A stretch of 64,000 nt of DNA, from the sequence record LR588166.1; one strand, given 5' to 3'. Below are positions 1-64,000 of this stretch, piece by piece (positions within the stretch are counted from its first letter, which is position 1; every line of letters begins with the position of its first letter). The notes beneath the pieces were generated by a model. It did not search any database, was not told the origin of the DNA, and saw only the letters and a list, made by a program, of their open reading frames with translations. Both the position numbers and the translations under genes were made by a program.

Positions 1-23
1 TAATATGTGTATAGGTAATAGCA

Positions 24-488
24 ATGACACAAAAAATTCATGGTACTAGTAGTGCCCAACAAAATCTAACTGCCGATGTACCCTATTTTATTGTATATGC
101 GCAATCCGATAAGGCATATACTGATCCCGAAAACGCAGAAGGGATAAACATCTTAGTAACAAATAATATACATGATATAAGCCAAAAGAATTTCGAAATA
201 CTTCTTCAAAGTATAGGTCTCAGAGCTATGCCAGTTATAATGAATAATCCTGTTCCTGTTGCTAATTTAGCTGCATATGGTGCCCCTACATTAATTGGCG
301 AAGGATTTGTATGGAAATTTGCATGCGAAATGCCGGAAGTGTTTACTAATTATAACCCATACGGTACACCCGGAACAACTGGGTTATTAGTAGACGAACT
401 AGATGGTATTATATTGCCGTCGGGTACCATCATAAGAACATATGGGTCGGGTTTAAACATAGAATTTGTGAGATCTTCATTAATATGA
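24..488 (+). CDS. hypothetical protein (head/virion module)
   Basis: 154-aa ORF, stop overlaps the next start, same orientation as the cluster. Confidence 0.65.
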   Translation: MTQKIHGTSSAQQNLTADVPYFIVYAQSDKAYTDPENAEGINILVTNNIHDISQKNFEILLQSIGLRAMPVIMNNPVPVANLAAYGAPTLIGEGFVWKFACEMPEVFTNYNPYGTPGTTGLLVDELDGIILPSGTIIRTYGSGLNIEFVRSSLI

Positions 489-1111
489 ATAAAATAAAAT
501 TAGAACAAATATTAAAAGAACAATTCGGTTTAAACGAACTAGAATTACGTTCATTTATGAAATATATTTCATTTAAGGATTTTGTGGCATTAACTGAGAG
601 TCAAGACCACATAGATTCTGACATTATAAAACATATAGTAGAATCGTTAGATAATAGTTATTCTGCTGTAAGGGATACTTCGATTGCACCAAATCAACAA
701 CAAAAAATTACTGCTGCTGATTTAACTAATTTAAAAGATACTCCTAATTTTAAGAAATTAAAAACTGGTGATAAACTTACAATTGCTAATCCCGAATCCG
801 GAAATCCTAAAGATGTAACAGTAAAAAATAAAACAATAGCAGGCAATACTATTACTATTAATACTTCCGATGGCGGTTCAATTGTTCAATCGGGTGATAG
901 TATAATTCCGGTTACTCCTAACATGTCTGCAGACGATGCAACAAAAGAAATCGATCGTATAAAAAAATTAGCCGGTATATCTAACGATTCGGCTGTAGAT
1001 GAATCATCATTTATGTCATCTGCTGCTATAAGTGGTGTAGTAACTCCATTAGGTGAAATAAAACGTAGACATAAGAAACCTAAAAAGCCCGGTCCCAAAC
1101 CAAAAAAGTAA
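485..1111 (+). CDS. hypothetical protein, possible prohead core/internal protein
   Basis: 208 aa; several (I/L)xE sites (ILKE, ALTE, HIVE); basic Pro-rich tail. Confidence 0.6.
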   Translation: MNKIKLEQILKEQFGLNELELRSFMKYISFKDFVALTESQDHIDSDIIKHIVESLDNSYSAVRDTSIAPNQQQKITAADLTNLKDTPNFKKLKTGDKLTIANPESGNPKDVTVKNKTIAGNTITINTSDGGSIVQSGDSIIPVTPNMSADDATKEIDRIKKLAGISNDSAVDESSFMSSAAISGVVTPLGEIKRRHKKPKKPGPKPKK

Positions 1112-1112
1112 T

Positions 1113-1568
1113 ATGCCTAAAAAAATAAACAAAAAGAAAATATTAGAGACATTTGATGAAGTAATATCATCTACTATACTGTCATTAAATGAAGATGAGT
1201 TAGAATTATTAGCAGATAAAAAGAATGAATCTGTATATGGTAGTTATGTAATTAAATATAAAAATGATAAGTGGATAATAGTTAATTCCGATACAGCAAG
1301 AAAAGAAAACATTTCTTTTAACTTATACAGTACGGCATACTGCTATGCTATGTGTATGGAAAAGAATTTAATAAACGGAAAAAGAAAAGTTCTAAATTGG
1401 GAATCTAGTTACACAAAACATTTAAATGATATAGTTCATTATTCGTATTCTAAACGATTTGCTAATTTAGAAGATACTTGTATGTATGATGACAGAATTT
1501 CTGTTGCTAAACACAACATAGTTAAGCTAAAGCGCGCAATTAGATCCTTTAGGTTATCTAATAAATAA
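1113..1568 (+). CDS. hypothetical protein
   Basis: 151-aa ORF, 1 nt after the upstream stop. Confidence 0.65.
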   Translation: MPKKINKKKILETFDEVISSTILSLNEDELELLADKKNESVYGSYVIKYKNDKWIIVNSDTARKENISFNLYSTAYCYAMCMEKNLINGKRKVLNWESSYTKHLNDIVHYSYSKRFANLEDTCMYDDRISVAKHNIVKLKRAIRSFRLSNK

Positions 1569-1577
1569 TGATAAATA
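1561..1577 (+). promoter_or_regulatory. tandem T4-like late promoter cores (ATAAATA x2)
   Basis: ATAAATA at 1561-1567 and 1571-1577 before 1605; the motif recurs before many structural genes. Confidence 0.6.
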
Positions 1578-1604
1578 TATACAAAATTATAAGGTAATTT
1601 AGCT

Positions 1605-2792
1605 ATGTTTTTGAAAGACGTTAAAATTACAGAATCAAAAAAATTTAAGAAAATAAATTCGATGTTAAAATCGAGTTACGGTGTATCGTTATCTGAGTCG
1701 GCGTCTGTCGAAGAACTAGAAAAACTCAAAGAATCTGTTGTAAAATCAATTATTAATAATAGAATCAATAATATTTCTGCATCGTCACCCGAGCATGCTA
1801 AATGCATTTTAATGAAAGAAGGCATTGATACTTTGTTAGAAATGCATAGATCAGTAGATGGTAGGGTAGATTCGGCATCATATAATAATGTATTATCTAC
1901 TCTATTTAAAGATGCAGTAAATTTATTAAAACAAGGCGATGACATAGACGATGCTATGAGATCCACATTAAATTCGTATCGTTCTAGTTCATACAGATTT
2001 AAAGACGACGATATAGCATTAGATTTAAGAGCTAGATTAGAACATTATTTAAATTCTAACTCAGATGATACTATGTTAACTGATTCGTATGATTGGTCAA
2101 CTGTATCGCAATCTCAACGAGATGCAGCAAACGAATTATTGAAACAAAAAGGAAGTAAATTGGCTGATTTAGAATTAGAGCCATACGGCGACCGAGCAGA
2201 CTTTGAACGCCATGGTCGTGAAATATACAAACATCCCAGCCTAACTAAAGGTATTTCAGTGAAAGAATCTAGAAAATTAAATGAAAACGAAGTAGAACAA
2301 GCAGAAGTAGTTATTGCTGCTAAAGGTTTCGGTCAAGAACTGCAAACTATGGTAGAAAAGTTAGGCAGACTTATGAACGAAGACTTAGGTGCAGTATCTG
2401 ATCAAATGCGTCAAACTTACGGCGCTGCTACAGCAAATAGATTCCAGTCAGAATTACTTGCTGATTTCAATAGTATAGTAGACACCTTACGCAGTACAAA
2501 AGACCGCATCGATAATGCAGTAGATATGCTTTCTACTGGAAGTACATATACTGATATGGATGGAATAGAAACTGCTGGCACCGATGTCGATATGGATGAT
2601 CAACTAGAAATAGGCGACGATTTAGGACTGGGAATAGAGGATAATTTCGGTGCAGCCGACACTGAAGAACCGTTAGGTCGTTCCATGAAAGAATCTAACT
2701 CAACAAGAAGTAATAAACTAAAAAAATTATCTGAAAGTTTAGTTTCATTACAGGCATCTATAGATAAATTGAAATCTTCTAGGAAACAATAA
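1605..2792 (+). CDS. putative prohead scaffolding/core protein
   Basis: 395 aa, acidic and helical; many (I/L/K)xE-S sites (KITES, SLSES, SVKES, SMKES, KLSES); late promoter. Confidence 0.5.
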   Translation: MFLKDVKITESKKFKKINSMLKSSYGVSLSESASVEELEKLKESVVKSIINNRINNISASSPEHAKCILMKEGIDTLLEMHRSVDGRVDSASYNNVLSTLFKDAVNLLKQGDDIDDAMRSTLNSYRSSSYRFKDDDIALDLRARLEHYLNSNSDDTMLTDSYDWSTVSQSQRDAANELLKQKGSKLADLELEPYGDRADFERHGREIYKHPSLTKGISVKESRKLNENEVEQAEVVIAAKGFGQELQTMVEKLGRLMNEDLGAVSDQMRQTYGAATANRFQSELLADFNSIVDTLRSTKDRIDNAVDMLSTGSTYTDMDGIETAGTDVDMDDQLEIGDDLGLGIEDNFGAADTEEPLGRSMKESNSTRSNKLKKLSESLVSLQASIDKLKSSRKQ

Positions 2793-3107
2793 GTGAAGAT
2801 TAAAGATATATTAGTCGAATCAGACGAATATGTAGATAGACTAGAAAGTTCTTTGTTTGATATTATAACGGCAGCAAAAGCTGCCGGTTTGTCCACTATT
2901 AGTACAAAAAGGGTAACAGACAAATTAATTTCTATGGGTTATTCTGTTACACCTGATCAAGTTGTTTCTCAATTAGAAAATGTACCCGGCATTACTAGTG
3001 TAAATGGGCAAGTCATAACAATAGGTAACACAACAGATATTACTGACAAAGAAGATGATAAGTTTTCTAAAGAAGTATCTAAATTAGCTATGCAGGATCT
3101 AAAATAA
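2793..3107 (+). CDS. hypothetical protein with MKIKDILVE N-terminus
   Basis: GTG start abutting the upstream stop; 104 aa. Confidence 0.65.
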   Translation: MKIKDILVESDEYVDRLESSLFDIITAAKAAGLSTISTKRVTDKLISMGYSVTPDQVVSQLENVPGITSVNGQVITIGNTTDITDKEDDKFSKEVSKLAMQDLK

Positions 3108-3442
3108 TGAGTTGTGGATCTGGATTTATACGTGCTGAAGATGCAAGGATAATGAGTAGAGATAATAAAACTATCTTTACAGAAATATGCGGAATTCAGC
3201 AAGCAATACTAACAGCAATAGACATGAAGCAACTAAGCGTCTATGTTAAATCGGGTACACCTATAACTAATGACACACCCGATAAAGATTACTATAAAGT
3301 ATTTATGAAACAAAAAACAGATAGGGCCATTACCGACCAGTTCGAATTCATAACACAATACTTTACTGATTTGGGATATGTAATCAAACTTCAGTTAAAT
3401 CCTAACACTCAATCTAGCCTTCAGTGGTATATTACTTGGTAA
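3107..3442 (+). CDS. hypothetical protein
   Basis: 111 aa, TAATG-coupled to the previous gene. Confidence 0.65.
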   Translation: MSCGSGFIRAEDARIMSRDNKTIFTEICGIQQAILTAIDMKQLSVYVKSGTPITNDTPDKDYYKVFMKQKTDRAITDQFEFITQYFTDLGYVIKLQLNPNTQSSLQWYITW

Positions 3443-3451
3443 TATACCACT
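3423..3451 (+). terminator. 13-bp hairpin overlapping the stop of 3107..3442
   Basis: agtggtatattac-ttg-gtaatataccact followed by aattttc. Confidence 0.5.
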
Positions 3452-3469
3452 AATTTTCATTGTCTGTTC

Positions 3470-3498
3470 TTGACATATTTATAGCCTTATATTATAAT
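3470..3498 (+). promoter_or_regulatory. sigma70-type promoter
   Basis: TTGACA-17nt-TATAAT, perfect consensus, upstream of the nuclease. Confidence 0.85.
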
Positions 3499-3505
3499 AC
3501 AGGCT

Positions 3506-4171
3506 ATGTTAATACAAAAATTCAATTATACTTTTTGCGATCGTGTAGATTCTCCGGCAGGTAGAAAATACAAAACACCAGACGGAAAATTATTGCCTTC
3601 TGTTACTACTATACTAGATTTTGTTACCGATAAGTCATTTCTAACTGATTGGCGTGAAAGGGAAGGTGAAGAAAACGCAGCTAAAATAACAGAGTCGTCT
3701 TCATACACCGGAACACATTTGCACCAAAACTTAGAAAATTTTCTTAACGGTAGTTCCGAAATTAACGGAAATCCTATGGCTAAAATGATGTTTGGTTTAA
3801 TTAAACAGAATGGACTGAAACATCTTTCAGAAGCATGGGGTACTGAAGTCCCACTATATTATCCCGAATTATATGCAGGTACTACAGACTTAGTCGGTGT
3901 ATATAAGGATAGAGAATCGATAATAGATTTTAAAAATGCAAGAAATGTTAGGAAAAAAGAATGGATTGAAAATTATTTTAAGCAATTAGTTGCATATGCA
4001 GAAGCCCACAACATTATGTATGGAACTAATATAACTACTGGTGTTATACTCATGGCAACACAAACAGGAATATTTCAGGAATTTATTATAGAAACAGATG
4101 AATATTCTGAATATAAGAATATGTGGTTTGATGATGTTATGAGATATTATACTGAAGTAGTATTGGCATAA
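3506..4171 (+). CDS. PD-(D/E)XK (Cas4/lambda-exo-like) exonuclease
   Basis: PSVTTIL, GTHLH, EVPLY, YAGTTDL, IIDFK and QLVAY motifs. Confidence 0.85.
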   Translation: MLIQKFNYTFCDRVDSPAGRKYKTPDGKLLPSVTTILDFVTDKSFLTDWREREGEENAAKITESSSYTGTHLHQNLENFLNGSSEINGNPMAKMMFGLIKQNGLKHLSEAWGTEVPLYYPELYAGTTDLVGVYKDRESIIDFKNARNVRKKEWIENYFKQLVAYAEAHNIMYGTNITTGVILMATQTGIFQEFIIETDEYSEYKNMWFDDVMRYYTEVVLA

Positions 4172-4174
4172 ATA
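4168..4174 (+). promoter_or_regulatory. late promoter core ATAAATA
   Basis: overlaps the nuclease stop, precedes 4203. Confidence 0.55.
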
Positions 4175-4202
4175 TAATACAAAATAAAATGGAATTTTTA
4201 GC

Positions 4203-5402
4203 ATGGCCGATCCGTATTTAACACAAGATATAATAGTAGCACGAATAGAAAACAGAAGAGGTCGTCGTGTTAACTTGCCGCAACCACTAAGACCGGGAGA
4301 ACTCGGCTGGTGTATGGATACTAAGCAATTATTTATTGGCGTATCTGACGAAGATGCAGTAGCAGCCGTTGAATTGTTTAGGGGAGAACCTCTTGGATCC
4401 CAAGATTTAGTTAACCAAACGTTATTACACAATATTTTTACTTTTGTATCGGAGCCAACTACATTAACTAATGCTGAAAAGCAAAATCTAGCAGAATTGG
4501 CTAAATTCCCGCAGCTATACTATGTTTCTGATACTAACAGAGAAAGCATTAACGAATACGAACGAAATATAGAGATTATTCGTAGTGTTAAGACGTCTGT
4601 ACTTCAGTCAACAGGTAGCGCCTCTGATATTAGATATACATTGATGTATTCGTGGACTATTGATTCCTCTGATCAGTATACGTTTAAATTTTTTGCAGGA
4701 TGCCAACCGCCCGATTCGTTTAATCTGACAACTATAGCTAACAATTCGTATATTATAGATAATACTGTAAACTCTGCATACAATAATGGTATAGTAATGG
4801 ACGCAGGGATATTATTTACTGATACTGTATACGAATCTGCTAGTTTAAGTGTATTAATAAATGAATATATTACTACAGACAGTGACAAAGCATATGTAAC
4901 TACAAAACAAAACGTAGAAATACTAACAGAATACTTTAAAACTACTAGTAGTACAGATGTAATAGTAAATAGTCCTATAACATACGAACTAGAGCCTTCT
5001 AATTCGTTTACTTTAGTAAAAACTATAGATATAATAAACGGCGGTAACTACGAAACTAGTCCAATGACGTTTGATGGCTCGGTATCTGATACATTTAATA
5101 TAGATTATTCTATAAGTTTTGATGACATGCAAGGTCCAGTTATGGGCAACGATGGCAGGTTTGTTCAAACTGGAACATTAAATATTATTTTATCTAAAGG
5201 ATCAGAAACTGTAGTTGTTTCGGATACATCTGTTGAGCACAGATCTTCGGTGGGATACGACGCTGATGTAGATTTTAGTGGAGAATATGTAGCCCCTAAC
5301 ACAGTAAATATAACATACAGGCATAATTTTCCGTCGAGGGTACTTCTTAAATTAACTACAAAGCGTTGGATTTCGTGGGATAACGAATCAGTTCAGAATT
5401 AA
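4203..5402 (+). CDS. putative virion structural protein (Mtd_N/fibre-type N-terminus)
   Basis: N-terminal RRG...LPQPLRPGELGWCMDTKQLFIG motif; beta-rich C-terminus; late promoter. Confidence 0.6.
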   Translation: MADPYLTQDIIVARIENRRGRRVNLPQPLRPGELGWCMDTKQLFIGVSDEDAVAAVELFRGEPLGSQDLVNQTLLHNIFTFVSEPTTLTNAEKQNLAELAKFPQLYYVSDTNRESINEYERNIEIIRSVKTSVLQSTGSASDIRYTLMYSWTIDSSDQYTFKFFAGCQPPDSFNLTTIANNSYIIDNTVNSAYNNGIVMDAGILFTDTVYESASLSVLINEYITTDSDKAYVTTKQNVEILTEYFKTTSSTDVIVNSPITYELEPSNSFTLVKTIDIINGGNYETSPMTFDGSVSDTFNIDYSISFDDMQGPVMGNDGRFVQTGTLNIILSKGSETVVVSDTSVEHRSSVGYDADVDFSGEYVAPNTVNITYRHNFPSRVLLKLTTKRWISWDNESVQN

Positions 5403-5418
5403 CAAATAGAAATAATAA

Positions 5419-5853
5419 ATGACAGATTGGAATAATCTCCGGGCAGATAAACGGATTGCTGCCTGGAGACAGCATAGACTCTCCTTAAAAACTCTACCCA
5501 TTAATCAAGCATTACTAGAAATTGCAAACTTTTTTGCAGATATGCCTTTAGGCCCTAGAACCATTGATTTTTATAATCCTAATACTTGGCCAGATCCGTG
5601 GGACATTCTTGCTGATATTAAATTTTGTGAAAATTCTATATCATTAATGATGTACTACACTGTTATTTCTGTATTCCCTGATACAAATATTAAAATGTAT
5701 GTCATAGATGATACAGAACAAAGATTTATGGTACCTGTTGTAGACGGTATGGTATTAAATTATTATCCAAGAGATGTAATAGAATTAAATAATCTAACAA
5801 ATATAACTGTAATAGATATTTACAGTAAAGAACACATAAGAGAACTAAACTAA
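5419..5853 (+). CDS. hypothetical protein
   Basis: 144-aa ORF in operon context. Confidence 0.65.
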   Translation: MTDWNNLRADKRIAAWRQHRLSLKTLPINQALLEIANFFADMPLGPRTIDFYNPNTWPDPWDILADIKFCENSISLMMYYTVISVFPDTNIKMYVIDDTEQRFMVPVVDGMVLNYYPRDVIELNNLTNITVIDIYSKEHIRELN

Positions 5854-5861
5854 GGAAATAT

Positions 5862-8147
5862 ATGAAAGGGATTTTTGTTATTAAACGTGACGGTACCAAA
5901 GAAGAATTTGATCCAGAAAAAATTCATAAAATTTTATATTGGGCAACCGAGGGTTTAACAGGTGTATCTGTGTCTCATTTAGAAATGAAGGCACAATTGC
6001 AATTATACCCCGGAATCACAACTGATACTATTCATGAAATTTTAATTGCTGCTGCACATGAATTAATTTCTGAAGAAAGTCCTAATTACCAATGGGTTGC
6101 AGCAAGGCTTCGACTGTTTCAAATTAGAAAAGAAGCATTAGGTCAGTATGATACAATTCCTGTTTATGATTTAGTACAAAGAAATATCAAGCTAGGATAT
6201 TATACAACAGAGCTGTTAGATTGGTATACAAAGGAAGAATGGGACCATTTCGATAATGTAATAGATCATTCGAGGGATTTTAACCATGCCTATGCAGGTA
6301 TGGAGCAATTTCGTGGAAAATATTTAGTTCAAGATAGAGTTACTAAGAAAGTATTTGAAACACCTCAATACCTAAATCTTTTAGTTGCAGCAACTATGTT
6401 CCATAAGTATACAGGAAAAGAACGAGTTGCTATAGTAAAAGAATGTTATGATTTATTAAGTACTGGTGTAATTTCCTTGCCAACACCCATTATGGCAGGT
6501 CTTAGAACCTCTGTAAAACAATTTAGTTCATGTGTATTAATCGAAACTGATGATAGCTTAGATTCTATAAATGCTACAACTAGTTCTATTGTTAAATATA
6601 TTAGTCAAAAGGCAGGGATAGGCATACACGGCGGTCATATACGTGCATTAGGGGCAAAGATAAGAAATGGTGATACAAAACATACTGGCGTAACTCCGTT
6701 TTATAGAATGTTCCAGGCTGCTGTTAAATCTTGTTCTCAAGGCGGCGTCCGAGGCGGAGCCGCTACACTTTCTGCTCCCTATTGGCATCTAGAAATTGAA
6801 ACAATTCTTAATCTTAAAAATAATAAAGGAACTGAAGAGAATTCGGTCAGACACATGGATTATTGCATATTGTTTAACAGATTTGCATATTCTAGATTGT
6901 TAGAAAATGGAAATATAACATTATTCAGTCCGAACGAAGTGCCTGATTTACAAAAAGCGTTTTATGATGATCAAAAAGAATTTGAACGTCTTTATGTAAA
7001 ATACGAAAATACTAAGGGAATTATTAAGCATACTATTAGTGCTGAAGAACTATTTGATAAGTTTATAACAGAACGAAAAGAAACTGGCCGTATATATTTA
7101 ATGAATATTGATCATGCAAATGATCATGGTGCATTTATTCCCGAATTTGCACCGATTAAAATGACAAATTTGTGTACCGAAATTACACTTGCAACTAAAC
7201 CTCTTAAACATGTATATGATGAAGAAGGTGAAATAGCGTTATGTACACTTGCAGCAATTAATTTAGGTTTAGTTAAGAAAAAAGAAGATTTGCAACGACC
7301 TGCCGAAATATTAGTGAGAGGTTTAAACGAGTTACTAGATTATCAAAATTATCCGATTCCTGCCGCAAAAAATTCTACACTTAAATATCGTCCGTTGGGA
7401 ATAGGAGTTATTAATCTTGCATATTGGTTAGCTAAAAATAATTTCAAATATACTGATAACAGCGGTTTAGAAGCATGGGATGAGTTAATGGAAGCATTCC
7501 AGTATTATTTAATTAAAGCTAGTTCGGATATAGCAAAAGAAAAAAATGCTACAATACCGGGATGGGATAATATAAAATATAGCAGGAATATTTTCCCTAT
7601 AGATACTTATAAAACAAGTGTAGACCAATTAGTTAAAAATGTACAAAGAATGCCATGGGATGAACTGAGAGAACAAGTGGCACAGTATGGCATGTATAAT
7701 AGTAATCTATCTAGTTTTATGCCATCAGAGACATCTGCGCAAATAAGTAATGCAACTAATGGTATAGAACCGCCTAGAGCATTTATTAGTGTAAAAGGAT
7801 CGGGCGAAGGTAGACTTAAACAAGTGGTACCTGGATTCCCTAAACTAAAGAATAGATACGAACTTTTATGGGATATGAAGAGTTGTACTGGTTATTTAAA
7901 TCTAGTAGCAGTTGCACAGAAATATCTAGATCAGGCAATTTCTACAAATACATTTTATAATCCAGAACACTACGAGAATGATGAAATTCCGAAATCAGTA
8001 ATGATCAAAGATCTGCTATATGCATATAAAATGGGTTTAAAAACACTTTATTACCATAATACATACGATGGTCAAACAGACGACGTAGAGGCTGATATTT
8101 CATCTGCTGTTGCTGACGAAGAAGATTGCGATTCTTGCAAAATATAA
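5862..8147 (+). CDS. nrdA: ribonucleotide reductase class Ia alpha subunit
   Basis: ATP cone (VIKRDG), QFSSC, TNLCTEI, C-terminal CDSCKI; SD AAGGA. Confidence 0.97.
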   Translation: MKGIFVIKRDGTKEEFDPEKIHKILYWATEGLTGVSVSHLEMKAQLQLYPGITTDTIHEILIAAAHELISEESPNYQWVAARLRLFQIRKEALGQYDTIPVYDLVQRNIKLGYYTTELLDWYTKEEWDHFDNVIDHSRDFNHAYAGMEQFRGKYLVQDRVTKKVFETPQYLNLLVAATMFHKYTGKERVAIVKECYDLLSTGVISLPTPIMAGLRTSVKQFSSCVLIETDDSLDSINATTSSIVKYISQKAGIGIHGGHIRALGAKIRNGDTKHTGVTPFYRMFQAAVKSCSQGGVRGGAATLSAPYWHLEIETILNLKNNKGTEENSVRHMDYCILFNRFAYSRLLENGNITLFSPNEVPDLQKAFYDDQKEFERLYVKYENTKGIIKHTISAEELFDKFITERKETGRIYLMNIDHANDHGAFIPEFAPIKMTNLCTEITLATKPLKHVYDEEGEIALCTLAAINLGLVKKKEDLQRPAEILVRGLNELLDYQNYPIPAAKNSTLKYRPLGIGVINLAYWLAKNNFKYTDNSGLEAWDELMEAFQYYLIKASSDIAKEKNATIPGWDNIKYSRNIFPIDTYKTSVDQLVKNVQRMPWDELREQVAQYGMYNSNLSSFMPSETSAQISNATNGIEPPRAFISVKGSGEGRLKQVVPGFPKLKNRYELLWDMKSCTGYLNLVAVAQKYLDQAISTNTFYNPEHYENDEIPKSVMIKDLLYAYKMGLKTLYYHNTYDGQTDDVEADISSAVADEEDCDSCKI

Positions 8148-8152
8148 TATAA

Positions 8153-8173
8153 AAAGGGAACATTGTTCCCTTT
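8153..8173 (+). terminator. hairpin between nrdA and nrdB
   Basis: aaagggaac-att-gttcccttt then att. Confidence 0.5.
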
Positions 8174-8200
8174 ATTACACACAATATAAGGATAACATAC

Positions 8201-9340
8201 ATGAAATTTAAAACATTTGAACCAGAACAGTTTGATGCTACTAAAGAAGCTATGTTCTTCGGTCGGCCAATAAACGTATCTAGGTTTGATAGACAAAAAT
8301 ATTCATTTTTCGAAAAGCAAACTAGAAAACAGATAGGTTTCTTCTGGGTACCAGAAGAAATAGCAATGGATCAAGATAAAGATGATTTTCATCGCAAATT
8401 AGACGCAGCCGGTAAACATATTTTTACATCAAATCTCAGTTATCAGATTTTGCTAGATTCTGTTCAGGGTAGAGCACCTAATATTGCACTTACTCCGTTT
8501 GTGTCTATTCCGGAATTAGAAGGATTTATTCTTGCATGGACTTTTATGGAAAGTATACATTCGAGAAGTTATTCTCACTTAATTAGGAATGTGTACCATG
8601 ATCCAAAAGATGTGTTAGATAATGTAGTAAAAATAGAACCTATCATCGAACGTGCCAGCGCAGTTACAAAATACTATGACGAGTTCATAGAATATGGTAA
8701 TTGGTACAATATGCTAGGATATGGTAATCATATTGTAAACGGTAAAGAAATAGATATAAATCCGAAAAAATTGATGACATTATTCTATAAAATGATGGTA
8801 GCCATAAACATACTAGAAGGTGTCAGATTTTATGTTTCGTTTGCATGTACATGGGCATATAGTGAATCGTTAAAATTAATGAATAAATCTGCAAAAATAA
8901 TTAAAATGATTTGCAGAGACGAAAACGTACACTTGGCAGTTACTACTACTATTCTTAAAAAGTTTGCAGATGGCTCAGAAGGCGAAGCATGGAAACAAAT
9001 TGCAGAAAATTGCAAAGATGAAGTTTATGCTATGTATGAAGAAGCTGTTCAACAAGAACGTGAATGGGCAGATTATTTGTTTAAAGATGGTTCTATCGTA
9101 GGTTTATCGTCTGCCATACTAAAACAGTATGTTGAGTTTATTGCAGATAGACGTTTGCATGCATTAGGTATGCAAAAAATATACAAACATGCTAGTAATC
9201 CACTTCCGTGGACAGAGCATTGGATTGGTTCTAAAACAACCCAAGTAGCGCCGCAAGAAGAGGAAATTACTTCGTATACTCAGGGCGGAGTAAAAAATGA
9301 TATTTCTGAAATTTATAATACAGGATTTAGTTTAGACTAA
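8201..9340 (+). CDS. nrdB: ribonucleotide reductase class Ia beta subunit
   Basis: FFWVPEEI, DSVQGR, ESIHSRSY, EGVRFY and RDENVH di-iron/tyrosyl motifs. Confidence 0.97.
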   Translation: MKFKTFEPEQFDATKEAMFFGRPINVSRFDRQKYSFFEKQTRKQIGFFWVPEEIAMDQDKDDFHRKLDAAGKHIFTSNLSYQILLDSVQGRAPNIALTPFVSIPELEGFILAWTFMESIHSRSYSHLIRNVYHDPKDVLDNVVKIEPIIERASAVTKYYDEFIEYGNWYNMLGYGNHIVNGKEIDINPKKLMTLFYKMMVAINILEGVRFYVSFACTWAYSESLKLMNKSAKIIKMICRDENVHLAVTTTILKKFADGSEGEAWKQIAENCKDEVYAMYEEAVQQEREWADYLFKDGSIVGLSSAILKQYVEFIADRRLHALGMQKIYKHASNPLPWTEHWIGSKTTQVAPQEEEITSYTQGGVKNDISEIYNTGFSLD

Positions 9341-9343
9341 ATA
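9337..9343 (+). promoter_or_regulatory. late promoter core (CTAAATA)
   Basis: overlaps the nrdB stop, upstream of the PAAR gene SD AGGAG. Confidence 0.5.
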
Positions 9344-9364
9344 AATTAAAATACAGGAGTTCAT

Positions 9365-10387
9365 ATGCCAGAAGCAGTAAGATTAGGGGATATATGTAGC
9401 GGTCATCAAATTGGATATCCGCCTCGCCCGAATGTTCAAGGTAGTCCTAACGTATTCGTGAATAATTTGCCAGAACACCGAGTAACAGATAAGTGGGATG
9501 TGCATTGCAGTCCCGCCGGGTCCTGTCACAACAGTACGATGGCAGTAGGATCTCCTAACGTCTGGGTAAATAATCTTCCTGCTGCTAGGCTAGGCGATTT
9601 AGTCGGTTGTACTTCGTTAGCAGCTCAGGGTAGTCCTAACGTTTTTATTAATAACGGCAACACTGATCCTATAATAGTAGATGATGTAATATTACCTAAA
9701 GACCAGAATGAATATATCAACGCAGTAGGAATTCTTCCTTGCGGTCCTTTAGATTATCAGGAAGGCGATCCTATTGCAGACGAATATGAAACAAATTCAG
9801 GGGGAGGACATTATCCTCCCCTGCCCCAAACAACACCACCGCCGCCCATATCTAAACCTCCTGTAGATGAAAATAATAATATTCCCCCGGCGCGTCCGCC
9901 GATACCTACAGAATGTCCGGTCATAACAGGTAGCATAGATTATTCTATTAGATTAAGTCCTAATTTTACAATAGGGGATTTATCTATAAAAGCCACATTT
10001 CCTCATGCCATAAAAGCACAACGTGGTCTAACTGTAAATGAAATAGTATGTAATCTTAAAAGTTTAGCAGAGCATTGCTTGGAACCTATTATAGCACAAT
10101 ATCCGGGAGCTAGAATAAATTCCGGTTTCAGGAATGTACAAAATGGCAAGTCTGATCACGAAAAGGGTTTTGCTGCCGATTTACAATGGCCGGGAAAGTC
10201 GTATGATCAATTATGGCAAATGGTTTTGTGGGTAAAAGATAATATCCCGTACAAACAACTTATATGGGAGCACGGCAACATGCCTTGGATACATATTGCA
10301 TACGCAAGGACTGGCGAAACGTCTGCTACTAGGGTAATGACTATGTATCAGAATCAATATAGTCCCGGATTAAAGAAAATGCGTTAA
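9365..10387 (+). CDS. PAAR spike-tip domain fused to an M15 Zn-peptidase
   Basis: AVRLGD, EHRVTD and PAARLGD repeats with His/Cys; Pro-rich linker; NSGFR..SDHEKGFAAD..WIH. Confidence 0.85.
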   Translation: MPEAVRLGDICSGHQIGYPPRPNVQGSPNVFVNNLPEHRVTDKWDVHCSPAGSCHNSTMAVGSPNVWVNNLPAARLGDLVGCTSLAAQGSPNVFINNGNTDPIIVDDVILPKDQNEYINAVGILPCGPLDYQEGDPIADEYETNSGGGHYPPLPQTTPPPPISKPPVDENNNIPPARPPIPTECPVITGSIDYSIRLSPNFTIGDLSIKATFPHAIKAQRGLTVNEIVCNLKSLAEHCLEPIIAQYPGARINSGFRNVQNGKSDHEKGFAADLQWPGKSYDQLWQMVLWVKDNIPYKQLIWEHGNMPWIHIAYARTGETSATRVMTMYQNQYSPGLKKMR

Positions 10388-10427
10388 CTAAATACATTAA
10401 CTAGACACAAACACACAAGGAGAAAAA

Positions 10428-10652
10428 ATGTCTGCTAGTAAAACACCGTACGAAATTAGACTTAATATTTTAGAACTTGCTTATAAAATCGTAAGAGATA
10501 AAAAACAAGCAGATTATATAAGTAAAAGCATATATTCATCTGGAAGTGTTGTCATAACAGAATGTATAGACATTTCGGCAGATGAAGTAATAGAAGTAGC
10601 AAAAAAGCTTAATTCGTTTATTTCTACGTCCGAAAAGAGACTAAATGGTTAA
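10428..10652 (+). CDS. hypothetical protein
   Basis: SD AAGGAG; CTAAATA at 10388; KTPYEIRL N-terminus. Confidence 0.7.
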   Translation: MSASKTPYEIRLNILELAYKIVRDKKQADYISKSIYSSGSVVITECIDISADEVIEVAKKLNSFISTSEKRLNG

Positions 10653-10860
10653 AATCCAAATACCTATACTAGATGAAAATAAACGCGACATGATGATATG
10701 GTGTTCTGAGAACGTTAGTCCTGCAGATTATTATATCATGTCGTCGTATGATAGTGAAAATTACAGAATATGTATTACTTTTGCGTTCTTTGAAGAAAGT
10801 GATGCACTTATGTTTATGTTATACTTTTCTATCCCTGACAGTAATATTTATAGACATTGA
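10645..10860 (+). CDS. small WCxEN-family protein
   Basis: IWCSENV...FAFFEESDALMFML; paralogues elsewhere in the window. Confidence 0.65.
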   Translation: MVKIQIPILDENKRDMMIWCSENVSPADYYIMSSYDSENYRICITFAFFEESDALMFMLYFSIPDSNIYRH

Positions 10861-10885
10861 CTTGCTACTACAACAGTTGTATAAT
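10857..10885 (+). promoter_or_regulatory. sigma70-type promoter
   Basis: TTGACT-17nt-TATAAT. Confidence 0.8.
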
Positions 10886-10917
10886 GTAACTATATTAGTA
10901 CAACTGGATGAATAAAC

Positions 10918-11679
10918 ATGAACTTAGCACACTGTACTTCGGGCTATTCGAAAATGCTAGTTATTAGTGATATTCATTCGGCAGCTGACAAACTAAAACA
11001 AGCGTTAGACTATGCAACTAAACATGACATGTTTGTTGTATTTCTCGGCGATTTAGTCGACGGTGTAGTTAATGCAAAACCTATGGAAACTCTATTAATG
11101 GTAAAATCGGTAATAGAGAGTAACTGCGGTGCATTAATTATAGGAAATCATGATGACAAATTCTATCGCTGGGCGCAAGGTAACGAAGTTGTGTTGGGTA
11201 ACCAACAGCAATCTACGTTAGAAAGCATAGGCGATTATTTAATTTCTGAATTTTCAGATTGCATAACAGACATTATAACCAATTGCAATGCATACTACTA
11301 TGCATATTTAAACAATTGGTTATTTGCTCACGGTGCAGTAGCAGAATCCATGTGGGATTATCCTGTAGCAGTATCAAAGTATGAGAGGTATATGTTACTG
11401 TACGGTCAAACCAATGGTCAACGTGATAATACAGGCTTTCCCGTTAGACTTTATAGTTGGACGGATTATGTCCCTTCAGGTAAATGGTGTATAGTAGGAC
11501 ACGATAGAGCACCTTTTCACGGAAAGAAAATAACACACCCCGTAATACATGTAAACAATAATAAAGGTAGGACTATCTTCATGGACACGTCGTGCGGGAA
11601 AATACCGGAAGGTAAGCTTAGTTGTGCAATATTGGATATACAATCTGTTATTAGATTAGAGAAATTTATAGCAATATGA
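10918..11679 (+). CDS. calcineurin-like metallophosphoesterase (PrpE/Pnkp-phosphatase-like)
   Basis: SDIH, GDLVD, GNHDDK, AHGA and GH motifs. Confidence 0.85.
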   Translation: MNLAHCTSGYSKMLVISDIHSAADKLKQALDYATKHDMFVVFLGDLVDGVVNAKPMETLLMVKSVIESNCGALIIGNHDDKFYRWAQGNEVVLGNQQQSTLESIGDYLISEFSDCITDIITNCNAYYYAYLNNWLFAHGAVAESMWDYPVAVSKYERYMLLYGQTNGQRDNTGFPVRLYSWTDYVPSGKWCIVGHDRAPFHGKKITHPVIHVNNNKGRTIFMDTSCGKIPEGKLSCAILDIQSVIRLEKFIAI

Positions 11680-12044
11680 AATACTTGGCTGTAGTTGGCA
11701 GTAGAGGGTACATAGATTCTGACTTTATATTCTTGGTATTGGATGCACTTTTTACAGAATATATGTACGAAGGTATAGTATCGGGCGGATGTAAAAATAG
11801 TCCCGATGAAATAGCTGCTATATACGCAAACTTAAATAATATACCATTACTAGAAATAAAACCAGACTGGAAACAATACGGTAAATCTGCAGGTTTCAAA
11901 AGAAATGTAGAAATATGGGATAACGCACATTCTGGTGTTGCATTCTGGGATGGAGTCAGTAAAGGAACAAAACACAGCTTCTATATAGCTAAAAGTCAAA
12001 ATAAAGATATAATAATTTTTAAAGGAAAGGAGTTGTATGAATGA
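11676..12044 (+). CDS. SLOG-family (YspA/DUF2493-like) protein
   Basis: VVGSR, IVSGG, PDWKQYGKSAGFKRN and FWDGVSKGT motifs. Confidence 0.85.
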   Translation: MKYLAVVGSRGYIDSDFIFLVLDALFTEYMYEGIVSGGCKNSPDEIAAIYANLNNIPLLEIKPDWKQYGKSAGFKRNVEIWDNAHSGVAFWDGVSKGTKHSFYIAKSQNKDIIIFKGKELYE

Positions 12045-12357
12045 TAGTTTTATGTTCTATGGCCAAATAATTAATTTTGTTGTTTTTGCCATAGTGGTTA
12101 TTGTATCGTTTATTAAGATGATTTATATTATAGCTGACGATGAAACTGAAGACACTTTATCTGAAAAAATAAACAAACATTTGTTCGATTGGTTTTGGTT
12201 AGCAATAGGACAATTTTTATTCTGTTTTATTCCGTTATTATACACTGCATTCTGGGCAATTATTGTATTACAACACGTATTGGTTTTTATAACAAAACAA
12301 ATAATAAATTCGAACTATATTCGAAAATACAGAACATTTAACAAACTTAAAAAATAA
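12037..12357 (+). CDS. hypothetical membrane protein
   Basis: two hydrophobic segments; SD AAGGAG. Confidence 0.65.
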   Translation: MNDSFMFYGQIINFVVFAIVVIVSFIKMIYIIADDETEDTLSEKINKHLFDWFWLAIGQFLFCFIPLLYTAFWAIIVLQHVLVFITKQIINSNYIRKYRTFNKLKK

Positions 12358-13253
12358 TGAATAATTACGATCCGCAATATTTAAACATAATTAAAACTAT
12401 TTTAGATACAGGTATAGATAGGGATGATAGGACCGGAATAGGATCCAGGGCTATTTGGGGTGCAAATATGCACATAAACTTAGCAGAAGGATTTCCTATT
12501 CAAACTTCACGACGTGCATCATTAAGAATTGCATTTGAAGAACTTATGTGGATGCTAAGAGGGCAAGTAGATTCTACAATTTTAAAAAATAAAAACATTA
12601 ACATCTGGGAAGGAAATACTACTAGAGAATTTTTAGATAGTAGAAAATTAAATTATTTGCCAGTAGGCCATATCGGCAAAGGATATGGATTCCAGATGAG
12701 AAATTTTGGAGGTCATTATTCTACTGTAAACGGAATCACAGATTACAGTAAACTTGACAATACTGGCATAGATCAGATAAAAAATTTAATAGAATCTTTA
12801 ACTAAGGATCCACACTCTAGAAGACACATTGTTTTACACTGGAATCCTACCCAATTAGATGATGCTGCCTTACCTAGTTGTCATTTATATCATCAGTACC
12901 AAATTCTTGATGGAAAATTAAATAGTAGTTTTGTTGCAAGAAGTCAAGATATATGTTTCGGTACACCCACTAATATAATGTTTTATTCTCTATTAAATCA
13001 TTTTATAGCAAATGTACTCGGAATAGAACCAGGAATATTATACTATTCTGGAATGGATGTCCATATTTACAACAACCAAATGGACATGGCAAAAGAATTA
13101 ATAACCAGGGCCTGGCATGACTTACCTAAACTTATAATTAAAAAGGATTTAAAGACTTTAGATGATATATTGTCACTTGAATTCGAAGATATAGAACTAG
13201 AAAATTACAAATGTAATCCAGATGTTTCTAATAAACCTAGGATGGCTATATAA
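12357..13253 (+). CDS. thyA: thymidylate synthase
   Basis: DRTG, EELMW, GYGFQ, WNP, LPSCH, RSQD..TPTN and HIY motifs. Confidence 0.93.
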   Translation: MNNYDPQYLNIIKTILDTGIDRDDRTGIGSRAIWGANMHINLAEGFPIQTSRRASLRIAFEELMWMLRGQVDSTILKNKNINIWEGNTTREFLDSRKLNYLPVGHIGKGYGFQMRNFGGHYSTVNGITDYSKLDNTGIDQIKNLIESLTKDPHSRRHIVLHWNPTQLDDAALPSCHLYHQYQILDGKLNSSFVARSQDICFGTPTNIMFYSLLNHFIANVLGIEPGILYYSGMDVHIYNNQMDMAKELITRAWHDLPKLIIKKDLKTLDDILSLEFEDIELENYKCNPDVSNKPRMAI

Positions 13254-13564
13254 TGAAAACTCCGATCAATGTAACATACGATATAGTTGATGTAGTGGAA
13301 ACTTTAAAAAAAGTAGAGCAATTATTATCTACGCCAGATATTATAGACATTTTAGAAAAAGAAAATATAATGGATAAATTAAAAGGCGAAGACCATATAT
13401 ATACATCCGAGTCTTTGCTAAGTATGCTAACCACTATGTGTGCCCGCATAAATGAAATTCAAACAGATATATCATCGATAAAAAATACAGTTAATTCTAT
13501 TAAAGATGCAATTGTATCAATGCCTAAAACAACCCCGTTGCCTCATATTCCGCATTTATTTTAA
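13253..13564 (+). CDS. hypothetical protein (coiled-coil)
   Basis: 103 aa, coupled to the thyA stop. Confidence 0.6.
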   Translation: MKTPINVTYDIVDVVETLKKVEQLLSTPDIIDILEKENIMDKLKGEDHIYTSESLLSMLTTMCARINEIQTDISSIKNTVNSIKDAIVSMPKTTPLPHIPHLF

Positions 13565-13613
13565 CTATGTAGTTAATGTTGTTAAAACGTATCTAAATAT
13601 CTTTGTCATTAGG

Positions 13614-13642
13614 TTGACACGGAAGAAAACGTATAGTATACT
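13614..13642 (+). promoter_or_regulatory. sigma70-type promoter for the folE operon
   Basis: TTGACA-17nt-TATACT. Confidence 0.8.
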
Positions 13643-13655
13643 ATACAAATAATTA

Positions 13656-13682
13656 AAGCAAAGTGCAGGCGGCACTTTGCTT
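13656..13682 (+). promoter_or_regulatory. 11-bp 5' leader hairpin of folE
   Basis: aagcaaagtgc-aggcg-gcactttgctt, no U-tract. Confidence 0.5.
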
Positions 13683-13712
13683 ATCAAACTAAAATGATTT
13701 CAGGAGGAAATC

Positions 13713-14402
13713 GTGTCGTTAAACAAAACTAAAACTGATGCCGAACTAGGCAAAAAAGTACAGCAATATTTAATCCAACAAGGAGTAGAAACTCCTATGC
13801 AAGAGCAAACTCTAAACGTTAAAGAGCGGATAGATAAAATTGAATCTCATTTTGTCGAAATTATGAATGCACTTGCGTTGGATCTTTCCGACGATAGTCT
13901 TGCAGAAACGCCTCGCCGAGTAGCAAAAATGTATGTATCTGAGATATTTTATGGATTGGATTATGAGGCATTTCCTAAATGCACTACTATTGAAAATAAA
14001 TTTAATGCAAATGAAATGGTCTTAGTAAAAGATATAGATTTATATTCTCAGTGCGAACATCATATTTTACCAATAATTTCTGGATCATCTTCCGGTAGAG
14101 GTGGAATATCGGTTGCTTATATTCCTAAAAATAAAGTAATAGGTCTCTCTAAATTAAATAGAGTGGCAGAATTTTTCTGCAAGCGACCTCAAGTTCAAGA
14201 ACGACTCACATTGCAAATATTTCATGCATTACAGTATATTCTGGAAACAGACGATGTTGCTGTTTTGATTAACGGAAGGCATCTGTGTGTGGAATCTAGG
14301 GGCGTAGAAGATACAAGTTCGAGTACGATAACTTCTAAATTAAGTGGTGCATTTAGCAACGATCCTGCCACCCGTGCAGAATTTATGTCTCTTGTAAAAT
14401 AA
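13713..14402 (+). CDS. folE: GTP cyclohydrolase I
   Basis: ETPRRVAK, SQCEHH, GLSKLNR, QVQERLT and HLCVESRG; GTG start with AGGAGG. Confidence 0.96.
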   Translation: MSLNKTKTDAELGKKVQQYLIQQGVETPMQEQTLNVKERIDKIESHFVEIMNALALDLSDDSLAETPRRVAKMYVSEIFYGLDYEAFPKCTTIENKFNANEMVLVKDIDLYSQCEHHILPIISGSSSGRGGISVAYIPKNKVIGLSKLNRVAEFFCKRPQVQERLTLQIFHALQYILETDDVAVLINGRHLCVESRGVEDTSSSTITSKLSGAFSNDPATRAEFMSLVK

Positions 14403-14406
14403 CAAA

Positions 14407-14439
14407 AACTACTATGGATAGATACTATCCATAGTAGTT
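14407..14439. repeat. 15-bp inverted repeat between folE and queD
   Basis: aactactatggatag-ata-ctatccatagtagtt. Confidence 0.75.
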
Positions 14440-14469
14440 ACACATAGCATATTAATAAGGAATATAAAA

Positions 14470-14988
14470 TTGTGGCAGATTAATAAAAGTTTCAGTTTTG
14501 CATATGCTCACAGAGTCCATAATCAACACTTAGATGCAGATTTAGTTGAAGACACCAAATGCAAATGCAGGCATTTACACGGACATACAGGTAAAGTAGT
14601 TATTCATTTAACTGGAACTTCTTTAGTAAACGGTATGGTAACTGATTTTAAGCATTTAGGTTTTCTTAAAAAATTTATAGATGACGTAATCGACCATAAG
14701 TTTATTATAGATGCAAACGATCCTAATTTTAGTAAGATAACCAATGCATCTAAATATTCTACTATAAGTTTTGAGCACTATGGAATATTCGATACATCTG
14801 AAGAGACAGTAGAACACGAAAAGGAACATGCAGATAGTTTTGTAATAGTAGATTTTGTTCCTACTGCAGAAAATTTAGCTAAATGGATTTGGGAATATGC
14901 TGAAAGCATTTTAGAACAAAAAGGTATAACTGTTTCTAAAGTAGAATGGTGGGAAACTGATAAAGCTTGTGCAACATATATTGCATAA
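14470..14988 (+). CDS. queD: 6-carboxy-5,6,7,8-tetrahydropterin synthase (QueD/PTPS)
   Basis: FAYAH, CRHLHGHT, VTDF, DHKF, PTAENLA, WET; TTG start. Confidence 0.9.
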   Translation: MWQINKSFSFAYAHRVHNQHLDADLVEDTKCKCRHLHGHTGKVVIHLTGTSLVNGMVTDFKHLGFLKKFIDDVIDHKFIIDANDPNFSKITNASKYSTISFEHYGIFDTSEETVEHEKEHADSFVIVDFVPTAENLAKWIWEYAESILEQKGITVSKVEWWETDKACATYIA

Positions 14989-15005
14989 TATAAAGGTAGA
15001 TATAA

Positions 15006-16232
15006 ATGTCGAAAGAAACATGCTCTTATTGCAATAAAGGCAAAGATGATGTGTCTAAGTTGTTTCGTAGCCCTGCTAAATATGGATCAAATGTATATAT
15101 ATGTGACCAGTGTGTAACTCAGTGCAACAATTTTTTAGAAACTGCCGAAACAAATGATCAGGAATCTAATAAATTAGAAATAAAATACACACCTGAAGAA
15201 CTAAAGGAATTGCTAGATAAAGACATTGTAGGGCAAGATCACGCAAAAGAATTACTAAGTCTAGCAGTGTATAATCATTATAAACGGGTAAACTATAACA
15301 CTACTGAACATGATGTAGAGTTATCTAAATCTAACATAATGCTACTGGGACCTTCAGGCAGCGGTAAGACATTTTTAATATCTAGTATATCTAAATTGTT
15401 AAACATACCTTTTGTTTCTGTAGATTCTACTTCGCTAACAGAGGCAGGATATGTCGGTGATCATGTAGAGACTATATTTACTAGATTAATTGCAGAAGCA
15501 AACGGTGACATAGAACTAGCACAACGTGGAATTGTATTTATAGATGAAATAGATAAGAAGCGTTCTAAAAAAGGAACAAATTCTGCAGGATCTGATGTTT
15601 CTGGCGAGGGTGTCCAACAGTCTTTACTTCGGGTGCTAGAAGGAACAACAATTAAATTAGAACTAAATTCTAACAGTATGTTTAGTCCTAGGCAGGAAAT
15701 TATGTTTGACACAACTAACGTTTTGTTTATAGTTGGCGGCGCATTTATAGGATTAGATGCAGTAATAAATAAAAGACTTAGTTCTACTAAATCTCAAATG
15801 GGATTTGGTTCCGAAGCTGGTAAACCCATAGAAGGTAGTTTATTCTATGTAGAACCGGAAGATTTGTATACATACGGTTTTATAAGAGAATTTGTAGGGA
15901 GATTTCCTGTTCTTATTGCGTTTCATGATGTAACAGAGACTATGCTTCGTCGAATTCTAGTAGAGCCTAAAAGTTCTATACTTAAACAATATCAAACTAT
16001 GTTTAAATTAGATAACATTGAATTAGAATTCGATGAAGATTTTATAAAATCTGTTGCTACTACAGCGTTTAATAGGAAAACAGGCGCTCGTGGTTTAAGA
16101 ACTATTTTAGAAAAAGAACTATCTAGTATAGCATATAGATTGCCTTCTATAAGACGAGAAGGGTTTAGCAAGATTATTATACACGAACTAGGAAAACATA
16201 ATTTCATAAAAGGGCAAAATGAAGACATTTAA
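15006..16232 (+). CDS. clpX: ATP-dependent Clp protease ATP-binding subunit ClpX
   Basis: C4 Zn domain, GQDHAK, GPSGSGKT, EAGYVG, FIDEIDK, DVSGEGVQQ, MGF loop, GARGLR. Confidence 0.96.
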   Translation: MSKETCSYCNKGKDDVSKLFRSPAKYGSNVYICDQCVTQCNNFLETAETNDQESNKLEIKYTPEELKELLDKDIVGQDHAKELLSLAVYNHYKRVNYNTTEHDVELSKSNIMLLGPSGSGKTFLISSISKLLNIPFVSVDSTSLTEAGYVGDHVETIFTRLIAEANGDIELAQRGIVFIDEIDKKRSKKGTNSAGSDVSGEGVQQSLLRVLEGTTIKLELNSNSMFSPRQEIMFDTTNVLFIVGGAFIGLDAVINKRLSSTKSQMGFGSEAGKPIEGSLFYVEPEDLYTYGFIREFVGRFPVLIAFHDVTETMLRRILVEPKSSILKQYQTMFKLDNIELEFDEDFIKSVATTAFNRKTGARGLRTILEKELSSIAYRLPSIRREGFSKIIIHELGKHNFIKGQNEDI

Positions 16233-16425
16233 TATAATTACTGGTCTTACTGTAGAAGTAAGACACGATAACTTTAACCAAGCACTTAGAACTTTTACTA
16301 AAAAGGTTCAAAATTCAGGAAAATTAAAAGAAGTTAGAGAACGCGAATTCTATGAAAAGCCTTCTGTAAAAAAGACAAAAGCTAAAAAAGCAGCAATTCA
16401 ACGCCAGAAAAAGAAAAAAATATAA
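16219..16425 (+). CDS. rpsU: ribosomal protein bS21
   Basis: ALRTFTKKV...REFYEKPS with a basic tail. Confidence 0.9.
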   Translation: MKTFNIITGLTVEVRHDNFNQALRTFTKKVQNSGKLKEVREREFYEKPSVKKTKAKKAAIQRQKKKKI

Positions 16426-16427
16426 TA

Positions 16428-16763
16428 ATGGATCTTTGCAGGATTTTAAATAATGAACTTACGTTTTGCAGAAATCGCAGGAATAAACTCTATTATGGCC
16501 TACGGCAATTGAATAAAGTTGACATACCTGTAGATCCTGCAGATTCTTTACTTATTTCCAGCATAAAACAGGATATAGAACATCTCCAATCGTATAAAGA
16601 TGCTATATCCGAATGCAGCAGACTTGAACAACGTATAATCTGTATAGATAAAACTATGCAGTATATCCGTCGGTATTGCAACCATAAGTTTGTGTATCAC
16701 AATACTAATTATCATACAAATACAGATGCAGAAAAATGCATTTATTGCGGATTAATAATTTAA
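16428..16763 (+). CDS. hypothetical protein with C-terminal CxH...CxxC Zn ribbon
   Basis: YCNHKF...CIYCG. Confidence 0.6.
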   Translation: MDLCRILNNELTFCRNRRNKLYYGLRQLNKVDIPVDPADSLLISSIKQDIEHLQSYKDAISECSRLEQRIICIDKTMQYIRRYCNHKFVYHNTNYHTNTDAEKCIYCGLII

Positions 16764-16764
16764 T

Positions 16765-17235
16765 ATGGCATATTTTTCAACTAAGAGATTTGGACCTATT
16801 TCCACTGGCCATCGTCAATGGAAAGATACGGGTCATTGCAGCAGAATACACGGCTACGGAAGAACAGTGAAGATTGTTTTTTCTGCTACTACATTAGATG
16901 ATAAATTGTGGGTAGTAGATTTTGGTGGATTGAAAGATTTCAGGAAATGGCTGGAAGAACAATGGGATCATAATGTTTTAGTTGCATCTGACGATCCCAA
17001 GTTAAATATCCTTAAACAAATGGAACAAGAAGGTCTAGTTAAATTAAATATAATGGATGTTAAAAAAGGCCATGGTCCCGGAATAGAAGGTTCATGTAAG
17101 CATCTGTTTGACTATTTGAATCCCATTATAGAAAAACAATCTGGCGGAAGATGTTGGGTCCATAGTATAGAAATATGGGAACACGAAAACAATTCCGCTA
17201 TATACGAAACATATAAGTCAACATTTAAAAGATAA
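16765..17235 (+). CDS. second QueD/PTPS-like protein
   Basis: GHRQW, HCSRIHGY, WVVDFGG, WDH, WEHENNSA. Confidence 0.85.
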   Translation: MAYFSTKRFGPISTGHRQWKDTGHCSRIHGYGRTVKIVFSATTLDDKLWVVDFGGLKDFRKWLEEQWDHNVLVASDDPKLNILKQMEQEGLVKLNIMDVKKGHGPGIEGSCKHLFDYLNPIIEKQSGGRCWVHSIEIWEHENNSAIYETYKSTFKR

Positions 17236-17238
17236 ATA
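17232..17238 (+). promoter_or_regulatory. late promoter core ATAAATA
   Basis: upstream of hsp20. Confidence 0.5.
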
Positions 17239-17318
17239 ACATTAGTATTCCATGAGGAATACTATACAACGAGTGCCTTATTGGGCTCACACTATATCTT
17301 GCGTAAAGGAGATTAAAA

Positions 17319-17750
17319 ATGCAAAAACATGTTATAATGTCATCTAACCTAGCTAATTATAGATATGCACTAGGTGCAACTGATTTACTTAATACTATTA
17401 CTAATGAACTTAGTAGCCAGAAGTTTCCTCCCCATAATTTGATAAAGAATGCAGACGGTAGCTATTGTCTTGAATTAGCTCTTGCTGGATATGATAAATC
17501 TGAGCTAGACGTTTATGTAGATAGCAGAGAACGACTGTTAGTAATAGAAACAAAACCGGAACGAATTTTTAAAACTGAAGTAGAATACGAACACAAAGGT
17601 ATTTCTAGTAAAGATTTTTCTGTCAAATTCAGGCTTGTAGACGATCTTATAAATATATCTTCGTGCGGTATGAAAAATGGTATTCTAACAATAAAAATTC
17701 AACCGCCGAGTCCTGCAGAATCACAACGAAAAGTAATTGATATAGAATAA
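17319..17750 (+). CDS. small heat shock protein Hsp20/IbpA-like
   Basis: FPPHNL, LELALAG, HKGIS, NGILTI; SD AAAGGAG. Confidence 0.92.
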   Translation: MQKHVIMSSNLANYRYALGATDLLNTITNELSSQKFPPHNLIKNADGSYCLELALAGYDKSELDVYVDSRERLLVIETKPERIFKTEVEYEHKGISSKDFSVKFRLVDDLINISSCGMKNGILTIKIQPPSPAESQRKVIDIE

Positions 17751-17761
17751 TGTTTACAAAT

Positions 17762-17785
17762 AAAAAGCTGGTATTCCAGCTTTTT
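17762..17785 (+). terminator. rho-independent terminator
   Basis: aaaaagctgg-tatt-ccagcttttt. Confidence 0.8.
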
Positions 17786-17801
17786 ATTTTTGCTATATAA
17801 C

Positions 17802-17829
17802 TTGACGACACTGTTTAAACATATATAAT
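17802..17829 (+). promoter_or_regulatory. sigma70-type promoter for clpS
   Basis: TTGACG-16nt-TATAAT. Confidence 0.55.
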
Positions 17830-17865
17830 AATGTGTATCAATTACGATCAACTTGGGATTTAAAA

Positions 17866-18168
17866 ATGACTGTAAAGGTAGCTAATAAAGTTGAAACTTC
17901 GTCTACTGTATTTCAACCTAAGAAATATAATGTAGTTTTTCACAACGATAACAAAACCACTATGGAATTTGTTATGCAATTGTTAGTATATATATATGAC
18001 TACGATGCATCTAGCGCATACAATACAATGATGGAAGTGCATGAACGCGGCGCAAAGATTGTAGGCAGCTATACAAAAGAAATTGCAGAATCGAAACAGT
18101 CTAAATCTGTTCAACTTGCTATTAACAACGGTTATCCCGATTTTAAAGTAACTGTAGAAGAATCGTAA
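17866..18168 (+). CDS. clpS: ATP-dependent Clp protease adaptor ClpS
   Basis: YNVVFHNDNKTTMEFV..L..MMEVHERG..G.YTKEIAE; start moved to the ATG at 17866. Confidence 0.92.
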   Translation: MTVKVANKVETSSTVFQPKKYNVVFHNDNKTTMEFVMQLLVYIYDYDASSAYNTMMEVHERGAKIVGSYTKEIAESKQSKSVQLAINNGYPDFKVTVEES

Positions 18169-18180
18169 TACAGCAAAAAC

Positions 18181-18200
18181 GGGGGTAGACACCTACCCCC
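18181..18200. terminator. GC-rich hairpin after clpS
   Basis: gggggtag-acac-ctaccccc, flanked by aaaaac and ttccc. Confidence 0.6.
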
Positions 18201-18212
18201 TTCCCTATTATA

Positions 18213-18219
18213 ATAAATA
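18213..18219 (+). promoter_or_regulatory. late promoter core ATAAATA
   Basis: 23 nt upstream of the sod start. Confidence 0.6.
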
Positions 18220-18242
18220 AAGCATATAGGGATATAAGAATT

Positions 18243-18791
18243 ATGAATGATTCCATAAAGAAATACATATCTATTGCAGAAGCTGCATCGTCCGTAAAGA
18301 AAATTCCTATCCCGTATTCCGTAAGTAGTCTTAGTCCTACTTTCTCTAAAGATTTAGTAGAACTACATTACGGAACATTATATTCTAATTACATATCTTC
18401 AGTAAACAAAGACCCCAGTAATAAATTTTCATTTGCAGGTGCATACCTGCATGGGATTTATTTTAGTCAATTTACTGATTCTCAAAAAAGATATTCTCCT
18501 TCCGGGATATTATTAAAAGATATAAAATCTAAATTTACTTCATTTTCTAAATTTAAAAATGAGGTTATATCTGCATGCATGGATGTTCATGGTTCTGGAT
18601 GGATTTATGTTTCTAATACCCTTGTAATAAAGGAAATCCCAAATCATGAAGTAAGAGACGATATATTCTTACTTATTGATTGTTGGGAGCATGCATATAT
18701 GCTCGATTATAAAGCAGACAAGAAGTCATACTACGAGAATATATGGAATATATTTAATTGGGAATATCTGGAGGGTATGTATTCTCAATAA
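18243..18791 (+). CDS. sod: Fe/Mn superoxide dismutase with N-terminal extension
   Basis: ELHYG, YLHG, GSGW and IDCWEHAYMLDY (His/His/Asp/His ligands). Confidence 0.9.
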   Translation: MNDSIKKYISIAEAASSVKKIPIPYSVSSLSPTFSKDLVELHYGTLYSNYISSVNKDPSNKFSFAGAYLHGIYFSQFTDSQKRYSPSGILLKDIKSKFTSFSKFKNEVISACMDVHGSGWIYVSNTLVIKEIPNHEVRDDIFLLIDCWEHAYMLDYKADKKSYYENIWNIFNWEYLEGMYSQ

Positions 18792-18810
18792 ATAACTTCG
18801 GTGAATACTT

Positions 18811-19095
18811 ATGAGAACTAAAAAGCATTGGGATGAATGCCTCTTTTCTTTATCTTATGAAACTGCACAACACATGGCATTTGAATTAAAGGAATTTGCC
18901 AAGCAAGCAGGATTTAATCCAAACGGTATTAAAGTATTGTCGAAAAAACAAATTCATAAATATGTAAAAGCTGATGCAGCTATTATGTGGGGCGAAGGTC
19001 CAGAGTGTTGGGCTAATTCGTTATTGTTTAAAGATTTATTAGGAGTATACGTATCTACCTATAAGGGTAACACAATTCTATTTCATGACAGGTAA
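18811..19095 (+). CDS. hypothetical protein
   Basis: 94 aa; ATAAATA at 18788. Confidence 0.6.
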   Translation: MRTKKHWDECLFSLSYETAQHMAFELKEFAKQAGFNPNGIKVLSKKQIHKYVKADAAIMWGEGPECWANSLLFKDLLGVYVSTYKGNTILFHDR

Positions 19096-19104
19096 TGCAA
19101 ATAA

Positions 19105-19398
19105 ATGATAGATATACACACTATTGGAAAAGATTACACAGTAATCAATAAAAGAAATGGTGTATCTGTAACAGTTAGTGTGGTATTTTATAAAGATATT
19201 TTACGCAATATAAAACCATATTCTATAACTCAACCTATAGACCAATATGTAATTTATGTTTGTGAACAAATTAAACCAACTAAACCATATCACTGGCATA
19301 CTAATTATTCGGAAACTATTAACTTAGAACATTTAATAAAAGAAACATTACAAAATAATAAACAATTATTAATAATACAAGATTTATATACAGACTGA
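19105..19398 (+). CDS. hypothetical protein
   Basis: 97-aa ORF in operon. Confidence 0.6.
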   Translation: MIDIHTIGKDYTVINKRNGVSVTVSVVFYKDILRNIKPYSITQPIDQYVIYVCEQIKPTKPYHWHTNYSETINLEHLIKETLQNNKQLLIIQDLYTD

Positions 19399-19465
19399 TA
19401 TGGATAGCTTTTGCAACAAGAAGCTTGAAGATCGACACAAACGCATGACGTAATAAGGATTATAA

Positions 19466-19693
19466 ATGAAAACATTTGATTTTACTTTTGGAGTATATAG
19501 AGCTAAACAGTGTGAATGGAAAGGAAATTCTAAAACACAATGCGGAGCAAAACCTATAGAAGGAAAAGCATATTGTTTAGAACACTTTAAAAAGGCATAT
19601 GTTAATATTTCTGAAGAAATGTTAGATAAACAAACAGAAGCACAGTTAAAGAAATTAGAAAAAGAAATGCCTGTGGTAATCGAAGAAGAGTAA
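19466..19693 (+). CDS. small Zn-binding protein resembling the GcrA C-terminal domain
   Basis: CEW...CG...G.AYCLEH...AY; SD AAGGA. Confidence 0.6.
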   Translation: MKTFDFTFGVYRAKQCEWKGNSKTQCGAKPIEGKAYCLEHFKKAYVNISEEMLDKQTEAQLKKLEKEMPVVIEEE

Positions 19694-19724
19694 AAACAAT
19701 CCCCGCAATTGCGGGGATTGTTTT
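19693..19724. terminator. bidirectional terminator (perfect 32-nt palindrome)
   Basis: aaaacaatccccgcaattgcggggattgtttt. Confidence 0.85.
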
Positions 19725-19738
19725 ATAAGGAGATAAAA

Positions 19739-20383
19739 TTGGAACTTAAAACAAATGAACAGAAATCTATAATAGGAACATTTGCAACTTTAATGTTAAC
19801 TAGAATATTTGCAGCCGCTGGCGCATATTTAGCATTAACTATGCCAATTCTTAATATGAATTTACTTGTGTGTATATTTTCATATTTTGCTATAATGTTT
19901 ATTATAGATTGTATTAGAACAAATGTGTATGTGTCTATTGTAGGGAGTGTATTTTTATTATTTTGGCAAGGAATAACATTAGGGAATGGATTAACTGCGT
20001 TACTAGGGGAAGTAGCGCCATTATTAGTTTTAGTTATGTTTACTATAAGTTCGTTTTTATATATGTTTCTTTGTGCAAACGCAATTATGTCAAAAAACAT
20101 TTTTAGTTTCGCGTCGTCATTTAATGTTTCTATAGCAATGACTTTGCTTGTGACCATAGTAATGTCTATACTATTAGATCTATCAGTCAGTTATTGTATA
20201 GGCAGTATGATAATAAACGTGATTAATTGCGTGGTAATACTCAAAACATTAGAAGATTGTATAAACGAAAAATGTGAAAATATATCTATGCAAAAACTAT
20301 CTACAACTGTAGTATTATTTTGGTACGATACAATAATGGAGTCTATAGAGAAACTTTTAAAACTATTTACATATAAGCGGTAA
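19739..20383 (+). CDS. multi-pass membrane protein, YccA/Bax inhibitor-1-like
   Basis: about 6-7 hydrophobic segments; C-terminal VLFWYDTI..IEKLLKLF resembles the BI-1 LYLD.INLF..LL.LF motif; TTG start after AGGAG. Confidence 0.6.
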   Translation: MELKTNEQKSIIGTFATLMLTRIFAAAGAYLALTMPILNMNLLVCIFSYFAIMFIIDCIRTNVYVSIVGSVFLLFWQGITLGNGLTALLGEVAPLLVLVMFTISSFLYMFLCANAIMSKNIFSFASSFNVSIAMTLLVTIVMSILLDLSVSYCIGSMIINVINCVVILKTLEDCINEKCENISMQKLSTTVVLFWYDTIMESIEKLLKLFTYKR

Positions 20384-20423
20384 ACAGTTATATTACACAC
20401 ATAAACCCTTATAGGATCAAATA

Positions 20424-22154
20424 ATGCAACATATTGTTAAGTTCATAAAAAATAACAGATTTATTATTTTATTTCTTGTAATATGCATAACTGGATTTGC
20501 GTTAACGATTAATTACAAGCCGACTAGTGTGTCTATAAACACCTTTTTATCAGACGCAACGAGCGGTAAAATAATTAGTGTTAAATTAAAAGAAGATGGA
20601 CAAACACTACAGTATGTTACTAATACATCAGACAGAAGAAAAGTAACATTCCCCGGAGATACCAGTAAATTAATAGAATCATTTCTTAAAGCAGGTGTTC
20701 CTGTAGTAACTGAAGAACCTTCTACCCCTAGTCCATTCCTTACTAGTTTGGTGTCTGGACTTATAGTAATGTTAGTATTTTTAATTTTAATGGTATTCGT
20801 TTTGAAGCGAATGGGTCCTGGTTCTTCATTAGATGCAAAAAGTAAATCCAAACTTCGCAAGATAGAACCAAAAGACATTGAAGTAACGTTTAACGATGTA
20901 GCTGGTCATACTCACGAAATAAATGAAGTAAAAGAGTTAGTTGATTTTATTGCTCATCGATCTAAGTATTCTAGCATGGGAATAGATGTGCCTCGTGGAA
21001 TTCTAATGCACGGCAGTCCGGGCGTCGGGAAAACACTTTTAGCAAAGGCAATGGCAAAAGAGGCAAATGTTAATTTTTTCTATGTTGCTGGATCTGAGTT
21101 TAATGATACATTTGTCGGTGTAGGTGCAAACCGTGTAACAGATATGTTTAAAAAAGCAAAGGAAGCTGCGCCGTGCATTATTTTCATAGACGAAATTGAT
21201 GCACTTGCACAACAACGTTCTACTAAAATATCTAATGGGTCAGACCAAACACTCAATCAGTTATTAGTAGAAATGGATGGAATGCAAGATAACGATGGTA
21301 TTACAATTCTTGCAGCTACTAATAGACTAGATATATTAGATCCGGCTGTTATTCGTCCTAAACGATTTGACAGAATTGTTCAACTAAGTTTACCTGATGT
21401 GGGGATTAGACAGAAGATTTTAGAAATAAATGCAAATGGAAAAACATTTGAAGACAATGTAGATTTTTCAGTAATAGCAAAAGGAACTCCTGGATTCTCT
21501 GGTGCTGAGTTAGCTAAACTAGTCAATGAGGCTGCAATCTATGCAGTAAGGTCTGGACAAACTGTAATTACCCAGGAGCATGTAGAAAGAGCAAAAGATA
21601 AGGTGTTAATGGGTGAAAATTCGACAAAGAAATATACCCAGGAAGAATTGCTTCGTACTGCATACCATGAAGCCGGTCATGCAATATCAGGTGTAATTTA
21701 CAAATCTAATGATAACTTGCATAAAGTATCTATCATTCCTCGAGGTCTAGCACTAGGTGTAACTGTATTTCTTCCTAACGAAGAGCCTTCTGTTAGCAAA
21801 GAGCAGCTCATGAATAAATTAGTTACGTTAATGGCAGGCCGCGCAGCAGAAGAACTTATATACGGTGAATCTGCAATATCCACCGGCGCAAGTTCAGATA
21901 TAAAGAGAGCAACTGAACTTGCAGTATACATGACTACATCGTGTGGTTTCGGTAGTATAGGACCGGTTGCGACATCGACCCTGTCTAGTTTGCAATCTAG
22001 TGCAGAACAAGATGCAGCAATTCTAGTAAAAGATGCGTACAATAAGGCTATAACATTACTTTCGGATAAAAAGGCTGAATTAAAACTTGTAGCAGACTTG
22101 TTAATGGAAAAAGAAACAATAGATTGTGCAGAAGTAGAACAAGTTCTTGCATAA
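20424..22154 (+). CDS. ftsH: ATP-dependent zinc metalloprotease FtsH
   Basis: 2 TM segments, GSPGVGKT, FVGVGA, FIDEID, ATNR, HEAGH, GRAAEE, TGASSD. Confidence 0.96.
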   Translation: MQHIVKFIKNNRFIILFLVICITGFALTINYKPTSVSINTFLSDATSGKIISVKLKEDGQTLQYVTNTSDRRKVTFPGDTSKLIESFLKAGVPVVTEEPSTPSPFLTSLVSGLIVMLVFLILMVFVLKRMGPGSSLDAKSKSKLRKIEPKDIEVTFNDVAGHTHEINEVKELVDFIAHRSKYSSMGIDVPRGILMHGSPGVGKTLLAKAMAKEANVNFFYVAGSEFNDTFVGVGANRVTDMFKKAKEAAPCIIFIDEIDALAQQRSTKISNGSDQTLNQLLVEMDGMQDNDGITILAATNRLDILDPAVIRPKRFDRIVQLSLPDVGIRQKILEINANGKTFEDNVDFSVIAKGTPGFSGAELAKLVNEAAIYAVRSGQTVITQEHVERAKDKVLMGENSTKKYTQEELLRTAYHEAGHAISGVIYKSNDNLHKVSIIPRGLALGVTVFLPNEEPSVSKEQLMNKLVTLMAGRAAEELIYGESAISTGASSDIKRATELAVYMTTSCGFGSIGPVATSTLSSLQSSAEQDAAILVKDAYNKAITLLSDKKAELKLVADLLMEKETIDCAEVEQVLA

Positions 22155-22181
22155 TATTAAGTAATTAAATAAGGCACTATT

Positions 22182-23552
22182 ATGATTCGTACAATTTTAG
22201 ACGAAATCGGAAATACTACTAAACGAACTACTAAATTAGCTATTCTAGAAAGAAACAAGGATAATGACACATTAAAAAAAGTAATACATTTGGCATTAAA
22301 TCCATTTATTAACTTTTATATAAAGAAAATACCAGAATTCACGCGAACAGATACTATTCTTACCTTAGAACAAGCACTAACCGAATTATCTGTTCTATCT
22401 GATAGAATAAAAACAGGTAATGCCGCAATATTGCATCTAACATATATTCTTTCTAGTTTAACAGATGACGATGCAAATGTAATTATTCGGATTATTAGAA
22501 AGGATTTACGCGCAGGGATACAAGATGCTACAGTTAATAAAATATGGAAGGATCTAGTACCTAAATATCCGTGCTTGCTAGCAGAACCTGCAACAGAAAA
22601 TCTTCTTAGTAAATGCAAATTACCATATTATTCTCAGATAAAATCAGACGGAACTAGAATTAATATTCATGTTAGTAAATCCGGAATTGTTTCATTTTAT
22701 GGAAGATCGGGTAAATCATACGATTTTAAAGATATTTTAGATGACGCATTTGTTTCGCTAATTAAATATTTTGACGAAGATATGGTTTTTGATGGCGAAT
22801 TAATAGTTGTAGATTCTAATAATAATATACTCCCTAGACGGACAGGAAACGGTATCATAAGTAAAGCACAAAGTGATACCATTACAGATAATGAAATAAA
22901 GAATGTAAGAGCAATTCTTTGGGATTGTATTCCTCTTAGATGTTTTAATGAACATAAATGCACTACACCCTATTCTAGTAGATTCGAAAGTTTATCGAAT
23001 GCAATACATAAATTGCAAGTAGATGATGATTATATAGAAAGTAAAATATATAATACTATTTTAGGAAATATAGGGCAAATTAGGTTAGCAGAAACTCGTC
23101 TCCTTTATAGCAAAGAGGAAGTAAAAATCTTCTTCGACGAAGCAATATCTAGAAACGAAGAAGGCATAATGGTAAAATGTCCTGATAGTATATGGGAAAA
23201 TAAACGAAGTAAGTTAGTATTAAAATATAAATCAGAAAAAGTATGCGAATTAATTGTAACTGGGTTTAATTACGGAACAGTAGGTACTAAAACAGAACAT
23301 AAAGTTGGATCATTAATATGTGAAAGTTCAGACGGTAAGGTAATAGTCAACATATCCGGTTTAACTGACAGCGAACGCGATGATGCAACAGCAAATTTTG
23401 AAAATAAATGGAAACATAGCATAGTGAGTGTTATGTATAATGAAAGAATTAAAAGCGTAGACCGAATGGATGTTGATTCGCTTTTTCTTCCTAGATTTTT
23501 AGAAATAAGAACAGATAAATTTGAAGCAGATTCTAGCAAAGATATAAAATAA
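22182..23552 (+). CDS. ATP-dependent DNA ligase (T4 gp30-like)
   Basis: KSDG adenylation motif, FDGEL, EEGIMVK, KYK, SLFLPRF. Confidence 0.93.
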   Translation: MIRTILDEIGNTTKRTTKLAILERNKDNDTLKKVIHLALNPFINFYIKKIPEFTRTDTILTLEQALTELSVLSDRIKTGNAAILHLTYILSSLTDDDANVIIRIIRKDLRAGIQDATVNKIWKDLVPKYPCLLAEPATENLLSKCKLPYYSQIKSDGTRINIHVSKSGIVSFYGRSGKSYDFKDILDDAFVSLIKYFDEDMVFDGELIVVDSNNNILPRRTGNGIISKAQSDTITDNEIKNVRAILWDCIPLRCFNEHKCTTPYSSRFESLSNAIHKLQVDDDYIESKIYNTILGNIGQIRLAETRLLYSKEEVKIFFDEAISRNEEGIMVKCPDSIWENKRSKLVLKYKSEKVCELIVTGFNYGTVGTKTEHKVGSLICESSDGKVIVNISGLTDSERDDATANFENKWKHSIVSVMYNERIKSVDRMDVDSLFLPRFLEIRTDKFEADSSKDIK

Positions 23553-23561
23553 GGATATTTT

Positions 23562-23723
23562 ATGATAAATGTAGGCGACGATGTTATTATTAAAACCGAA
23601 TTTGGCGAGACATGCGGAATTGTTATAAAATTTATATCTAATAAAACTATTGCTATAGTAGAATTAGAAGACGGTAACGAAATAGAAATAGGCAAAGGCG
23701 ACTTAGAGTTGAGTAATAAATAA
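23562..23723 (+). CDS. small beta-barrel (KOW/SH3-like) protein, missing from the ORF track
   Basis: MINVGDDVIIKTEFGETCGIV... 53 aa; SD AAGGA. Confidence 0.6.
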   Translation: MINVGDDVIIKTEFGETCGIVIKFISNKTIAIVELEDGNEIEIGKGDLELSNK

Positions 23724-23742
23724 TAAAAAAGGATATATTATT

Positions 23743-24252
23743 ATGACATTACCTTCTTCGGGTTCTCTTTCTACACAGCAAATTAACGTTGAATTAGGAA
23801 ATCCACAAGATGCTCGGTTAGATGTAAACGCTGCCGAAATGAGGATATTATGTGGTGCAGCAACTACAGGGCAAGTAAGTATTGCTGGCGCATATGGTAG
23901 AATGCCAACAGGACAATATATATTAACTTCTGCTCAGTTGCAAGCTGCACCGAATGCCCAATATGGATATAGAGTGTTTGCAACAGGTTCTAAAATAAAC
24001 AATATTGTTTTTAAAGGATACAATTTAACTATAGTTGCATGGAATGATTACGATAAAGTGCTAGGAATAGGTGTCGATCAAACCAATGCACCAACCAACT
24101 TAGTAACTAATTTCTGGAGTTCTGTAACCGGTTATTTAGGTGCGCCAACACAATATACTTCAGATTTAGGGGGTAATACAGTATACGGATGGACCTGGAA
24201 TGGCACAAATCCATTCCCTGTATCTTCGGTTCAAATGGTGCAAATTGTGTAA
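23743..24252 (+). CDS. putative virion appendage/fibre protein
   Basis: MTLPSSGSLS..QINVELG N-terminus; ATAAATA at 23716; SD AAGGA. Confidence 0.6.
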   Translation: MTLPSSGSLSTQQINVELGNPQDARLDVNAAEMRILCGAATTGQVSIAGAYGRMPTGQYILTSAQLQAAPNAQYGYRVFATGSKINNIVFKGYNLTIVAWNDYDKVLGIGVDQTNAPTNLVTNFWSSVTGYLGAPTQYTSDLGGNTVYGWTWNGTNPFPVSSVQMVQIV

Positions 24253-24281
24253 AATAAAAGGGCGCTGAGCCCTTTTATTTT
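24251..24281 (+). terminator. rho-independent terminator
   Basis: aaaataaaagggc-gctga-gcccttttatttt. Confidence 0.8.
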
Positions 24282-24348
24282 ATCATAATTGTGTATATAA
24301 TTTATATATTTGGTGTTATAATGTATACAATAACAAGAGAATAATATA

Positions 24349-25122
24349 ATGACACCACGTTTAAAGGAATTACTAGAATCACTTATAATTTTAGATACAG
24401 AAACTACACATTTAGATACTCGTGTAGCAGAAATAATAGAATTAGGTATAGCGTCTTATACTAACAAATGGACTTATAGTAGTGAATTATTTAAACCCAG
24501 AGTTAATCATGCGCAAATAACTCCTAAAATAAGTTCTATAACTGGCATAACAGATCGTATGGTAGAAGGAAAACCTACTTTTGCCGATGTAGTCGACCAA
24601 TACAAATCTATTACAAACTGCCAACTAATAGTTGCACACAATGCTCCGTATGATAAAAAGGTGTTAGAGAGATATAACATAGCATCTAGCACTAATTGGT
24701 TGTGTACTTTAAAACTTGCACGATATGCATATCAAACCGATCCTACTTTTGAAGAATTTAAATTATCTTATCTAAGATATAAATTAATGTTAGATATCCC
24801 TGACGATTTCGTAGCGCATAGAGCAGGAGAAGATGCATATATGTGCGGTGTATTATTGGAACGAATAGTAACTGATTTAGAGTCTAAGAATAAATTAGAT
24901 AGTGATATACCGTATGCAGATCAACTTATAGAAATATCTAATAAGCCGTTAATGCTTTCGTCTATGCCATTTGGCAAACATAAAGATAAACCCTTAGATG
25001 AAGTTCCAATGGACTATTGGATTTGGGCATTAAATAATTTAGATGCATTAGACGAAACAAAACCCGAATATAATAGAGACTTGGCGTATACATTAGAACA
25101 ATATTTGAGCGACAAGATATAA
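24349..25122 (+). CDS. DEDDh 3'-5' exonuclease, ExoX-like
   Basis: LDTETT, VAHNAPYD, HRAGEDA, C-terminal MPFGKHK. Confidence 0.9.
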   Translation: MTPRLKELLESLIILDTETTHLDTRVAEIIELGIASYTNKWTYSSELFKPRVNHAQITPKISSITGITDRMVEGKPTFADVVDQYKSITNCQLIVAHNAPYDKKVLERYNIASSTNWLCTLKLARYAYQTDPTFEEFKLSYLRYKLMLDIPDDFVAHRAGEDAYMCGVLLERIVTDLESKNKLDSDIPYADQLIEISNKPLMLSSMPFGKHKDKPLDEVPMDYWIWALNNLDALDETKPEYNRDLAYTLEQYLSDKI

Positions 25123-25146
25123 AAATGCCCCGTACGGGGCATTTTT
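25121..25146. terminator. bidirectional terminator between convergent genes
   Basis: aaaaatgcccc-gtac-ggggcattttt. Confidence 0.85.
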
Positions 25147-25516
25147 ATCTATCCATAATATTTCCAGGACCATATGGAATATCGTTGTATTGTTTATAAC
25201 TAGGATCTATTTTTTGGTAAGGCTCAAACGGTAATCCTGCACGTTCTTTTGCCATTTGTAAACCTCTAAAACCAGGAGATTGTGTATCGTCGTTTTTTGG
25301 ATGATTATTAAATGGTTTATTGGCAGGATTTTTCGGAATAGTTTTAAATACAGGAGTCGGTCCGTCACCTGTCATACCCAAAACAGCATATCTCTTAATC
25401 TGTTTTTGATTATTAGTATATAATTCTGGATTGTAAAATGCATCAATGTCAGTGTTTGCAGCACCGTACAATTCTATATGTGTTTTATTTTCTAGTATTA
25501 TTTCTTTTATTTTCAT
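25145..25516 (-). CDS. hypothetical late protein with MKIKEIILE N-terminus
   Basis: translation reads on the reverse complement (track strand label is wrong); minus-strand ATAAATA at 25522-25528 favours the 25516 start. Confidence 0.7.
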   Translation of the reverse strand: MKIKEIILENKTHIELYGAANTDIDAFYNPELYTNNQKQIKRYAVLGMTGDGPTPVFKTIPKNPANKPFNNHPKNDDTQSPGFRGLQMAKERAGLPFEPYQKIDPSYKQYNDIPYGPGNIMDR

Positions 25517-25612
25517 AACAATATTTATCATACTAAACTTTAATTATAACTAGACGATGTATAATAACATTGCTATTATATGCACAACGTAAACAAACAC
25601 AGGACTTATTAT

Positions 25613-26284
25613 ATGAGCTACAATTATACAGCACAAGGACAATATCCTACCGAAGCTGGCTTGATCCCCATGGTTGTTGAAAATAACGGCAACGGCGAAC
25701 GTAGCTGGGATATTTATTCCCGTCTTCTAAAAGAGCGTATTGTTTTTCTTAATGGTCCAGTTCGCGACGAGATGGCATCTGTAATTGTTGCCCAGCTTCT
25801 TTTCCTCGAATCGGAATCGGCAGAACAGCCCGTTTCGATGTATATTAACTCTCCGGGCGGCAGCGTTACTGCTGGTTTGTCTATTTATAACACGATGGAA
25901 TATATTTCGTGTCCCGTTAATACCATCGTGTTAGGCCAAGCATGCAGCATGGGGTCTTTCCTAGCACAAGCAGGTACTCCGGGGCATCGTTATGTGTCTA
26001 GCGAATCCCGCACTATGATTCATCGAGCCAGCGGTGGCTTCGGGGGATTCGGCGGCACAACTCAACAAGTTGAGTTAGGAATCGAAGATGCTGTCCGCCA
26101 TGCGGCAGAACTATCTAAAATTAACAAGCGTCTCACTGAGCTGTATGTCCATCATAACACTGCCGGCAAGACGTTCGACGAATTTATCGAAATTATGAAA
26201 TTCGACACATTCCTCTCTGCTCAAGAAGCAGTTGAGTTCGGGTTGGCAGACAAAGTATTCCGCACTAAAGCTGACCTGAAGTAA
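25613..26284 (+). CDS. clpP: ATP-dependent Clp protease proteolytic subunit
   Basis: [27 protein letters not shown] (Ser), MIH (His), [16 protein letters not shown] (Asp); SD AGGA 8 nt before 25613. Confidence 0.96.
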
Positions 26285-26310
26285 CTATTCACTGTAGCTG
26301 GTGATAATTT

Positions 26311-26335
26311 AAGGGGACTTCGGTCCCCTTTTTTT
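26311..26335 (+). terminator. terminator with UUCG loop
   Basis: aaggggac-ttcg-gtcccctt ttttt. Confidence 0.9.
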
Positions 26336-26408
26336 GTGTGAGCATTATTTGTTTAAGGTAATTTAAATAACACTATATAAATGTCGTGTGTAGTGTTTTA
26401 AATGCATT

Positions 26409-26435
26409 AAAAACCCCGCATAATGCGGGGTTTTT
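26409..26435. terminator. bidirectional terminator, likely for the minus-strand gene 26494..26724
   Basis: aaaaaccccgca-taa-tgcggggttttt. Confidence 0.8.
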
Positions 26436-26493
26436 AGTAATTGTGTTGCAGCACAAACACATAAACATTATACGCTAAATTGTGTTAAAAATG

Positions 26494-26724
26494 CTACTCG
26501 TCTATGTAATATTTAATGCGTTGAAATACTAACTCATCATATTCTTTAAATCTTACACGGGTTCCTAGCCTAACACATTTGTTTATTCCGAGCTCTGCTA
26601 CTACATCTATAGCATCTTTTATATTTTTAAACTGTAATTGGTTGTTTTCCCAAGAATTCCAGTTTGTAATATATGTTTTTGCATGCATATAAGATTCGCC
26701 GTATGTTTTTTGCTCTTCAGACAT
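26494..26724 (-). CDS. hypothetical protein
   Basis: 76 aa; SD AGGA on the minus strand; own terminator. Confidence 0.7.
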   Translation of the reverse strand: MSEEQKTYGESYMHAKTYITNWNSWENNQLQFKNIKDAIDVVAELGINKCVRLGTRVRFKEYDELVFQRIKYYIDE

Positions 26725-26811
26725 TGTATTTTCCTATATATTAAACGAAAACAACTTGCTTTTGTATAAAATTATGTTATAATTCTAGCATAATAAAAAG
26801 GAGTAAGTCAA

Positions 26812-27069
26812 ATGGATTTTAGTAATCTTCCTAAGAAACAATACACCACTACAGGAAACTATGTACAGGCTACTACTATTTTTAAAAATAAAAATACAGA
26901 ATGGACTTTTGTAGATCTAGAACTAGATTTATCCGATATTGTAAATAAATCTTTGGTAATTTGGTGTGATGAAAACGTAGAATCTAAATGGACCATGCTC
27001 GGCGGATCTAAATTTGGGTTCGAAGATGGCTCGGAAGCGCTAATGTTCAAATTACAGTTTGGACTTTAA
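26812..27069 (+). CDS. small WCxEN-family protein
   Basis: IWCDENV..W...FGFEDGSEALMFKL; SD AAGGAG; extended -10 TGTTATAAT upstream. Confidence 0.75.
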   Translation: MDFSNLPKKQYTTTGNYVQATTIFKNKNTEWTFVDLELDLSDIVNKSLVIWCDENVESKWTMLGGSKFGFEDGSEALMFKLQFGL

Positions 27070-27084
27070 TAGGAGCTAATAACA

Positions 27085-27285
27085 ATGATGAGCCTAGATG
27101 ATAAATTGCAAATTATAAATTCTTCTAGTTTAGAAGATTTGTATATTTTCCAAGAAACTTACAGTAAGCTATTAGAAGATAATAGGTATTGTTATGATAA
27201 AGATGTTGAAATACTTTGTTCAACAACTAATGAGCGTATTAGGCAAATCTCACGAGAATTCATCAACAATACGCATAGATCCTAA
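27085..27285 (+). CDS. hypothetical protein
   Basis: 66 aa; SD AGGAG. Confidence 0.65.
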   Translation: MMSLDDKLQIINSSSLEDLYIFQETYSKLLEDNRYCYDKDVEILCSTTNERIRQISREFINNTHRS

Positions 27286-27451
27286 TCCCCATACTGCAGA
27301 AACATTACACAAACTTATACTCTGGTGTAATGAAAATTGTAGATATAAATGGGAATTAGATGTAGAACATAATTCAGGTAAAATTACTAGATATATATTT
27401 ACTTTTAGAAATAAAGAAGAAGCAGTAACATTTGGATTAATACATAAATGA
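27230..27451 (+). CDS. small WCxEN-family protein (start uncertain)
   Basis: LWCNENC..W...FTFRNKEEAVTFGL; overlaps the upstream ORF. Confidence 0.6.
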   Translation: MSVLGKSHENSSTIRIDPNPHTAETLHKLILWCNENCRYKWELDVEHNSGKITRYIFTFRNKEEAVTFGLIHK

Positions 27452-28482
27452 TTAGAATACCGGAAGAAATTTTTGTAGGAACTAGAATTCCCAATACATC
27501 AGGAACACAAAAAACTAACCAAATTCCTGCAGGTGGAATGTGTCCTTACGAAAAAACAAGACACCAGAAAATGGAGTCTATAAATAGATATTATAAAAAT
27601 AGCACTACTGTATACGCAAACCAGCCCTTGCCGGGATTTACTATAATTAAATCATCAACTTGGCGAGGAAATACTAGTCTGTGGACTGTATGTGATCCTA
27701 GAGGGTTTACAATAGAGATAAGCTCAAACAACATTACTTCTATTCTAAGTTGTGGCAGCATCTCAGAAGGATTAATCCAAGACAAATGTGTGTGGGGATA
27801 TGATTCTGGCGAAAACGTGTTAATACCAGAATCGTCTAGTCTATATAAATCTGCCAGAGAAAATACTAAACTATTAGAGTCGAAAATTAAATTATCCGAA
27901 GTTCCTATAGGATCTTGGGTGAAATTAAAATCTAAAGTAGAGTGCGTATATCTAGGATCATTTAATTTTATAGAACTTTGCGGACAATATTATTATCAAA
28001 CTAAGAGTCATTCATATGAATTACTATCTACTGCAAAGAAAAAATTGCTCTTTGCAAAAATAGATAATATTAATAATACATTAACATATTTTATAGAATC
28101 TACAAATAAGATTGCAACTGTAGGTAATGTATTAGATGAGTTTAGTGACAAAGATGTAAATAGGGATAATTTTAATAAAATTGCATCAGATCAATACACT
28201 AAACTAGACAAATACGATTGCATTGTGCCTTTTAATATCTTTGGTGCATTTAACAAAAAAGTAGAAATAGAAAATGTAAATGTATCTAGTGATATAGACG
28301 AACATGCATATTCTATAAAATTAATGTACCACGTAATGGGACATTTTACACTTGGTAGACGCAATTATAATTATTATATATTTATACCGGATGGCACGCA
28401 TAAATTATCTGTAGACTGGAATTCTAGAAATCCATTGCCAAGTACAACAGAACACGGATATTTGAATATTAAATTTAAATAA
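27448..28482 (+). CDS. hypothetical protein
   Basis: 344 aa; PLPGF..W..CDPRGF.IEI..CVW segment. Confidence 0.7.
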   Translation: MIRIPEEIFVGTRIPNTSGTQKTNQIPAGGMCPYEKTRHQKMESINRYYKNSTTVYANQPLPGFTIIKSSTWRGNTSLWTVCDPRGFTIEISSNNITSILSCGSISEGLIQDKCVWGYDSGENVLIPESSSLYKSARENTKLLESKIKLSEVPIGSWVKLKSKVECVYLGSFNFIELCGQYYYQTKSHSYELLSTAKKKLLFAKIDNINNTLTYFIESTNKIATVGNVLDEFSDKDVNRDNFNKIASDQYTKLDKYDCIVPFNIFGAFNKKVEIENVNVSSDIDEHAYSIKLMYHVMGHFTLGRRNYNYYIFIPDGTHKLSVDWNSRNPLPSTTEHGYLNIKFK

Positions 28483-28961
28483 TGAACATATTAGATAAAA
28501 AATGGAAAACCAGGTTAATAGAATTAACTAAATTAATAGCGTCTTGGTCTAAAGATCCATCTACTAAAACGGGTGCATTAATTGTAACTAAAATCGGAGA
28601 ACCTGTTAGTTTTGGGTTTAATGGATTTCCGAAGGGAGTAGATGACGACGAATCTCTTTATAATAATAGAGAGTTTAAGTTATTAGCGTGCGAGCACGCA
28701 GAGCGAAATGCAATATATCAAGCCACTGTATCATTAAAAGGATGTGTTTTATATACAACTCATCATCCGTGTGCATCTTGTGCAAGGGCTATTATTCAGT
28801 CCGGAATAACACATGTTATAATAGACGAATCTATATTAATACAAGACACTGGATATAATGACCGATGGACAGAAGAATTAAAAGTATCTAAATGGCTATT
28901 TAATCAAGCAAACGTAACAGTATTAACGTCAGGGGATGACAACAATGAGCACAAACAATAA
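28482..28961 (+). CDS. dCMP deaminase (ComEB-like)
   Basis: SKDPSTKTGA, GFNG, HAERNAI, PCASCARAIIQSGI. Confidence 0.93.
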   Translation: MNILDKKWKTRLIELTKLIASWSKDPSTKTGALIVTKIGEPVSFGFNGFPKGVDDDESLYNNREFKLLACEHAERNAIYQATVSLKGCVLYTTHHPCASCARAIIQSGITHVIIDESILIQDTGYNDRWTEELKVSKWLFNQANVTVLTSGDDNNEHKQ

Positions 28962-29346
28962 TTATACTAAATTTGTACAGAAACTACTTAGTGAACCGAG
29001 TTCTAATTTTGATGCATATATCGATGCACTAAAAAAGCTCAAAGCAAATGGCTGTAAGATAGAAACATTAGATACTGCAAGCCAAGGTATGCTAGCAGAA
29101 TCGGGTGAATTTGGGGAAATTGTTAAGAAACTTAAATATCAAGGAAAAGAATATACAGATGATGTGGTATATCATCTAAAACGAGAATTAGGCGACGTAA
29201 TGTTCTATGTTGTTTCGGCTTGTATTGCACTCGATATTTCTCTAGATGAAATAATTGGCATGAACGTGGAAAAACTAGAGGCACGGTATCCGGGAGGAAA
29301 ATTTAATGTCTATGAATCCGAAGTTCGGAAAGAATCCGATATATAA
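28936..29346 (+). CDS. MazG-like nucleotide pyrophosphohydrolase
   Basis: GMLAESGEFGEIVKK...RELGDVMFY...NVEKLEARYP. Confidence 0.9.
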   Translation: MTTMSTNNNYTKFVQKLLSEPSSNFDAYIDALKKLKANGCKIETLDTASQGMLAESGEFGEIVKKLKYQGKEYTDDVVYHLKRELGDVMFYVVSACIALDISLDEIIGMNVEKLEARYPGGKFNVYESEVRKESDI

Positions 29347-29743
29347 CAATATTTATAAAGATATAAGTGGTCAAAGCGACGTATCTAGTGATCCATTTAA
29401 ATTATATAATAATCCGTTAATGACTCATTTTGATGTAGCAGAACACATATGTTTTGTCAAAACAGTATGCGGAAGGATTGTACCGTTATGCAATATATTA
29501 GAACTTTCCGAAAAAGTTACGGTCGATTGCGACGTAGGAATTGTGGATATAATCTCAGATAACCAAGCGCAGCTTTATATAAATTGCAAAACACAGGGAG
29601 GAACTGCATGGTATGGGGTTGATGTGTCACCTGATAATTATAGAGAATGTTTGGGTGAGGAATTCTATTATCAAAATTATGCTATAGTGAAACATGCAAT
29701 TATCTTGGCTTGGACAAAATATATGTTGCAACATGCGCAATAA
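29306..29743 (+). CDS. hypothetical protein (start uncertain)
   Basis: 145-aa ORF fills the gap after the MazG gene. Confidence 0.55.
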   Translation: MSMNPKFGKNPIYNNIYKDISGQSDVSSDPFKLYNNPLMTHFDVAEHICFVKTVCGRIVPLCNILELSEKVTVDCDVGIVDIISDNQAQLYINCKTQGGTAWYGVDVSPDNYRECLGEEFYYQNYAIVKHAIILAWTKYMLQHAQ

Positions 29744-29790
29744 TAATATATTATAAGTACAAATCAACATAACTACCGGGTATCAACGCA

Positions 29791-30060
29791 ATGTCTACGA
29801 ACAGCAACGCCAAGGATGTTAAGTTCGAAATCGACTTCGACGACGTTGAGCAGTTTAATAAATTTGTTTCTTTTATGAACAGTCAGTTTGGTCATGGTAG
29901 AAAAAATTGGTCGGCAGGATCGCCGCGGTATTCTATTAAACGGATTCTCTCGCAGCGTTCTGCCCGGTTTGTTAGAACTAAAAAACCGTTTCCGGTTCGT
30001 GTGTACAATACCGACATGGATGCCGAACATATTCTTGTTCTAATAAAACTTTGTTTATAA
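29791..30060 (+). CDS. hypothetical protein
   Basis: 89 aa, co-oriented with neighbours. Confidence 0.6.
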   Translation: MSTNSNAKDVKFEIDFDDVEQFNKFVSFMNSQFGHGRKNWSAGSPRYSIKRILSQRSARFVRTKKPFPVRVYNTDMDAEHILVLIKLCL

Positions 30061-30074
30061 TAAAAGGTAAGGGA

Positions 30075-30335
30075 ATGAAAGTATTAGTCACGGAAGACTC
30101 AACAATAATACCACTAAACACAATTGCTGAAGTTAAGTACCAGAAATCCACAGAAGAGTATGTAGTTTCTTTTATATCTGGAAAAATTAGAATAGAAATT
30201 CTAACAAAATATGGGCGTACTCATATAGTAAATTTAAGGGATCAATCAAATATAGATGCATCATTTGCTAATGCTAGTGATGAAGTTATTTATAAAAAAT
30301 TTCTAGATTCGTGGATTTTGTCGCTGAAACCTTAG
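30075..30335 (+). CDS. hypothetical protein
   Basis: ATG at 30075 with a GGGA SD. Confidence 0.6.
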   Translation: MKVLVTEDSTIIPLNTIAEVKYQKSTEEYVVSFISGKIRIEILTKYGRTHIVNLRDQSNIDASFANASDEVIYKKFLDSWILSLKP

Positions 30336-30568
30336 GCAACTTTTTGAAAAGAAAGATGCTAAAAATTACGATTAAATCTGATTATAATAATACAAGAAAA
30401 ATTAGAAAATGGCTATTTACTGAGTTTAGAAATGATATAGGGTGGCACGACATGTTTAAAGACGGAGAACGATACGAAGTATTTTATTTTAATTCACCCG
30501 AATCTGAAATAATAGCTAGGATAAAATACCCATATATATTTATTAATGGAATATCAGAAAGAACATGA
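30311..30568 (+). CDS. hypothetical protein, distant WCxEN-like
   Basis: IRKWLF...W...FYFNSPESE; start may be 30356. Confidence 0.55.
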   Translation: MDFVAETLGNFLKRKMLKITIKSDYNNTRKIRKWLFTEFRNDIGWHDMFKDGERYEVFYFNSPESEIIARIKYPYIFINGISERT

Positions 30569-30900
30569 AAAAATTATATTCCGATTATTTAGTATCTGAA
30601 GATAATCCCTTGATGTACATGAGCACTAAACCTGTTTATTATAGTAGATGGTCGCCTGCTTGTAAGGATTACTCTAGTGATGAAATAGATTCATATAGAA
30701 GAAAAATAGTTAATATAATAAAAGACATGCGCCGGACTTCTGAATTCGTCGGAGTAGCTATAGACGCCAATGACTTCAAATATATTGCTTTTAAGAATCA
30801 CGACGATGCTGTGTATTTTACTCTAAGTGTTGGATCTGAATTTACTAGAGTATATGCATGGCGCACTGGTTTACTTTTTCATATAACGACAAATGACTAA
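30565..30900 (+). CDS. hypothetical protein
   Basis: IAFKNHDDAVYFTL resembles the WCxEN-family C-terminal motif. Confidence 0.6.
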   Translation: MKKLYSDYLVSEDNPLMYMSTKPVYYSRWSPACKDYSSDEIDSYRRKIVNIIKDMRRTSEFVGVAIDANDFKYIAFKNHDDAVYFTLSVGSEFTRVYAWRTGLLFHITTND

Positions 30901-31195
30901 ACACTGGGACCTATCAAAGTATTCTGTAGATATAGGCGGCGAAGACGGAAATGTATTTTTCCTTGTGGCAAGAATAAAACGAATAATACAAGAATTATAT
31001 TCTTCAGAAGATTCTATAATATTTGCTAAAATGGCTTGGTTTAAAGATTATGAAGCCATTGGGATCGATGCGAAACCGACATACTCAGATATACTAAACA
31101 GAATTATAGAACTTACAAATATTACCTACATTAGTACATATAAATTGCCACTAGACGACGTACATTATACGCTTTATACTACGCATATACTTTAA
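30893..31195 (+). CDS. hypothetical protein
   Basis: GEDGNVFFL motif; overlapping start. Confidence 0.6.
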   Translation: MTKHWDLSKYSVDIGGEDGNVFFLVARIKRIIQELYSSEDSIIFAKMAWFKDYEAIGIDAKPTYSDILNRIIELTNITYISTYKLPLDDVHYTLYTTHIL

Positions 31196-31217
31196 TAACC
31201 GCCGCTGGAGACATGCA

Positions 31218-31718
31218 ATGGCAACTGTGAACCAAAAAAATACTTCTGTAAATGCCCAAGCTACCGATGCAAATGCAGATCCACTAGCGCACCGCAAGGT
31301 AATCGGGGAAAAAGAGAAAAAAGCTATTGCTCGTAAAATGCGAGTATTGCGACTGAAATATTTTTTCGCCGAATTAAAGGAAAAAATTTGCAGTATTCGT
31401 TTTACTAAACATCATCTAATTCATTGGCGAAATACTATGTGGCTCAACGCTGCATTTTTTCTCCGCGGCTTAGTAGGGATTATGACCTTCGGCCTTGTTG
31501 AGTTAGAACTAACTGGCAAACCGTCTACTTACCGAGCTGTTTCTGCTGCTGTGCTCCGAGAGAACCTGGAGCGACAGCTAGCAGAGACAGAAGCATATAA
31601 GTCCGGAGAACAAGTCCTAGTAGGTACTAGTAGTTCGGATTCAAAACGGCAAACAGTTGCCGATGCGAGTGAAGATGAGTTGGACGACTGGCTCAAGCAC
31701 TTTTCTGGACGCAGCTAA
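31218..31718 (+). CDS. hypothetical protein
   Basis: 166 aa; SD GGAG; visibly higher GC. Confidence 0.7.
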   Translation: MATVNQKNTSVNAQATDANADPLAHRKVIGEKEKKAIARKMRVLRLKYFFAELKEKICSIRFTKHHLIHWRNTMWLNAAFFLRGLVGIMTFGLVELELTGKPSTYRAVSAAVLRENLERQLAETEAYKSGEQVLVGTSSSDSKRQTVADASEDELDDWLKHFSGRS

Positions 31719-31733
31719 GACCTGCATAGTTGT

Positions 31734-31763
31734 AAAAGGGCACTTGACAAGTGCCCTTTTTTT
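31734..31763 (+). terminator. terminator containing a -35 hexamer
   Basis: aaaagggcacttg-a-caagtgccctttt ttt. Confidence 0.8.
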
Positions 31764-31773
31764 GCCATATAAT
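31744..31773 (+). promoter_or_regulatory. sigma70-type promoter
   Basis: TTGACA-18nt-TATAAT. Confidence 0.65.
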
Positions 31774-31793
31774 ATAGGAAAAGGAATTTCTAT

Positions 31794-32090
31794 ATGATTA
31801 ACGGCGATTGGTCTAAATTAACAGACGAAGAATTGCAGTCTAGATTGATGAAAGCAAGGGAATATTTAAATCAAGCACATATGGCTGGCCATCATACATT
31901 AATACACAGTGTAGAAATAACACTGGCACAACTAGAAGAAGAATACGAATACAGGATGACCAAGGCACGTAATGAGCAATTAACAAAAGAAAATATGGCA
32001 AAAGGTATAGATCCCCTTGCTCCTATTAATTTAGGTAAAGTATCGGGTGACCCAACTGCATTAGACCGTATAACAAAAAGGAACAAATAA
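31794..32090 (+). CDS. hypothetical coiled-coil protein
   Basis: 98 aa; SD AAGGA. Confidence 0.7.
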   Translation: MINGDWSKLTDEELQSRLMKAREYLNQAHMAGHHTLIHSVEITLAQLEEEYEYRMTKARNEQLTKENMAKGIDPLAPINLGKVSGDPTALDRITKRNK

Positions 32091-32798
32091 ATGTTTGCTG
32101 ACGTACAAGGGTTTTATTCTTTTAAAAGAAAATTTAAAACACACGTTCTTACTTCTGTATTAAAAGAAACTGAATGGGAAATTATAATTGGATTCGTTCC
32201 TGCAAAGGATGCAAGCAACGGAGAAGATTTAATTGATTTTGAAGTTCAAAAAAATATAATAGATTACTGGATTTCTAATTACGTAGAAGGCAGTATTATC
32301 GTTGATATGAGCGATACTAGAATTTCTATGTTGTATGATATAGCAGAAAATAACATAATAGGTGTTCCTAGTTTTCCTAAAGATTTAAAAACGCTAGCAA
32401 TGGTTTTTCATTCTAAGATTTCATCTATAACAGATGGTAAGCTATCTATAGGTGACATTATTATATCAGACGATAGTAATTTTAGTTACACATTTGGAAA
32501 ACATGTAGATGAAATATACGATCTTCCTACAATAGACGATATGTTTCCTAATGAAGATGAAAAACCTATATGGGACGTGCCGTGGTGGGATAGGGTTGAT
32601 GTAGATACATTTGATTATGTTCCTGATTTAGAAAATCGTACATTAGAAGAAGTACAAATGTCTGTTTGTACAAGACATGTGTTAAATGATATTAACGATA
32701 AGTTCGAAGCTGCAATAAAAGAAGAATTGGGTATAAATGTAGAAGCTGAAGACAATGTTGTAGACATAGTTGATGTTTTAAATGAACGACAAATATAA
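32091..32798 (+). CDS. hypothetical protein, possible degenerate QueD/T-fold
   Basis: weak pattern similarity to QueD without the His ligands. Confidence 0.55.
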   Translation: MFADVQGFYSFKRKFKTHVLTSVLKETEWEIIIGFVPAKDASNGEDLIDFEVQKNIIDYWISNYVEGSIIVDMSDTRISMLYDIAENNIIGVPSFPKDLKTLAMVFHSKISSITDGKLSIGDIIISDDSNFSYTFGKHVDEIYDLPTIDDMFPNEDEKPIWDVPWWDRVDVDTFDYVPDLENRTLEEVQMSVCTRHVLNDINDKFEAAIKEELGINVEAEDNVVDIVDVLNERQI

Positions 32799-33291
32799 TA
32801 GAAAAGAAATAACTATATCAACAGGCATAAATATCCTTTTGCAAGGGAACCAGCTGGGAGATCCACTCTTTGTTGACAACGAAGACATAAACAAGTATAA
32901 TATGCACGTAGAACAAGTGTTAGGGTTGCATAAACTTAATACAACGAAACACTTAACCTGTTCTGTTGATGAATTTCATGAAAAAATGTCTTCAGAATGG
33001 TTTATGCCACCGGAATTTAAAAATATAGATATAGATTCTTTTATATTAAATTTATGTGACACTAATGCACAAAAAGAAAGAGTATTAATGGAACTGAAAC
33101 TCTTTCAAGAACGCGGTTTATACAATATGCTAAGATTTATGATATATTTTGTATCATATATGAGGGAAAATTGCCTTATCTGGGGTGTGGGTCGCGGGTC
33201 TAGTGTTGCATCTTATGTATTATTTTTAATAGGCGTGCATAAAGTAGATTCACTAAAATATAATTTAGATATAAAAGAATTTCTAAAATAA
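32782..33291 (+). CDS. truncated DNA polymerase III alpha (DnaE)-like protein
   Basis: ERV..EL.LF...GVGRGSSVASYVLFLIGVHKVDSLKYNL, then stop. Confidence 0.85.
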   Translation: MNDKYNRKEITISTGINILLQGNQLGDPLFVDNEDINKYNMHVEQVLGLHKLNTTKHLTCSVDEFHEKMSSEWFMPPEFKNIDIDSFILNLCDTNAQKERVLMELKLFQERGLYNMLRFMIYFVSYMRENCLIWGVGRGSSVASYVLFLIGVHKVDSLKYNLDIKEFLK

Positions 33292-33303
33292 AAGGAGTTA
33301 ATT

Positions 33304-33645
33304 ATGCAAAAAAAATCTAACAATGGCGTATTAGTAGATATGGATTCACTCCGTATTCAAAATGAAAATGTAGTTGCAGTAGGAAACATGAATGTTAACG
33401 CAAAAGGCGACAAGTTGGGTCCAGGTGGCGAAATTATAGAAACTGCCGCCGAGCGAGTTCACAGATACCATTCTGAACATCAAACAGAAACTGCAACAGC
33501 TTCTATCAAACCCAATCTAGATGAAGAAGATGAGCACGAAGAAGTAGTACAACCTAAAAAAGTTACAAAAGAAAAACGTAAGAAAGAAATTATAGATGAC
33601 GAAGGGAACATTACTATAACAGAAGATAGTAATAAAGATATTTAA
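33304..33645 (+). CDS. hypothetical protein
   Basis: AVGNMNVNAKGD.LG.GG motif; SD AAGGAG. Confidence 0.7.
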   Translation: MQKKSNNGVLVDMDSLRIQNENVVAVGNMNVNAKGDKLGPGGEIIETAAERVHRYHSEHQTETATASIKPNLDEEDEHEEVVQPKKVTKEKRKKEIIDDEGNITITEDSNKDI

Positions 33646-33646
33646 A

Positions 33647-33973
33647 ATGAATATAATACCACTTCATAACAATATTATTGTAACTAATTTTAAAAAAGGC
33701 GAACGCACGGTAGGCGGTATTATTTTTACAGATGATAACGGTAAGTCACACGGCATCCGCGCTCGGTGGGCACAAGTATCCCATATAAGAGAAGATCAAA
33801 AAGATACATTTGTTGTAGGCCAATGGGTGTTAATTAAGCACGGGCGCTGGTCCCGTCCAGTACACACTACAGATCAAAATGTATATTACTGTGCTGAAAT
33901 AGATTCTATTTTATTGATATCCGATGAAGAGCCAGAAGACAATATAATAGTAGAAACACGAGTTTATAATTAA
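33647..33973 (+). CDS. groES: GroES-like co-chaperonin
   Basis: IIPLHNNIIV, TVGGII mobile loop, VGQWVL. Confidence 0.85.
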   Translation: MNIIPLHNNIIVTNFKKGERTVGGIIFTDDNGKSHGIRARWAQVSHIREDQKDTFVVGQWVLIKHGRWSRPVHTTDQNVYYCAEIDSILLISDEEPEDNIIVETRVYN

Positions 33974-33986
33974 GGCATAATATCTA

Positions 33987-34916
33987 ATGAAAGAATTATG
34001 GACAGAAAAATATCGTCCTAAAAAAGTAGAAGATTACGTATTTACTAGTGAACAACAAAAGAAGCAAGTACAAAGTTGGATAGACAATAAAAGTATTGGA
34101 AATCTTTTGCTTACTGGTACGCCCGGTGTAGGCAAAACTACTTTAGCCAGGTTACTGTTAAATGAATTAGGAGTAATGGATGCCGATTGTCTGTTCATTA
34201 ACGCATCTAGAGATAACGGTGTAGATTTTATTAGGGACACAGTTAGTGGATTTGCTTCTACATTACCGTTCGGCGATTTTAAATATATTATACTAGATGA
34301 GTGCGACCATTTAAGTATAAATGCACAAGCAACACTTCGTGGAATATTAGAGCAATATTCAAATTCTTGTAGATTTATTCTTACAGGTAATTATCAAAAT
34401 AAAATTATCCCTGCATTACACAGTCGTTGTCAGAGTTTCCACGTAGAAAAAGTAGATGAAGTCGAATTTACTACACGAATGGCGACTATACTTTTAAATG
34501 AAGGCATTAGTTTTGAATTAGAAGTGTTAGACGATTTCGTAAAATCTACGTATCCTGATCTTAGAAAATGCATTAATGTACTTCAGCAGAATACAACTAG
34601 TGGTGTATTAGAAATACCGCAAGCATCTAGTGTAACAACAGAAGATTATAAGATTAGTGCAATTGCTCTGTTTAAAAATGGAAAATATTCCGAAGCAAGG
34701 CAACTTATATGTAAACAAATACGACAAGAAGAGTATGATGATATGTATAGGTTTATGTATGATAATTTAGATCTTTGGGGTGATACTGATGATCAAAAAG
34801 ATAGTGCAATTCTTATTATTAGAAATGGCTTATCTAAACACTCATTAGTTGCTGATCCGGAAATAAACTTATCAGCAACAATTATAGAACTAGAACGAAA
34901 CAGACGAGGACTTTAA
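33987..34916 (+). CDS. clamp loader small subunit (RFC/T4 gp44-like)
   Basis: WTEKYRP, GTPGVGKT, ILDECD, LHSRC, PDLRKCIN. Confidence 0.95.
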   Translation: MKELWTEKYRPKKVEDYVFTSEQQKKQVQSWIDNKSIGNLLLTGTPGVGKTTLARLLLNELGVMDADCLFINASRDNGVDFIRDTVSGFASTLPFGDFKYIILDECDHLSINAQATLRGILEQYSNSCRFILTGNYQNKIIPALHSRCQSFHVEKVDEVEFTTRMATILLNEGISFELEVLDDFVKSTYPDLRKCINVLQQNTTSGVLEIPQASSVTTEDYKISAIALFKNGKYSEARQLICKQIRQEEYDDMYRFMYDNLDLWGDTDDQKDSAILIIRNGLSKHSLVADPEINLSATIIELERNRRGL

Positions 34917-34917
34917 T

Positions 34918-35280
34918 ATGGTTTCAACTAAACGAGCATACATTGTACTGACTCATCGATATTCACTAAAGAAATACACTAAAGACCAATGGGAAGTAAC
35001 AGAAGAGTGTTCATTTCTTAATAAATTGCCGAATTCTGTGTTGCTTCAATCGTCTGTTATTTTAGATGCAAAGACAGAAACTGTATATAAAAATAGAACA
35101 GAAGGCAATGCATCATATAACGAAATTGCAAAATATGTTGCCGAAAAATATCCCATTCAGTTTGGGCAATTTTATAGCCTTTTAGGTAAAGAGAATCCAT
35201 TTGCAATAAAAGAATCAAATACTGCCAGCGAAGAAACCACAGAACCCGAAAATAGCGAGACAGAATCTAGTGAGCAATAA
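34918..35280 (+). CDS. hypothetical protein
   Basis: 120 aa in operon. Confidence 0.65.
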   Translation: MVSTKRAYIVLTHRYSLKKYTKDQWEVTEECSFLNKLPNSVLLQSSVILDAKTETVYKNRTEGNASYNEIAKYVAEKYPIQFGQFYSLLGKENPFAIKESNTASEETTEPENSETESSEQ

Positions 35281-35866
35281 TCTTATACTAGTAGATGTTG
35301 ATGGTGTACTTTTAAAATGGTATCCCGAATTTTTAAATTTTTTGAAATCTAAAAACCTTATACCGCAAGATAGTAATATTGTTGCATCTACGTATGATAT
35401 GGCATCTGACTTAAAATTAGATAAAGATGCCATTAATGAACTTATAACAGAGTTTAATAATTCTAGTGCAATGCGATATCTGTCTCCCATGGATAACGCA
35501 GTAGATGCTATTAATAAATTAAAAGATAAAGGATTTAGTTTTGTTGCTATTAGTAGCTTAAGTGGGAAAGAACATGCACTAGATAATAGAAAATACAATA
35601 TCTCTGAAGTATTCGGCAAAGAAGTGTTTGATGAAGTCCACTGCATAGAGCCTGGACTAAGTAAAGAAGAATTGTTAAAGAAATATTCTAAAGATGCAAT
35701 TCTCTGGATAGAAGACCATCCAGGTAACGCAGAATTAGGTCACAAACTCGGTATAAAAACTGTTCTTGCACTTCATCCTCATAATACAAATGTAAAAACT
35801 TCTAAAAATATTATAAGGATTGATATAGACAAACTTTGGACCGAAATAGAAAATATTGTAAACTAA
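35270..35866 (+). CDS. HAD-family 5'(3')-deoxyribonucleotidase-like protein
   Basis: LVDVDGVL, WIEDH motifs. Confidence 0.85.
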   Translation: MSNNLILVDVDGVLLKWYPEFLNFLKSKNLIPQDSNIVASTYDMASDLKLDKDAINELITEFNNSSAMRYLSPMDNAVDAINKLKDKGFSFVAISSLSGKEHALDNRKYNISEVFGKEVFDEVHCIEPGLSKEELLKKYSKDAILWIEDHPGNAELGHKLGIKTVLALHPHNTNVKTSKNIIRIDIDKLWTEIENIVN

Positions 35867-35868
35867 CA

Positions 35869-35902
35869 AAAATAAAACCCTAACTAGTTAGGGTTTTATT
35901 TT
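35869..35902. terminator. terminator 1 of a convergent pair
   Basis: aaaataaaaccctaac-ta-gttagggttttatttt. Confidence 0.8.
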
Positions 35903-35920
35903 GGGTTTAATAATTAGACA

Positions 35921-35950
35921 AAATAAAAGGGGCATATGCCCCTTTTATTT
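35921..35950. terminator. terminator 2 of a convergent pair
   Basis: aaataaaaggggca-ta-tgccccttttattt. Confidence 0.8.
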
Positions 35951-36722
35951 AATTAATGTCCTTATACATTTCTAAAATATCTTCAATCAGTGGATGACGT
36001 TTAATATCCTTTGAAGTAAATTTAATGACACTTATGTGTTTATTGCCGCCTGCTTTATCGAGTCTTTCTAAGAAATCTTTTAGTCCATTTATTTCGAAGC
36101 CCCGATCGTGTTGCTCTATATCGCCGGTAACAATCATTTTACAATTCTCACCTATTCTTGAAAAAAGCATTTTAGACATGTTAGGCGTTGTATTCTGTAT
36201 TTCGTCTGCTAATATAACACAATTTTTAAATGTTCTGCCTCTCATATATGCAAGGGGAGCAATTTCTATAATTTCTTCCATAAGCATTTGTTCTATTTCG
36301 ACAGGGGAATAATATTCTTTAAACACATCCATTATTGGTATTACCCAAGGAGCCATTTTATCTATTAGCGTGCCTGGCAAAAAACCGTGTTCTTCGTCGA
36401 CTGATACTGCTGGCCTAGTAATTACAATCTTATCGCATTTACCTTCTTTATATGCTTTAATTGCATACATAGATGCTAGTAATGTTTTTCCAGATCCCGC
36501 CGGACCTGTTGCAAATACAATGTGCTGTGTATCGTCTTCTAATGCGTCTACATATTCTTCTTGTGCTAAGCTTTTTGGTATTAGCTTAACTTCTTGTTTT
36601 CTTTGTATAGATCTTACTTGTTTAGTATTAGTAGACGGCTGAACAACATTGTTAGTTACTAGATGAAAGGTACTGTTAGGACCTTCGCTTGCTCGAGCTT
36701 TGCGCTTATCACGTTGTTTCAA
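35949..36722 (-). CDS. phoH: PhoH-family ATPase
   Basis: minus strand (track label is wrong); TTG start with GGAG SD; GPAGSGKT, GFLPG, YMRGRT, DEIQN, GDIEQHD, RHPLI. Confidence 0.95.
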   Translation of the reverse strand: MKQRDKRKARASEGPNSTFHLVTNNVVQPSTNTKQVRSIQRKQEVKLIPKSLAQEEYVDALEDDTQHIVFATGPAGSGKTLLASMYAIKAYKEGKCDKIVITRPAVSVDEEHGFLPGTLIDKMAPWVIPIMDVFKEYYSPVEIEQMLMEEIIEIAPLAYMRGRTFKNCVILADEIQNTTPNMSKMLFSRIGENCKMIVTGDIEQHDRGFEINGLKDFLERLDKAGGNKHISVIKFTSKDIKRHPLIEDILEMYKDIN

Positions 36723-36792
36723 AAGTATGACTCCTGGTTAAAATCTTATTTTTAGTGTGATAATATGTATAAAGACCTAATCTTTACATTGT

Positions 36793-36799
36793 TATTTAT
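36793..36799 (-). promoter_or_regulatory. late promoter core for phoH
   Basis: ATAAATA on the reverse strand. Confidence 0.45.
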
Positions 36800-36868
36800 G
36801 TGTGTTATTATACATTAAGACTTAAGAAAAATCTACATCTAATTTTAAATATTAAGATTAATGTGTAG

Positions 36869-36875
36869 ATAAATA
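36869..36875 (+). promoter_or_regulatory. late promoter core ATAAATA
   Basis: 23 nt upstream of the ATG at 36899. Confidence 0.55.
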
Positions 36876-36898
36876 TAATATATTATTTGGATAGTAAA

Positions 36899-37420
36899 AT
36901 GAACAAACACAATGCAGATACTGCTAGAGAGAATTTAGTTCAAATAGCAGGAAATAATAAAGTATTAGATATGCTCATAGAATTAGAAAAAACATTAGAT
37001 AACTGTAATGTGTTTTCTTATGCAAATTGGAATAAAGGAGAATTAGTTGCCGGACCCTTTATTTCTAGATATTGGGTTACTACTACTTGGATGTACAATG
37101 AAAAAGATATGCCAGATCCCGATGCAGGATTGCGTTTACTAAAATACGGTTGCAAAGTAAAGTACGAAAGGGATGTTTTTTTAGAACCAAAAAAAGTAAC
37201 AGGTAGACCTGACTACGAAAACCCATCCACTAAACAAGCAAAAATAGAAGAATTGCCTATTTGGTTAGTGACAATAACTATGCCTAGGAAATTTATAGAC
37301 GAAGCAATAATAGATGGCATGCAGGATTTCTCTAACGTAGATGATATAGATCCTAGTGCAATAGCCGATGTAGAAGCAGCAGGCGAAAACGGAATAAACG
37401 ATGTAGATGGAAATCTATAA
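36899..37420 (+). CDS. hypothetical protein
   Basis: LIELEKTLDN..Y.NW..GELV.GP..SRYW motif; acidic tail; upstream TTG at 36887 is possible. Confidence 0.75.
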   Translation: MNKHNADTARENLVQIAGNNKVLDMLIELEKTLDNCNVFSYANWNKGELVAGPFISRYWVTTTWMYNEKDMPDPDAGLRLLKYGCKVKYERDVFLEPKKVTGRPDYENPSTKQAKIEELPIWLVTITMPRKFIDEAIIDGMQDFSNVDDIDPSAIADVEAAGENGINDVDGNL

Positions 37421-37449
37421 AATTATTCCATATTATAAAGGGGTATATA

Positions 37450-38151
37450 ATGTTAGCTAGACACTCATTAAAAGGAACCGTATTACCTATAATTTCGGTG
37501 GATGAGTATATGCCTAAATCTGGAACACAGGAAGAAGTTATAGTCATTGCATTCTATACCATTGACGAAGACCCTGCGTTTGATTTAGACGATTTTATAG
37601 AAAAAAGTTTTATAGAAGTATTAGATGTTGATGTAAGTCCCAATCCCGACGAAAACGGAAATTATTTAGTATTTGTAGAATTAAAAAGAAAAGCAGGCTT
37701 CTTTGAAAAATTTTACAAGATTATAAAAGATGTAGAAAATGTTTCTGGAAAGCAAGACTGGTTAGTTAAAGCATATCTTTGTAACGAATTACTACCATAC
37801 GATGACGAAAGACTATTAGATTATATAATATTACTAGATGACGAAGAAGCATCAATAACAGAAAGTGTAATATCTATGCTTACTGACAGCGATATATCTT
37901 CTGCTCACATAGATGATTCTAGAATATACATATCTAATTCTCATAGAACAGTAAGTTTTGAGCCATTGTATATAGGCGAAAAAGCATTTAATAGTTTAAA
38001 ACTAAATGAATGTGCTATAGAACTATCTAATGTAGATAGTAATGTTGCTTTATTATCGGCATTTTTAGGTAAAAAATGGGAAGTATATAAACTAAACGAA
38101 TATATAATACTTCAACACCAATCTAAGCAACCTATTATAGCCAAATTATAA
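37450..38151 (+). CDS. hypothetical protein
   Basis: [11 protein letters not shown]...VLDVDVSP motif; 233 aa. Confidence 0.75.
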
Positions 38152-38155
38152 TCAA

Positions 38156-38182
38156 AAAGCACTTATTTTCGATAAGTGCTTT
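38156..38182 (+). terminator. hairpin before the J-domain gene
   Basis: aaagcacttat-tttcg-ataagtgcttt. Confidence 0.6.
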
Positions 38183-38189
38183 AACTATC

Positions 38190-38879
38190 ATGAAGAATTG
38201 GCAAACAATCCTTGGCGTATCTGCTAATCCCACAGAAAAACAGATAAAGACTGCATACAGAAAACTTGCATCAAAATATCATCCTGACAGAAATAAAGAT
38301 AAAGATGCAGAACACATGTTTAAACAAGTAAGGGAAGCATACGAATATGCAATAAAATGGATTTCTATTAAAACAGAACAATACATAGATACAGTATATA
38401 TTCCATTAAAATACCAAAATAAAGGCGGCAAATTCAAGACAGCTAATCATAAATTTATTATAGAAATTCCGCCACATTTCCCTCATAATTCACAAAAAAT
38501 AATAATAGTAAACAATTCTATATTATTAGTTACTGTAATATTCATACATGATACATTTTCTATAGCTCAAAATGGCATAGATGTATATGCAACTATTTCT
38601 GTAGAAAGTCTCGACATAATTATGGGCACAGAAATAATAGTTGAGCATCCGTACGGAAATAAGATAAAAGTAGGTATACCTACATCATTTGTATCTGGAT
38701 CTAAAATACTAGTGAAGAACAAAGGTATTAAGAATACATATACAGTAAACAATATTTTAGAAACAATAACTGGTCATCTGTATATAACTGTCAACATGTT
38801 CACAAAAGTTCGTTTGACTAAAAGTAGCGATACTAGTATACTACTAACGTACAAAGCAAAACCATACACAATCTCGTAA
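38190..38879 (+). CDS. J-domain (DnaJ/CbpA-like) co-chaperone
   Basis: [21 protein letters not shown]; DnaJ C-terminal-like region; no Zn finger. Confidence 0.88.
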
Positions 38880-38888
38880 GGGGTACAC

Positions 38889-41108
38889 ATGGATAGCCAA
38901 AAGAAACTGAATACCGTACTTACTGAAGCAAAAAAACTTGCAGTAAGTCACCAACACGAAGCCATTACTTCGGATCATGTATTGTATGTTTTATTAGGAT
39001 ACGACGAAGTAAAGGACTGTGTTAAAAACTGCAATGCAGACCCGGATCAATTAACTAAAGCAGTATCTGATTTCCTTGTTACCCAATTGGGAAAATCCCG
39101 ACACATAACTGATATGAATATTGATATCAGTCCCTCTCTTAGTCGCTGGTGCCAGCAATTGGCAACTAAAATTGCATTAGATCCTAACAAAGCAATGACG
39201 TATGTCGATATGCTCGATGCACTCATCAAAGACACCAGTTGCAATGCAAGCCAGCTTCTCGCGCACTACGGTGTTACGACTGCTGTAGTAACTGAAGCGA
39301 AGAAATCTGCAGAAGCAGAATCCCTTATAAAGTCGTTTACTCGCAATCTCAACGACGAAGTATCTGAGGGCAAAATCGATCCGGTTATCGGCCGGGAAGC
39401 TGAACTAGAAGAAGTTATCGAAGCCCTCGCCCGCCGGCGAAAAAACAATTGCATTCTTACCGGCAAAGAAGGTGTGGGTAAGACAGCAATTGCTGAAGGG
39501 CTGGCGATGAAAATCGTCAATGGCGAGGTGCCCGAAGCAATTGCTGACAAACAAGTTATTTCACTCGATATCGGCGCGATGATGGCAGGCACTAAATATC
39601 GCGGCGAGTTCGAAGAGCGCATGAAATCGCTGCTAGACGAACTAAAAGCAATGAAAAATGCCATCGTCTTCATCGACGAAATACATATGATCATGGGCGC
39701 CGGTGCAAGTAATGGTTCGTCGGTAGACGCTGCTAACCTGCTCAAGCCAGAATTAGCAAAAGGAACACTTCGTTGCATAGGCGCAACTACCTACGATGAA
39801 TATAGTACCCACTTCGAAAAAGATCGGGCATTAATGCGCCGGTTCCAAAAAGTGGAAGTCCCGCCGCCTAGTGTAGGCGACACTAAAAAAATAGTTGCCG
39901 GACTAAAGCAATATTACGAAGAGTTCCATGGTGTCAAATACGATGTAGGGACTCTAGATCTGGCAGTCGATTTGACCGAACGATACATCAAAACTCGGCA
40001 CCAGCCTGACAAATCAATCGATGCAATAGACTTAGTCGGCGCCAGAGCTAAATTAGCAGGGATCTCTACCATTACCGAGCGTATGGTCATAGAAACTGTA
40101 GCTAAATTAGCTCATATGCGTCCGGAAATGTTGGATAACACCGAAAACGACACTATTGCTCGTCTAGAAGGTAATCTCAAACACGATGTGTTTGGGCAAG
40201 ACGAAGCTATTAACAAGCTCTGCGAAGCAGTGATGGTACACAAAGCAGGACTTCGAGATGCCAATAAGCCGATTGGTAACTTCTTGTTAGTAGGACCGAC
40301 CGGTACTGGTAAAACGTTCTTGGCAAAAAAACTATCCCAGCACATGGGTATTCCTTTAGTGCGGTTCGATATGTCTGAATACCAAGAACAGCATAGCGTC
40401 GCCCGGCTGCTAGGTGCGCCGCCCGGATATGTAGGGCACGGCGAAGGCGAAGCTGGCGCTGGGCAGTTAATCTCTGAGATTGAAAAAAATCCCAACTGCA
40501 TCTTGTTGCTAGACGAAATCGAAAAAGCACACCCGAAGGTATTTAGTACGTTCCTTCAGGTGATGGATGACGCCCGGCTAACTTCGTCAACTGGCAAAAC
40601 TGTATTCTTCGGTAACGTTTTGCTACTAATGACATCTAACTCCGGCGCTGCTCAAGCTGCTAAAGCATCAATCGGATTTGGAAATAATTTCAACGACGGT
40701 GCAATAGATAGCGCAGTTACAAAAGGATTTGCGCCTGAATTCCGGAACAGGCTCGACGGCATTGTTAAGTTCTCGGCACTCACTATTAACGAAATGTCTA
40801 AGATTGTAGACACTGAGTTTGCTAAAGTACAAGCAAGTGTACTAGAAAAAGGCGTATCGTTAATCCTTACCCAAGAAGCACGTCAAAAATTAGCAACAGA
40901 TGGATATGATCCTAAGATGGGCGCCCGGCCGCTCGCGAGGCTGTTCCAAGAGAAAGTCAAGTTGCCGCTGTCAAAGCTGATGCTACTCGGCGATCTTAAA
41001 AATGGCGGTCACGCAGAAGTTAGGGTAGTAGCAGACGAAGTTGTAGTTATACAAGCAATTGCCCCTGCTGCTAAAGCTAAAAAGAAAATAGACCAAACTG
41101 TAGTTTAA
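38889..41108 (+). CDS. clpA: ATP-dependent Clp protease ATP-binding subunit ClpA
   Basis: N domain, DPVIGRE, GKEGVGKT, GTKYRGEFEER, FGQDEA, GPTGTGKT, GAPPGYVG, IGF loop, no ClpB M-domain. Confidence 0.95.
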   Translation: MDSQKKLNTVLTEAKKLAVSHQHEAITSDHVLYVLLGYDEVKDCVKNCNADPDQLTKAVSDFLVTQLGKSRHITDMNIDISPSLSRWCQQLATKIALDPNKAMTYVDMLDALIKDTSCNASQLLAHYGVTTAVVTEAKKSAEAESLIKSFTRNLNDEVSEGKIDPVIGREAELEEVIEALARRRKNNCILTGKEGVGKTAIAEGLAMKIVNGEVPEAIADKQVISLDIGAMMAGTKYRGEFEERMKSLLDELKAMKNAIVFIDEIHMIMGAGASNGSSVDAANLLKPELAKGTLRCIGATTYDEYSTHFEKDRALMRRFQKVEVPPPSVGDTKKIVAGLKQYYEEFHGVKYDVGTLDLAVDLTERYIKTRHQPDKSIDAIDLVGARAKLAGISTITERMVIETVAKLAHMRPEMLDNTENDTIARLEGNLKHDVFGQDEAINKLCEAVMVHKAGLRDANKPIGNFLLVGPTGTGKTFLAKKLSQHMGIPLVRFDMSEYQEQHSVARLLGAPPGYVGHGEGEAGAGQLISEIEKNPNCILLLDEIEKAHPKVFSTFLQVMDDARLTSSTGKTVFFGNVLLLMTSNSGAAQAAKASIGFGNNFNDGAIDSAVTKGFAPEFRNRLDGIVKFSALTINEMSKIVDTEFAKVQASVLEKGVSLILTQEARQKLATDGYDPKMGARPLARLFQEKVKLPLSKLMLLGDLKNGGHAEVRVVADEVVVIQAIAPAAKAKKKIDQTVV

Positions 41109-41118
41109 CACTACTCCT

Positions 41119-41149
41119 AAAAATAGCCCCAGACGGGGCTATTTTTTTT
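41119..41149 (+). terminator. rho-independent terminator
   Basis: aaaaatagcccc-agac-ggggctattttt ttt. Confidence 0.88.
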
Positions 41150-41197
41150 GACAACAAATTTCAGTAACGTACTAATTCAATACAATTACGTACACTG

Positions 41198-41204
41198 ATA
41201 AATA
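41198..41204 (+). promoter_or_regulatory. late promoter core ATAAATA
   Basis: heads the fibre gene cluster. Confidence 0.6.
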
Positions 41205-41226
41205 CTGCATAATAATAGAGGTCAAA

Positions 41227-41661
41227 ATGAGTATTAGAAAATCTGTATTAATGCTGCAAGGTGCAAGTTTTGACGGAGAAATGAAAATAGTAGGTGAAAG
41301 AGTTAGGGCTGACAACTTTTTCGGTTTTACTGACGGAATTCATACAGTATCTATGTCTTATTATAATTTTAAAGGATACTTTATGCTTCAAGGAACTCTA
41401 TCTATGAATCCAGAAGAGTCGGATTGGTTTAATATAGATGTAACTGAACGAAATAGAAGAACCACTGTTTTACGTTTCCCCGAAGATCCGGCGCATCCCA
41501 CAGGCGAGAAAAACGGCGATACCGGTACAAAGGCATTTACTTTCATAGGTAATTTTACTTATCTAAGAGCAGTTGTATCGTGGGAAGGATATATACCGCC
41601 GCCTGTGCTTGTAACAAACGAAGATATGGGTAGTGTAGATAAAGTGCTGTTAGCAATGTAA
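41227..41661 (+). CDS. putative virion protein
   Basis: GFTDGIHTV..QGTL..P.E.DWF; SD GAGG; late promoter. Confidence 0.7.
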   Translation: MSIRKSVLMLQGASFDGEMKIVGERVRADNFFGFTDGIHTVSMSYYNFKGYFMLQGTLSMNPEESDWFNIDVTERNRRTTVLRFPEDPAHPTGEKNGDTGTKAFTFIGNFTYLRAVVSWEGYIPPPVLVTNEDMGSVDKVLLAM

Positions 41662-41674
41662 GGTTAAAAAGAAT

Positions 41675-44600
41675 ATGAGTATACAATCAGGTCCTTCTGT
41701 ATTAAATCAATTTGTTCCAGATTTTCTAATAGATAGTACACCAACTAATGGTCAATTTTTAGTTTATGACGAAACTGTCCAGGCATTTGTAAATAGCACA
41801 AATCCCAGAATCGTATTAGATTCGTCTAATATATTAGACGGTTCTATAACAATTGATAAACTTGCAATATCTGGTAATAAAGTACCTGGATACGTACTAA
41901 CTATAACTTCCGCAGGCGGAATGGCATTTTTACCAGTGCCCGGCAACGGCGGTCAGCTACCTAGTCTAGATGAATTACTAGACACAAATATAGTATCTCC
42001 TACTGTAACCCAATATCTTAAATGGGACGGTTCTGCATGGGTTAATAGTAATATAACATTAAATGATGTATCAGATGTCTCTGTTATCTCCCCTACAGCC
42101 GATGATGTATTAGCATGGGAATCAGGTTCTTGGACAAATAAGAAAATAGATTATACATCACTAACAAACAAACCAGATTTGAGTGATGTAGTTAGATCTA
42201 GCGAATTGTCATCAGTTGCATTCAGTGGTGATTATAATGATTTAGTAAATATTCCCAGTGCAACTTCTAATACTATAGTTGGATTAACAGATGTTAACGA
42301 TACTGCACTACCTAACGGATTCTTGCGCTGGAACGCAAGCGGTGATGAGGTAGAATTTATTACTTCAATTTCTGCTACTGTAATAACCGGGTTAGCTCCA
42401 GTTGCTACTAGTGGAAATTATAATGACTTATTAGGAAAACCTAATTTGTCAGTGTATCCGCTTAGAACTGAATTTTCTACTGTTGCAACCACCGGTAATT
42501 ATTCTGATTTGAACAATGTGCCTTTGACATTTGCACCAAGTGCGCATACTCACCCGGCTGCACAAATCACAGGATTAGCATCTGTAGCTACTAGCAACGA
42601 TTATAACGATTTAGTTAATAAACCGACTGCGATGGCGCCAACAGCACATACGCATGCTATATCTGATATTATAGGATTGCAAAATTCGCTAGATAGTAAG
42701 TTGACTGTTAATTTAACTACTAGACTTCCAAAAGATGTTATTTATTTTAACGGCACTTCGTGGGTAAACAAGCAATTATCTTATACTGATATTTCCGGTA
42801 CTCCTAACCTAGATAACTATGTTACTGATTCAGAATTATCTACTGTTGCTACAACTGGCAGATATTCTGATTTAATAAATAAACCCGAGTTAGTAGAAAA
42901 TTTAAACGACTTATTAGATGTAGATGTTTCTTCTAAACAAACAGGGAACGTATTAACCTGGAACGGAACAGCATGGATTGCTAGTGCAATAACACAAGCA
43001 AGCATAGATTGGGCTAATATAAGCAATAAACCAAGCGTTTTTAGCCCCGCTGCGCATACACACGACGTAGTAGACGTACTAGGCCTGCAAAGTTTACTAG
43101 ACAGTAAACTTGACGCAAATATTGCATTCGACGGCGATTATAATAGTTTAACAAATAAACCGGGGTTAATAGATCTTCAAGATACATTTAGTCCTGCTGT
43201 GCCTAATGGATTCTTGCGGTGGAATAATTTAGGTACCTTAGTTGCATATCAAGATTACATATATCCGCAAGATATTTCAGGATTGTCAGATGTTGCTATA
43301 TCGGGTCAGTATTCAGATTTATTGGGTACCCCTTCCTTATCGACTGTTGCTATAACCGGGAGTTATAGCGACTTAATTGATGCTCCGCCTGCGTTTGACG
43401 GTGATTATGATAGTTTAACAAATAAACCGTTTATTCCTACTAATTTTGATTTTAAATTTATAGGTTTAAATGATGTAAGTCCCACTGTTCAGCCCGGCGG
43501 CTATTTAAAATGGAACTTAGACGGTTCATTTGTTGTATCGTCAGCAAACATTCCTGCAACAGATGTAGCAGGATTGTCTGTTGTGTCTACAACCGGACAA
43601 TATTCAGATTTATTAGGCAAACCGTTATTAGCTACAGTTTCTTCGTCAGGTAGTTATACTGATTTAATAAATATTCCTACTGAATTTAATCCAGCTGAAC
43701 ATACCCACAGTATAGCAGACGTATCTGGATTACAGGCATCCCTGGACAATAAATTAAATACCTCTGATGCATTTAGTGGTGATTATAATGATTTAACTAA
43801 CGCACCTACTAATAGTTCATATTCATTGGTGGGATTATCAGATACTAATTCTGTACCTGTTGCAAACGGATTCTTACGCTGGAATGCATCCGGAAGTAGT
43901 GTTGAATATATTCAAACAATTCCTGTAAATGCAATAACCGGATTGGCTCCTGTCGCATCATCTGGCCAGTATGCAGATTTGCAAGGAACACCGGATTTAT
44001 CTGACTATGTTTTATCTGTATCATTAGCTGACATAGCTACAACTGGAGAATATTCAGATTTAATAAATGCACCCGATTTAAGTGTGTATGCTAATAAAAC
44101 TGATCTGTCAGATGTGGCTACAACAGGACAATATTCGGATTTATTGGGTATTCCTACGCAATTTACACCGACAGTTCATGTCCATAACGTTTCTCAAATA
44201 AGTGGATTATCTGCAGTTGCTACTAGCGGAAGTTATAATGATTTATCTAATAAACCGTCGTTTGCTAATGTTGCAACAACAGGCAGCTATGATGATCTAA
44301 ACAATAAACCATCCATACCTACTAATGGCAATTTTAGTTTACTTGGGTTAAATGATACAAATAATACACCAGTTGCAGATGGTATATTGCGTTGGAATTC
44401 CAGTGCAAATCAGGTAATATATGCAAATACAATCGATGCACAATCTGTTTCTGGATTAGCTACTGTTGCGACTATAGGTAAACTATCTTCACTAAGTGAT
44501 GTAGATTTAATAGGTTTGAACCAGAATGAAATATTACAATGGAACGGTTCTGCATGGGTACCTGTACCTTATAATCCTAATCAAATACAAGCCTACATAG

Positions 44601-47600
44601 AGAGCGGAAATACAAAAGTTTCTACTAACGATATTTTAGATAGCATTGTTCTAACAGCAGGACCTACCACTGGAAATATAATATTCGAGTTAGGAAATAC
44701 AAATAGCTCAATTATTCTAAATCCAGTTGCTAATAACGTAGATGCTCTTATTTCTTCTACTTCTAGAATAAAATTAGATTCATCTACTGGCATATCGTTA
44801 GGTAATATAAATTATCCAATGACTGACGGTACAGTTGGGCAAGCAGTAGTTACAAATGGAGCTGGCCAACTATCGTTTGAAACGGTAGTTAAACCCTCTC
44901 AATTGGCCACAGTTGCTACTAGTGGAAATTATAATGACTTAACTAATAAACCCACATTAGTAACCGAACTAAACGGACTTGCTGACGTTCGTATGCGTGA
45001 TACTAATGGAAATTATTTAGCACAACCAGAGGATGTGTTAACATATTCTAACGGAATATGGCAAGCACGACCGAACACTAGTTCTTCTTTTATAGGTTTA
45101 AGCGATACCCAAAATATAACATTGCCGGAAGATAGGGCCAATGCATACTTACGTTGGGATACTACCGGAAATCTAATTATATACGAAGATAGTATTTCTG
45201 CAAGCGTAATTGCCGGATTAGCAGAAGTAGCAACTACAGGAGATTTGCACGATTTAATAAATGTAAATGTAAATTTACCTGATATGAACAATCCAGCTAC
45301 ACAAGCTGTTTGGGGTTTAATATGGGATCGTCAGAATCAACGTTGGATAAATTACAATTTACGTAATATAGCAGGTTCGGGTGGATCTACGGTAGTAGCA
45401 TTAAATGACTTAACTGATGTTACTCTTACTTTCCCTGTAGTTGACGGTAATGTTCTTAGAGCAACTGTGCAGCCAGACAATAGTATTGTTTGGCAGAACA
45501 AACAACTATCTTATAGTGACTTAACTGGAACTATAAGTATGAGTCTGTTGCAATTAACTGATACTAGTTCATCTGCTGTACCTAATGGATTCTTACGATG
45601 GGATTCATCGGGTAGCACAGTTCAGTATACTACTACAATAAGTACAAATGATATAACTGGGTTAGCTCCGGTTGCTACCAGTGGAAATTATAATGACTTA
45701 TCTAATAAACCTGCTATACCGGCATCAATTAACGATTTAGCAGATGTTAATACCGTTAATCCTGTTCCTACAAACGGATATGTATTAACATGGGATAGTA
45801 GTTCGAATAATTGGATTGCAAAAGAACCTGCAACTAACCCATCTGGTAGTACAGCCCTAGCTGATCTAACAGATGTATCTCTATCTGATCTAGCTGCTAG
45901 TGATGTTTTAAAATACAACGGCACTACATGGGTAAACGAACCAGTTACGTATTCTGAATTAACAGATTTACCTACATTTGCGTTAGTTGCATTCAGTGGT
46001 GATTATAATGATTTAACTAATAAGCCATCGGGATCTACTACATCTATACTAGATCTAACTGACACTGCAGATACTGCACTACCTAACGGATTCTTGCGCT
46101 GGAACGCAAGCGGTGATGAGGTTTTATATCAAGCATCTATTGATGTTTCTGATATAATAGGATTATCCGGTGTAGCTATAAGTGGTGATTATAACGATTT
46201 ATCCAATAAACCGGAAAATAATTCGTATTATTTTAGAAAGTTAGCTGACGCAGGAAATCCGCAGCCTAATACATTTATAAAATATCCTGCGTTTACTATT
46301 CCGCCCGGTAGTGATATAGACGATGTTAATCCTATACTCGAATATGTAAGTAGCATAAATGCACTAACTGACATAGATAACCTAGCTCCGGTTGCTACTA
46401 ACGGAATACTAGGAAGTTTAGTAGACGTAAATCTAAATTCAGTAGAAGACGGACAAGTTCTTACTTATGATGCTGTAACAAATAGCTGGATAAACAAAAA
46501 TAGTTCAGGATCGCCGGTAGTAACTTCGTGGACAAAGATAAATGGCAACTATACTGTAACTGGTTCAGAATATTTATTGGTAGATACAACTTCTGCTAGT
46601 GTAACAATTACTCTGCCTGTTGCCCCTACCGAAAATATGGTAATTCGTATTGCTGATTGGAAAGGTACATTTAGAACAAATAGTTGCGTAGTGAATACTA
46701 ATGGCATGCCTTTAATGGGTGCCAGCATGGATAACACACTAACTATTCAGAACCAAAATGCAAGTATAGAGTTAACATTTGTAGACACAACGTACGGTTG
46801 GAAAATAACAGATGGTATAGGTGAGATATCTAAACAAAACATTCCAGTTACGAATTGGCGTACTGTAGATTCATCTAGCACTCCTGCTATGCTAATAGCT
46901 CAACCGGGCGAAGCAATTTATGTTAATACCAACAATGGTGCAGTAACTGTTAAATTACCGACAGGAGCAAGTGTTAACGCTGTTGTTAGAATAGCTGACT
47001 TGTTAGGTACTTACGATAAAGCAAGTTGCTTTGTAGATGGCAACGGCAACCCAATAATGGGTAAAAACGAAATATTAGAAATTGCAAACGAAAATGCTTC
47101 TATAGAATTTACATACGTCGATTCGGTAGTAGGGTGGAAAGTAACAGACGGCATAGGTGAGTTAGGTAGAAAAACTGATATTGCATCTGATTCGGATATA
47201 ATAGTTTATGTAGCTACAGATGGTAACGACACTACAGGAAGTGGAACCGAAGAATCTCCATTTGCTACATTAAATGCTGCTTTCCTTAGTCTAGATGGCA
47301 AATTTGTAAATAGTTCTGCAGAAATTATAGTTCGTGTTGCAGAAGGTGTATACGAACCTACCAATCCTGTTGCGTTTAGTCACATTCAGGGGATGAATGT
47401 AAAACTAATAGGCGAATTGCCCCAGGCAAGTAGTTCATTTACTGTTACTAATATAACCAATGATTCAGGATTGGCAAAGGTAACAATGCAACTTTCTTCT
47501 GTCAGTGACTACGAAGTAGGGGACATTATAAAGATTACGTCAGCAGCAACTATGTTAGAATGTGTTGAAATTGTAACAGCAATAAACACAGGATCTAATA

Positions 47601-48385
47601 CTTTAGAGATAGTAATTCCTAATAGTGTATTAGCAGATGTATCTGACTATACTGGGTACACCGGAACTATATCTAAATTCACTACAGTATTTAAAAATAC
47701 AAATATGTATGTAGCTGGCGGATATTCGTTAGGTTTCATAGATAACATAGCGTTAGTAGACGATACTGGATTAGGAACTGCACTTACTGTAGGAAGAACA
47801 TATACCACAGGTATATATGATGGACCTGCGTATGTTGGTTTAGGTGCAAACTTTGCAGTATATGGATATGAAACTGCAATACAATCTATACCGGGTTCCA
47901 GTGTAGTATTGGCAGGAAATCTATGCAGGCAAGCAGGCGCTGCAATCCGTGCAGACGGTTCTATATTGTCATTTAATGCCGGACAATCTGTTTATATTGC
48001 AAACCAAGCACAAGACGGTATTGTGTTAAAACACGGAAGTAAACTAATACACAACGACGATGCTAGTCAATCGTTTGTATTTGTGATATTCAATAATATC
48101 AAATCCGGCACAATCCTGTCGTTAGATACAAGTATATCTACTGCTAATTTTGAAGTTAAAAACTCAGAAGGCATAATGATAGCTGCAACCAGACATAGTA
48201 CAGTTGATGCTAGATCAGCTATTGTATCTGGAACAATAACGGGCGATTTAGAAGTAAATGCAACAGGCATGTCTGTAATCAGCATAAACGAACCTGCAGA
48301 CAGTACAGATATACCATTAGCAGTTGTTTGTAATCCTGCTTATGGATCTAATATAGAATTACAAAAAGGTTACATAGGATTATAA
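41675..48385 (+). CDS. giant repeat-containing tail/head fibre protein
   Basis: 2236 aa of VATTGxYxDLxNKP, LxDLxDV..WNG..W and NGFLRWN repeats; two T4 gp34-like domains; C-terminal beta-helix. Confidence 0.85.
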   Translation: MSIQSGPSVLNQFVPDFLIDSTPTNGQFLVYDETVQAFVNSTNPRIVLDSSNILDGSITIDKLAISGNKVPGYVLTITSAGGMAFLPVPGNGGQLPSLDELLDTNIVSPTVTQYLKWDGSAWVNSNITLNDVSDVSVISPTADDVLAWESGSWTNKKIDYTSLTNKPDLSDVVRSSELSSVAFSGDYNDLVNIPSATSNTIVGLTDVNDTALPNGFLRWNASGDEVEFITSISATVITGLAPVATSGNYNDLLGKPNLSVYPLRTEFSTVATTGNYSDLNNVPLTFAPSAHTHPAAQITGLASVATSNDYNDLVNKPTAMAPTAHTHAISDIIGLQNSLDSKLTVNLTTRLPKDVIYFNGTSWVNKQLSYTDISGTPNLDNYVTDSELSTVATTGRYSDLINKPELVENLNDLLDVDVSSKQTGNVLTWNGTAWIASAITQASIDWANISNKPSVFSPAAHTHDVVDVLGLQSLLDSKLDANIAFDGDYNSLTNKPGLIDLQDTFSPAVPNGFLRWNNLGTLVAYQDYIYPQDISGLSDVAISGQYSDLLGTPSLSTVAITGSYSDLIDAPPAFDGDYDSLTNKPFIPTNFDFKFIGLNDVSPTVQPGGYLKWNLDGSFVVSSANIPATDVAGLSVVSTTGQYSDLLGKPLLATVSSSGSYTDLINIPTEFNPAEHTHSIADVSGLQASLDNKLNTSDAFSGDYNDLTNAPTNSSYSLVGLSDTNSVPVANGFLRWNASGSSVEYIQTIPVNAITGLAPVASSGQYADLQGTPDLSDYVLSVSLADIATTGEYSDLINAPDLSVYANKTDLSDVATTGQYSDLLGIPTQFTPTVHVHNVSQISGLSAVATSGSYNDLSNKPSFANVATTGSYDDLNNKPSIPTNGNFSLLGLNDTNNTPVADGILRWNSSANQVIYANTIDAQSVSGLATVATIGKLSSLSDVDLIGLNQNEILQWNGSAWVPVPYNPNQIQAYIESGNTKVSTNDILDSIVLTAGPTTGNIIFELGNTNSSIILNPVANNVDALISSTSRIKLDSSTGISLGNINYPMTDGTVGQAVVTNGAGQLSFETVVKPSQLATVATSGNYNDLTNKPTLVTELNGLADVRMRDTNGNYLAQPEDVLTYSNGIWQARPNTSSSFIGLSDTQNITLPEDRANAYLRWDTTGNLIIYEDSISASVIAGLAEVATTGDLHDLINVNVNLPDMNNPATQAVWGLIWDRQNQRWINYNLRNIAGSGGSTVVALNDLTDVTLTFPVVDGNVLRATVQPDNSIVWQNKQLSYSDLTGTISMSLLQLTDTSSSAVPNGFLRWDSSGSTVQYTTTISTNDITGLAPVATSGNYNDLSNKPAIPASINDLADVNTVNPVPTNGYVLTWDSSSNNWIAKEPATNPSGSTALADLTDVSLSDLAASDVLKYNGTTWVNEPVTYSELTDLPTFALVAFSGDYNDLTNKPSGSTTSILDLTDTADTALPNGFLRWNASGDEVLYQASIDVSDIIGLSGVAISGDYNDLSNKPENNSYYFRKLADAGNPQPNTFIKYPAFTIPPGSDIDDVNPILEYVSSINALTDIDNLAPVATNGILGSLVDVNLNSVEDGQVLTYDAVTNSWINKNSSGSPVVTSWTKINGNYTVTGSEYLLVDTTSASVTITLPVAPTENMVIRIADWKGTFRTNSCVVNTNGMPLMGASMDNTLTIQNQNASIELTFVDTTYGWKITDGIGEISKQNIPVTNWRTVDSSSTPAMLIAQPGEAIYVNTNNGAVTVKLPTGASVNAVVRIADLLGTYDKASCFVDGNGNPIMGKNEILEIANENASIEFTYVDSVVGWKVTDGIGELGRKTDIASDSDIIVYVATDGNDTTGSGTEESPFATLNAAFLSLDGKFVNSSAEIIVRVAEGVYEPTNPVAFSHIQGMNVKLIGELPQASSSFTVTNITNDSGLAKVTMQLSSVSDYEVGDIIKITSAATMLECVEIVTAINTGSNTLEIVIPNSVLADVSDYTGYTGTISKFTTVFKNTNMYVAGGYSLGFIDNIALVDDTGLGTALTVGRTYTTGIYDGPAYVGLGANFAVYGYETAIQSIPGSSVVLAGNLCRQAGAAIRADGSILSFNAGQSVYIANQAQDGIVLKHGSKLIHNDDASQSFVFVIFNNIKSGTILSLDTSISTANFEVKNSEGIMIAATRHSTVDARSAIVSGTITGDLEVNATGMSVISINEPADSTDIPLAVVCNPAYGSNIELQKGYIGL
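42299..42351 (+). repeat. 53-bp exact direct repeat, copy 1
   Basis: identical to 46070-46122. Confidence 0.9.
46070..46122 (+). repeat. 53-bp exact direct repeat, copy 2
   Basis: identical to 42299-42351. Confidence 0.9.
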
Positions 48386-48386
48386 T

Positions 48387-48773
48387 ATGTCTAATTTAAA
48401 TGATTATTTCGGTGGAACATCTAATAGCACTGGGAGTTATCCCAGTGCTATTCCTGCAAAAAGAATTAATACTTCTGCAACTACTATTACATCTGGCGAA
48501 ACTAGAGACTTTATTTTAGGAGTATCATCAGGTGCTGTGTTATTCCTTGCTGTCTCTACAATAATAGGTAACCAAACAGACACATACGAACTTTATATAA
48601 AAATAGGATCTAATATAGTAATAGATTTTGAAACATTAACTGGTAATTTTAATACAAATCAACCTGCATTTTTATTAGGTTCAGGTACAGCAACTCTTAC
48701 AGTACATAATACATCTGCAACAGATATGATGTTTAGTTCAAACACATATTTTGCACCAATATCTCTTAGTTAA
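48387..48773 (+). CDS. small fibre-associated beta protein
   Basis: MSNLNDYFGG start shared with the next gene. Confidence 0.7.
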   Translation: MSNLNDYFGGTSNSTGSYPSAIPAKRINTSATTITSGETRDFILGVSSGAVLFLAVSTIIGNQTDTYELYIKIGSNIVIDFETLTGNFNTNQPAFLLGSGTATLTVHNTSATDMMFSSNTYFAPISLS

Positions 48774-48800
48774 TAAAAGGGCTTTTAAGCCCTTTTATTA
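48771..48800 (+). terminator. rho-independent terminator
   Basis: taataaaagggctt-tt-aagcccttttatta. Confidence 0.8.
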
Positions 48801-48888
48801 TATTTTACCTATGTTAAAATACTACTAAAATCTGGTAAATATTGTGATAACAATATAATAGATTTTAGCTAAGTGTAAAAGGAAACAT

Positions 48889-51800
48889 ATGTCTAATTTA
48901 AATGATTTTTTTGGATCAAGTGGATCAGAAGGCGGGGGAGCCGAAGTTAAAAGACTAGACGACTTAGTAGACGTTTCTGTAGCTAGTCCAACTAACGGTC
49001 AAACCCTTGTTTTTGACAACACAGGCTGGGTAAACAGAAAACTTAGCTACAATGATTTATCTAATCTTCCGTCTATATCAAACACATTAAGTGGATTAGA
49101 TGATGTAGACACTGCCGGTACTATAGCAGGATATGTATTACAATTTAACGGAATAAAATGGGTAGGTATGCCTGCCAGTAGTTCCATTTCGTTAGACGAT
49201 TTATCTAATGTTGCTATTACAGCACCCTCAATAAACCAAACACTGCTATTTAATGGATCAACATGGTATAACGGATCTGTAGATTTTAATAATTTAATAA
49301 ACACACCCGTTATTCCTACACAGTTAGGCGATTTGTCAGATGTTTCTGTCAGTGCTTCTACTCAAGAAGGAAGTGTACTAGTTTTTAGAACAGGACAATG
49401 GATCGGTTCTGTAATAAATTACAACGATTTGTCAAATACTCCTACTATACCGCAAAACGATTCATTTACATTCTTAGGTTTATCCGATACCAACGATATA
49501 CCGGAAGCAAATGGGTTTTTAAAATGGAATAATTTAAGTACAGAAATAGAATATGTTACTTCAATTCCTTCGTCTGCTATAACAGGATTAGCCAATGTTG
49601 CAACAACCGGTTTATTATCCAATTTAGTAGATGTGAATGTCAGTGGTGTATCTAATGGCCAGGTTCTAACATATAATTCCTCTTCTAGCACATGGGTTCC
49701 TACTACGCCATCGACCGGCGGCGGAACAAGTGATCCTACTGCTATTTTTAGTACAGACGGTAATACGTATATTAATACCGAAGAATTAGTAGACGAGCTA
49801 GTTTTAAAAACCGGACCTGGATCCGGAAATGTAAATGTCATTCTTGGTGGCGGCGGCAAGATTGTCGTCGAAGGTCAATCTCCGGAAATAATATCGGAAA
49901 CTAGTTTAAAATTAACAGGTAGCAATTTATATTTAAATGAACTATCTTGGCCTACGACTGACGGAACGAGCGGTCAAGTTTTAGCTACAGACGGAAATGG
50001 AAATCTCTCATTTATAACAGTATCGGCTGGCGGAACTACTATACTCATAAACTGGCGTGGCGAATGGGAAGAAACTAGTTATAATATAAACGACGCAGTA
50101 AGTTATGCTGGTTCTAGTTATATATGTGTTGCTGAAGTAGCTGGCGGCGATATTTCTATTCCGCCTAGCAGTACAAACTTAAATTGGAATATACTAGCAC
50201 TAAAAGGTGAAGACGGATCATTCTTTACTTATAAAGGAACTTATGATTCTAATACTGAATATGTAGATAAAGATGTAGTTTATTATAACGGTTCATCTTA
50301 TGTAGTGTTAGACGGTCAAGGACCTATTACAGGAATCACCCCTACTGACCAATCTAAATGGGGTATATTAGCGTTAGCTGGTTCTGGAGGAACAGGCAGT
50401 GGTTTTACTTACAAAAATGAATATAATAATTCGGAAACTTATCAAGACCAAGACGTTGTTAGTTATGGAGGATCTTCATACATTGTTAGTCCTGGCAACG
50501 GTCCTGTTACTGGTATTTTGCCTACCGATTCTTCTATTTGGGGTATTATTGCACTCAAGGGTCAAGACGGGTCTGGAACAGGTAACCAGTCGCTTGAAGA
50601 TTTAACTGATGTATCTAGTGCCACTCCTACTTCGGGGAATGTGTTAGTAGCTAACGGGTCATCATGGTCTTCTTCTAAGTTATCATATAGTCAACTCCAA
50701 GGTCTACCCACTTTATCTGTAGTTGCTACTTCTGGTAGTTATAATGACTTATTAGATAAACCTTCTAATACAGGAACATTTATTGGATTATCAGATACTG
50801 ATACTCCTTCCCTACCGAATGGATTTTTAAAATGGAATGCACAAGGAACATCTATATCTTATGTACAATCAATACCTTCAGAATCTATTTCTGGTTTGGC
50901 TACTGTTGCTACTACCGGTGATTATAGCGATTTAACTAATACACCTAACATACCAGTTGTGCTAGACGACTTGACCGATGTGAATTTAGTTACACCTCCC
51001 GTAACAGGGCAAGCTTTAGTATACAACGGTACGTATTGGTTGGCAGGCAATGCCGGAAGCAGTTCTAGCACACTAGCATCATTAACTGACGTTAACTTAA
51101 CTACTCCTACCAACAATCAAGTATTATCGTATGACAATACACAAAATTTGTGGATTAATACACAAATCGATTATGATGATATTTTAAATACACCTAGTAT
51201 ACCCGTAAATAATAGCTTTAGCTTGGTTGGGTTGAACGACACGGATAATTCTGCTATTCCGAACGCATTCTTAAAATGGAACTCAACTGGGAATTCAGTA
51301 GAATACGTTCAGTCTATTTCTGCTAGTAGTATAACAGGATTATCTACTGTTGCTACAACTGGAGACTACAACGACTTAACTAATTTACCTTCTATTCCAG
51401 AAAATATAAGTGATTTAAATGATGTAGATACTACATCTACTGCACCTACTGACGGTCAAGTACTCATATATAGTGCAGCACTAGGAAAGTGGATTCCTGG
51501 AGATCAAAGCGGTACTAGTCCAGTTCCAGGCGGCTTCCCCGGTGAATGGTTAAAAATCAATTATACCCCTGGCAATTTAATAGGTACAATCGAGTGTTCG
51601 CCTAATATATCATACACTATAGTAGATAATGTTGCAAATAATAATCTTACTTTAGATTTAGTATTTGCAAATAGACCATACCCGCCTGCCGGATGGATGT
51701 GGTATGGTTACTTAGTAACACAAGGCAGATATGTATTAAAAATGCAAGATACTACTAGTCATCCGCATACGTTAGAGCTTACAACTACTGAAAATCCATT

Positions 51801-51912
51801 TGGGACAGGAACTGGAAAATTATCAGGATTCCAGTGCAGGGTATCAACTACTGGAGCCCAAAGTTATGGTCCTCTTCAGCCTACGCATGCATATGTGATA
51901 TTTGGGTGGTAA
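48889..51912 (+). CDS. repeat-containing fibre protein with three carbohydrate-binding-like modules
   Basis: same repeat types as 41675; 3 x about 60-aa Y..DxVxYxGSSY..W modules; GTAAATA at 48835. Confidence 0.85.
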   Translation: MSNLNDFFGSSGSEGGGAEVKRLDDLVDVSVASPTNGQTLVFDNTGWVNRKLSYNDLSNLPSISNTLSGLDDVDTAGTIAGYVLQFNGIKWVGMPASSSISLDDLSNVAITAPSINQTLLFNGSTWYNGSVDFNNLINTPVIPTQLGDLSDVSVSASTQEGSVLVFRTGQWIGSVINYNDLSNTPTIPQNDSFTFLGLSDTNDIPEANGFLKWNNLSTEIEYVTSIPSSAITGLANVATTGLLSNLVDVNVSGVSNGQVLTYNSSSSTWVPTTPSTGGGTSDPTAIFSTDGNTYINTEELVDELVLKTGPGSGNVNVILGGGGKIVVEGQSPEIISETSLKLTGSNLYLNELSWPTTDGTSGQVLATDGNGNLSFITVSAGGTTILINWRGEWEETSYNINDAVSYAGSSYICVAEVAGGDISIPPSSTNLNWNILALKGEDGSFFTYKGTYDSNTEYVDKDVVYYNGSSYVVLDGQGPITGITPTDQSKWGILALAGSGGTGSGFTYKNEYNNSETYQDQDVVSYGGSSYIVSPGNGPVTGILPTDSSIWGIIALKGQDGSGTGNQSLEDLTDVSSATPTSGNVLVANGSSWSSSKLSYSQLQGLPTLSVVATSGSYNDLLDKPSNTGTFIGLSDTDTPSLPNGFLKWNAQGTSISYVQSIPSESISGLATVATTGDYSDLTNTPNIPVVLDDLTDVNLVTPPVTGQALVYNGTYWLAGNAGSSSSTLASLTDVNLTTPTNNQVLSYDNTQNLWINTQIDYDDILNTPSIPVNNSFSLVGLNDTDNSAIPNAFLKWNSTGNSVEYVQSISASSITGLSTVATTGDYNDLTNLPSIPENISDLNDVDTTSTAPTDGQVLIYSAALGKWIPGDQSGTSPVPGGFPGEWLKINYTPGNLIGTIECSPNISYTIVDNVANNNLTLDLVFANRPYPPAGWMWYGYLVTQGRYVLKMQDTTSHPHTLELTTTENPFGTGTGKLSGFQCRVSTTGAQSYGPLQPTHAYVIFGW

Positions 51913-51915
51913 TAT

Positions 51916-53889
51916 ATGATTTTATCTATACCTAATAAAGTAATTCAACTGAATATACAATCGGCAGTTGGTAAAGATTATTGGCCGTACAATCAAGGCG
52001 ACGAATTCTGGGAAAACGGAAGTTCTCCCAGATTTTATACATGGATTATATCTGCAACCGTTATTCCGCAGTTTCATAGTTACGAAAATACAAGAGAACC
52101 ATATACATATAACGGTTTAGATTTAAATGTAGGGGATTGGATATCTAACACCGATATACCGCAAGCTTTTGAAATTATTTCTATAACTGAAAAAACAGAA
52201 ACGTCATTAGTTGCAGTAATTAGAGATACATTTAGGTATAATACATTTTCTGCAATTTCACAAGATGGATTAATAAGTCCCCAATTAGGTAATAATATAT
52301 TATTCACTCTTAGTGTAGATGGAATGCCATTATTAGATCCATTACCGGCTTCTATAAACAAATATGGTTTTGTTTCATCGTTAGATAGTAGATTTAGAAA
52401 AGAAAAGAAAAATGAAATATTACAATTATATAAAGAAAATAACGGATTTATAAAAGGCGATATATTATCTTTAGATCCCGCTGCGGGATACATCTTATCA
52501 GACAATAACATTACTCATAAAATTTTAGGGACAGTATACAGTTCGGGTCCGGGACCAAATGATTTCATAGTTTCTCCTGTAAATGTTTTTAGTAAAAACT
52601 ATCAAGCATCTGTATTAGGCCAAATCGGTGACACTTTATATATTTCTGATACAGATCCCGGAAGGTTAACTACTGAAAATACAGGTGTTCCTGCATATGT
52701 AAAAATAACAAATGCAATACAAGGAACATCTATTACAACAAAAAGCACAGATAATATGACAATTGTTGTAGGAAACACATTTTCTCTAAATAATTCTAAC
52801 ATAGTTATACCTTCTACTAATATTCAAGATCTCGTAAATAGAATTAATACATTTACTATTGATACAGGAATAGAAAGCTCTTTGCAGTTGGCGCCTACTA
52901 GTTGTGTGTCAAATACAGCTGACATGGCATTTGGTGGTATATTTGTTGGTATAACTCCGCCAGGTTCAGCAAAAATAAACAATGTTGAAATAATATTCAA
53001 TAGCGACACTGCTAGCCCAGGTCAATGGGGTGAAGCAAATGATGTTGCTATAGCTATTAATAATGCAAACATACCTGGCATAGTAGCAATAGCAGAGAAT
53101 GGGCAAGTTACATTAACTAATACGTTAGGAACAGAGATAGTTATAGAAAATATAAGTAATGAAAGTTTTGGTTCTCCTATAGCAGGTCCAAATTCTGCAA
53201 CCGGCTTGCCGTTATACACACCTGCTGCAACTAACAGTTTTATGAAATTTGTTAGTTTAACGGGCACCGGAATTATATTTAAAAATATATTAGGAAATCC
53301 AATAGACGAACTCGGTTTACTATCTAACGAAAATGGAATGCCTGCATATGTTATGTCAGTTGCTAACGGCATAAGAACGGCAGACACGTATGTAGTAGCA
53401 AATATATCTGCAAGAGATGCATTAACTCCGTTAACGGGCGATCAAGCATATGTAATTGACGGAATGTTGCCAAACGGATCCAAGGCAGGTGAATGGGCAC
53501 TATATTTATGGAACGGAAATAGTTGGATAAAAACAGCCGATGAAGATTCTGCAAAAACAGATGCAAGTTCTATAGAACTAGAAATACAGTATAATTCCTC
53601 AGAAGCTGTTACTATAGGAAAAATGAGTAATAATTCTAAAGTTACGCAAATATCTATTACTGTAGAAGAAATATTCAGTAACGAAAATGCAACATTGTCT
53701 ATAGGAACAGACATTAATAACACAGACATATTAATGAGTTCTGATTTTATAGATTTAACTGTAGAAGACACTTATTTTATAACACCTAATGTATATTTCG
53801 ATTCTGGAACCGATACAGAAATTGTAGCTTATTTGGATAGTAACGGTTCTACTACCGGACGAGTAAAGATAATTGTATCATACACATAA
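51916..53889 (+). CDS. putative virion structural protein
   Basis: 657 aa, beta/Gly-rich, in the late cluster. Confidence 0.7.
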   Translation: MILSIPNKVIQLNIQSAVGKDYWPYNQGDEFWENGSSPRFYTWIISATVIPQFHSYENTREPYTYNGLDLNVGDWISNTDIPQAFEIISITEKTETSLVAVIRDTFRYNTFSAISQDGLISPQLGNNILFTLSVDGMPLLDPLPASINKYGFVSSLDSRFRKEKKNEILQLYKENNGFIKGDILSLDPAAGYILSDNNITHKILGTVYSSGPGPNDFIVSPVNVFSKNYQASVLGQIGDTLYISDTDPGRLTTENTGVPAYVKITNAIQGTSITTKSTDNMTIVVGNTFSLNNSNIVIPSTNIQDLVNRINTFTIDTGIESSLQLAPTSCVSNTADMAFGGIFVGITPPGSAKINNVEIIFNSDTASPGQWGEANDVAIAINNANIPGIVAIAENGQVTLTNTLGTEIVIENISNESFGSPIAGPNSATGLPLYTPAATNSFMKFVSLTGTGIIFKNILGNPIDELGLLSNENGMPAYVMSVANGIRTADTYVVANISARDALTPLTGDQAYVIDGMLPNGSKAGEWALYLWNGNSWIKTADEDSAKTDASSIELEIQYNSSEAVTIGKMSNNSKVTQISITVEEIFSNENATLSIGTDINNTDILMSSDFIDLTVEDTYFITPNVYFDSGTDTEIVAYLDSNGSTTGRVKIIVSYT

Positions 53890-53926
53890 GACAGGTAAAT
53901 ATCTTTATTAACACGGATTGTATAAA

Positions 53927-54562
53927 ATGATAAAAAGTTTTCTTCTTAGTGCTGTATCTAATGTTTTACAGTTTGGAAAAAAAGGTGGAAAAATAACATA
54001 TACGCCTGAAACATCTAGTTTTAAAGTAGAAACGGATAGCAATGTATTATGTCCGATCGCCGTAGGACCGGCAACTGCAACTACACATGCCGTTCCTAAA
54101 AGTTATGTAGATGGAAGAACTACAAAGTACACAATGCAAGCAGACAAAACAGTTTCTGGTTCTACATTAAGTGCAATAACAGAATTTACTAGTATATCAT
54201 TAGAAGCAAATACAACATATTCATACACGTTATTATTGTTATATTCTTCCAATAATACTGCTGCTGGTATAAAATATCAATTAATGACAAATGGATCATT
54301 GACCAGATCTTTTTCTAGTGTAGAAAATGCAAAAACAGGAACAGCATCAACACTTGTAAACGGTTTTGTTTTAGGAGCAAGTGCAACTATTACAGTAACT
54401 ACAGTTGCTATTGCAAATAACTTGTATAATGTCTGGGTTCAAGGTTTTATAGAAAATTCTGGAGGATCACCAGACACACTAACTATATCTCTTGCTTCGT
54501 CGTCATCCGGCGCGTCGTGTTCTGCATACGCAGGTTCCCAGTTAGTTATGACTAGATTATAA
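53927..54562 (+). CDS. putative virion fibre/decoration protein
   Basis: MIKSF..LQFGKKGG paralogous to the next gene; GTAAATA at 53895. Confidence 0.7.
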   Translation: MIKSFLLSAVSNVLQFGKKGGKITYTPETSSFKVETDSNVLCPIAVGPATATTHAVPKSYVDGRTTKYTMQADKTVSGSTLSAITEFTSISLEANTTYSYTLLLLYSSNNTAAGIKYQLMTNGSLTRSFSSVENAKTGTASTLVNGFVLGASATITVTTVAIANNLYNVWVQGFIENSGGSPDTLTISLASSSSGASCSAYAGSQLVMTRL

Positions 54563-54628
54563 TCTTAGCAAGTAAAAATACAAAAATACCGATAAATATC
54601 GGTATAATATATTGAAGGACTAATAACA

Positions 54629-57313
54629 ATGGCTATTAAAAATTTTAGCATAAGTGGCATCGGACGCGATGTCCAGCTAGGCAAAAAAGGCGGCCGCCTC
54701 TCTTTTACAAGCGGTGTATTTGCATTCACTAGTGACCTGGGCGGTACTAACTATGCACCTGTTATAGGCGGAACACCCCTACAACCAGAACATTTAGCAA
54801 CTAAAGCATATGTAGATTCTATAAGCGGCGGAATAAAACCACTCCAAAGTGTTTCAGTTTCTACACAACAGTCATATACTGTAGATGGTAATAATACTAA
54901 TCCGGGAACAGGTGCAACTTGGGCTGCCGGTGTATTTAGTGATTTCCCCAGAACAGTAGACGGCCATGCACTGGAAATGGGAAGTCGCGTTTTAGTTAGA
55001 CTAGAAGGTATAACTATAACAGGTGACACACCTACTGTCAACGATACCGGCGCAGCTAGAAATGGTATTTATATTGTTACTAACGTAGACACGGAAAACA
55101 ATACAGTTACATTAGACAGGGCACCAGATTCGGACGAAGATAATGAGTTTATATTTGGCTCATATGTTCTTGTAGAAAACGGTACTTCTGCAGGTGACGG
55201 TTATACTTTAACTGCACAATACGGTGGTTCAGAAGTTACTCCTCCCAATCAGATGAACGTTGATCCGCAATTCTGGGTAAAATACACTTCTGCAGGTGCA
55301 ACATATACTGCCGGCGCTGGCCTAGCGTTGTCGGATAACGAATTTTCGTTAAGTATTCCTACTTTATCGGATTTTACAGGCACTGCTGCTGATACATTAT
55401 CTCTAGCAGTATCTAACGGTACAACTAATAATAAATTAACAGTAAATAAATTATTTACTGATTTAGGAGTTGTTACTGCGTTAGGACAAACCGATGGTGT
55501 TATAGTAAAATCTGGTTCTAGCTATGTAAGTAGAACTATAGTTGCAGATACTACCGGCAATAAACTAGGTATTGCTGTATCTAATACAGACGGTTCTGCA
55601 GGAAATATAACAGTAGGGTTAGATGTAAATGGATTGACTGCCGTTTCCTCTGCACTAAATGATACTGATGTCCTCCCAATATACGATGGAACTAGTAACA
55701 AAAAGGTTTCTATAAGCCAATTAGCTGCCGAATTTACATCTGGTTTTTCTTCTAATAGTATTTCTCAATTAGATAGTTCTGTTGTAGTAACAGATACAGG
55801 AACCGACGGCACAATTACTTTTACTGCTGATAATACTGCGGTTGCTACTATTACTTCTGCAGGCCTTACTTCGTCTAATTTAACTGCAAGTAACTTAACT
55901 AGCGGAAGAATAGTACTGGCAGGAACTTCCGGTCATTTAGAAGATAACTCTGCTCTTACTTTTTCTGCAGGTATACTGAATGTAGGATCACTGACTGTAG
56001 ATAGTGCTACTAGTACAATTTCTACATCAGAAACAAATGGAAATATAGTTATTGCTCCAAACGGCACCGGTGAAGTAGTAATACAAGGTAACGGTAATGC
56101 AGAAATAAGTGCAGAACTAGGTGAACAACTAAGTCTACGCGGTGACGGTGTTATTATAGGAAACACTGCAAACACAGTAGACTATATTACTGCAACAGAA
56201 ACTAATACTATATTCTATTCTACATTAGCAAATAATATAGCTATTGCCGGTGCTGCTGCGAGTTCAAACCCGTCTATTACTGCATTAGGTTCAGATACAA
56301 ACTTAGGTCTAAACTTAGGAGTAAAAGGCACAGGAAAAATTGTTGTTACCGGCGTAACAGCATCTGCATATTCTTCTGGTTTAACTGACGCATCGTTAGT
56401 TAACAAACTATATGTAGATACTGCTGTTTCGAGTGCTTCTAGCAACATAACAGCACTACAAACAGAAGTAAATGCCATAGAGACATCTGTGGGATTAAAC
56501 ACTGACGGAACTCTTTCTGCATATACCGGAACAAACTATTTAGACTCTGCAACTAGTATAAAACAGGCTACTACTTTACTTGACGCACAAGTAAAAACTA
56601 ATGCAGACGATATATTAGATAAAGCAGATCAAACAGAAGTAGATGCCATAGAGACTGCTGTTGGCTTAGGAACAGATGGTACACTAGCACCTTATACTGG
56701 AACAAATTATTTAAATTCTGCAACTAGTATAAAACAAGCAACTATTTTGCTAGATACACAAATAAAGACCAACGAAGACGACATAGCACTAAAAGCCAAC
56801 CAAACAGAAGTAGATGCTATAGAAACAGGCGCTGGACTCAATACAGACGGTACTTATACTGCTGATGCAACTACTAACTATATAACTACTGCTACAAGTT
56901 TAGCTAATGCAGACAAGTTATTAGATGCACAGATTAAAATTAATACTGATGCTATTGCACAACTGGGTTCTGCTGCAGGTTCAGTTCGTACTGTAAAATT
57001 AGAAAATATTCCGTTTGATACCGATAGTTCGACTCCCATAATAGAAGGAACTGATCTGCCTGCAAACGGCATTACTATCAATAGTATAATATTTAAAGTA
57101 AATACCGCTGCTGATACTGCTGCATGGGCTACCGTAACTCATAATTCGGTTACACTAGCATCAGATACAACTAATGATCCGGAAGTAGTAGGATTGTATC
57201 AAGTCGATGTGTTCTCTAATTCAGTCGCTGGACAAGATATAACACTAACTATAGCTGCACATGGTGCAAGTACAGGTACTGTTACTGTATTACTCCAATA
57301 TACAATTCTATAA
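54629..57313 (+). CDS. putative fibre protein with coiled-coil repeats
   Basis: MAIKNF..VQLGKKGG, ATKAYVD; ATAAATA at 54592. Confidence 0.8.
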   Translation: MAIKNFSISGIGRDVQLGKKGGRLSFTSGVFAFTSDLGGTNYAPVIGGTPLQPEHLATKAYVDSISGGIKPLQSVSVSTQQSYTVDGNNTNPGTGATWAAGVFSDFPRTVDGHALEMGSRVLVRLEGITITGDTPTVNDTGAARNGIYIVTNVDTENNTVTLDRAPDSDEDNEFIFGSYVLVENGTSAGDGYTLTAQYGGSEVTPPNQMNVDPQFWVKYTSAGATYTAGAGLALSDNEFSLSIPTLSDFTGTAADTLSLAVSNGTTNNKLTVNKLFTDLGVVTALGQTDGVIVKSGSSYVSRTIVADTTGNKLGIAVSNTDGSAGNITVGLDVNGLTAVSSALNDTDVLPIYDGTSNKKVSISQLAAEFTSGFSSNSISQLDSSVVVTDTGTDGTITFTADNTAVATITSAGLTSSNLTASNLTSGRIVLAGTSGHLEDNSALTFSAGILNVGSLTVDSATSTISTSETNGNIVIAPNGTGEVVIQGNGNAEISAELGEQLSLRGDGVIIGNTANTVDYITATETNTIFYSTLANNIAIAGAAASSNPSITALGSDTNLGLNLGVKGTGKIVVTGVTASAYSSGLTDASLVNKLYVDTAVSSASSNITALQTEVNAIETSVGLNTDGTLSAYTGTNYLDSATSIKQATTLLDAQVKTNADDILDKADQTEVDAIETAVGLGTDGTLAPYTGTNYLNSATSIKQATILLDTQIKTNEDDIALKANQTEVDAIETGAGLNTDGTYTADATTNYITTATSLANADKLLDAQIKINTDAIAQLGSAAGSVRTVKLENIPFDTDSSTPIIEGTDLPANGITINSIIFKVNTAADTAAWATVTHNSVTLASDTTNDPEVVGLYQVDVFSNSVAGQDITLTIAAHGASTGTVTVLLQYTIL
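56459..56960 (+). repeat. three 171-nt (57-aa) tandem coding repeats
   Basis: caaacagaagta at 56459, 56630 and 56801. Confidence 0.9.
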
Positions 57314-57325
57314 GTTGTTTTAAAT

Positions 57326-57355
57326 TAAATAAAGGGCCCTAGGGCCCTTTATTTA
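57326..57355. terminator. perfect 30-nt palindrome terminator
   Basis: taaataaagggccct|agggccctttattta. Confidence 0.8.
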
Positions 57356-57434
57356 TGTATAAACAGAGCAGATCACAAAACACAATAAACTCATAAATAC
57401 TTTCGTATAGTAAAATACTATGCACAGGAGTTCC

Positions 57435-57458
57435 TGCTCGGAGTAGAAGCTCCGAGCA
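57435..57458 (+). promoter_or_regulatory. GC-rich leader hairpin upstream of the holin
   Basis: tgctcggag-tagaag-ctccgagca; ATAAATA at 57393. Confidence 0.6.
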
Positions 57459-57470
57459 AGGGGTTCTTTC

Positions 57471-57812
57471 GTGAGGAAACAAAAAATGTCAGAGAACACT
57501 AAACCCCTAACTTCAGACAAAATGCTTAATTGGAAACCGCTGGCGGCATTAGTCTACTTGTTTATCTGCGTTATGGATTTTGTTGTTATGCCGGTCCTAG
57601 TCCATCAATACAACAAAGAAATGTTATCTAAAATTTCTAATTTATCTGAACAAAATCTTGTTCTAGAAAAAACAGAAGTTTTAAAATTACAGAAATGGGA
57701 ACCATTAACATTACAAAACGCAGGGTTGTTTCATATTGCATTTGGCACTATAATAACAGGTGCGGCAGTGTTTGGCGAAATTAGACAACGTACCAAATCA
57801 TCTGGCTCTTAA
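57471..57812 (+). CDS. putative holin (3TM/GTA-holin-like)
   Basis: WKP..ALVYL.IC..DFVV.P and WEPLTLQ.AGLFH.AFG; alternative ATG at 57486. Confidence 0.7.
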   Translation: MRKQKMSENTKPLTSDKMLNWKPLAALVYLFICVMDFVVMPVLVHQYNKEMLSKISNLSEQNLVLEKTEVLKLQKWEPLTLQNAGLFHIAFGTIITGAAVFGEIRQRTKSSGS

Positions 57813-57980
57813 AATGAACAATACATACACAGTTTTAACCATTCGGGGTTTTGGTAGAACTTAAATAGAATACCCGAGCCCAGACCAGGCTTAAGTATTT
57901 TTTAATTAATAGCTGACAGTCACACATAACATTGTATCACATATGGCTACTTGGTGCAAGAATACAAGTCGGAATTTGTT

Positions 57981-58007
57981 AGCTGACCCGTTTGGGTCAG
58001 CTCTTTT
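57981..58007 (+). terminator. rho-independent terminator
   Basis: agctgaccc-gttt-gggtcagct ctttt. Confidence 0.8.
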
Positions 58008-58020
58008 ATTGGATTAGACA

Positions 58021-58593
58021 ATGAGCATACTTACTTCTATATTAAATAATACCTTAAATTCAGTAGTGTTTGTTTATGGTAGAATGAATCCCCCTACAAT
58101 AGGGCACGGAAAAGTTATATCAGAAATGCTAAAGATAGCAAAAGAATATAATGCTGCGCATTGTGTGTTTTTGTCTCATTCTTCTGGAAATAAAAAAAAT
58201 CCATTACTTTGGGAAGAAAAAGTATCATATATGAAAATGTTTTTTCCCGGGGTAAATATTAACGAATCTAAAATAAATAATCCGTTTTCTGCATTAGATT
58301 TACTTTCGAAAAAATATAAACACGTAACCTTTATTGCAGGAAGTGATAGATTAGAAGATTACAAGAGAAATATGCCTGCATATGCAAAAAGTATAGGCAT
58401 AGAATTAGATATAATATCGTCTGGTGATAGACTAGAAGAGAGTACTTCTATAGAAGGTGTAAGTGCGTCTAAAGCAAGAAAATTAGTCTTAGAAAACAAC
58501 TTTGAACTATTTTCTGAATTAATACCATCTGACGATATTGCAGAAAAAAGAAATTTATTTTTGCTGCTTCAAACTAGATTAATGGATAATTAA
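58021..58593 (+). CDS. cytidyltransferase-like (HxGH) nucleotidyltransferase
   Basis: FVYGRMNPPTIGH, AGSDR, SASKAR. Confidence 0.85.
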   Translation: MSILTSILNNTLNSVVFVYGRMNPPTIGHGKVISEMLKIAKEYNAAHCVFLSHSSGNKKNPLLWEEKVSYMKMFFPGVNINESKINNPFSALDLLSKKYKHVTFIAGSDRLEDYKRNMPAYAKSIGIELDIISSGDRLEESTSIEGVSASKARKLVLENNFELFSELIPSDDIAEKRNLFLLLQTRLMDN

Positions 58594-58595
58594 AT

Positions 58596-59543
58596 ATGTT
58601 GAAAATAAAAGGAAGTCCATCCGTAGGCAAAATATCAGCAACAATTAATAGACCGTTTTTAACTAAAACCTTAGTTACTACGATGCCACAAAACATTGCA
58701 AATTTTACTGCAGGATATGGTGGCGGAATGTTGCATATATTCGGGGGCGAAGCTGTTCCTAGTGTAGGCCAAATACAAATATATAGACGATACAATATAG
58801 CAACTAATACTTGGTTAAGTCCTAGCGGAAACATAGGAGCCTGGGCATGGGGAGGAGGCGGCTATTACAATGGAAGTTTTTGGGCGCTGTGTGGTTCTAA
58901 CAATGGATATAATACTTCGTATTTTCAGATAAACCCTTCCACTGCAACAGGTACACGATATACAGATATGGCTGGCGGTTCTAGAGGACAAGGAAGAACC
59001 GCATCAGTAGATAATCTAAACGTATTTGTTATAGGGGGTATTGGGCAAAATAATATAACAAATGCATTGTGTTATAGATTTAATGCTAGTACAAGAGCAT
59101 GGACAGTAAGAACAAGTATGCCATCGCCAAGAAATGGTCATACGATAGGATCGTATAACGGGAAAATATATGTACTAGGAGGCTGGAACGAAACCTCAAA
59201 CAATCTTTCAGACGTTCTAGAATACAACATATCTACTAATACGTGGACAACTTTACCCACTACAATACCCGGAGCGCCTTTTAGCTGGTTCGGCGGGTTT
59301 GTATATAAACAATATGCTGTATACGGCGCGTCATCTTCTTCTAATACGCTTTTATTTAAAATATTAGATTTAAATAAAATGACATGGGAAATTTTAGATA
59401 CTGGGCTGCCACGCCGCTGGTCAGCAGAATATGTAGTTACAGAAACCGGTGTATATATGATAGGCGGTAGTAGTTCTTATCCCGGCGCTGCCAACTATTT
59501 TACTGCCCCTAGATATAACGAAATATATTTCTTCAAAGGTTAA
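58596..59543 (+). CDS. Kelch-repeat beta-propeller protein
   Basis: repeated (Y/F)VxGG...YN..TNTW units. Confidence 0.85.
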   Translation: MLKIKGSPSVGKISATINRPFLTKTLVTTMPQNIANFTAGYGGGMLHIFGGEAVPSVGQIQIYRRYNIATNTWLSPSGNIGAWAWGGGGYYNGSFWALCGSNNGYNTSYFQINPSTATGTRYTDMAGGSRGQGRTASVDNLNVFVIGGIGQNNITNALCYRFNASTRAWTVRTSMPSPRNGHTIGSYNGKIYVLGGWNETSNNLSDVLEYNISTNTWTTLPTTIPGAPFSWFGGFVYKQYAVYGASSSSNTLLFKILDLNKMTWEILDTGLPRRWSAEYVVTETGVYMIGGSSSYPGAANYFTAPRYNEIYFFKG

Positions 59544-59545
59544 CC

Positions 59546-61456
59546 ATGAAATTAGGAAAATTTAATCATAACGGAAATTTACATATAAAATATAGACCGG
59601 CACCGTTAGTCGATGTAGGTCCTGTCCTACAATATAAATTTCTAGCAAATGAACCATTAGACGAAGCAACAGAATCGATGTCAATTTCGTCTGGCACAGT
59701 TTCTATACAAAATAGTTCGTTGTATACTTCCGGCAGCACAGTAAACAATTATTTCTATAGAAAATTACCTAGTATACTTAAAAATACCAAATTTACAATA
59801 GAACTGACAATAAGGTCAGAAGGCGAAATTCCGTCTACTAGTAATATAATAGGTACATGGAATCCATCTAACGAATTTTGGTTGTTATCTGTAATTAACA
59901 ACAATTTAGTATTTCAATGGAATAATGGAACTGCTACTGCCGGTACTAGACAAGTATTTACATTCAGTAATGTACAAGTACCTTCAGATCAAGACGTTCA
60001 TTTAGCCGTATGTAGAGATGACACTATGTTATATGGATTTGTAAATGGACAACTAGCAGGTTCGTTTGAAGTGTCATTTGCAGGGCATACTAATGTTGTA
60101 TCGGGGTCTATATTCTCTACAAGAAGCATGGCCACCACAAATAACTATTTTAATGGATATAGAAAAAATATTAGAATAGTAAATGACAAGGCATTATATG
60201 TTGCACCATTTACACTATCTAGCGTAACTATGGCTGATGTAAAGCCAGAATACTATACCCCGGAAGATGCTAGCTTAGTAGTAGGTCAAATAACATGTAA
60301 ACGAAATTCATTGTTCCAAGAAACTATGAATACTCCTACTTTACTACTTACAGGTTTATCTAATTCTACAACAGGACGATTTGTAACAACTACTAATAAT
60401 ACTTCTGGCTTCCAATTTTCTCCTGTAACAAATTGGCAATCGGGCGATTACACAATAGAATTATATATAAACTTATCTACAGTAGGCGCAGGCGGTGCCA
60501 TACTAATAGGTCAATGGACATCTTCGGGTGGCACTGACATCGGATGGTCTATCTCTATGCAACAAAATGGAAGCGTCAGACATTTCTATTCCACCGACGG
60601 AATATACGACCAAGCAAACGGTAACTCTGGAGTATTGCAAGCACCTAATGGTACTTTAGTATTAAACAAAGATACCCATGTATGTGCAATGCGGAAAAAT
60701 GGGGTAATAGGATTATTTGTAGATGGTGTTAGACTAGCCCAGGTAAACGAGGCAAGGCCGTTATGGAATAGTCAAATACCCATTAGAAACACATGGACTG
60801 CGCCAGCAGATGGATATGCATTAGCAGAACGTTGGAATATAAGATGTATTTCTAAAGCAATGTATGATATAGACGGTTTCGTTCCACCGGTTCGTTTACC
60901 TACATTTCCCAATTTATTAACAAATACAGGTAGTTATTTGCGCTCTGTATTGTCTGGCACAACTACTACAGCAGATGCTATGGGAAATATTATACAATTT
61001 AATTCCTCCGGACAAACATCCGGTGGCGGCTATCAAAAATATTTTATATATGGTTCTAAAAAAGTAGAAATAATAGGAAATACCATATCTTCGGATTCAA
61101 CACAACAAATGAGATATGGTTTAACAAACACAACTCCTACCACATTTGCAGAGTCAGAATCTGATTTTAATTCCGGTACATTCCCATATGCGTATGCCGA
61201 TAGAATTAACAGTGTCATTCAAATAGTTAAACAAGGTAGTGTTATAGGTAGTTTGCCTCATTCTACTGCCAATCACACCTTTAAAATAACATATGATTTC
61301 GAAAATAATCAGTTTACTTACGAAGTTACTTCTGGCACTGCACAAGGACAATCTGTTACTACAAGTCTAGATTCTACAATAACACAGAATACTAAGTTTG
61401 CAGTATGTGGGACCAAATCTAATATACAAATAACTTCTGTAAAAATACAACAATAA
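59546..61456 (+). CDS. tandem LamG/concanavalin A-like domain protein
   Basis: two FTIEL..HLAV.R..(F/L)V(N/D)G units plus a C-terminal beta domain. Confidence 0.8.
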   Translation: MKLGKFNHNGNLHIKYRPAPLVDVGPVLQYKFLANEPLDEATESMSISSGTVSIQNSSLYTSGSTVNNYFYRKLPSILKNTKFTIELTIRSEGEIPSTSNIIGTWNPSNEFWLLSVINNNLVFQWNNGTATAGTRQVFTFSNVQVPSDQDVHLAVCRDDTMLYGFVNGQLAGSFEVSFAGHTNVVSGSIFSTRSMATTNNYFNGYRKNIRIVNDKALYVAPFTLSSVTMADVKPEYYTPEDASLVVGQITCKRNSLFQETMNTPTLLLTGLSNSTTGRFVTTTNNTSGFQFSPVTNWQSGDYTIELYINLSTVGAGGAILIGQWTSSGGTDIGWSISMQQNGSVRHFYSTDGIYDQANGNSGVLQAPNGTLVLNKDTHVCAMRKNGVIGLFVDGVRLAQVNEARPLWNSQIPIRNTWTAPADGYALAERWNIRCISKAMYDIDGFVPPVRLPTFPNLLTNTGSYLRSVLSGTTTTADAMGNIIQFNSSGQTSGGGYQKYFIYGSKKVEIIGNTISSDSTQQMRYGLTNTTPTTFAESESDFNSGTFPYAYADRINSVIQIVKQGSVIGSLPHSTANHTFKITYDFENNQFTYEVTSGTAQGQSVTTSLDSTITQNTKFAVCGTKSNIQITSVKIQQ

Positions 61457-61481
61457 GTCCTTTAAATTAGGAAAAATTTCA

Positions 61482-61510
61482 TTGACTAACTCCGTTTACA
61501 CTAGTATAAT
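61482..61510 (+). promoter_or_regulatory. sigma70-type promoter
   Basis: TTGACT-17nt-TATAAT. Confidence 0.8.
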
Positions 61511-61536
61511 ATATGCAATGTTTAACGGAGTTAACA

Positions 61537-61812
61537 ATGACTGACATTAATCCAAATTCTCGCCATTATTCTGCTGAAGACGTCCGGCGAATTAAACAGT
61601 TAGTTTCCGAAGGCATGCAAGTCATGCAAGAAATTGAAGATTTAAAAACCGGACTAGCAGAAACAGTTAAAGCAATTGCAGAAGAAGTAAATGTTAAGCC
61701 TTCCCAGCTTAATAAAGTTATTAAAATCGCACATAAACGTTCTTTAAACGAAGAACTAGATAAGATCAACGAAGTAGAAGAGATTTTAGACGCAATTAAA
61801 GAAGGTCGTTAA
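61537..61812 (+). CDS. dsDNA-binding protein, T4 DsbA/GapR-like
   Basis: helical IKQLV.EG..EIEDLK..VKAIAEE...LNKVIKIAHK; GGAG SD before 61537. Confidence 0.7.
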   Translation: MTDINPNSRHYSAEDVRRIKQLVSEGMQVMQEIEDLKTGLAETVKAIAEEVNVKPSQLNKVIKIAHKRSLNEELDKINEVEEILDAIKEGR

Positions 61813-61824
61813 TATTTTCAAAAC

Positions 61825-61849
61825 AAGCCGTGCTTTTGCGCGGCTTTTT
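61825..61849 (+). terminator. hairpin with U-tract before polB
   Basis: aagccgtgc-tttt-gcgcggctt ttt. Confidence 0.6.
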
Positions 61850-61865
61850 ATTTTGTAGGACAATT

Positions 61866-64000
61866 ATGTACATCGATATTTTCGAAGATAAGAAAAATGA
61901 AATACTTCTAGTTGCAGAACGATCTGCAGGCAAACGAATATACAAACAATACCCTATAGATCATACATATTACATATTAGATGCAAACGGACCGTATAAA
62001 GATATATTCGGTAATAATGCTAAAGCCATTAAGCCATCTAGCATAAATGAAAAAATGACTCAAATGAAAATGCTAGATTTTTCGCAAACGTGCGAAATAG
62101 ACGTCAGGCCAGAATTTAGATGCTTGGAAGTAAACTATAAGAATGCACCTATGCCAGATTTACATGTTGCATTCTTCGATATCGAGACCGCGTTTGATCA
62201 AAAACGCGGTTATGCCGACCCGGCTGATCCTTTTAATCCCATTATATCAATATCTGTATATCTGCAATGGATGCAGCAAATGGTTTGCTTAGCATTAGCA
62301 CCAGAGACTATATTGCCAGAAGATGCACAACGCATAGCATCAGAAGTAGGCGAAACAATTATATGTAAAAATGAAAAAGAAATGCTAAGTATGTTTATTG
62401 ACTTAGTAGAAGATGCAGATATTTTATCAGGTTGGAACTCAGAACGGTTCGATATTCCTTATACTTTTAACAGAATTGTAAAATTATTAGGTAAGAATGA
62501 ACTAAGAAAATTATGCCTTTGGGATCTTATGCCCAAGAAGCGCAATATTGAACAAGAAGGCGGCAGTAGTTTTGTTACATTCGAAACGTTTGGTAGAATA
62601 CATTTAGATTATCTCCAATTGTATAAAAAATATAATTACGAAGAACGTCATAGTTACTCGTTAGATTCTATTTCGGAAATCGAACTAGGTGAACGAAAAG
62701 TTCCATACAACGGAACATTAGACAAACTTTATAAATATGATTTTAAAAAGTTTTTAGAATATAACATTCAGGATACTCGACTCCTAGATAAGTTAGATAG
62801 AAAATTAAAATATATAGATCTAGCTTCCACCATTGCACATAGTAATTGCATTCCTATCCCTACTGTTATGGGTGCAGTAGCTACAACCGAACAAGCAATT
62901 ATAATCGAAGCACATAATAACGGCATGGTAGTGCCATCTAGGCAACGTTTTAAAAATAATGATACACTTAAAGCTGCGGGCGGTTGGGTAGCATATCCTA
63001 AAGTAGGACTGCATAGAGATATTGGCTCTAGTGACTTGAATTCACTGTATCCTTCTGTGTTAAGGGCACTAAACATGAGCCCAGAAACTATTATAGGACA
63101 GGTTCGATTAACGCTTACTAACCCTGCAATCGAAGAATGGTGTGCAAAAGGCGGAACAAAACATACATTTGCTGCATGGTGGAACGATAGGTTTACCACT
63201 TTAGAAATGGAATATGTGTTAAACAAAGACAGGGGTACTATATTAACGTTAGATATGGCAGACGGGCGCTCGTTTGAACTGTCAGGTGCCGAAATATACG
63301 AATTAGTATTCAACAGTGGTCAGAATTGGCATATCAGTGCTAACGGAACTATATTCACACAAGACAGAGCAGGTGTAATTCCGTTACTACTTACAAGATG
63401 GTATGCAGAACGTAAAGGGATGCAGAAAATTGCATCAGATTATAATTCTTTAGATAAAGAACACCATAGCGACAAAACTGTATTTTTAGAAGATAAATCA
63501 GTATTAGATGGAATATGCGTAGGCGAAGTTGAATTAGCAGACCATTATAATATTAATGATGTATATGTTGCAGCTACATTAAAAAATCTTGTCGAATCAA
63601 AAAATTGGCAAGAAGTAGCAATATATATGAAAAAGTATGGACTAGAAGTGTCGTCTGACAATTCAATTGTTATGTCAGATTCCCATATGCAAAACGAATA
63701 TTACGAATATTGGGATAAAGCCCAGTTAGTTCGTAAAATTGGATTAAACAGCTTATATGGCGGACTACTTAACGAACATTCTAGATTCTACGATAAAAGA
63801 CTAGGACAGAGTACTACACTTACTGGGCGCTGTATCACTAGACATATGGCTTCTAAGACAAACGAAATGTTCACTGGCATTTACGATCACGAAGGCGATT
63901 GTGTAATTTATGGCGATACAGATAGTGTAGATGGATCAACTATCCTAAATACTTCTTTAGGTAAAATAACTATAGAAGAGTTGTTTAATGTGTCTGACAA
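61866..64000 (+). CDS. family B DNA polymerase (partial, runs off the window)
   Basis: translated manually, open throughout: FFDIET, GWNSERFD, DLNSLYPS, KIGLNSLYG, YGDTDS; SD AGGA. Confidence 0.96.
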   Translation, partial: MYIDIFEDKKNEILLVAERSAGKRIYKQYPIDHTYYILDANGPYKDIFGNNAKAIKPSSINEKMTQMKMLDFSQTCEIDVRPEFRCLEVNYKNAPMPDLHVAFFDIETAFDQKRGYADPADPFNPIISISVYLQWMQQMVCLALAPETILPEDAQRIASEVGETIICKNEKEMLSMFIDLVEDADILSGWNSERFDIPYTFNRIVKLLGKNELRKLCLWDLMPKKRNIEQEGGSSFVTFETFGRIHLDYLQLYKKYNYEERHSYSLDSISEIELGERKVPYNGTLDKLYKYDFKKFLEYNIQDTRLLDKLDRKLKYIDLASTIAHSNCIPIPTVMGAVATTEQAIIIEAHNNGMVVPSRQRFKNNDTLKAAGGWVAYPKVGLHRDIGSSDLNSLYPSVLRALNMSPETIIGQVRLTLTNPAIEEWCAKGGTKHTFAAWWNDRFTTLEMEYVLNKDRGTILTLDMADGRSFELSGAEIYELVFNSGQNWHISANGTIFTQDRAGVIPLLLTRWYAERKGMQKIASDYNSLDKEHHSDKTVFLEDKSVLDGICVGEVELADHYNINDVYVAATLKNLVESKNWQEVAIYMKKYGLEVSSDNSIVMSDSHMQNEYYEYWDKAQLVRKIGLNSLYGGLLNEHSRFYDKRLGQSTTLTGRCITRHMASKTNEMFTGIYDHEGDCVIYGDTDSVDGSTILNTSLGKITIEELFNVSD
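63924..64000 (+). mobile_element. intein (N-terminal part) in the PolB YGDTD/S site
   Basis: YGDTD is followed by SVDGSTILNTSLGKITIEELF (intein block A pattern). Confidence 0.85.

Follow-up and report, generated by a model that had tools for sequence, protein, structure and literature searches.

A viral-lineage Clp proteolysis gene set in the Pseudomonas jumbo phage vB_PaeM_MIJ3

Organization of the clp genes

The window, a stretch of 64,000 nucleotides, corresponds to positions 62001-126000 of Pseudomonas phage vB_PaeM_MIJ3 (LR588166.1), a jumbo phage of the PA5oct group. It is 100% identical to the MIJ3 sequence, in agreement with the phage origin proposed in the first-pass annotation. That annotation had also reported ClpX, ClpS, ClpP and ClpA with intact motifs, as a full Clp set accompanied by FtsH. 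All five are found at the positions given, on the + strand, with their catalytic or docking motifs kept, and profile and motif checks confirm the Clp set as to its parts and motifs. The set is not a new discovery, all five genes being already named in GenBank. New here are the viral lineages, an insertion in ClpP, loop changes in ClpX, a viral gene order and the behavior of clpA as a separate, strongly transcribed unit. ClpX scores above its NCBIfam equivalog cut-offs (456 > 359 and 416 > 370.75). ClpP (235.8 < 249), ClpA (789 < 993), ClpS and FtsH miss theirs and are therefore considered divergent members.

clpX (15006..16232, +) belongs to the group folE-queD-clpX-rpsU. An intergenic promoter-like site, TTGACA-17-TATACT (13614..13642, +), matches 11 of 12 consensus positions ahead of this group, and no + strand terminator-like site was found between it and clpX. 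clpX starts 17 nt past queD, and its stop is overlapped over 14 nt by rpsU (16219..16425, +), which encodes a bS21 homologue (PF01165, 57.5 bits). clpX is thus operonic. Downstream are an ibpB-like small heat-shock protein gene of the Hsp20 family (17319..17750, +; PF00011, 40.6 bits; phrog_432) and clpS (17866..18168, +; PF02617, 76.8 bits), preceded by the site TTGACG-16-TATAAT (17802..17829, +). clpP (25613..26284, +; PF00574, 202 bits) has a promoter-like site (25551..25579, +) and an intrinsic terminator made of a GC-rich hairpin followed by a T run (26311..26330, +). clpA (38889..41108, +) directly follows a gene for a DnaJ-like J-domain co-chaperone (38190..38879, +; PF00226, 63.1 bits; DnaJ_C, 30.2 bits). 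Its promoter-like site, TTGACT-17-TATACT (38814..38842, +), lies within the end of dnaJ, and a terminator read from the sequence, a GC-rich hairpin with T8, follows the gene (41120..41149, +). All these promoter-like sites are pattern matches only and are not enriched over shuffles. The genes had been described as separate transcription units. This holds for clpP and clpA, which are monocistronic with their own promoter-like site and terminator (RNA depth agrees for clpA), and for clpS as far as its own promoter-like site goes, but not for the operonic clpX.

Longer reading frames could start at GTG 17833 for clpS and at ATG 25580 for clpP. These codons lie within or directly past the promoter-like -10 boxes, and relatives start at the shorter form. 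Comparison of start codons therefore indicates that 17866 and 25613, as first annotated, are the correct starts. A weak GroES/Cpn10-like protein (33647..33973, +) remains uncertain, with 21.8 bits against a cut-off of 21.1 for PF00166 and 23 bits for the NCBIfam GroES model, far under the cut-off of that model.

Expression

The Clp genes are present in RNA-seq data from infection. Runs X1-X4 contain 0.64-0.74 of the 31-mers from 15006-21000, about the value for full coverage at 99% identity, and clpP words are present at 0.56-0.59 in four runs. Contig depth climbs sharply where clpA begins: in X4 from 67 to 193,242, in X3 from 708 to 18,439 and in X1 from 253 to 11,531. Depth in contig words measures expression poorly, however, and the run labels are codes that give no time points. 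The step up falls in bin 38855-39051 and depth drops past 41022, in keeping with the promoter-like site and the terminator of the gene. Judged by contig word depth, clpA forms a unit of its own and is transcribed very strongly. clpP and clpA also have the highest GC3 among the 65 genes of the window, and ClpA GC3 is likewise the highest among its neighbors in phages Atu_ph07 and Phosso. This codon usage fits selection in highly expressed genes. In cells infected by PA5oct, only about 7% of transcripts are still from the host by 25 min, FtsH is transcribed from early to late infection, and the latent period lasts slightly more than 40 min (PMC7318152).

ClpX and ClpP

ClpX contains a C4 zinc finger, Walker A (GPSGSGKT) and Walker B (IDEID) motifs, the pore-1 loop GYVG and the docking loop MGF. 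Its RKH and pore-2 loops are non-canonical. T199, R228 and H230, conserved in 71-72 of 72 bacterial sequences, are changed in MIJ3 (T199G, R228S and H230F). In bacterial ClpX, these residues touch the ssrA degron (PMC7652416).

The catalytic triad of ClpP, Ser (GQACSMG), His (MIHR) and Asp (KFDTF), aligns with S97, H122 and D171 of the E. coli enzyme. An AlphaFold2 model (pLDDT 89.7) gives target-normalised TM-scores of 0.91-0.93 against solved ClpP chains using Foldseek. The handle helix bears an insertion of exactly 10 residues, which MIJ3 shares with 82 of 83 viral sequences and which 79 of 80 bacterial sequences lack; helix E reaches 32 residues in the model. The longer handle would probably prevent phage ClpP from entering mixed assemblies with host ClpP1/P2. 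In the alignment, position L114 of the docking pocket is a serine in MIJ3 only.

ClpA, ClpS and FtsH

ClpA is a double-ring unfoldase with two intact AAA+ modules, pore loops KYRG and GYVG and docking loop IGF. Its ClpA-type N-domain is modeled as eight helices (pLDDT 94.7). With the family profile of this domain, the ClpA N-domain of E. coli is matched at E = 4e-36, also in chains solved together with ClpS. The N-domain is 14-23% identical to that of every relative, as against 47-57% for the motor, and only about 21% identical to bacterial N-domains. In ClpS, the N-degron pocket residues N34, D35, T38, M40 and H66 are kept and D36 is replaced by Asn; E79, E82 and K84 are also kept. Only three word-level relatives of ClpS were found among 5.8 billion proteins. 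The fast evolution of ClpS and of the ClpA N-domain would also fit targeted degradation in an arms race.

FtsH (20424..22154, +) is a membrane AAA+ zinc metalloprotease with FtsH_ext, AAA and Peptidase_M41 domains, two transmembrane helices and the motifs GSPGVGKT (Walker A), IIFIDE (Walker B), FVG and HEAGH. Directly 5' of its gene, a polytopic membrane protein with multiple hydrophobic segments is encoded (19739..20383, +). It scores 21.4 bits with Pfam Bax1-I, under the cut-off of 34.1, and may be a YccA/Bax1-I-like partner of FtsH, a weak assignment.

Lineage, selection and gene order

Among the matches listed, ClpP groups with 82 viral contigs and one MAG contig (SH-aLRT 99), ClpX falls in a viral clade of 62 (SH-aLRT 98), and the clades that hold ClpA are viral as well (SH-aLRT 99 and 96). 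A grouping with the Pseudomonas clade is rejected by AU tests for ClpP (p = 2e-5) and for ClpX (p = 5e-4). On this phylogenetic evidence, the genes are not recent host captures. Sequence comparison shows that the MIJ3 clp genes belong to old lineages specific to viruses, in which the parts that recognize substrates are altered. Synonymous and non-synonymous differences to phage Callisto number 12 and 2 in clpX, 4 and 0 in clpS, 12 and 0 in clpP and 64 and 4 in clpA. Pooled, these 92 synonymous and 6 non-synonymous differences give a pN/pS of about 0.02, a value indicating that the set is maintained by strong purifying selection.

Two gene orders, ClpX-S21-Hsp20-ClpS(-SOD) and DnaJ-ClpA, are conserved in many uncultivated phages among the matches listed. 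Of 72 viral loci, 56 have S21 directly 3' of ClpX, a J-protein is found 5' of ClpA in 63 of 80, and ClpX is next to ClpP in a single viral locus out of 80 versus 72 of 80 bacterial loci, again among the matches listed and with the sampling of viral and genome scans biased towards relatives of the query. One relative, L339, has the same gene order as MIJ3, including the 14-nt ClpX/S21 overlap, and shares the Hsp20-ClpS order with L240. PhoH...DnaJ-ClpA is kept on the contig that carries P0122.

At most 10 genes away from phage bS21, Chen et al. 2022 (PMC9723584) counted 127 cases of Hsp20, and 50 and 47 of two Clp protease pVOGs, the same neighborhood as in MIJ3. Their study centered on bS21 by head genes, without mention of ClpX. 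The direct ClpX-S21 adjacency and the 14-nt overlap come from the present analysis.

Comparison with known systems

The MIJ3 set is composed of the same four families as bacterial ClpXP/ClpAP-ClpS (E. coli; P. aeruginosa ClpX-ClpP1P2, PDB 9ndj). Common features are the triad, the Walker motifs, the pore-1 loops, the IGF-type docking loops and the zinc finger, together with the ClpA-type N-domain and the ClpS N-degron pocket of bacterial ClpAP-ClpS. In contrast, the MIJ3 proteins are only 45-51% identical to those of Pseudomonas or E. coli, belong to viral clades and show the ClpP handle insertion and a ClpX without T199, R228 and H230. Gene order also differs, with ClpX-S21...ClpS and DnaJ-ClpA in MIJ3 and clpP-clpX and clpS-clpA in bacteria.

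A full Clp set accompanied by FtsH had been proposed to be unusual in phages. Co-occurrence across phages supports the rarity of the FtsH addition in cultured phages, but not that of the four-part set. Attai et al. 2018 (PMC6102473) described the same four genes in the Agrobacterium jumbo phage Atu_ph07, and we also found them in Sinorhizobium phage Phosso and Salicola phage SCTP-2. None of these three phages appears among FtsH matches at E <= 1e-40. S21, ClpS, FtsH and ClpA are present on IMG/VR contig 3300033153_001906, from an uncultivated relative. ClpX and ClpA of the three cultured phages join the viral clades. Their ClpP proteins do not have the handle insertion, unlike MIJ3, and those of Atu_ph07 and Phosso are sister to the insertion clade. 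As in MIJ3, DnaJ adjoins ClpA in Atu_ph07 and Phosso. SCTP-2 has an S21-like gene between ClpX and ClpS, whereas in Atu_ph07 and Phosso ClpX keeps GGRKNP and is followed by IF-3, not S21. Atu_ph07 additionally has ClpB.

Function of the Clp set

Genes, motifs, fold, selection, RNA-seq, phylogeny and synteny, as observed here, lead us to give a probability of about 0.6 to the phage encoding a Clp proteolysis module of viral lineage that works and is self-sufficient. Judging from what is known of these families, hexamers of ClpX and of ClpA would dock through MGF and IGF onto a tetradecamer of phage ClpP and pass unfolded substrates into it. ClpS would bind the ClpA N-domain and deliver N-degron proteins, and FtsH would handle membrane proteins. 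The module appears tied to phage translation and chaperone genes through ClpX-S21-Hsp20-ClpS-SOD and DnaJ-ClpA. From this neighborhood, its most likely role would be phage-controlled protein quality control and turnover during infection.

The Clp machines might instead mainly destroy host defense proteins or regulators, or time development by removing early phage proteins. Iyer 2021 noted that patchily distributed jumbo-phage peptidases, ClpP most prominent, may act against host proteins. The altered degron-contact residues of ClpX, the very fast divergence of ClpS and of the ClpA N-domain relative to the conserved motor, and the strong transcription of clpA as a separate unit are in line with this idea. 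We nevertheless regard it as rather unlikely. Phages of unrelated hosts and, among the matches listed, hundreds of environmental contigs have the same genes in the same order, so that a host-specific target is unlikely as the ancestral function. In addition, the neighbors are translation and chaperone genes, with no known anti-defense genes. The presence of S21, Hsp20, DnaJ and SOD and the occurrence in phages of many hosts favor proteostasis over Pseudomonas-specific counter-defense. Less probable still is that phage subunits work mainly in hybrids with host ClpP1/P2 or host unfoldases and redirect host machines. Iyer 2021 suggested that phage ClpS supplies the host ClpAP system, E79, E82 and K84 of ClpS are conserved, and the docking tripeptides are of a general kind, since ClpA of Acinetobacter and Ralstonia also has IGF and some bacterial ClpX have MGF. 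Yet MIJ3 and three other cultured phages encode all four partners together, the ClpA N-domain is far from the bacterial ones, and the alignment and ClpP model suggest that the 10-residue insertion should hinder mixed rings. Furthermore, the ClpA-like protein of the Rak2-like phage Munch is without a docking tripeptide, and Rak2-like phages gave no ClpP match at E <= 1e-35. From Munch, the one such phage examined, the docking loop seems to track the ClpP of the phage itself.

We think it highly improbable that ClpP is a head-maturation (prohead) protease with the ATPases as assembly chaperones. Among the PHROGs, ClpP matches phrog_94 best, which is named "head maturation protease". ClpP-like prohead proteases (phrog_94; NF045542) share the ClpP/crotonase-like fold family, automatic pipelines label MIJ3-type genes in this way, as in RefSeq entries of PA5oct, Paride, Ettore and others, and Iyer 2021 suggested that ClpA and ClpX may help virion assembly. 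Against this, bacterial ClpP models give 236 and 213 bits while the ClpP-related head-maturation model gives 88.6 for a cut-off of 120. Unlike prohead proteases, MIJ3 ClpP keeps the N-terminal axial region. Its monocistronic gene stands outside the head module, amid replication and metabolism genes, and the phage also encodes ClpP-docking unfoldases and ClpS. Moreover, the prohead scaffold/protease of PA5oct is a different protein, gp152, of the T4 type. Recent host captures or decaying passengers devoid of function are hardly conceivable and are contradicted by the present data. The MIJ3 paper terms FtsH "host-like", and G+C of clpP and clpA is above the rest of the phage. However, high ClpA GC3 recurs in other phage lineages, identity to the Pseudomonas and E. 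coli proteins is low, the nearest relatives among the matches listed are viral and AU tests reject the Pseudomonas clade. The pooled pN/pS and the infection RNA-seq, with clpA at very high depth, also argue against this reading.

For the self-sufficient viral module, we infer its biological role, the assembly of its complexes, their separation from host ClpP and a change in degron specificity. Substrate choice probably differs from that of the host, given that ClpX has none of the residues that contact ssrA and that ClpS and the ClpA N-domain have diverged strongly. [quoted passage not shown]

Identity of the region and earlier records

Region 15006-26284 is 100% identical to LR588166.1 (vB_PaeM_MIJ3), base 1 of the window corresponding to base 62001 of the record. 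Identity to ten further records of the PA5oct group (Arenbergviridae, Wroclawvirus) is 98.6-99.1%. The GenBank record already names clpX, rpsU, ibpB, clpS, sodB, ftsH, clpP, dnaJ and clpA, and an existing PHROG family was found for each gene. The MIJ3 and PA5oct papers treat FtsH and TilS as unusual host-like genes; the word 'Clp' is absent from their main texts. In the Agrobacterium phage Atu_ph07, seven Clp-family genes were listed, including ClpX, ClpA, ClpB, ClpP and ClpS; the position of DnaJ beside ClpA was noted, and the products were proposed to act in assembly, in the control of replication and in clearing aggregates (Attai et al. 2018, PMC6102473). ClpP, ClpS, ClpA and ClpX of jumbo phages were mentioned by Iyer et al. 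2021, and Hsp20 and Clp protease families have been counted among the neighbours of phage bS21 genes (Chen et al. 2022, PMC9723584).

The first-pass annotation had reported intact ClpX, ClpS, ClpP and ClpA genes along with FtsH. Motif, domain and alignment evidence bears this out for all five. It had also regarded such a full set as rare. This stands only for FtsH, found at full length in the PA5oct group alone among the cultured phages searched; the four-part Clp set is also present in Atu_ph07, in the Sinorhizobium phage Phosso and in the Salicola phage SCTP-2. The MIJ3 Clp set is a sound, but already annotated, case of a known type.

ClpP carries an insertion at the handle

clpP (25613-26284, + strand) encodes a MEROPS S14 peptidase matching PF00574 with 202 bits (cut-off 20.2). 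Its Ser, His and Asp align with E. coli S97, H122 and D171, and are invariant in 168/168 aligned sequences. The AlphaFold2 monomer model has a pLDDT of 89.7 and, in Foldseek, matches solved ClpP chains with E values of about 1e-26 and target-normalised TM-scores of 0.91-0.93. The protein lies below the NCBIfam ClpP cut-offs (PRK00277, 235.8 < 249; TIGR00493, 212.9 < 308.6). Identification as a prohead protease was rejected, bacterial ClpP models scoring 236 and 213 bits versus 88.6 (cut-off 120) for the head-maturation model. A longer start at ATG 25580 was also rejected because it lies at a promoter-like -10 box and relatives start at the shorter form. At the IGF-pocket positions, MIJ3 has Y at Y62, Y at F82, I at I90, L at M92, Y at F112, S at L114 and F at L189.

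After the catalytic His, where handle helix E begins, the alignment shows an insertion of exactly 10 residues. It is carried by MIJ3, by 82/83 viral sequences and by one contig of a metagenome-assembled genome (MAG), and is missing in 79/80 bacterial sequences, E. coli, Atu_ph07, Phosso and SCTP-2. Helix E is 32 residues long in the MIJ3 model. Since the handles of the two ClpP heptamers interlock, we infer from the model that the insertion would heighten the equatorial region and hinder mixed assembly with host ClpP1/P2.

ClpX lacks the side chains that contact ssrA

clpX (15006-16232, + strand) encodes a zinc finger and an AAA+ module, and scores above the NCBIfam ClpX equivalog cut-offs. 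The C4 zinc-binding domain has its four cysteines (PF06689, 40.6 bits). Walker A (GPSGSGKT), Walker B (IDEID) and the pore-1 loop (GYVG) are intact. The docking loop is MGF, at the position aligned to P. aeruginosa ClpX (PDB 9ndj), and 4 of the sampled bacterial ClpX also have MGF.

In E. coli ClpX, the side chains of T199, R228 and H230 contact the ssrA degron (PMC7652416). In MIJ3, these residues of the RKH loop and pore-2 are replaced by G, S and F, respectively. The three positions are variable or deleted in viral ClpX, and nearly invariant in the bacterial ClpX sampled (T199 in 72/72, R228 and H230 each in 71/72). The RKH loop and T199 mark the bacterial subfamily rather than all ClpX. 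Loss of these contacts predicts a changed degron selection. Judged by its sequence, MIJ3 ClpX probably chooses other degrons and would degrade ssrA-tagged proteins little, a predicted behaviour for which it may be likened to human ClpX.

ClpA, ClpS and FtsH

clpA (38889-41108, + strand) encodes a ClpA-type N-domain and two AAA+ modules. Residues 138-714 form an unbroken alignment to E. coli ClpA 160-736, without a ClpB-type middle domain. Both Walker sets are intact (Walker A GVGKT and GTGKT), the pore loops are KYRG and GYVG, and the ClpP-docking loop is IGF. The protein is a divergent member of its family, below the NCBIfam equivalog cut-off (TIGR02639, 789.5 < 993.15). The N-domain matches PF02861 (30.4 bits, cut-off 20.7) and is modeled by AlphaFold2 as eight helices (pLDDT 94.7). 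In a PDB profile search, its family profile matches the E. coli ClpA N-domain, including chains from ClpS complexes, with E = 4e-36, and the ClpC N-domain with E = 2e-16; ClpC and ClpB matches are far poorer than those to ClpA. According to model and profile, the MIJ3 N-domain is of the ClpA type and is a predicted ClpS docking platform. All relatives, viral and bacterial alike, share only 14-23% identity with it, versus 47-57% for the remainder of the protein.

In the 'ClpA' of Munch, a Rak2-like Salmonella phage, SMNM takes the place of the IGL or IGF of ClpA, and the phage search gave no ClpP match for Rak2-like phages. From this one phage, the sequence of the docking loop seems to follow the presence of a phage ClpP. 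The Munch protein is probably an unfoldase or chaperone acting without ClpP.

clpS (17866-18168, + strand) matches PF02617 with 76.8 bits (cut-off 23). Residues N34, D35, T38, M40 and H66 (E. coli numbering), which we take to form the N-degron pocket, are retained, and D36 is replaced by N. E79, E82 and K84 are also retained. N34, D35, T38 and H66 are conserved in 27-28/28 viral and phage homologues. About 18 residues precede the ClpS core in MIJ3, with similar lengths in viral relatives, versus about 25 in E. coli. Word-based search found three relatives only, and ClpS evolves fast, similarly to the ClpA N-domain. A longer start at GTG 17833 was rejected: a promoter-like -10 box lies there, and relatives begin at the shorter form.

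ftsH (20424-22154, + strand) encodes an M41 peptidase with two N-terminal transmembrane helices, AAA Walker A and B motifs, FVG and the HEXXH zinc site HEAGH. The score is below the NCBIfam TIGR01241 cut-off (550.7 < 600). Outside the PA5oct group, Microcystis phage MaAM05 has an FtsH match spanning 77% of the protein; the other matches resemble host contigs. Directly 5' of ftsH, 19739-20383 encodes a polytopic membrane protein with a subthreshold match to Pfam Bax1-I (YccA-like; 21.4 < 34.1), no NCBIfam match and no homologue in the fetched loci. In E. coli, YccA modulates FtsH. The product of 19739-20383 may be a paired FtsH partner.

Viral lineage of the Clp proteins

The MIJ3 proteins are only 45-51% identical to their E. 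coli or Pseudomonas counterparts. The nearest relatives of ClpP (66-69% identity) are 205-residue proteins from phage-like metagenome contigs; one such contig, of 275 kb, has dense small genes on the same strand and encodes a ligase and a topoisomerase II. A MIJ3-type ClpP is present on at least 595 IMG/VR contigs; viral and genome contig counts are lower bounds, and co-occurrence at the level of IMG/VR contigs is underestimated. Among the matches listed from GTDB species genomes, the best ClpP has 58% identity and lies on a 9-kb MAG contig, the others reaching at most 53%.

Phylogeny, named in the first-pass annotation as a check on these phage-encoded genes, placed ClpP, ClpX and ClpA in viral clades, in trees that are quick searches with sampling seeded by similarity to MIJ3. 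In the 168-sequence ClpP tree, MIJ3 falls in a clade of 82 viral contigs and one MAG contig (SH-aLRT 99), with Atu_ph07 and Phosso as the sister group of this insertion clade (SH-aLRT 97). MIJ3 ClpX belongs to a viral clade of 62 (SH-aLRT 98); a ClpX clade that unites all 73 viral and all 3 cultured-phage sequences with one from Nitrospira has SH-aLRT 99. MIJ3 ClpA lies in viral clades with SH-aLRT of 99 and 96, relative to three bacterial outgroups only. Grouping of MIJ3 with Pseudomonas is rejected by the AU test for ClpP (p = 2e-5) and ClpX (p = 5e-4). The low identities, the viral clades and the AU tests thus led us to reject a recent transfer from the host.

The 9-kb MAG contig (JAYQBD010000083.1, Oceanospirillaceae) is, among the matches listed, the sole 'bacterial' genome contig with an insertion-type ClpP. 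It has ClpX directly downstream, and probably represents phage sequence that binning assigned to a MAG. Bacterial-type clpS-clpA or clpP-clpX operons occur on several short unannotated or 'UNVERIFIED_ORG' contigs filed as phages (e.g. CAKLQH020000043.1, ON170137.1 and OR845177.1), including Acinetobacter phage MD-2021a, Ralstonia phage YO084_1 and Listeria, Staphylococcus and Enterococcus 'phage' contigs. These records resemble host sequence and make phage Clp genes seem more numerous than they are.

ClpX and ClpA have conserved viral neighbours

In bacteria, ClpX adjoins ClpP in 72/80 loci, whereas this is the case in only 1/80 viral loci. Instead, a bS21 gene is found 3' of ClpX on the same strand in 56/72 viral ClpX loci with downstream room. 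Within 3 kb of ClpX, Hsp20 is present in 17 loci and ClpS in 16. In 63/80 viral loci, ClpA has a J-domain gene on its 5' side.

An 85-kb contig (L339) whose ClpS is 51% identical to that of MIJ3 has QueD...ClpX-S21-Hsp20-ClpS-SOD...ligase...RNase T in the MIJ3 order, with the same 14-nt overlap of ClpX and S21 and without FtsH. IMG/VR contig 3300033153_001906 shows S21...Hsp20-ClpS...FtsH, with ClpA elsewhere on the contig, and a relative contig carrying protein P0122 has PhoH(-)...DnaJ-ClpA as in MIJ3. In Atu_ph07 and Phosso, IF-3 rather than S21 follows ClpX, and in Phosso a peptide deformylase gene lies between DnaJ and ClpA. IF-3 and peptide deformylase are additional links between phage Clp and translation genes.

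Constraint and expression

Synonymous/non-synonymous differences to the related phage Callisto number 12/2 for clpX, 4/0 for clpS, 12/0 for clpP, 64/4 for clpA and 27/6 for ftsH. The four Clp genes together give a pN/pS of about 0.02. Synonymous divergence is about 0.126 for clpA and 0.045-0.078 for clpX, clpS, clpP and ftsH.

PA5oct infection depends on host RNA polymerase; by 25 min, PA5oct RNA has risen to about 93% of non-rRNA transcripts. The latent period slightly exceeds 40 min, and FtsH is transcribed throughout (PMC7318152). In four RNA-seq runs of one 2020 study, 64-74% of sampled 31-mers of 15006-21000 are present. This is the value expected of full coverage at about 99% identity. 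clpP words are present at 56-59% in the same study. Four of these runs were compared with region 35900-41800. RNA contig depth, a crude measure of expression, jumps at the start of clpA from 67 to 193,242 in run X4, from 708 to 18,439 in X3 and from 253 to 11,531 in X1, remains high throughout the gene and collapses after about 41,020. Depth of dnaJ and tail genes beside clpA is two to three orders of magnitude lower in the same runs. Such a gap between adjacent genes indicates RNA, and DNA contamination was therefore rejected. In X1, X3 and X4, the first ~160 nt of clpA (38855-39051) are 3-14 times deeper than the remaining gene, and adapter-joined contigs stop at 38869 in X1 and at 38987 in X4. 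A stable 5' fragment, attenuation or an artefact of assembly could account for this.

clpA is preceded by a promoter-like site (TTGACT-17-TATACT, 38814-38842, + strand), in agreement with the RNA steps, and by a Shine-Dalgarno-like aagggg ahead of its ATG. A terminator (hairpin and T8, 41120-41149, + strand) agrees with the RNA step. clpP has a promoter-like site (25551-25579, + strand) and a 3' terminator (26311-26330, + strand), and clpS a promoter-like site (TTGACG-16-TATAAT, 17802-17829, + strand). Sigma-70-like sites are not enriched in the window (63 found versus 68 expected from shuffles); the sites retained are only the best intergenic matches agreeing with RNA or gene layout. The genes had been placed in separate transcription units. 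This holds for clpP and clpA, and probably for clpS, but not for clpX, which starts 17 nt 3' of queD and overlaps rpsU by 14 nt, and thus belongs to a folE-queD-clpX-rpsU unit.

Among the 65 genes of the window, clpP (44.6%) and clpA (42.4%) have the highest GC3 (median 23.8%, IQR 20.6-27.4). ClpA also exceeds its neighbours in Atu_ph07 (45 vs 29), Phosso (73 vs 59) and a further locus, L338 (60 vs 54.5). The bias looks like codon selection on genes that are strongly expressed in GC-rich hosts, not recent transfer.

Possible roles of the phage Clp system

The best-supported reading is an autonomous Clp and chaperone module of an old viral lineage, serving phage-directed protein synthesis and quality control. 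It would carry a retargeted ClpX and an insulated ClpP. Alternatively, the phage Clp machines might act as a weapon against host defence or as a timer of development. The fast-evolving recognition parts would fit such a role, but the evidence points to no Pseudomonas-specific target, and we consider it unlikely. More speculative still, and rather improbable in our view, large phages might use an orthogonal protease, made of a virus-specific ClpP whose long handle prevents mixing with host ClpP and of a ClpX without ssrA recognition that drives it, in a programme of ribosome and proteome take-over. Ribosomes would be remodelled with phage S21, whose gene adjoins clpX and overlaps it in MIJ3 and L339, while host or aberrant proteins would be selectively cleared, a function exceeding spare proteostasis capacity.

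PA5oct-type phages are candidates for phage therapy and models for jumbo phages without a nucleus. If MIJ3 does possess its own, differently targeted Clp system, this would partly explain how a phage of 33% G+C builds and controls its proteome in a host of 66% G+C while host expression collapses, and an orthogonal AAA+ protease would thereby be known from nature. Worth pursuing are the ClpP insertion clade, the lost ssrA contacts of ClpX, the ClpX-S21 and DnaJ-ClpA pairs and the strong expression of clpA as a unit of its own. The insertion and the loop changes are simple, testable handles, and the two gene pairs suggest a widespread viral proteostasis-translation module that deserves a census.

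Other genes of the region

A weak GroES/Cpn10-like ORF (33647-33973) just reaches the Pfam threshold but falls far short of the NCBIfam cut-offs. LR588166.1 166203-167630 encodes a BCS1-like AAA+ ATPase; in the record annotation between 108 and 258 kb, nothing else relevant to further chaperone genes was found. The GroES-like ORF and the BCS1-like ATPase may each add to the chaperone set.

clpX and rpsU lie between deazaguanine (queuosine-precursor) genes (13713-17235), namely folE and queD (14470-14988) and, at 16765-17235, a second queD-like gene. L339 likewise has a PTPS/QueD gene upstream of ClpX. Between rpsU and the second queD, a small gene (16428-16763) shows 13 non-synonymous versus 5 synonymous differences to Callisto and Ettore, another PA5oct-group phage, whereas all its neighbours are strongly constrained.

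Follow-up and report, generated by a model that had tools for sequence, protein, structure and literature searches.

A leader-bearing Fe/Mn-type superoxide dismutase in the stress gene block of PA5oct-like Pseudomonas jumbo phages

Viral superoxide dismutases and packaged phage proteins

That a virus may encode its own superoxide dismutase (SOD), make it late and carry it in the particle is an established idea. It derives from the chlorovirus PBCV-1, which packages the late Cu/Zn SOD A245R, and from vaccinia virus, of whose virions A45R is a component. These are proteins of eukaryotic viruses, of the Cu/Zn type and without a leader for a prohead protease, and for them packaging has been demonstrated. 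For the entry of accessory proteins into a phage head the reference is T4, whose protease gp21 cuts after L/I-x-E. Its capsid targeting sequence is about 10 residues long, ten residues sufficing for targeting, and one of its proteins, Alt, carries a C-terminal propeptide. The leader of the T4 internal proteins IPI, IPII and IPIII is common to several cargo proteins, and its cleavage has been shown.

The gene considered here lies in a 64,000-nt stretch of record LR588166.1, called the window below. Its product recalls both precedents, being a viral SOD which, like the T4 internal proteins, begins with a short amphipathic leader ending in I-A-E followed by Ala, in a phage that has a gp21-family protease. 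A preliminary description of the window had proposed that the SOD is packaged, to be ejected with the DNA or to protect it in the virion, and had known of no described case. The last statement holds for phages but not for viruses at large, in view of PBCV-1 and vaccinia virus; how the proposal itself fares, against the thought of an enzyme at work in the infected cell, is the main concern of what follows.

The source phage and its relatives

Positions 17000-20000 of the window are those of Pseudomonas phage vB_PaeM_MIJ3 (LR588166.1, 79000-82000; 100% identity), and PA5oct with nine further relatives matches the same part at 98.7-99.6% identity. The MIJ3/PA5oct group consists of jumbo myoviruses of 284-288 kb in the genus Wroclawvirus. 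One of its members, Paride, has become known as a killer of dormant P. aeruginosa, and the growth of PA5oct needs the host RNA polymerase. Since the SOD protein is 100% identical across all eleven records (MIJ3, PA5oct and the relatives), published PA5oct data are directly applicable to that of MIJ3. In GenBank the gene is labelled sodB in MIJ3 and Callisto and 'hypothetical' in PA5oct, and the literature searched on PA5oct, MIJ3, Paride and Callisto yielded no discussion of it. Fe/Mn SODs encoded by phages are rare among cultured phages: within the phage collection, credible matches came from the PA5oct group, from a single Vibrio jumbo phage and from two records of uncultured 'Bacteriophage sp.'.

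Fold and active site

The open reading frame at 18243..18791 on the + strand (MIJ3_00102 'sodB', PA5oct EST35_0261; 182 aa) is, on the joint showing of Pfam, alignment to solved SODs, an AF2 model and GenBank annotation, a real Fe/Mn-type SOD. The C-terminal domain Sod_Fe_C (PF02777) is matched at 1.2e-21 with 77.1 bits, the cut-off being 20.9, and Sod_Fe_N (PF00081), matched over profile positions 6-40 only, falls just short of its cut-off of 27.0 with 26.9 bits; a PHROGs search with the protein matched no family. The AF2 model, for which 20 homologues were used, reaches a mean pLDDT of 90.2, contains both helices of the N-terminal domain and compares with solved Fe/Mn SODs at TM 0.80-0.85 despite a sequence identity of about 24-30%. 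Among solved structures, those that match the protein best are the SOD of P. gingivalis, a cambialistic enzyme (1ues, 1qnn), archaeal SODs and human MnSOD.

The preliminary description credited the protein with all four metal ligands, and the alignment bears this out. H42, H70, D146 and H150 (codons 18366-8, 18450-2, 18678-80 and 18690-2, spanning 18366..18692 on the + strand) fall on 1ues H27, H74, D157 and H161, which we take to be the metal ligands of that enzyme, and the gateway Tyr, equivalent to Tyr34 in E. coli numbering, is present as Tyr50. The four ligand positions vary little or not at all in the family, throughout which H42, Y50, H70, H135, D146 and H150 are conserved together with the motifs GSGW and WEHAY. 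With cellular Fe/Mn SODs (1ues, 1qnn, human MnSOD) the phage protein thus shares the two-domain fold, the four ligands, the Tyr34 equivalent and a C-terminal domain recognizable at 1e-21. It differs from them by some 15 additional N-terminal residues, by a helical hairpin from which the 1ues alignment shows about 13 residues to be missing, by Leu46 where His30 (E. coli numbering) would stand, and in the second sphere, where the Fe-type Gln is absent and the position of the Mn-type Gln is taken by His135. A His at the second-sphere Gln position occurs in active archaeal SODs. Taken together, sequence and model suggest that the protein is probably active as an enzyme, with Leu46 and His135 counting against that reading.

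The N-terminal leader

Residues 1-17 (18243..18293, + strand) form an extension that is apparent from the 1ues alignment, the homologues and the AF2 model, and which cellular SODs are without. Residue 21 of the phage protein aligns to residue 6 of 1ues, leaving about 15 extra residues, and AF2 predicts a helix at residues 3-16 with a pLDDT of 56-65. The preliminary description was therefore right in seeing a leader ahead of the SOD fold, albeit one modelled as a helix of low confidence. A mis-called start codon was considered and rejected. The next Met after the first is M113, and homologues preserve the leader as protein sequence, from which it follows that the leader is translated. A peptide YISIAEAASSVK would mark the intact, uncut N-terminus.

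All 20 close homologues (180-184 residues, 39-66% identity) have the extension, with a consensus of approximately Φ-R-x-Φ-Φ-x-L-Φ-E in which the basic residue is nearly invariant. A profile search of the full library for the SOD family gave 61 cluster representatives below 1e-30; most full-length members carry the leader, and among 43 distinct family leaders 40 contain [LI]xE, ending at residue 9-18. Leaderless members (L016:3989-4558 among them) include P0027-P0031 and P0049, which have C-terminal extensions of about 80-200 residues instead, and NVP2275O_049, the SOD encoded by Vibrio jumbo phage 2.275.O, which has about 20 extra residues at its C-terminus. The Vibrio protein and the metagenomic P0002-P0064 otherwise resemble the PA5oct-type SOD in belonging to the short-hairpin subfamily, at 33-66% identity, and in their S21/ClpS neighbourhood; what sets the Vibrio SOD and P0027-P0031 apart is the absent leader and the C-terminal extensions. 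A comparison of homologue N-termini, which the preliminary description had called for, accordingly upholds conservation without making it universal, and a leader found in most but not all of its members can be considered a conserved yet dispensable module of a viral SOD subfamily which, to judge from the alignments, is a distinct one marked by that leader. Pfam searches on the extensions of longer relatives gave a weak DUF5872 match in one leaderless, C-terminally extended member of the subfamily and one AhpC-SOD fusion, the more distant P0102, in which a peroxiredoxin (AhpC/TSA) is joined to a SOD; neither bears on packaging.

That the leader ends in an IxE site of the type used in T4 is correct as far as it goes, since I-A-E ends at residue 13 and Ala follows, but such a site is no commoner than chance among virion proteins. 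An [LI]xE ending at residues 5-15 is found in 17 of the 90 virion-listed PA5oct proteins and in 45 of the 291 non-virion ones (p = 0.51), and no enrichment in the virion-listed set was seen in any N-terminal position window. The baseline of near-N-terminal [LI]xE in PA5oct proteins is about 15%, and the non-virion proteins that have it include DNA polymerase, ClpA and homing endonucleases. When a PSSM of the family leader was run on 410 PA5oct N-termini, the SOD scored 14.2 bits and the next best, a protein not virion-listed, 8.6. The SOD alone being above 10 bits, the leader is not an address tag common to other PA5oct proteins, and here it departs from the T4 leader, as it also does in a hydrophobic register that differs from T4 residues 4 and 7.

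Some PA5oct proteins have starts that resemble the leaders of T4 gp24 and the internal proteins more than the SOD leader does (gp380-gp382, gp150, gp205, gp237 and gp238). The adjacent gp380, gp381 and gp382 (L012:10677-12300) begin with the similar decapeptides MRLNEINLIE, MKILEFNLTE and MKLSEICILE, and gp380 and gp381 are each represented by 12-13 virion MS peptides. Several more of the virion-listed proteins open with a stretch of 9-11 residues that closes on [LI]xE, such as MKINDIITE, MKIKDILVE and MFLKDVKITE.

Promoters, terminator and transcripts

Upstream of the SOD gene is clpS, encoding a ClpS adaptor (17866..18168, + strand; GenBank, MIJ3 and PA5oct), behind a sigma70-type promoter TTGACG-N16-TATAAT (17802..17829, + strand) that agrees with the consensus at 11/12 positions. 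Between the two genes a G+C-rich hairpin (18181..18200, + strand; 8-bp stem with 6 G-C pairs, ACAC loop, z = -4.0) was found where the preliminary description had placed one as an insulator of the SOD promoter, and in the tables of the PA5oct paper it is the predicted terminator after EST35_0260 (clpS). At 18195 MIJ3 has A and PA5oct, in all four RNA runs, G; the change converts a U-A pair of the hairpin to U-G, with the stem kept and the -35 hexamer of the next promoter untouched.

The SOD gene had been assigned an ATAAATA late promoter of its own. The heptamer is there (18213..18219, + strand), and its spacing of 23 nt to the SOD ATG is typical for the late-type motif of PA5oct. It overlaps, however, the -10 box of a near-consensus sigma70-type promoter (18186..18214, + strand; -35 TAGACA 18186-18191, N17, -10 TATAAT 18209-18214; 11/12 positions), the -35 hexamer of which sits within the hairpin and which the PA5oct authors list for EST35_0261 with p = 1.7e-9. 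The late motif itself is a weak variant. Genome-wide, ATAAATA occurs within about 100 nt upstream of 20/90 virion-listed genes against 17/370 other genes (Fisher p = 1e-6), its usual position being 19-37 nt 5' of the ATG and the heptamer being usually preceded by G. In the form GATAAATA, the late-type motif enriched before PA5oct virion genes, 22 of 32 copies are promoter-placed, among them those 19-37 nt before the start codons of many virion genes, tail sheath, neck, gp151 and gp159 included (L007-L012). In the form AATAAATA, with A for G, which is the SOD copy, 8 of 50 PA5oct copies are so placed, and of the variants with T or C 4 of 63. PA5oct gp137 is a gp55-like late sigma (phrog_12791, 8e-82; phrog_234, 1e-17; T4 gp55 by phmmer, 8e-6), and this together with the motif enrichment indicates that a T4-style late system probably exists in PA5oct. 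The promoter table of the PA5oct paper contains sigma70-type sites only, with no entry for the late-type octamer. A further late-motif octamer in the window is at 18788-18794, ahead of the gene at 18811, and RNA depth is up after 18788 in three runs.

A second stem, pairing 18202-18208 with 18226-18232 (7 bp; 18202..18232, + strand), is part of the predicted minimum-free-energy structure and includes the Shine-Dalgarno-like AGGGA of the SOD gene (18228-18232). By this model the stem could form in clpS read-through transcripts and not in those from the SOD promoter, and translation of the SOD may depend on which promoter made the mRNA.

The RNA data are four PA5oct RNA-seq runs in the form of assembled contigs with contig depth and without time labels. 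Depth is very high over clpS (17870-18203) and drops about 5- to 100-fold after the hairpin; contigs nonetheless bridge the hairpin into the SOD gene, so that clpS read-through exists, and the SOD gene is covered at moderate depth in all four runs. No depth jump at the SOD promoter was resolvable in these assembled contigs. Converting the older gene numbers of an earlier preprint ourselves (offset about 76-79, which makes the SOD approximately gp337), we place the SOD gene in a block described there as middle and as becoming stronger late. The depth over clpS is the top one of its 5-kb stretch in two runs, at 13,600 and 209,000 or about 50-100x its neighbours there, and in the other two the depth of ibpB is above that of clpS.

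Virion proteins and the head protease

EST35_0261 is among the 93 proteins detected by ESI-MS/MS in CsCl-purified PA5oct virions, from gel slice 12 with 3 peptides and 31.32% coverage, as the published table and a GenBank note record. The same list has FolE (13 peptides, 80% coverage), both RNR subunits, ThyA, QueD, ClpP, FtsH, ligase, RNaseH, MazG and the prohead protease, and with so many metabolic enzymes in it the detection of the SOD is not specific. The coverage amounts to 57 residues from the 3 peptides, and combinations with or without the N-terminal peptide both fit. As the gel slices track full-length protein masses closely, the size of the SOD is of some relevance: it is most abundant in slice 12 (21.0-23.1 kDa), for which the uncut protein of 21.0 kDa is a better fit than the cut one of 19.5 kDa. 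The latter would suit slice 13 (18.0-22.0 kDa), and because the two slices overlap this evidence is weak. The molecular weights that the published table gives under 'SDS-PAGE' were discarded as evidence, each being 110 Da times the number of residues (182 x 110 = 20020).

PA5oct gp152 is a gp21-family protease (phrog_207, 2e-58), and the order of the head genes, portal-gp150-gp151-protease-gp153-MCP, is T4-like; from its sequence gp153 may be read as a coiled-coil scaffold. The capsid protein gp154 (L007:35850-37037) has L-x-E sites at residues 7, 19 and 42, the L-V-E at residue 42 presumably resembling the T4 gp23 site. Its virion MS coverage of 97.47% and its position in the 42-45 kDa slice give no sign, in this data set, that a propeptide of about 40 residues is removed, and the capsid protein apparently keeps its N-terminus, with no T4-like propeptide shed. 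The protease gp152 is in virions at full-length size. A search of the literature on RaK2-like phages for cleavage sites found none.

Gene neighbourhood

The SOD gene is outside the head module, in a proteostasis/stress block which in PA5oct-like phages comprises QueD, ClpX, S21, Hsp20, ClpS, SOD, FtsH, ligase and ClpP. Much of this is seen again in 200-kb-class metagenomic phage contigs, where the order is PTPS-ClpX-S21-...-Hsp20-ClpS-(SufBD-like)-SOD-...-ligase-...-RNase_T-ClpP-Fe-S_biosyn and the SOD starts 8 nt after the SufBD-like gene, and in Vibrio phage 2.275.O, with S21-ClpS-like-...-SOD. The contigs of the leaderless relatives P0030 and P0051, at 1.7-2.7 kb, are too short to show gene context.

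The gene directly upstream of SOD in the metagenomic relatives encodes a protein of 345 residues that matches the SufBD core weakly (L003:8955-9992; L004-L006 alike), and after their clpP comes a PF01521 Fe-S biosynthesis gene (L003:20261-20552; L004-L006 alike). From such gene content, the block may have a part in protecting or rebuilding Fe-S clusters. Pfam searches with the small genes downstream of SOD, with gp276 and with the SufBD-like gene of the relatives gave sub-threshold matches only; one was that of the 94-residue protein just 3' of SOD (18811-19095) to Tox-MPTase3, at 21.2 bits with a cut-off of 25, and is probably not meaningful.

What the enzyme may be for

The reading we consider most likely, and likely on balance in its own right, is that of an intracellular antioxidant enzyme belonging to a phage stress module. 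Most clpS transcripts would stop at the hairpin, and the SOD would be transcribed at a moderate level, in part by read-through and in part from its own sigma70 promoter, which overlaps a weak copy of the late motif. The enzyme would then act in the cytoplasm of the infected cell, removing superoxide while the host's gene expression gives way to that of the phage, and its activity would protect phage replication and metal or Fe-S enzymes. The N-terminal amphipathic helix would be intrinsic to this SOD subfamily and may serve docking or oligomerisation, and the SOD in purified virion preparations would most likely be carry-over of abundant infection-phase enzymes. Were this so, control of oxidative stress would join the host-like proteostasis functions of these phages. 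Counting against it are the presence of the SOD in CsCl-purified virions, the ATAAATA at late-gene distance, and a conserved helix, detached and of low confidence in the model, whose L/I-x-E in 40/43 leaders suits a cleavable targeting peptide too.

It is on these same features that the packaging proposal draws. In it the leader acts as a capsid targeting sequence of the T4 type by which the SOD docks on the prohead's scaffolding core, the gp21-family protease cuts after E13 and the mature enzyme stays in the head, subsequently to be ejected with the DNA or to guard the packed genome. PA5oct has a T4-like head module with its protease, as well as a late sigma like gp55; the leader, modelled as a separate helix of low confidence, has an I-A-E/A site at residue 13, T4 targeting sequences being about 10 residues long, the motif 23 nt before the ATG is at the right distance, and the protein is in the virion list. 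Nor do the C-terminally extended relatives contradict it, since T4 Alt has a C-terminal propeptide. Yet [LI]xE, with a baseline of 15%, shows no enrichment among the virion-listed proteins, no other PA5oct protein has a leader of the SOD type, and 3 peptides in a list with many plain enzymes are set beside a gel slice that fits uncut SOD, whereas for the T4 internal proteins cleavage has been demonstrated. The capsid protein itself, at full-length size with 97.5% coverage, shows no propeptide removal, the gene is in a stress/proteostasis block and not in a head or internal-protein locus, and its promoter is of the sigma70 type with a late motif that is without the preferred G. A metal enzyme would moreover presumably need unfolding and re-metallation after ejection. 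The site thus stands from the preliminary description, and the protease and the detection in purified virions, a published result beyond the reach of that description, favour its proposal; the inference of packaging is, in our estimation, unlikely to be correct. We are similarly doubtful of its extension to PA5oct-like and wider metagenomic phages, that they package active SOD by way of a family-specific propeptide removed by a gp21-type protease. Were it correct, an incoming genome would arrive with its own antioxidant enzyme, in what would be the first packaged SOD of a bacteriophage, and a leader that targets the head would be a natural case of a phage other than T4 delivering an enzyme as cargo, and a ready-made tag for the engineering of Pseudomonas jumbo phages.

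For those inclined to look for the meaning of the leader inside the cell, it might be a regulatory or turnover tag read by the phage ClpXP/ClpS or FtsH, or a helix by which the SOD docks on a partner, the SufBD-like protein being one candidate, and as such would control the level or location of the SOD. The helix is conserved and exposed, some relatives are extended at the C-terminus instead, and clpS, clpX, ftsH and clpP flank the SOD gene in PA5oct and relatives; but adjacency is the only link, homology of the C-terminal extensions to the leader is unsupported, and we think this improbable. More improbable still is the thought that the protein is SOD-like but weak or inert in catalysis and serves otherwise, for instance as a decoy or in binding metal, after the fashion of some poxviruses. 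Leu46 and His135 would suit it, as would the N-terminal hairpin shortened by about 13 residues and the Sod_Fe_N score just under the Pfam cut-off. The family-wide conservation of all four ligands, Tyr50, GSGW and WEHAY, and a fold that matches active enzymes at TM 0.80-0.85, speak against it.

Whatever the SOD does, its upstream neighbour, the strongly expressed phage ClpS adaptor with its near-consensus sigma70 promoter, deserves attention.

Follow-up and report, generated by a model that had tools for sequence, protein, structure and literature searches.

The window analysed here (64,000 nucleotides of LR588166.1) belongs to the jumbo, PA5oct-like Pseudomonas phage vB_PaeM_MIJ3 of the genus Wroclawvirus. 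It carries on its plus strand a gene for a multi-pass membrane protein (MIJ3_00106, equivalent to EST35_0265 of PA5oct) immediately followed by an uninterrupted ftsH gene. The elements of the locus are:

19466..19693, plus strand: 75-aa Cys-rich small protein, 53% identical to the ORF upstream of a BI-1-like gene on the uncultured contig L009
19693..19724, both strands: hairpin with a 14-bp stem, 7 G-C pairs and a 4-nt loop (terminator scan and sequence)
19728..19732, plus strand: Shine-Dalgarno AGGAG, six nt 5' of the TTG (sequence)
19739..20383, plus strand: divergent YccA/BI-1-family membrane protein, 214 aa (Pfam, profile and hhalign homology)
19739..19789, plus strand: short N-terminal tail and start of TM1 (17 residues before the conserved TM1 column)
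20294..20371, plus strand: charged, amphipathic C-terminal helix, residues 186-211, with Asp197 (hydropathy and hydrophobic moment)
20384..20423, plus strand: 40-nt spacer with an AGGA ribosome-binding site and no terminator-like site (sequence)
20424..22154, plus strand: phage FtsH, 576 aa, MIJ3 gp107, uninterrupted (Pfam domains and E. coli FtsH alignment)
about 21000-21389, plus strand: AAA+ module of the phage FtsH (Pfam)
about 21636-22145, plus strand: M41 protease of the phage FtsH (Pfam)

The 214-aa ORF starts with the TTG at 19739, a start that is backed by two uncultured homologues, which begin at ATG and align with it from residue 1. The protein has six strongly hydrophobic segments and, by AlphaFold, seven helices, the first six of which have a hydropathy typical of the BI-1 family; the C-terminal 37 residues of the model (178-214) have a pLDDT <50. 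An initial sequence-only reading had described a hydrophobic multi-pass ORF with a TTG start after AGGAG, 40 nt ahead of an intact ftsH, and both descriptions agree with what is found (the ORF stop ends at 20383 and the ftsH ATG lies at 20424). Variant codons in five other members of the genus are synonymous in 10 cases and non-synonymous in 1 and, taken with the significant profile homology described below, this ratio indicates that the ORF is more than a chance reading frame.

Upstream, the 75-aa protein has only weak Pfam matches, to the GcrA C-terminal domain and to zinc fingers. The hairpin behind it ends 14 nt before the TTG, is terminator-like on both strands, and may be the end of an upstream unit, an attenuator or an RNA-stability element, which allows more than one transcript structure for the cassette. 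Rfam gave no match anywhere in the window.

What kind of protein does the ORF encode? The single 214-aa sequence matches the Pfam family Bax1-I (PF01027) at 21.4 bits (E 2.4e-4), below the gathering cut-off of 34.1 bits, and a relative, P0003, reaches 32.9 bits (E 7.4e-8). With the single ORF sequence, NCBIfam and PHROGs gave no match; PADLOC returned none, a word-indexed protein search found the ORF's own cluster only, and no relatives came from pattern scans of IMG/VR (with the window protein and with P0003), of JGI metagenomes or of GTDB genomes. A phmmer scan of 1.84 billion representative proteins returned P0003 as the only relative (28% identity, E 1.5e-15, full-length), apart from a 58-aa fragment whose sequence is the C-terminus of the ORF itself, and tblastn against 50,697 phage records located the protein in the 11 Wroclawvirus records and nowhere else. 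A profile built from the window protein and P0003 retrieved 66 proteins, all of which (66/66) carry PF01027, the best bacterial one at E 5.9e-10 against a database of 5.8 billion. By hhalign, the phage clade aligns with 40 bacterial YccA-like proteins at 99.1% (E 9e-19, 194 columns) and the phage profile with E. coli YccA at 94.7% (E 5.7e-8), at an identity to the bacterial homologues of only about 20%.

The nearest bacterial relatives adjoin tusBCDE/dsrEFH-type genes, E. coli yccA adjoins tusE, and the DNA of the top bacterial matches leads to E. coli yccA, with the RefSeq name "FtsH protease modulator YccA". Judged from homology and from this shared tus-gene neighbourhood, the cellular proteins closest to the phage protein are orthologues of E. 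coli YccA, and the ORF genuinely belongs to the BI-1/YccA family, on its YccA branch, though as a highly diverged member. The two-sequence profile and the hhalign alignments thus bear out the family assignment that the sequence-only reading had made.

The structural reference for the BI-1 fold is YetJ of Bacillus subtilis (4pgr, 6nq7-9). With the phage protein among their members, family profiles reach YetJ at E 9e-16, and a PDB sequence search with the single protein or the two-sequence profile gave no relevant match and no YetJ. YetJ was the only solved family to recur among the full-length Foldseek matches, supplying 12 of the top 50, with 0 matches at E <=0.001; TM-scores to YetJ were only 0.38-0.42, and the best chain gave E about 0.6, probability 0.84, TM 0.42 and rmsd 9.8 A with a model whose C-terminus is of low confidence. 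The comparison with Bax1-I structures that had been suggested as a check brings up YetJ repeatedly but falls short of significance.

This kinship, the reach of the profiles to YetJ and the seven predicted helices would all suit a pH-sensitive cation-leak channel of the BI-1/YetJ type, one that would shift ion balance or membrane potential during infection without involving FtsH, as would the presence of Arg60 and Asp197, which are invariant in the phage clade, and of the acidic Glu172 and Asp173 close to where TM6 ends. In the alignment with YetJ, however, the columns of YetJ Asp171 and Asp195 hold Thr170 and Val192 in the window protein and Cys/Cys and Lys/Arg in its two relatives, P0003 and P0004. 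By this alignment, the columns of the YetJ-type di-aspartate pH sensor are not acidic in the phage clade; among the bacterial YccA-like sequences the first is Asp in 81/97 and the second is Asn or Ser. Asp197, shared by all three phage-clade proteins, lies one helical turn after the canonical Asp of YetJ, in a column that is Asn in 97/97 bacterial homologues.

The helix that carries Asp197 is itself unusual. Its mean Kyte-Doolittle hydropathy is 0.73, far under the bacterial range (1.54, SD 0.21), its hydrophobic moment is 0.48 as against 0.34 (SD 0.03), and it has 5 charged residues (5-8 across the phage clade) where the bacterial homologues have 0-1. The C-terminal helix with an aspartate that had been likened to that of BI-1 is thus present, with its aspartate invariant in the clade, but the aspartate is not in the YetJ column and the helix is charged rather than hydrophobic. 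Just before it, the TM6-TM7 loop columns Gly, Gly, Glu, Asn and Tyr are invariant in 97/97 bacterial sequences, and they are kept only in part by the phage proteins: P0003 and P0004 retain Gly, Glu, Asn and Tyr, and the window protein only the Asn (residue 181).

Given that the YetJ-type acidic pair is gone and that the seventh helix is now charged and amphipathic, ion-leak activity has probably been given up, and the ion-leak part of the sequence-only reading found no support. A channel acting independently of FtsH would also leave the conserved place of the gene in front of ftsH unexplained, and YccA itself is without demonstrated ion transport (PMC9379554). Hence we regard a channel role as highly doubtful.

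The opposite end of the protein has changed as well. The window protein has 17 residues before the TM1 reference column and P0003 and P0004 have 21, compared with a minimum of 24 and a median of 28 in the 97 bacterial homologues, a set picked by similarity and not a balanced sample. Residue 7 of the window protein aligns with residue 17 of E. coli YccA, making the phage tail about 10 residues shorter and similar to that of the mutant yccA11 rather than the wild type. In E. coli, YccA is both a substrate and an inhibitor of FtsH, and yccA11, which is without 8 N-terminal residues, binds FtsH/HflKC, escapes degradation and stabilises SecY (PMC7876416). A tail shorter than any of those 97 may, by analogy with yccA11, block degradation of the phage protein, and extended cytosolic regions are typically needed in FtsH substrates (PMC13039401). 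Just as well, the shorter tail could reflect the use of another handle, such as the charged C-terminal helix. In the aligned sequences the phage clade is therefore derived in three ways: in its di-aspartate columns, in its shorter tail and in its charged, amphipathic seventh helix.

The partner gene encodes an FtsH with two N-terminal TM segments and a periplasmic domain, in which the Pfam domains FtsH_ext, AAA, AAA_lid_3 and Peptidase_M41 are all above their cut-offs. It belongs to the same protease family as E. coli FtsH (7vhp), residues 5-594 of which are covered by the alignment (E 7e-134), and its P-loop, Walker B, pore-loop, arginine-finger and HExxH motifs are identical or conservatively changed. 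Its scores lie below the equivalog cut-off of TIGR01241 (550.7 bits against 600) and the cut-off of NF008004 (469.7 against 1008). By alignment it is a divergent FtsH, with a C-terminus shorter than that of the E. coli protein. The phage FtsH has been described by Imam et al. 2019 (PMC6892783) and is transcribed throughout infection (PMC7318152).

Is the arrangement of the two genes more than a local accident? On the contig L005, P0003 lies 45 nt 5' of an FtsH of 575 aa with 51% identity to that of the window, and a terminator-like hairpin follows 3' of that FtsH. L009 shares the upstream synteny, with its homologue of the 75-aa protein, and ends just after the BI-1-like gene, so that L005 is the only independent contig with both genes, to which L009 adds. 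The synteny in relatives that had been proposed as a check is accordingly found, directly upstream of FtsH in the one case and extending further upstream in the other. A BI-1-family ORF was absent from 84 other FtsH loci, comprising 80 metagenomic loci (about 57 of them with >1 kb upstream of the match) and L003, L004, L014 and L015, and ftsH was not alongside yccA in the nearest bacterial loci examined. Another viral FtsH clade (42% identity) has no BI-1-family partner, and thus FtsH does not require one. Other "phage" FtsH records were set aside as mostly short unannotated contigs, and the FtsH locus of Microcystis phage MaAM05 was rejected as phage because its glgX, proS and lepA flanks look cellular. 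From these comparisons we conclude that the gene pair is real and is conserved in distant phage relatives.

The pair could have no dedicated role: the phage may have acquired or inherited both genes together, the membrane protein being a passenger or one more FtsH substrate. The ORF is indeed orphan-like, with very few relatives, and the annotators of several genomes overlooked it or called antisense ORFs in its place. Yet it has stayed intact and next to ftsH while the two proteins diverged to 28% and 51% identity, a persistence that argues for a functional pair, and the 10:1 ratio of variant codons within the genus also speaks against a passenger. Nor does the pair come as a block out of a known cellular arrangement, given that yccA and ftsH lie apart in the bacterial loci examined. 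For these reasons we consider a passenger very unlikely. The idea of a protease-modulator pair, put forward from the sequence at the outset, gains from the adjacency in the L005 relative and from the kinship to YccA orthologues, and its further part, in which the two proteins interact and remodel receptors, translocons or defence effectors, is a putative one.

In light of this, what might the membrane protein do? Here, we propose that it is a phage-adapted protein of the YccA branch that forms a two-gene cassette with FtsH and would act as an FtsH-binding gatekeeper rather than as an ion-leak channel, a reading to which we give a probability of about 0.5. We infer the binding to FtsH, the direction of the effect and its targets. 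The protein would sit in the inner membrane as a partner beside the FtsH hexamer, where it would limit or steer the membrane proteins that the phage FtsH extracts and degrades, and host FtsH may possibly also come under its control. The shorter tail, with the precedent of yccA11, suggests a stable gatekeeper rather than a sacrificial substrate.

Such a role has two precedents, E. coli YccA, which acts in this way on the fate of SecY, and mitochondrial TMBIM5, which does so with the m-AAA protease. Unlike the phage pair, yccA and ftsH are unlinked in bacteria, and where E. coli has HflKC, no hflK or hflC is annotated within the 44 kb around the phage genes. TMBIM5 is a BI-1-family protein that binds, inhibits and is degraded by the FtsH-type protease AFG3L2 (PMC9379554), and it works as a Ca2+/H+ exchanger, tying proteolysis to membrane potential. 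The same regulatory logic is proposed here, but TMBIM5 retains the di-aspartate dyad, where the phage protein is without acidic residues in those columns.

A further likeness, in concept, is with a peripheral peptide of phage lambda. The lambda CIII protein is a competitive inhibitor and a substrate of host FtsH, acting through an amphipathic helix, which is close in idea to the gatekeeper proposed here, whose own C-terminal helix is amphipathic. CIII is small, unrelated to BI-1, and acts on the host protease only; phage lambda is not known to carry an FtsH of its own.

The same conserved pairing with ftsH would also suit a positive adaptor, which would bring particular membrane proteins of host or phage origin to the phage FtsH, or anchor this FtsH in host HflKC-type assemblies, thereby broadening or redirecting proteolysis. 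Compared with the uncultured relatives, the BI-1-like protein (28-30% identity) has diverged at a much higher rate than FtsH (51%) or the 75-aa protein (53%), which fits a component adapting to changing partners, and the hflK/hflC genes missing from the annotation around the pair also count in its favour. However, polytopic membrane proteins usually diverge fast anyway, YccA and TMBIM5, the two family members characterised as touching FtsH-type proteases, are inhibitors, and no BI-1-family member is known as an adaptor. We therefore see the adaptor as unlikely and retain the gatekeeper as the preferred role.

A gatekeeper of this kind may have a wider setting. The phage-encoded proteostasis set of the genus comprises ClpX, ClpS, ClpP, ClpA, DnaJ, a GroES-like protein, Hsp20 and SOD, and Paride, a member of the genus, has been reported to replicate in deep-dormant P. 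aeruginosa (PMC10761892). The cassette might be a self-contained viral membrane-proteostasis unit, made up of the phage FtsH and a non-degradable, YccA-derived governor, within a wider proteostasis set for shut-down hosts. In such a unit the ion-channel core of the governor would have been converted into a protein-binding device, and the genus would run its own protein quality control in hosts with their machinery shut down. We offer this extension as an unlikely one.

The findings also bear on the BI-1 family as a whole. YccA with FtsH in bacteria and TMBIM5 with the m-AAA protease in mitochondria suggest an ancient role for its proteins as regulators of FtsH-type proteases. Cellular genomes keep the two genes unlinked, and there a channel role is hard to tell from a regulatory one, whereas in the phage the genes lie side by side and the channel features have apparently been discarded. 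The phage protein would thus be a natural separation-of-function variant for studying how BI-1-family proteins control FtsH. PA5oct-like jumbo phages, therapy candidates and a model for dormant-cell infection, have an unusually complete set of proteostasis genes, and with this pair the set gains a membrane arm.

Both genes are already in public records, and the link of the ORF to FtsH is not new at the level of annotation: the PA5oct and PAC2 records label it "FtsH-interacting integral membrane protein". A literature search for "FtsH-interacting" together with "phage" found no paper. Across the genus its annotation is inconsistent: the gene is given as hypothetical, with a shortened start, or is replaced by antisense ORFs. 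The shorter ATG start (PAC2, Ettore) is rejected since it would cut an N-terminus conserved with L005 and L009, and the minus-strand ORFs at 19723-20157 and 20191-20400 (annotated in phage 30-3) are rejected as real genes on the grounds that homologues in the family and a conserved start both belong to the plus-strand product. The YccA-like gene can now carry one uniform name across the genus.

The region 19400-23600 of the window matches Pseudomonas phage vB_PaeM_MIJ3 at 100% identity (LR588166.1; window coordinates equal LR588166.1 coordinates minus 62000), and the same region is 98.8-99.4% identical in ten further Wroclawvirus records, including PA5oct, PAC2, Paride, Cassandra, Deifobo, Ettore, Callisto, 30-2, and 30-3. 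The two genes that concern us, one BI-1-like and one encoding FtsH, form a cassette inside a phage proteostasis island (window about 15000-26300), laid out as follows:

Upstream of the cassette: ClpX and ribosomal protein S21
16765-17235, upstream of the cassette: QueD-like enzyme
17319-17750, upstream of the cassette: Hsp20
17833-18168, upstream of the cassette: ClpS
18243-18791, upstream of the cassette: Fe/Mn superoxide dismutase
18811-19095: 94-aa ORF with a weak Pfam Tox-MPTase3 (metallopeptidase toxin 3) match (E 3.5e-4; 21.2 bits, where the cut-off is 25)
19466-19693, upstream of the BI-1-like gene: ORF for a 75-aa Cys-rich protein with weak GcrA C-terminal and zinc-finger matches
19693-19724: strong hairpin with a 14-bp stem (7 G-C pairs), ending 14 nt before the BI-1-like start codon
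19739-20383, plus strand: BI-1-like ORF, 214 residues, TTG start with AGGAG six nt before it
Between the ORF stop (ends 20383) and the ftsH start (20424): 40-nt spacer with an AGGA site
20424-22154, plus strand: intact ftsH, 576 aa, with Pfam FtsH_ext, AAA, AAA_lid_3, and Peptidase_M41 all above cut-offs
Near 25600-26300, 3.5 kb downstream of the cassette: ClpP
Further downstream (PAC2 annotation): GroES-like chaperonin, DnaJ, and ClpA

The sequence-only reading had noticed a hydrophobic multi-pass ORF, with TTG after AGGAG, 40 nt before an intact ftsH, and this is borne out by the coordinates, by the hydropathy of the product (six strongly hydrophobic stretches), and by the uninterrupted ftsH. 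A terminator scan found no terminator-like site in the 40-nt spacer. Since the hairpin at 19693-19724 ends so close to the start codon, a promoter cannot fit between the two; the hairpin itself could terminate the upstream unit, act as an attenuator, or serve RNA stability. Another hairpin, at 26406-26438, resembles it in its G+C-rich core.

Does the 214-aa protein belong to the BI-1/YccA family? From the single sequence, the evidence is weak: its Pfam Bax1-I match (E 2.4e-4, 21.4 bits) falls under the 34.1-bit cut-off, NCBIfam, PHROGs, and a PDB sequence search gave no match, and a word-indexed protein search returned nothing beyond the protein's own cluster. When 1.84 billion cluster representatives were scanned in full with phmmer, two proteins matched: a 58-aa fragment identical to the protein's own C-terminus and P0003 (215 aa, 28% identity, E 1.5e-15), a full-length protein from an uncultured contig that is the sole true relative among those representatives and alone scores 32.9 bits on Bax1-I. 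A profile built from the window protein and P0003 found P0004, the third member of this phage clade, and then 63 bacterial proteins (best E 5.9e-10, database of 5.8 billion), all with PF01027 and many named 'Bax inhibitor-1/YccA family protein' or 'modulator of FtsH protease'. With hhalign, the three phage-clade proteins match 40 bacterial homologues at 99.1% probability (E 9e-19, 194 columns) and E. coli YccA alone at 94.7% (E 5.7e-8, 189 columns). The closest bacterial matches (Alkalimonas and relatives) are flanked by a response-regulator gene and dsrE/dsrH/dsrC-type tus genes, and at the DNA level these loci match E. coli yccA, which adjoins tusE and carries the annotation 'FtsH protease modulator YccA'. 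Based on the profile and hhalign matches and on this tus-gene neighbourhood, homology to the YccA branch is established, at roughly 20% identity. The feature first noticed is real, and its family assignment correct but remote.

AlphaFold, given a 100-sequence alignment, predicts seven helices (mean pLDDT 71, pTM 0.69), with pLDDT of about 70-88 for residues 10-176 and below 50 for residues 178-214. Foldseek of this model against the PDB gave no match at E <=0.001, and the sole recurring family was the BI-1 structural reference, B. subtilis YetJ, whose chains make up 12 of the top 50 matches (best probability 0.84, TM 0.42, rmsd 9.8 A). By fold, the predicted six-helix body leans towards BI-1.

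In the alignment of a family profile to YetJ (E 9e-16), the two YetJ aspartates are at chain positions 174 and 198 (Asp171 and Asp195). By our own column counts over 97 bacterial homologues, which we used in place of the tools' consensus lines, the first di-Asp column is Asp in 81, and the second is Asn in 69 and Ser in 25; the residues there are Thr170 and Val192 in the window protein, and Cys/Cys and Lys/Arg in P0003 and P0004. The aspartate first noticed in the C-terminal helix is present (Asp197) and invariant within the phage clade, but it sits one turn past the canonical position, in a column that is Asn in 97/97 bacterial sequences. Helices 1-6 of the clade have hydropathy typical of the family. 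The helix-7 segment has a mean Kyte-Doolittle value of 0.73, 0.19, and -0.13 in the three phage proteins versus 1.54 (SD 0.21, minimum 1.22) in bacterial homologues, with 5, 6, and 8 charged residues versus 0-1, and a hydrophobic moment of 0.48-0.63 versus 0.34 (SD 0.03, maximum 0.40). Low model confidence over helix 7 agrees with this charged, amphipathic character, and together these properties suggest a surface or cytoplasmic amphipathic helix, unlike the buried central helix of BI-1. An ion-channel role, also raised at first, finds no support in the replaced acidic pair or in the charged seventh helix, and we think it quite improbable that the protein is a leak channel working independently of FtsH.

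The pairing with ftsH extends beyond the genus. On a 2.6-kb uncultured contig (L005), the P0003 gene lies 45 nt upstream of a gene for a 575-aa FtsH, 51% identical to the window FtsH and followed by a terminator-like hairpin. The 1.1-kb contig encoding P0004 (L009) stops 18 nt past the P0004 stop codon; upstream, a 76-aa ORF (L009 1-231) shares 53% identity with the window ORF at 19466-19693, which extends the synteny in that direction, and the 75-aa Cys-rich protein may be part of the same conserved block. The BI-1-like protein, at 28-30% identity between the window and its uncultured relatives, is far more diverged than either of these neighbours. Directly upstream of the BI-1-like gene, both contigs have an extra small single-TM ORF without window counterpart (L009 235-414, 59 aa; L005 3-89, cut by the contig start), where the window has only the hairpin.

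An HMM of the family found zero BI-1-family ORFs over 84 other FtsH loci, namely 80 metagenomic loci with relatives of the FtsH on L005 (about 57 of them with more than 1 kb of sequence upstream of the match), two IMG/VR contigs whose FtsH is 42% identical, one contig from a giant virus, and the Microcystis phage MaAM05 record. No ftsH lies near the bacterial YccA loci examined, and among 50,697 phage records the window protein is confined to 11 Wroclawvirus records. Variant codons across the genus are 10 synonymous and 1 non-synonymous in the ORF, and 58 and 10 in ftsH. Given the synteny on L005 and L009, the empty control loci, and these codon counts, the BI-1-like gene and ftsH form a lineage-specific cassette that is conserved and under purifying selection; that the former is a passenger gene seems to us a long shot.

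Among the control loci, an IMG/VR contig (L004) carries a second viral FtsH clade (1272-3068, 42% identical) that no BI-1-like gene accompanies; its upstream neighbours are a ribonucleotide reductase small subunit and a DUF6980 ORF, and a ClpP-like gene follows about 3 kb further on (5934-6536), so FtsH and ClpP again occur together. In the MaAM05 record, FtsH is flanked by glgX, proS, and lepA, and looks like cellular sequence.

The window FtsH is divergent (TIGR01241 550.7 bits, cut-off 600) and its alignment with E. coli FtsH (7vhp) spans residues 5-594 (E 7e-134). In this tool-printed alignment, on which our motif statements rest, the P-loop, Walker B, pore-loop, arginine-finger, and HExxH stretches either match exactly or differ conservatively. 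The variant-codon density of ftsH among genus members is about twice that of the neighbours (68/577 versus 11/215 and 22/457), which may reflect recombination inside the genus.

What might a YccA relative do beside a phage FtsH? Its N-terminal tail is short: the TM1 reference column is preceded by 17 residues in the window protein and by 21 in P0003 and P0004 (bacterial minimum 24, median 28), and residue 17 of E. coli YccA aligns with residue 7 of the window protein. The cytosolic region required in FtsH substrates is said, from work of the Ito laboratory, to be about 20 residues. Extended cytosolic regions are typically required in such substrates (PMC13039401). YccA is an FtsH substrate that, while bound, impedes SecY degradation, and the product of the yccA11 allele, minus eight N-terminal residues, binds FtsH/HflKC, escapes degradation, and stabilises SecY (PMC7876416). 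In mitochondria, TMBIM5 is both an inhibitory binding partner and a substrate of the FtsH homologue AFG3L2 (PMC9379554). On the basis of this known biology, we give a probability of about 0.5 to the window protein being an FtsH-binding gatekeeper, which would be produced together with the phage FtsH, would resist degradation through its short tail, and would have given up the ion-leak core; its binding to FtsH, the direction of its effect, and its targets are all points that we infer. Set beside the YccA and TMBIM5 precedents, a positive adaptor of FtsH is an unlikely reading. The modulator part of the first interpretation is plausible, and receptors, translocons, or defence effectors as targets of the pair are speculation.

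The MIJ3 FtsH (gp107) was announced as a phage first by Imam et al. 2019, with the upstream gene unmentioned and the terms 'membrane protein', 'Bax', and 'YccA' absent from the text (PMC6892783). The PA5oct FtsH is transcribed throughout infection (Lood et al. 2020; PMC7318152) and is flagged as ESI-MS/MS-detected in its GenBank record. Both genes of the pair are already in public annotation, the ORF being named 'FtsH-interacting integral membrane protein' in the PA5oct and PAC2 records, and none of the searchable literature takes up the BI-1-like/FtsH phage pair. What is new is the conservation of the pairing beyond the genus, along with the three derived features (acidic pair, N-terminal tail, and seventh helix). 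Annotation of the BI-1-like locus is inconsistent across the genus: the ORF is hypothetical in MIJ3 and Callisto, has a later ATG start in Ettore and PAC2, and is replaced in the phage 30-3 record by two overlapping antisense ORFs, each of which overlaps the BI-1-like gene (window 19723-20157 and 20191-20400, minus strand; 144 and 69 aa).
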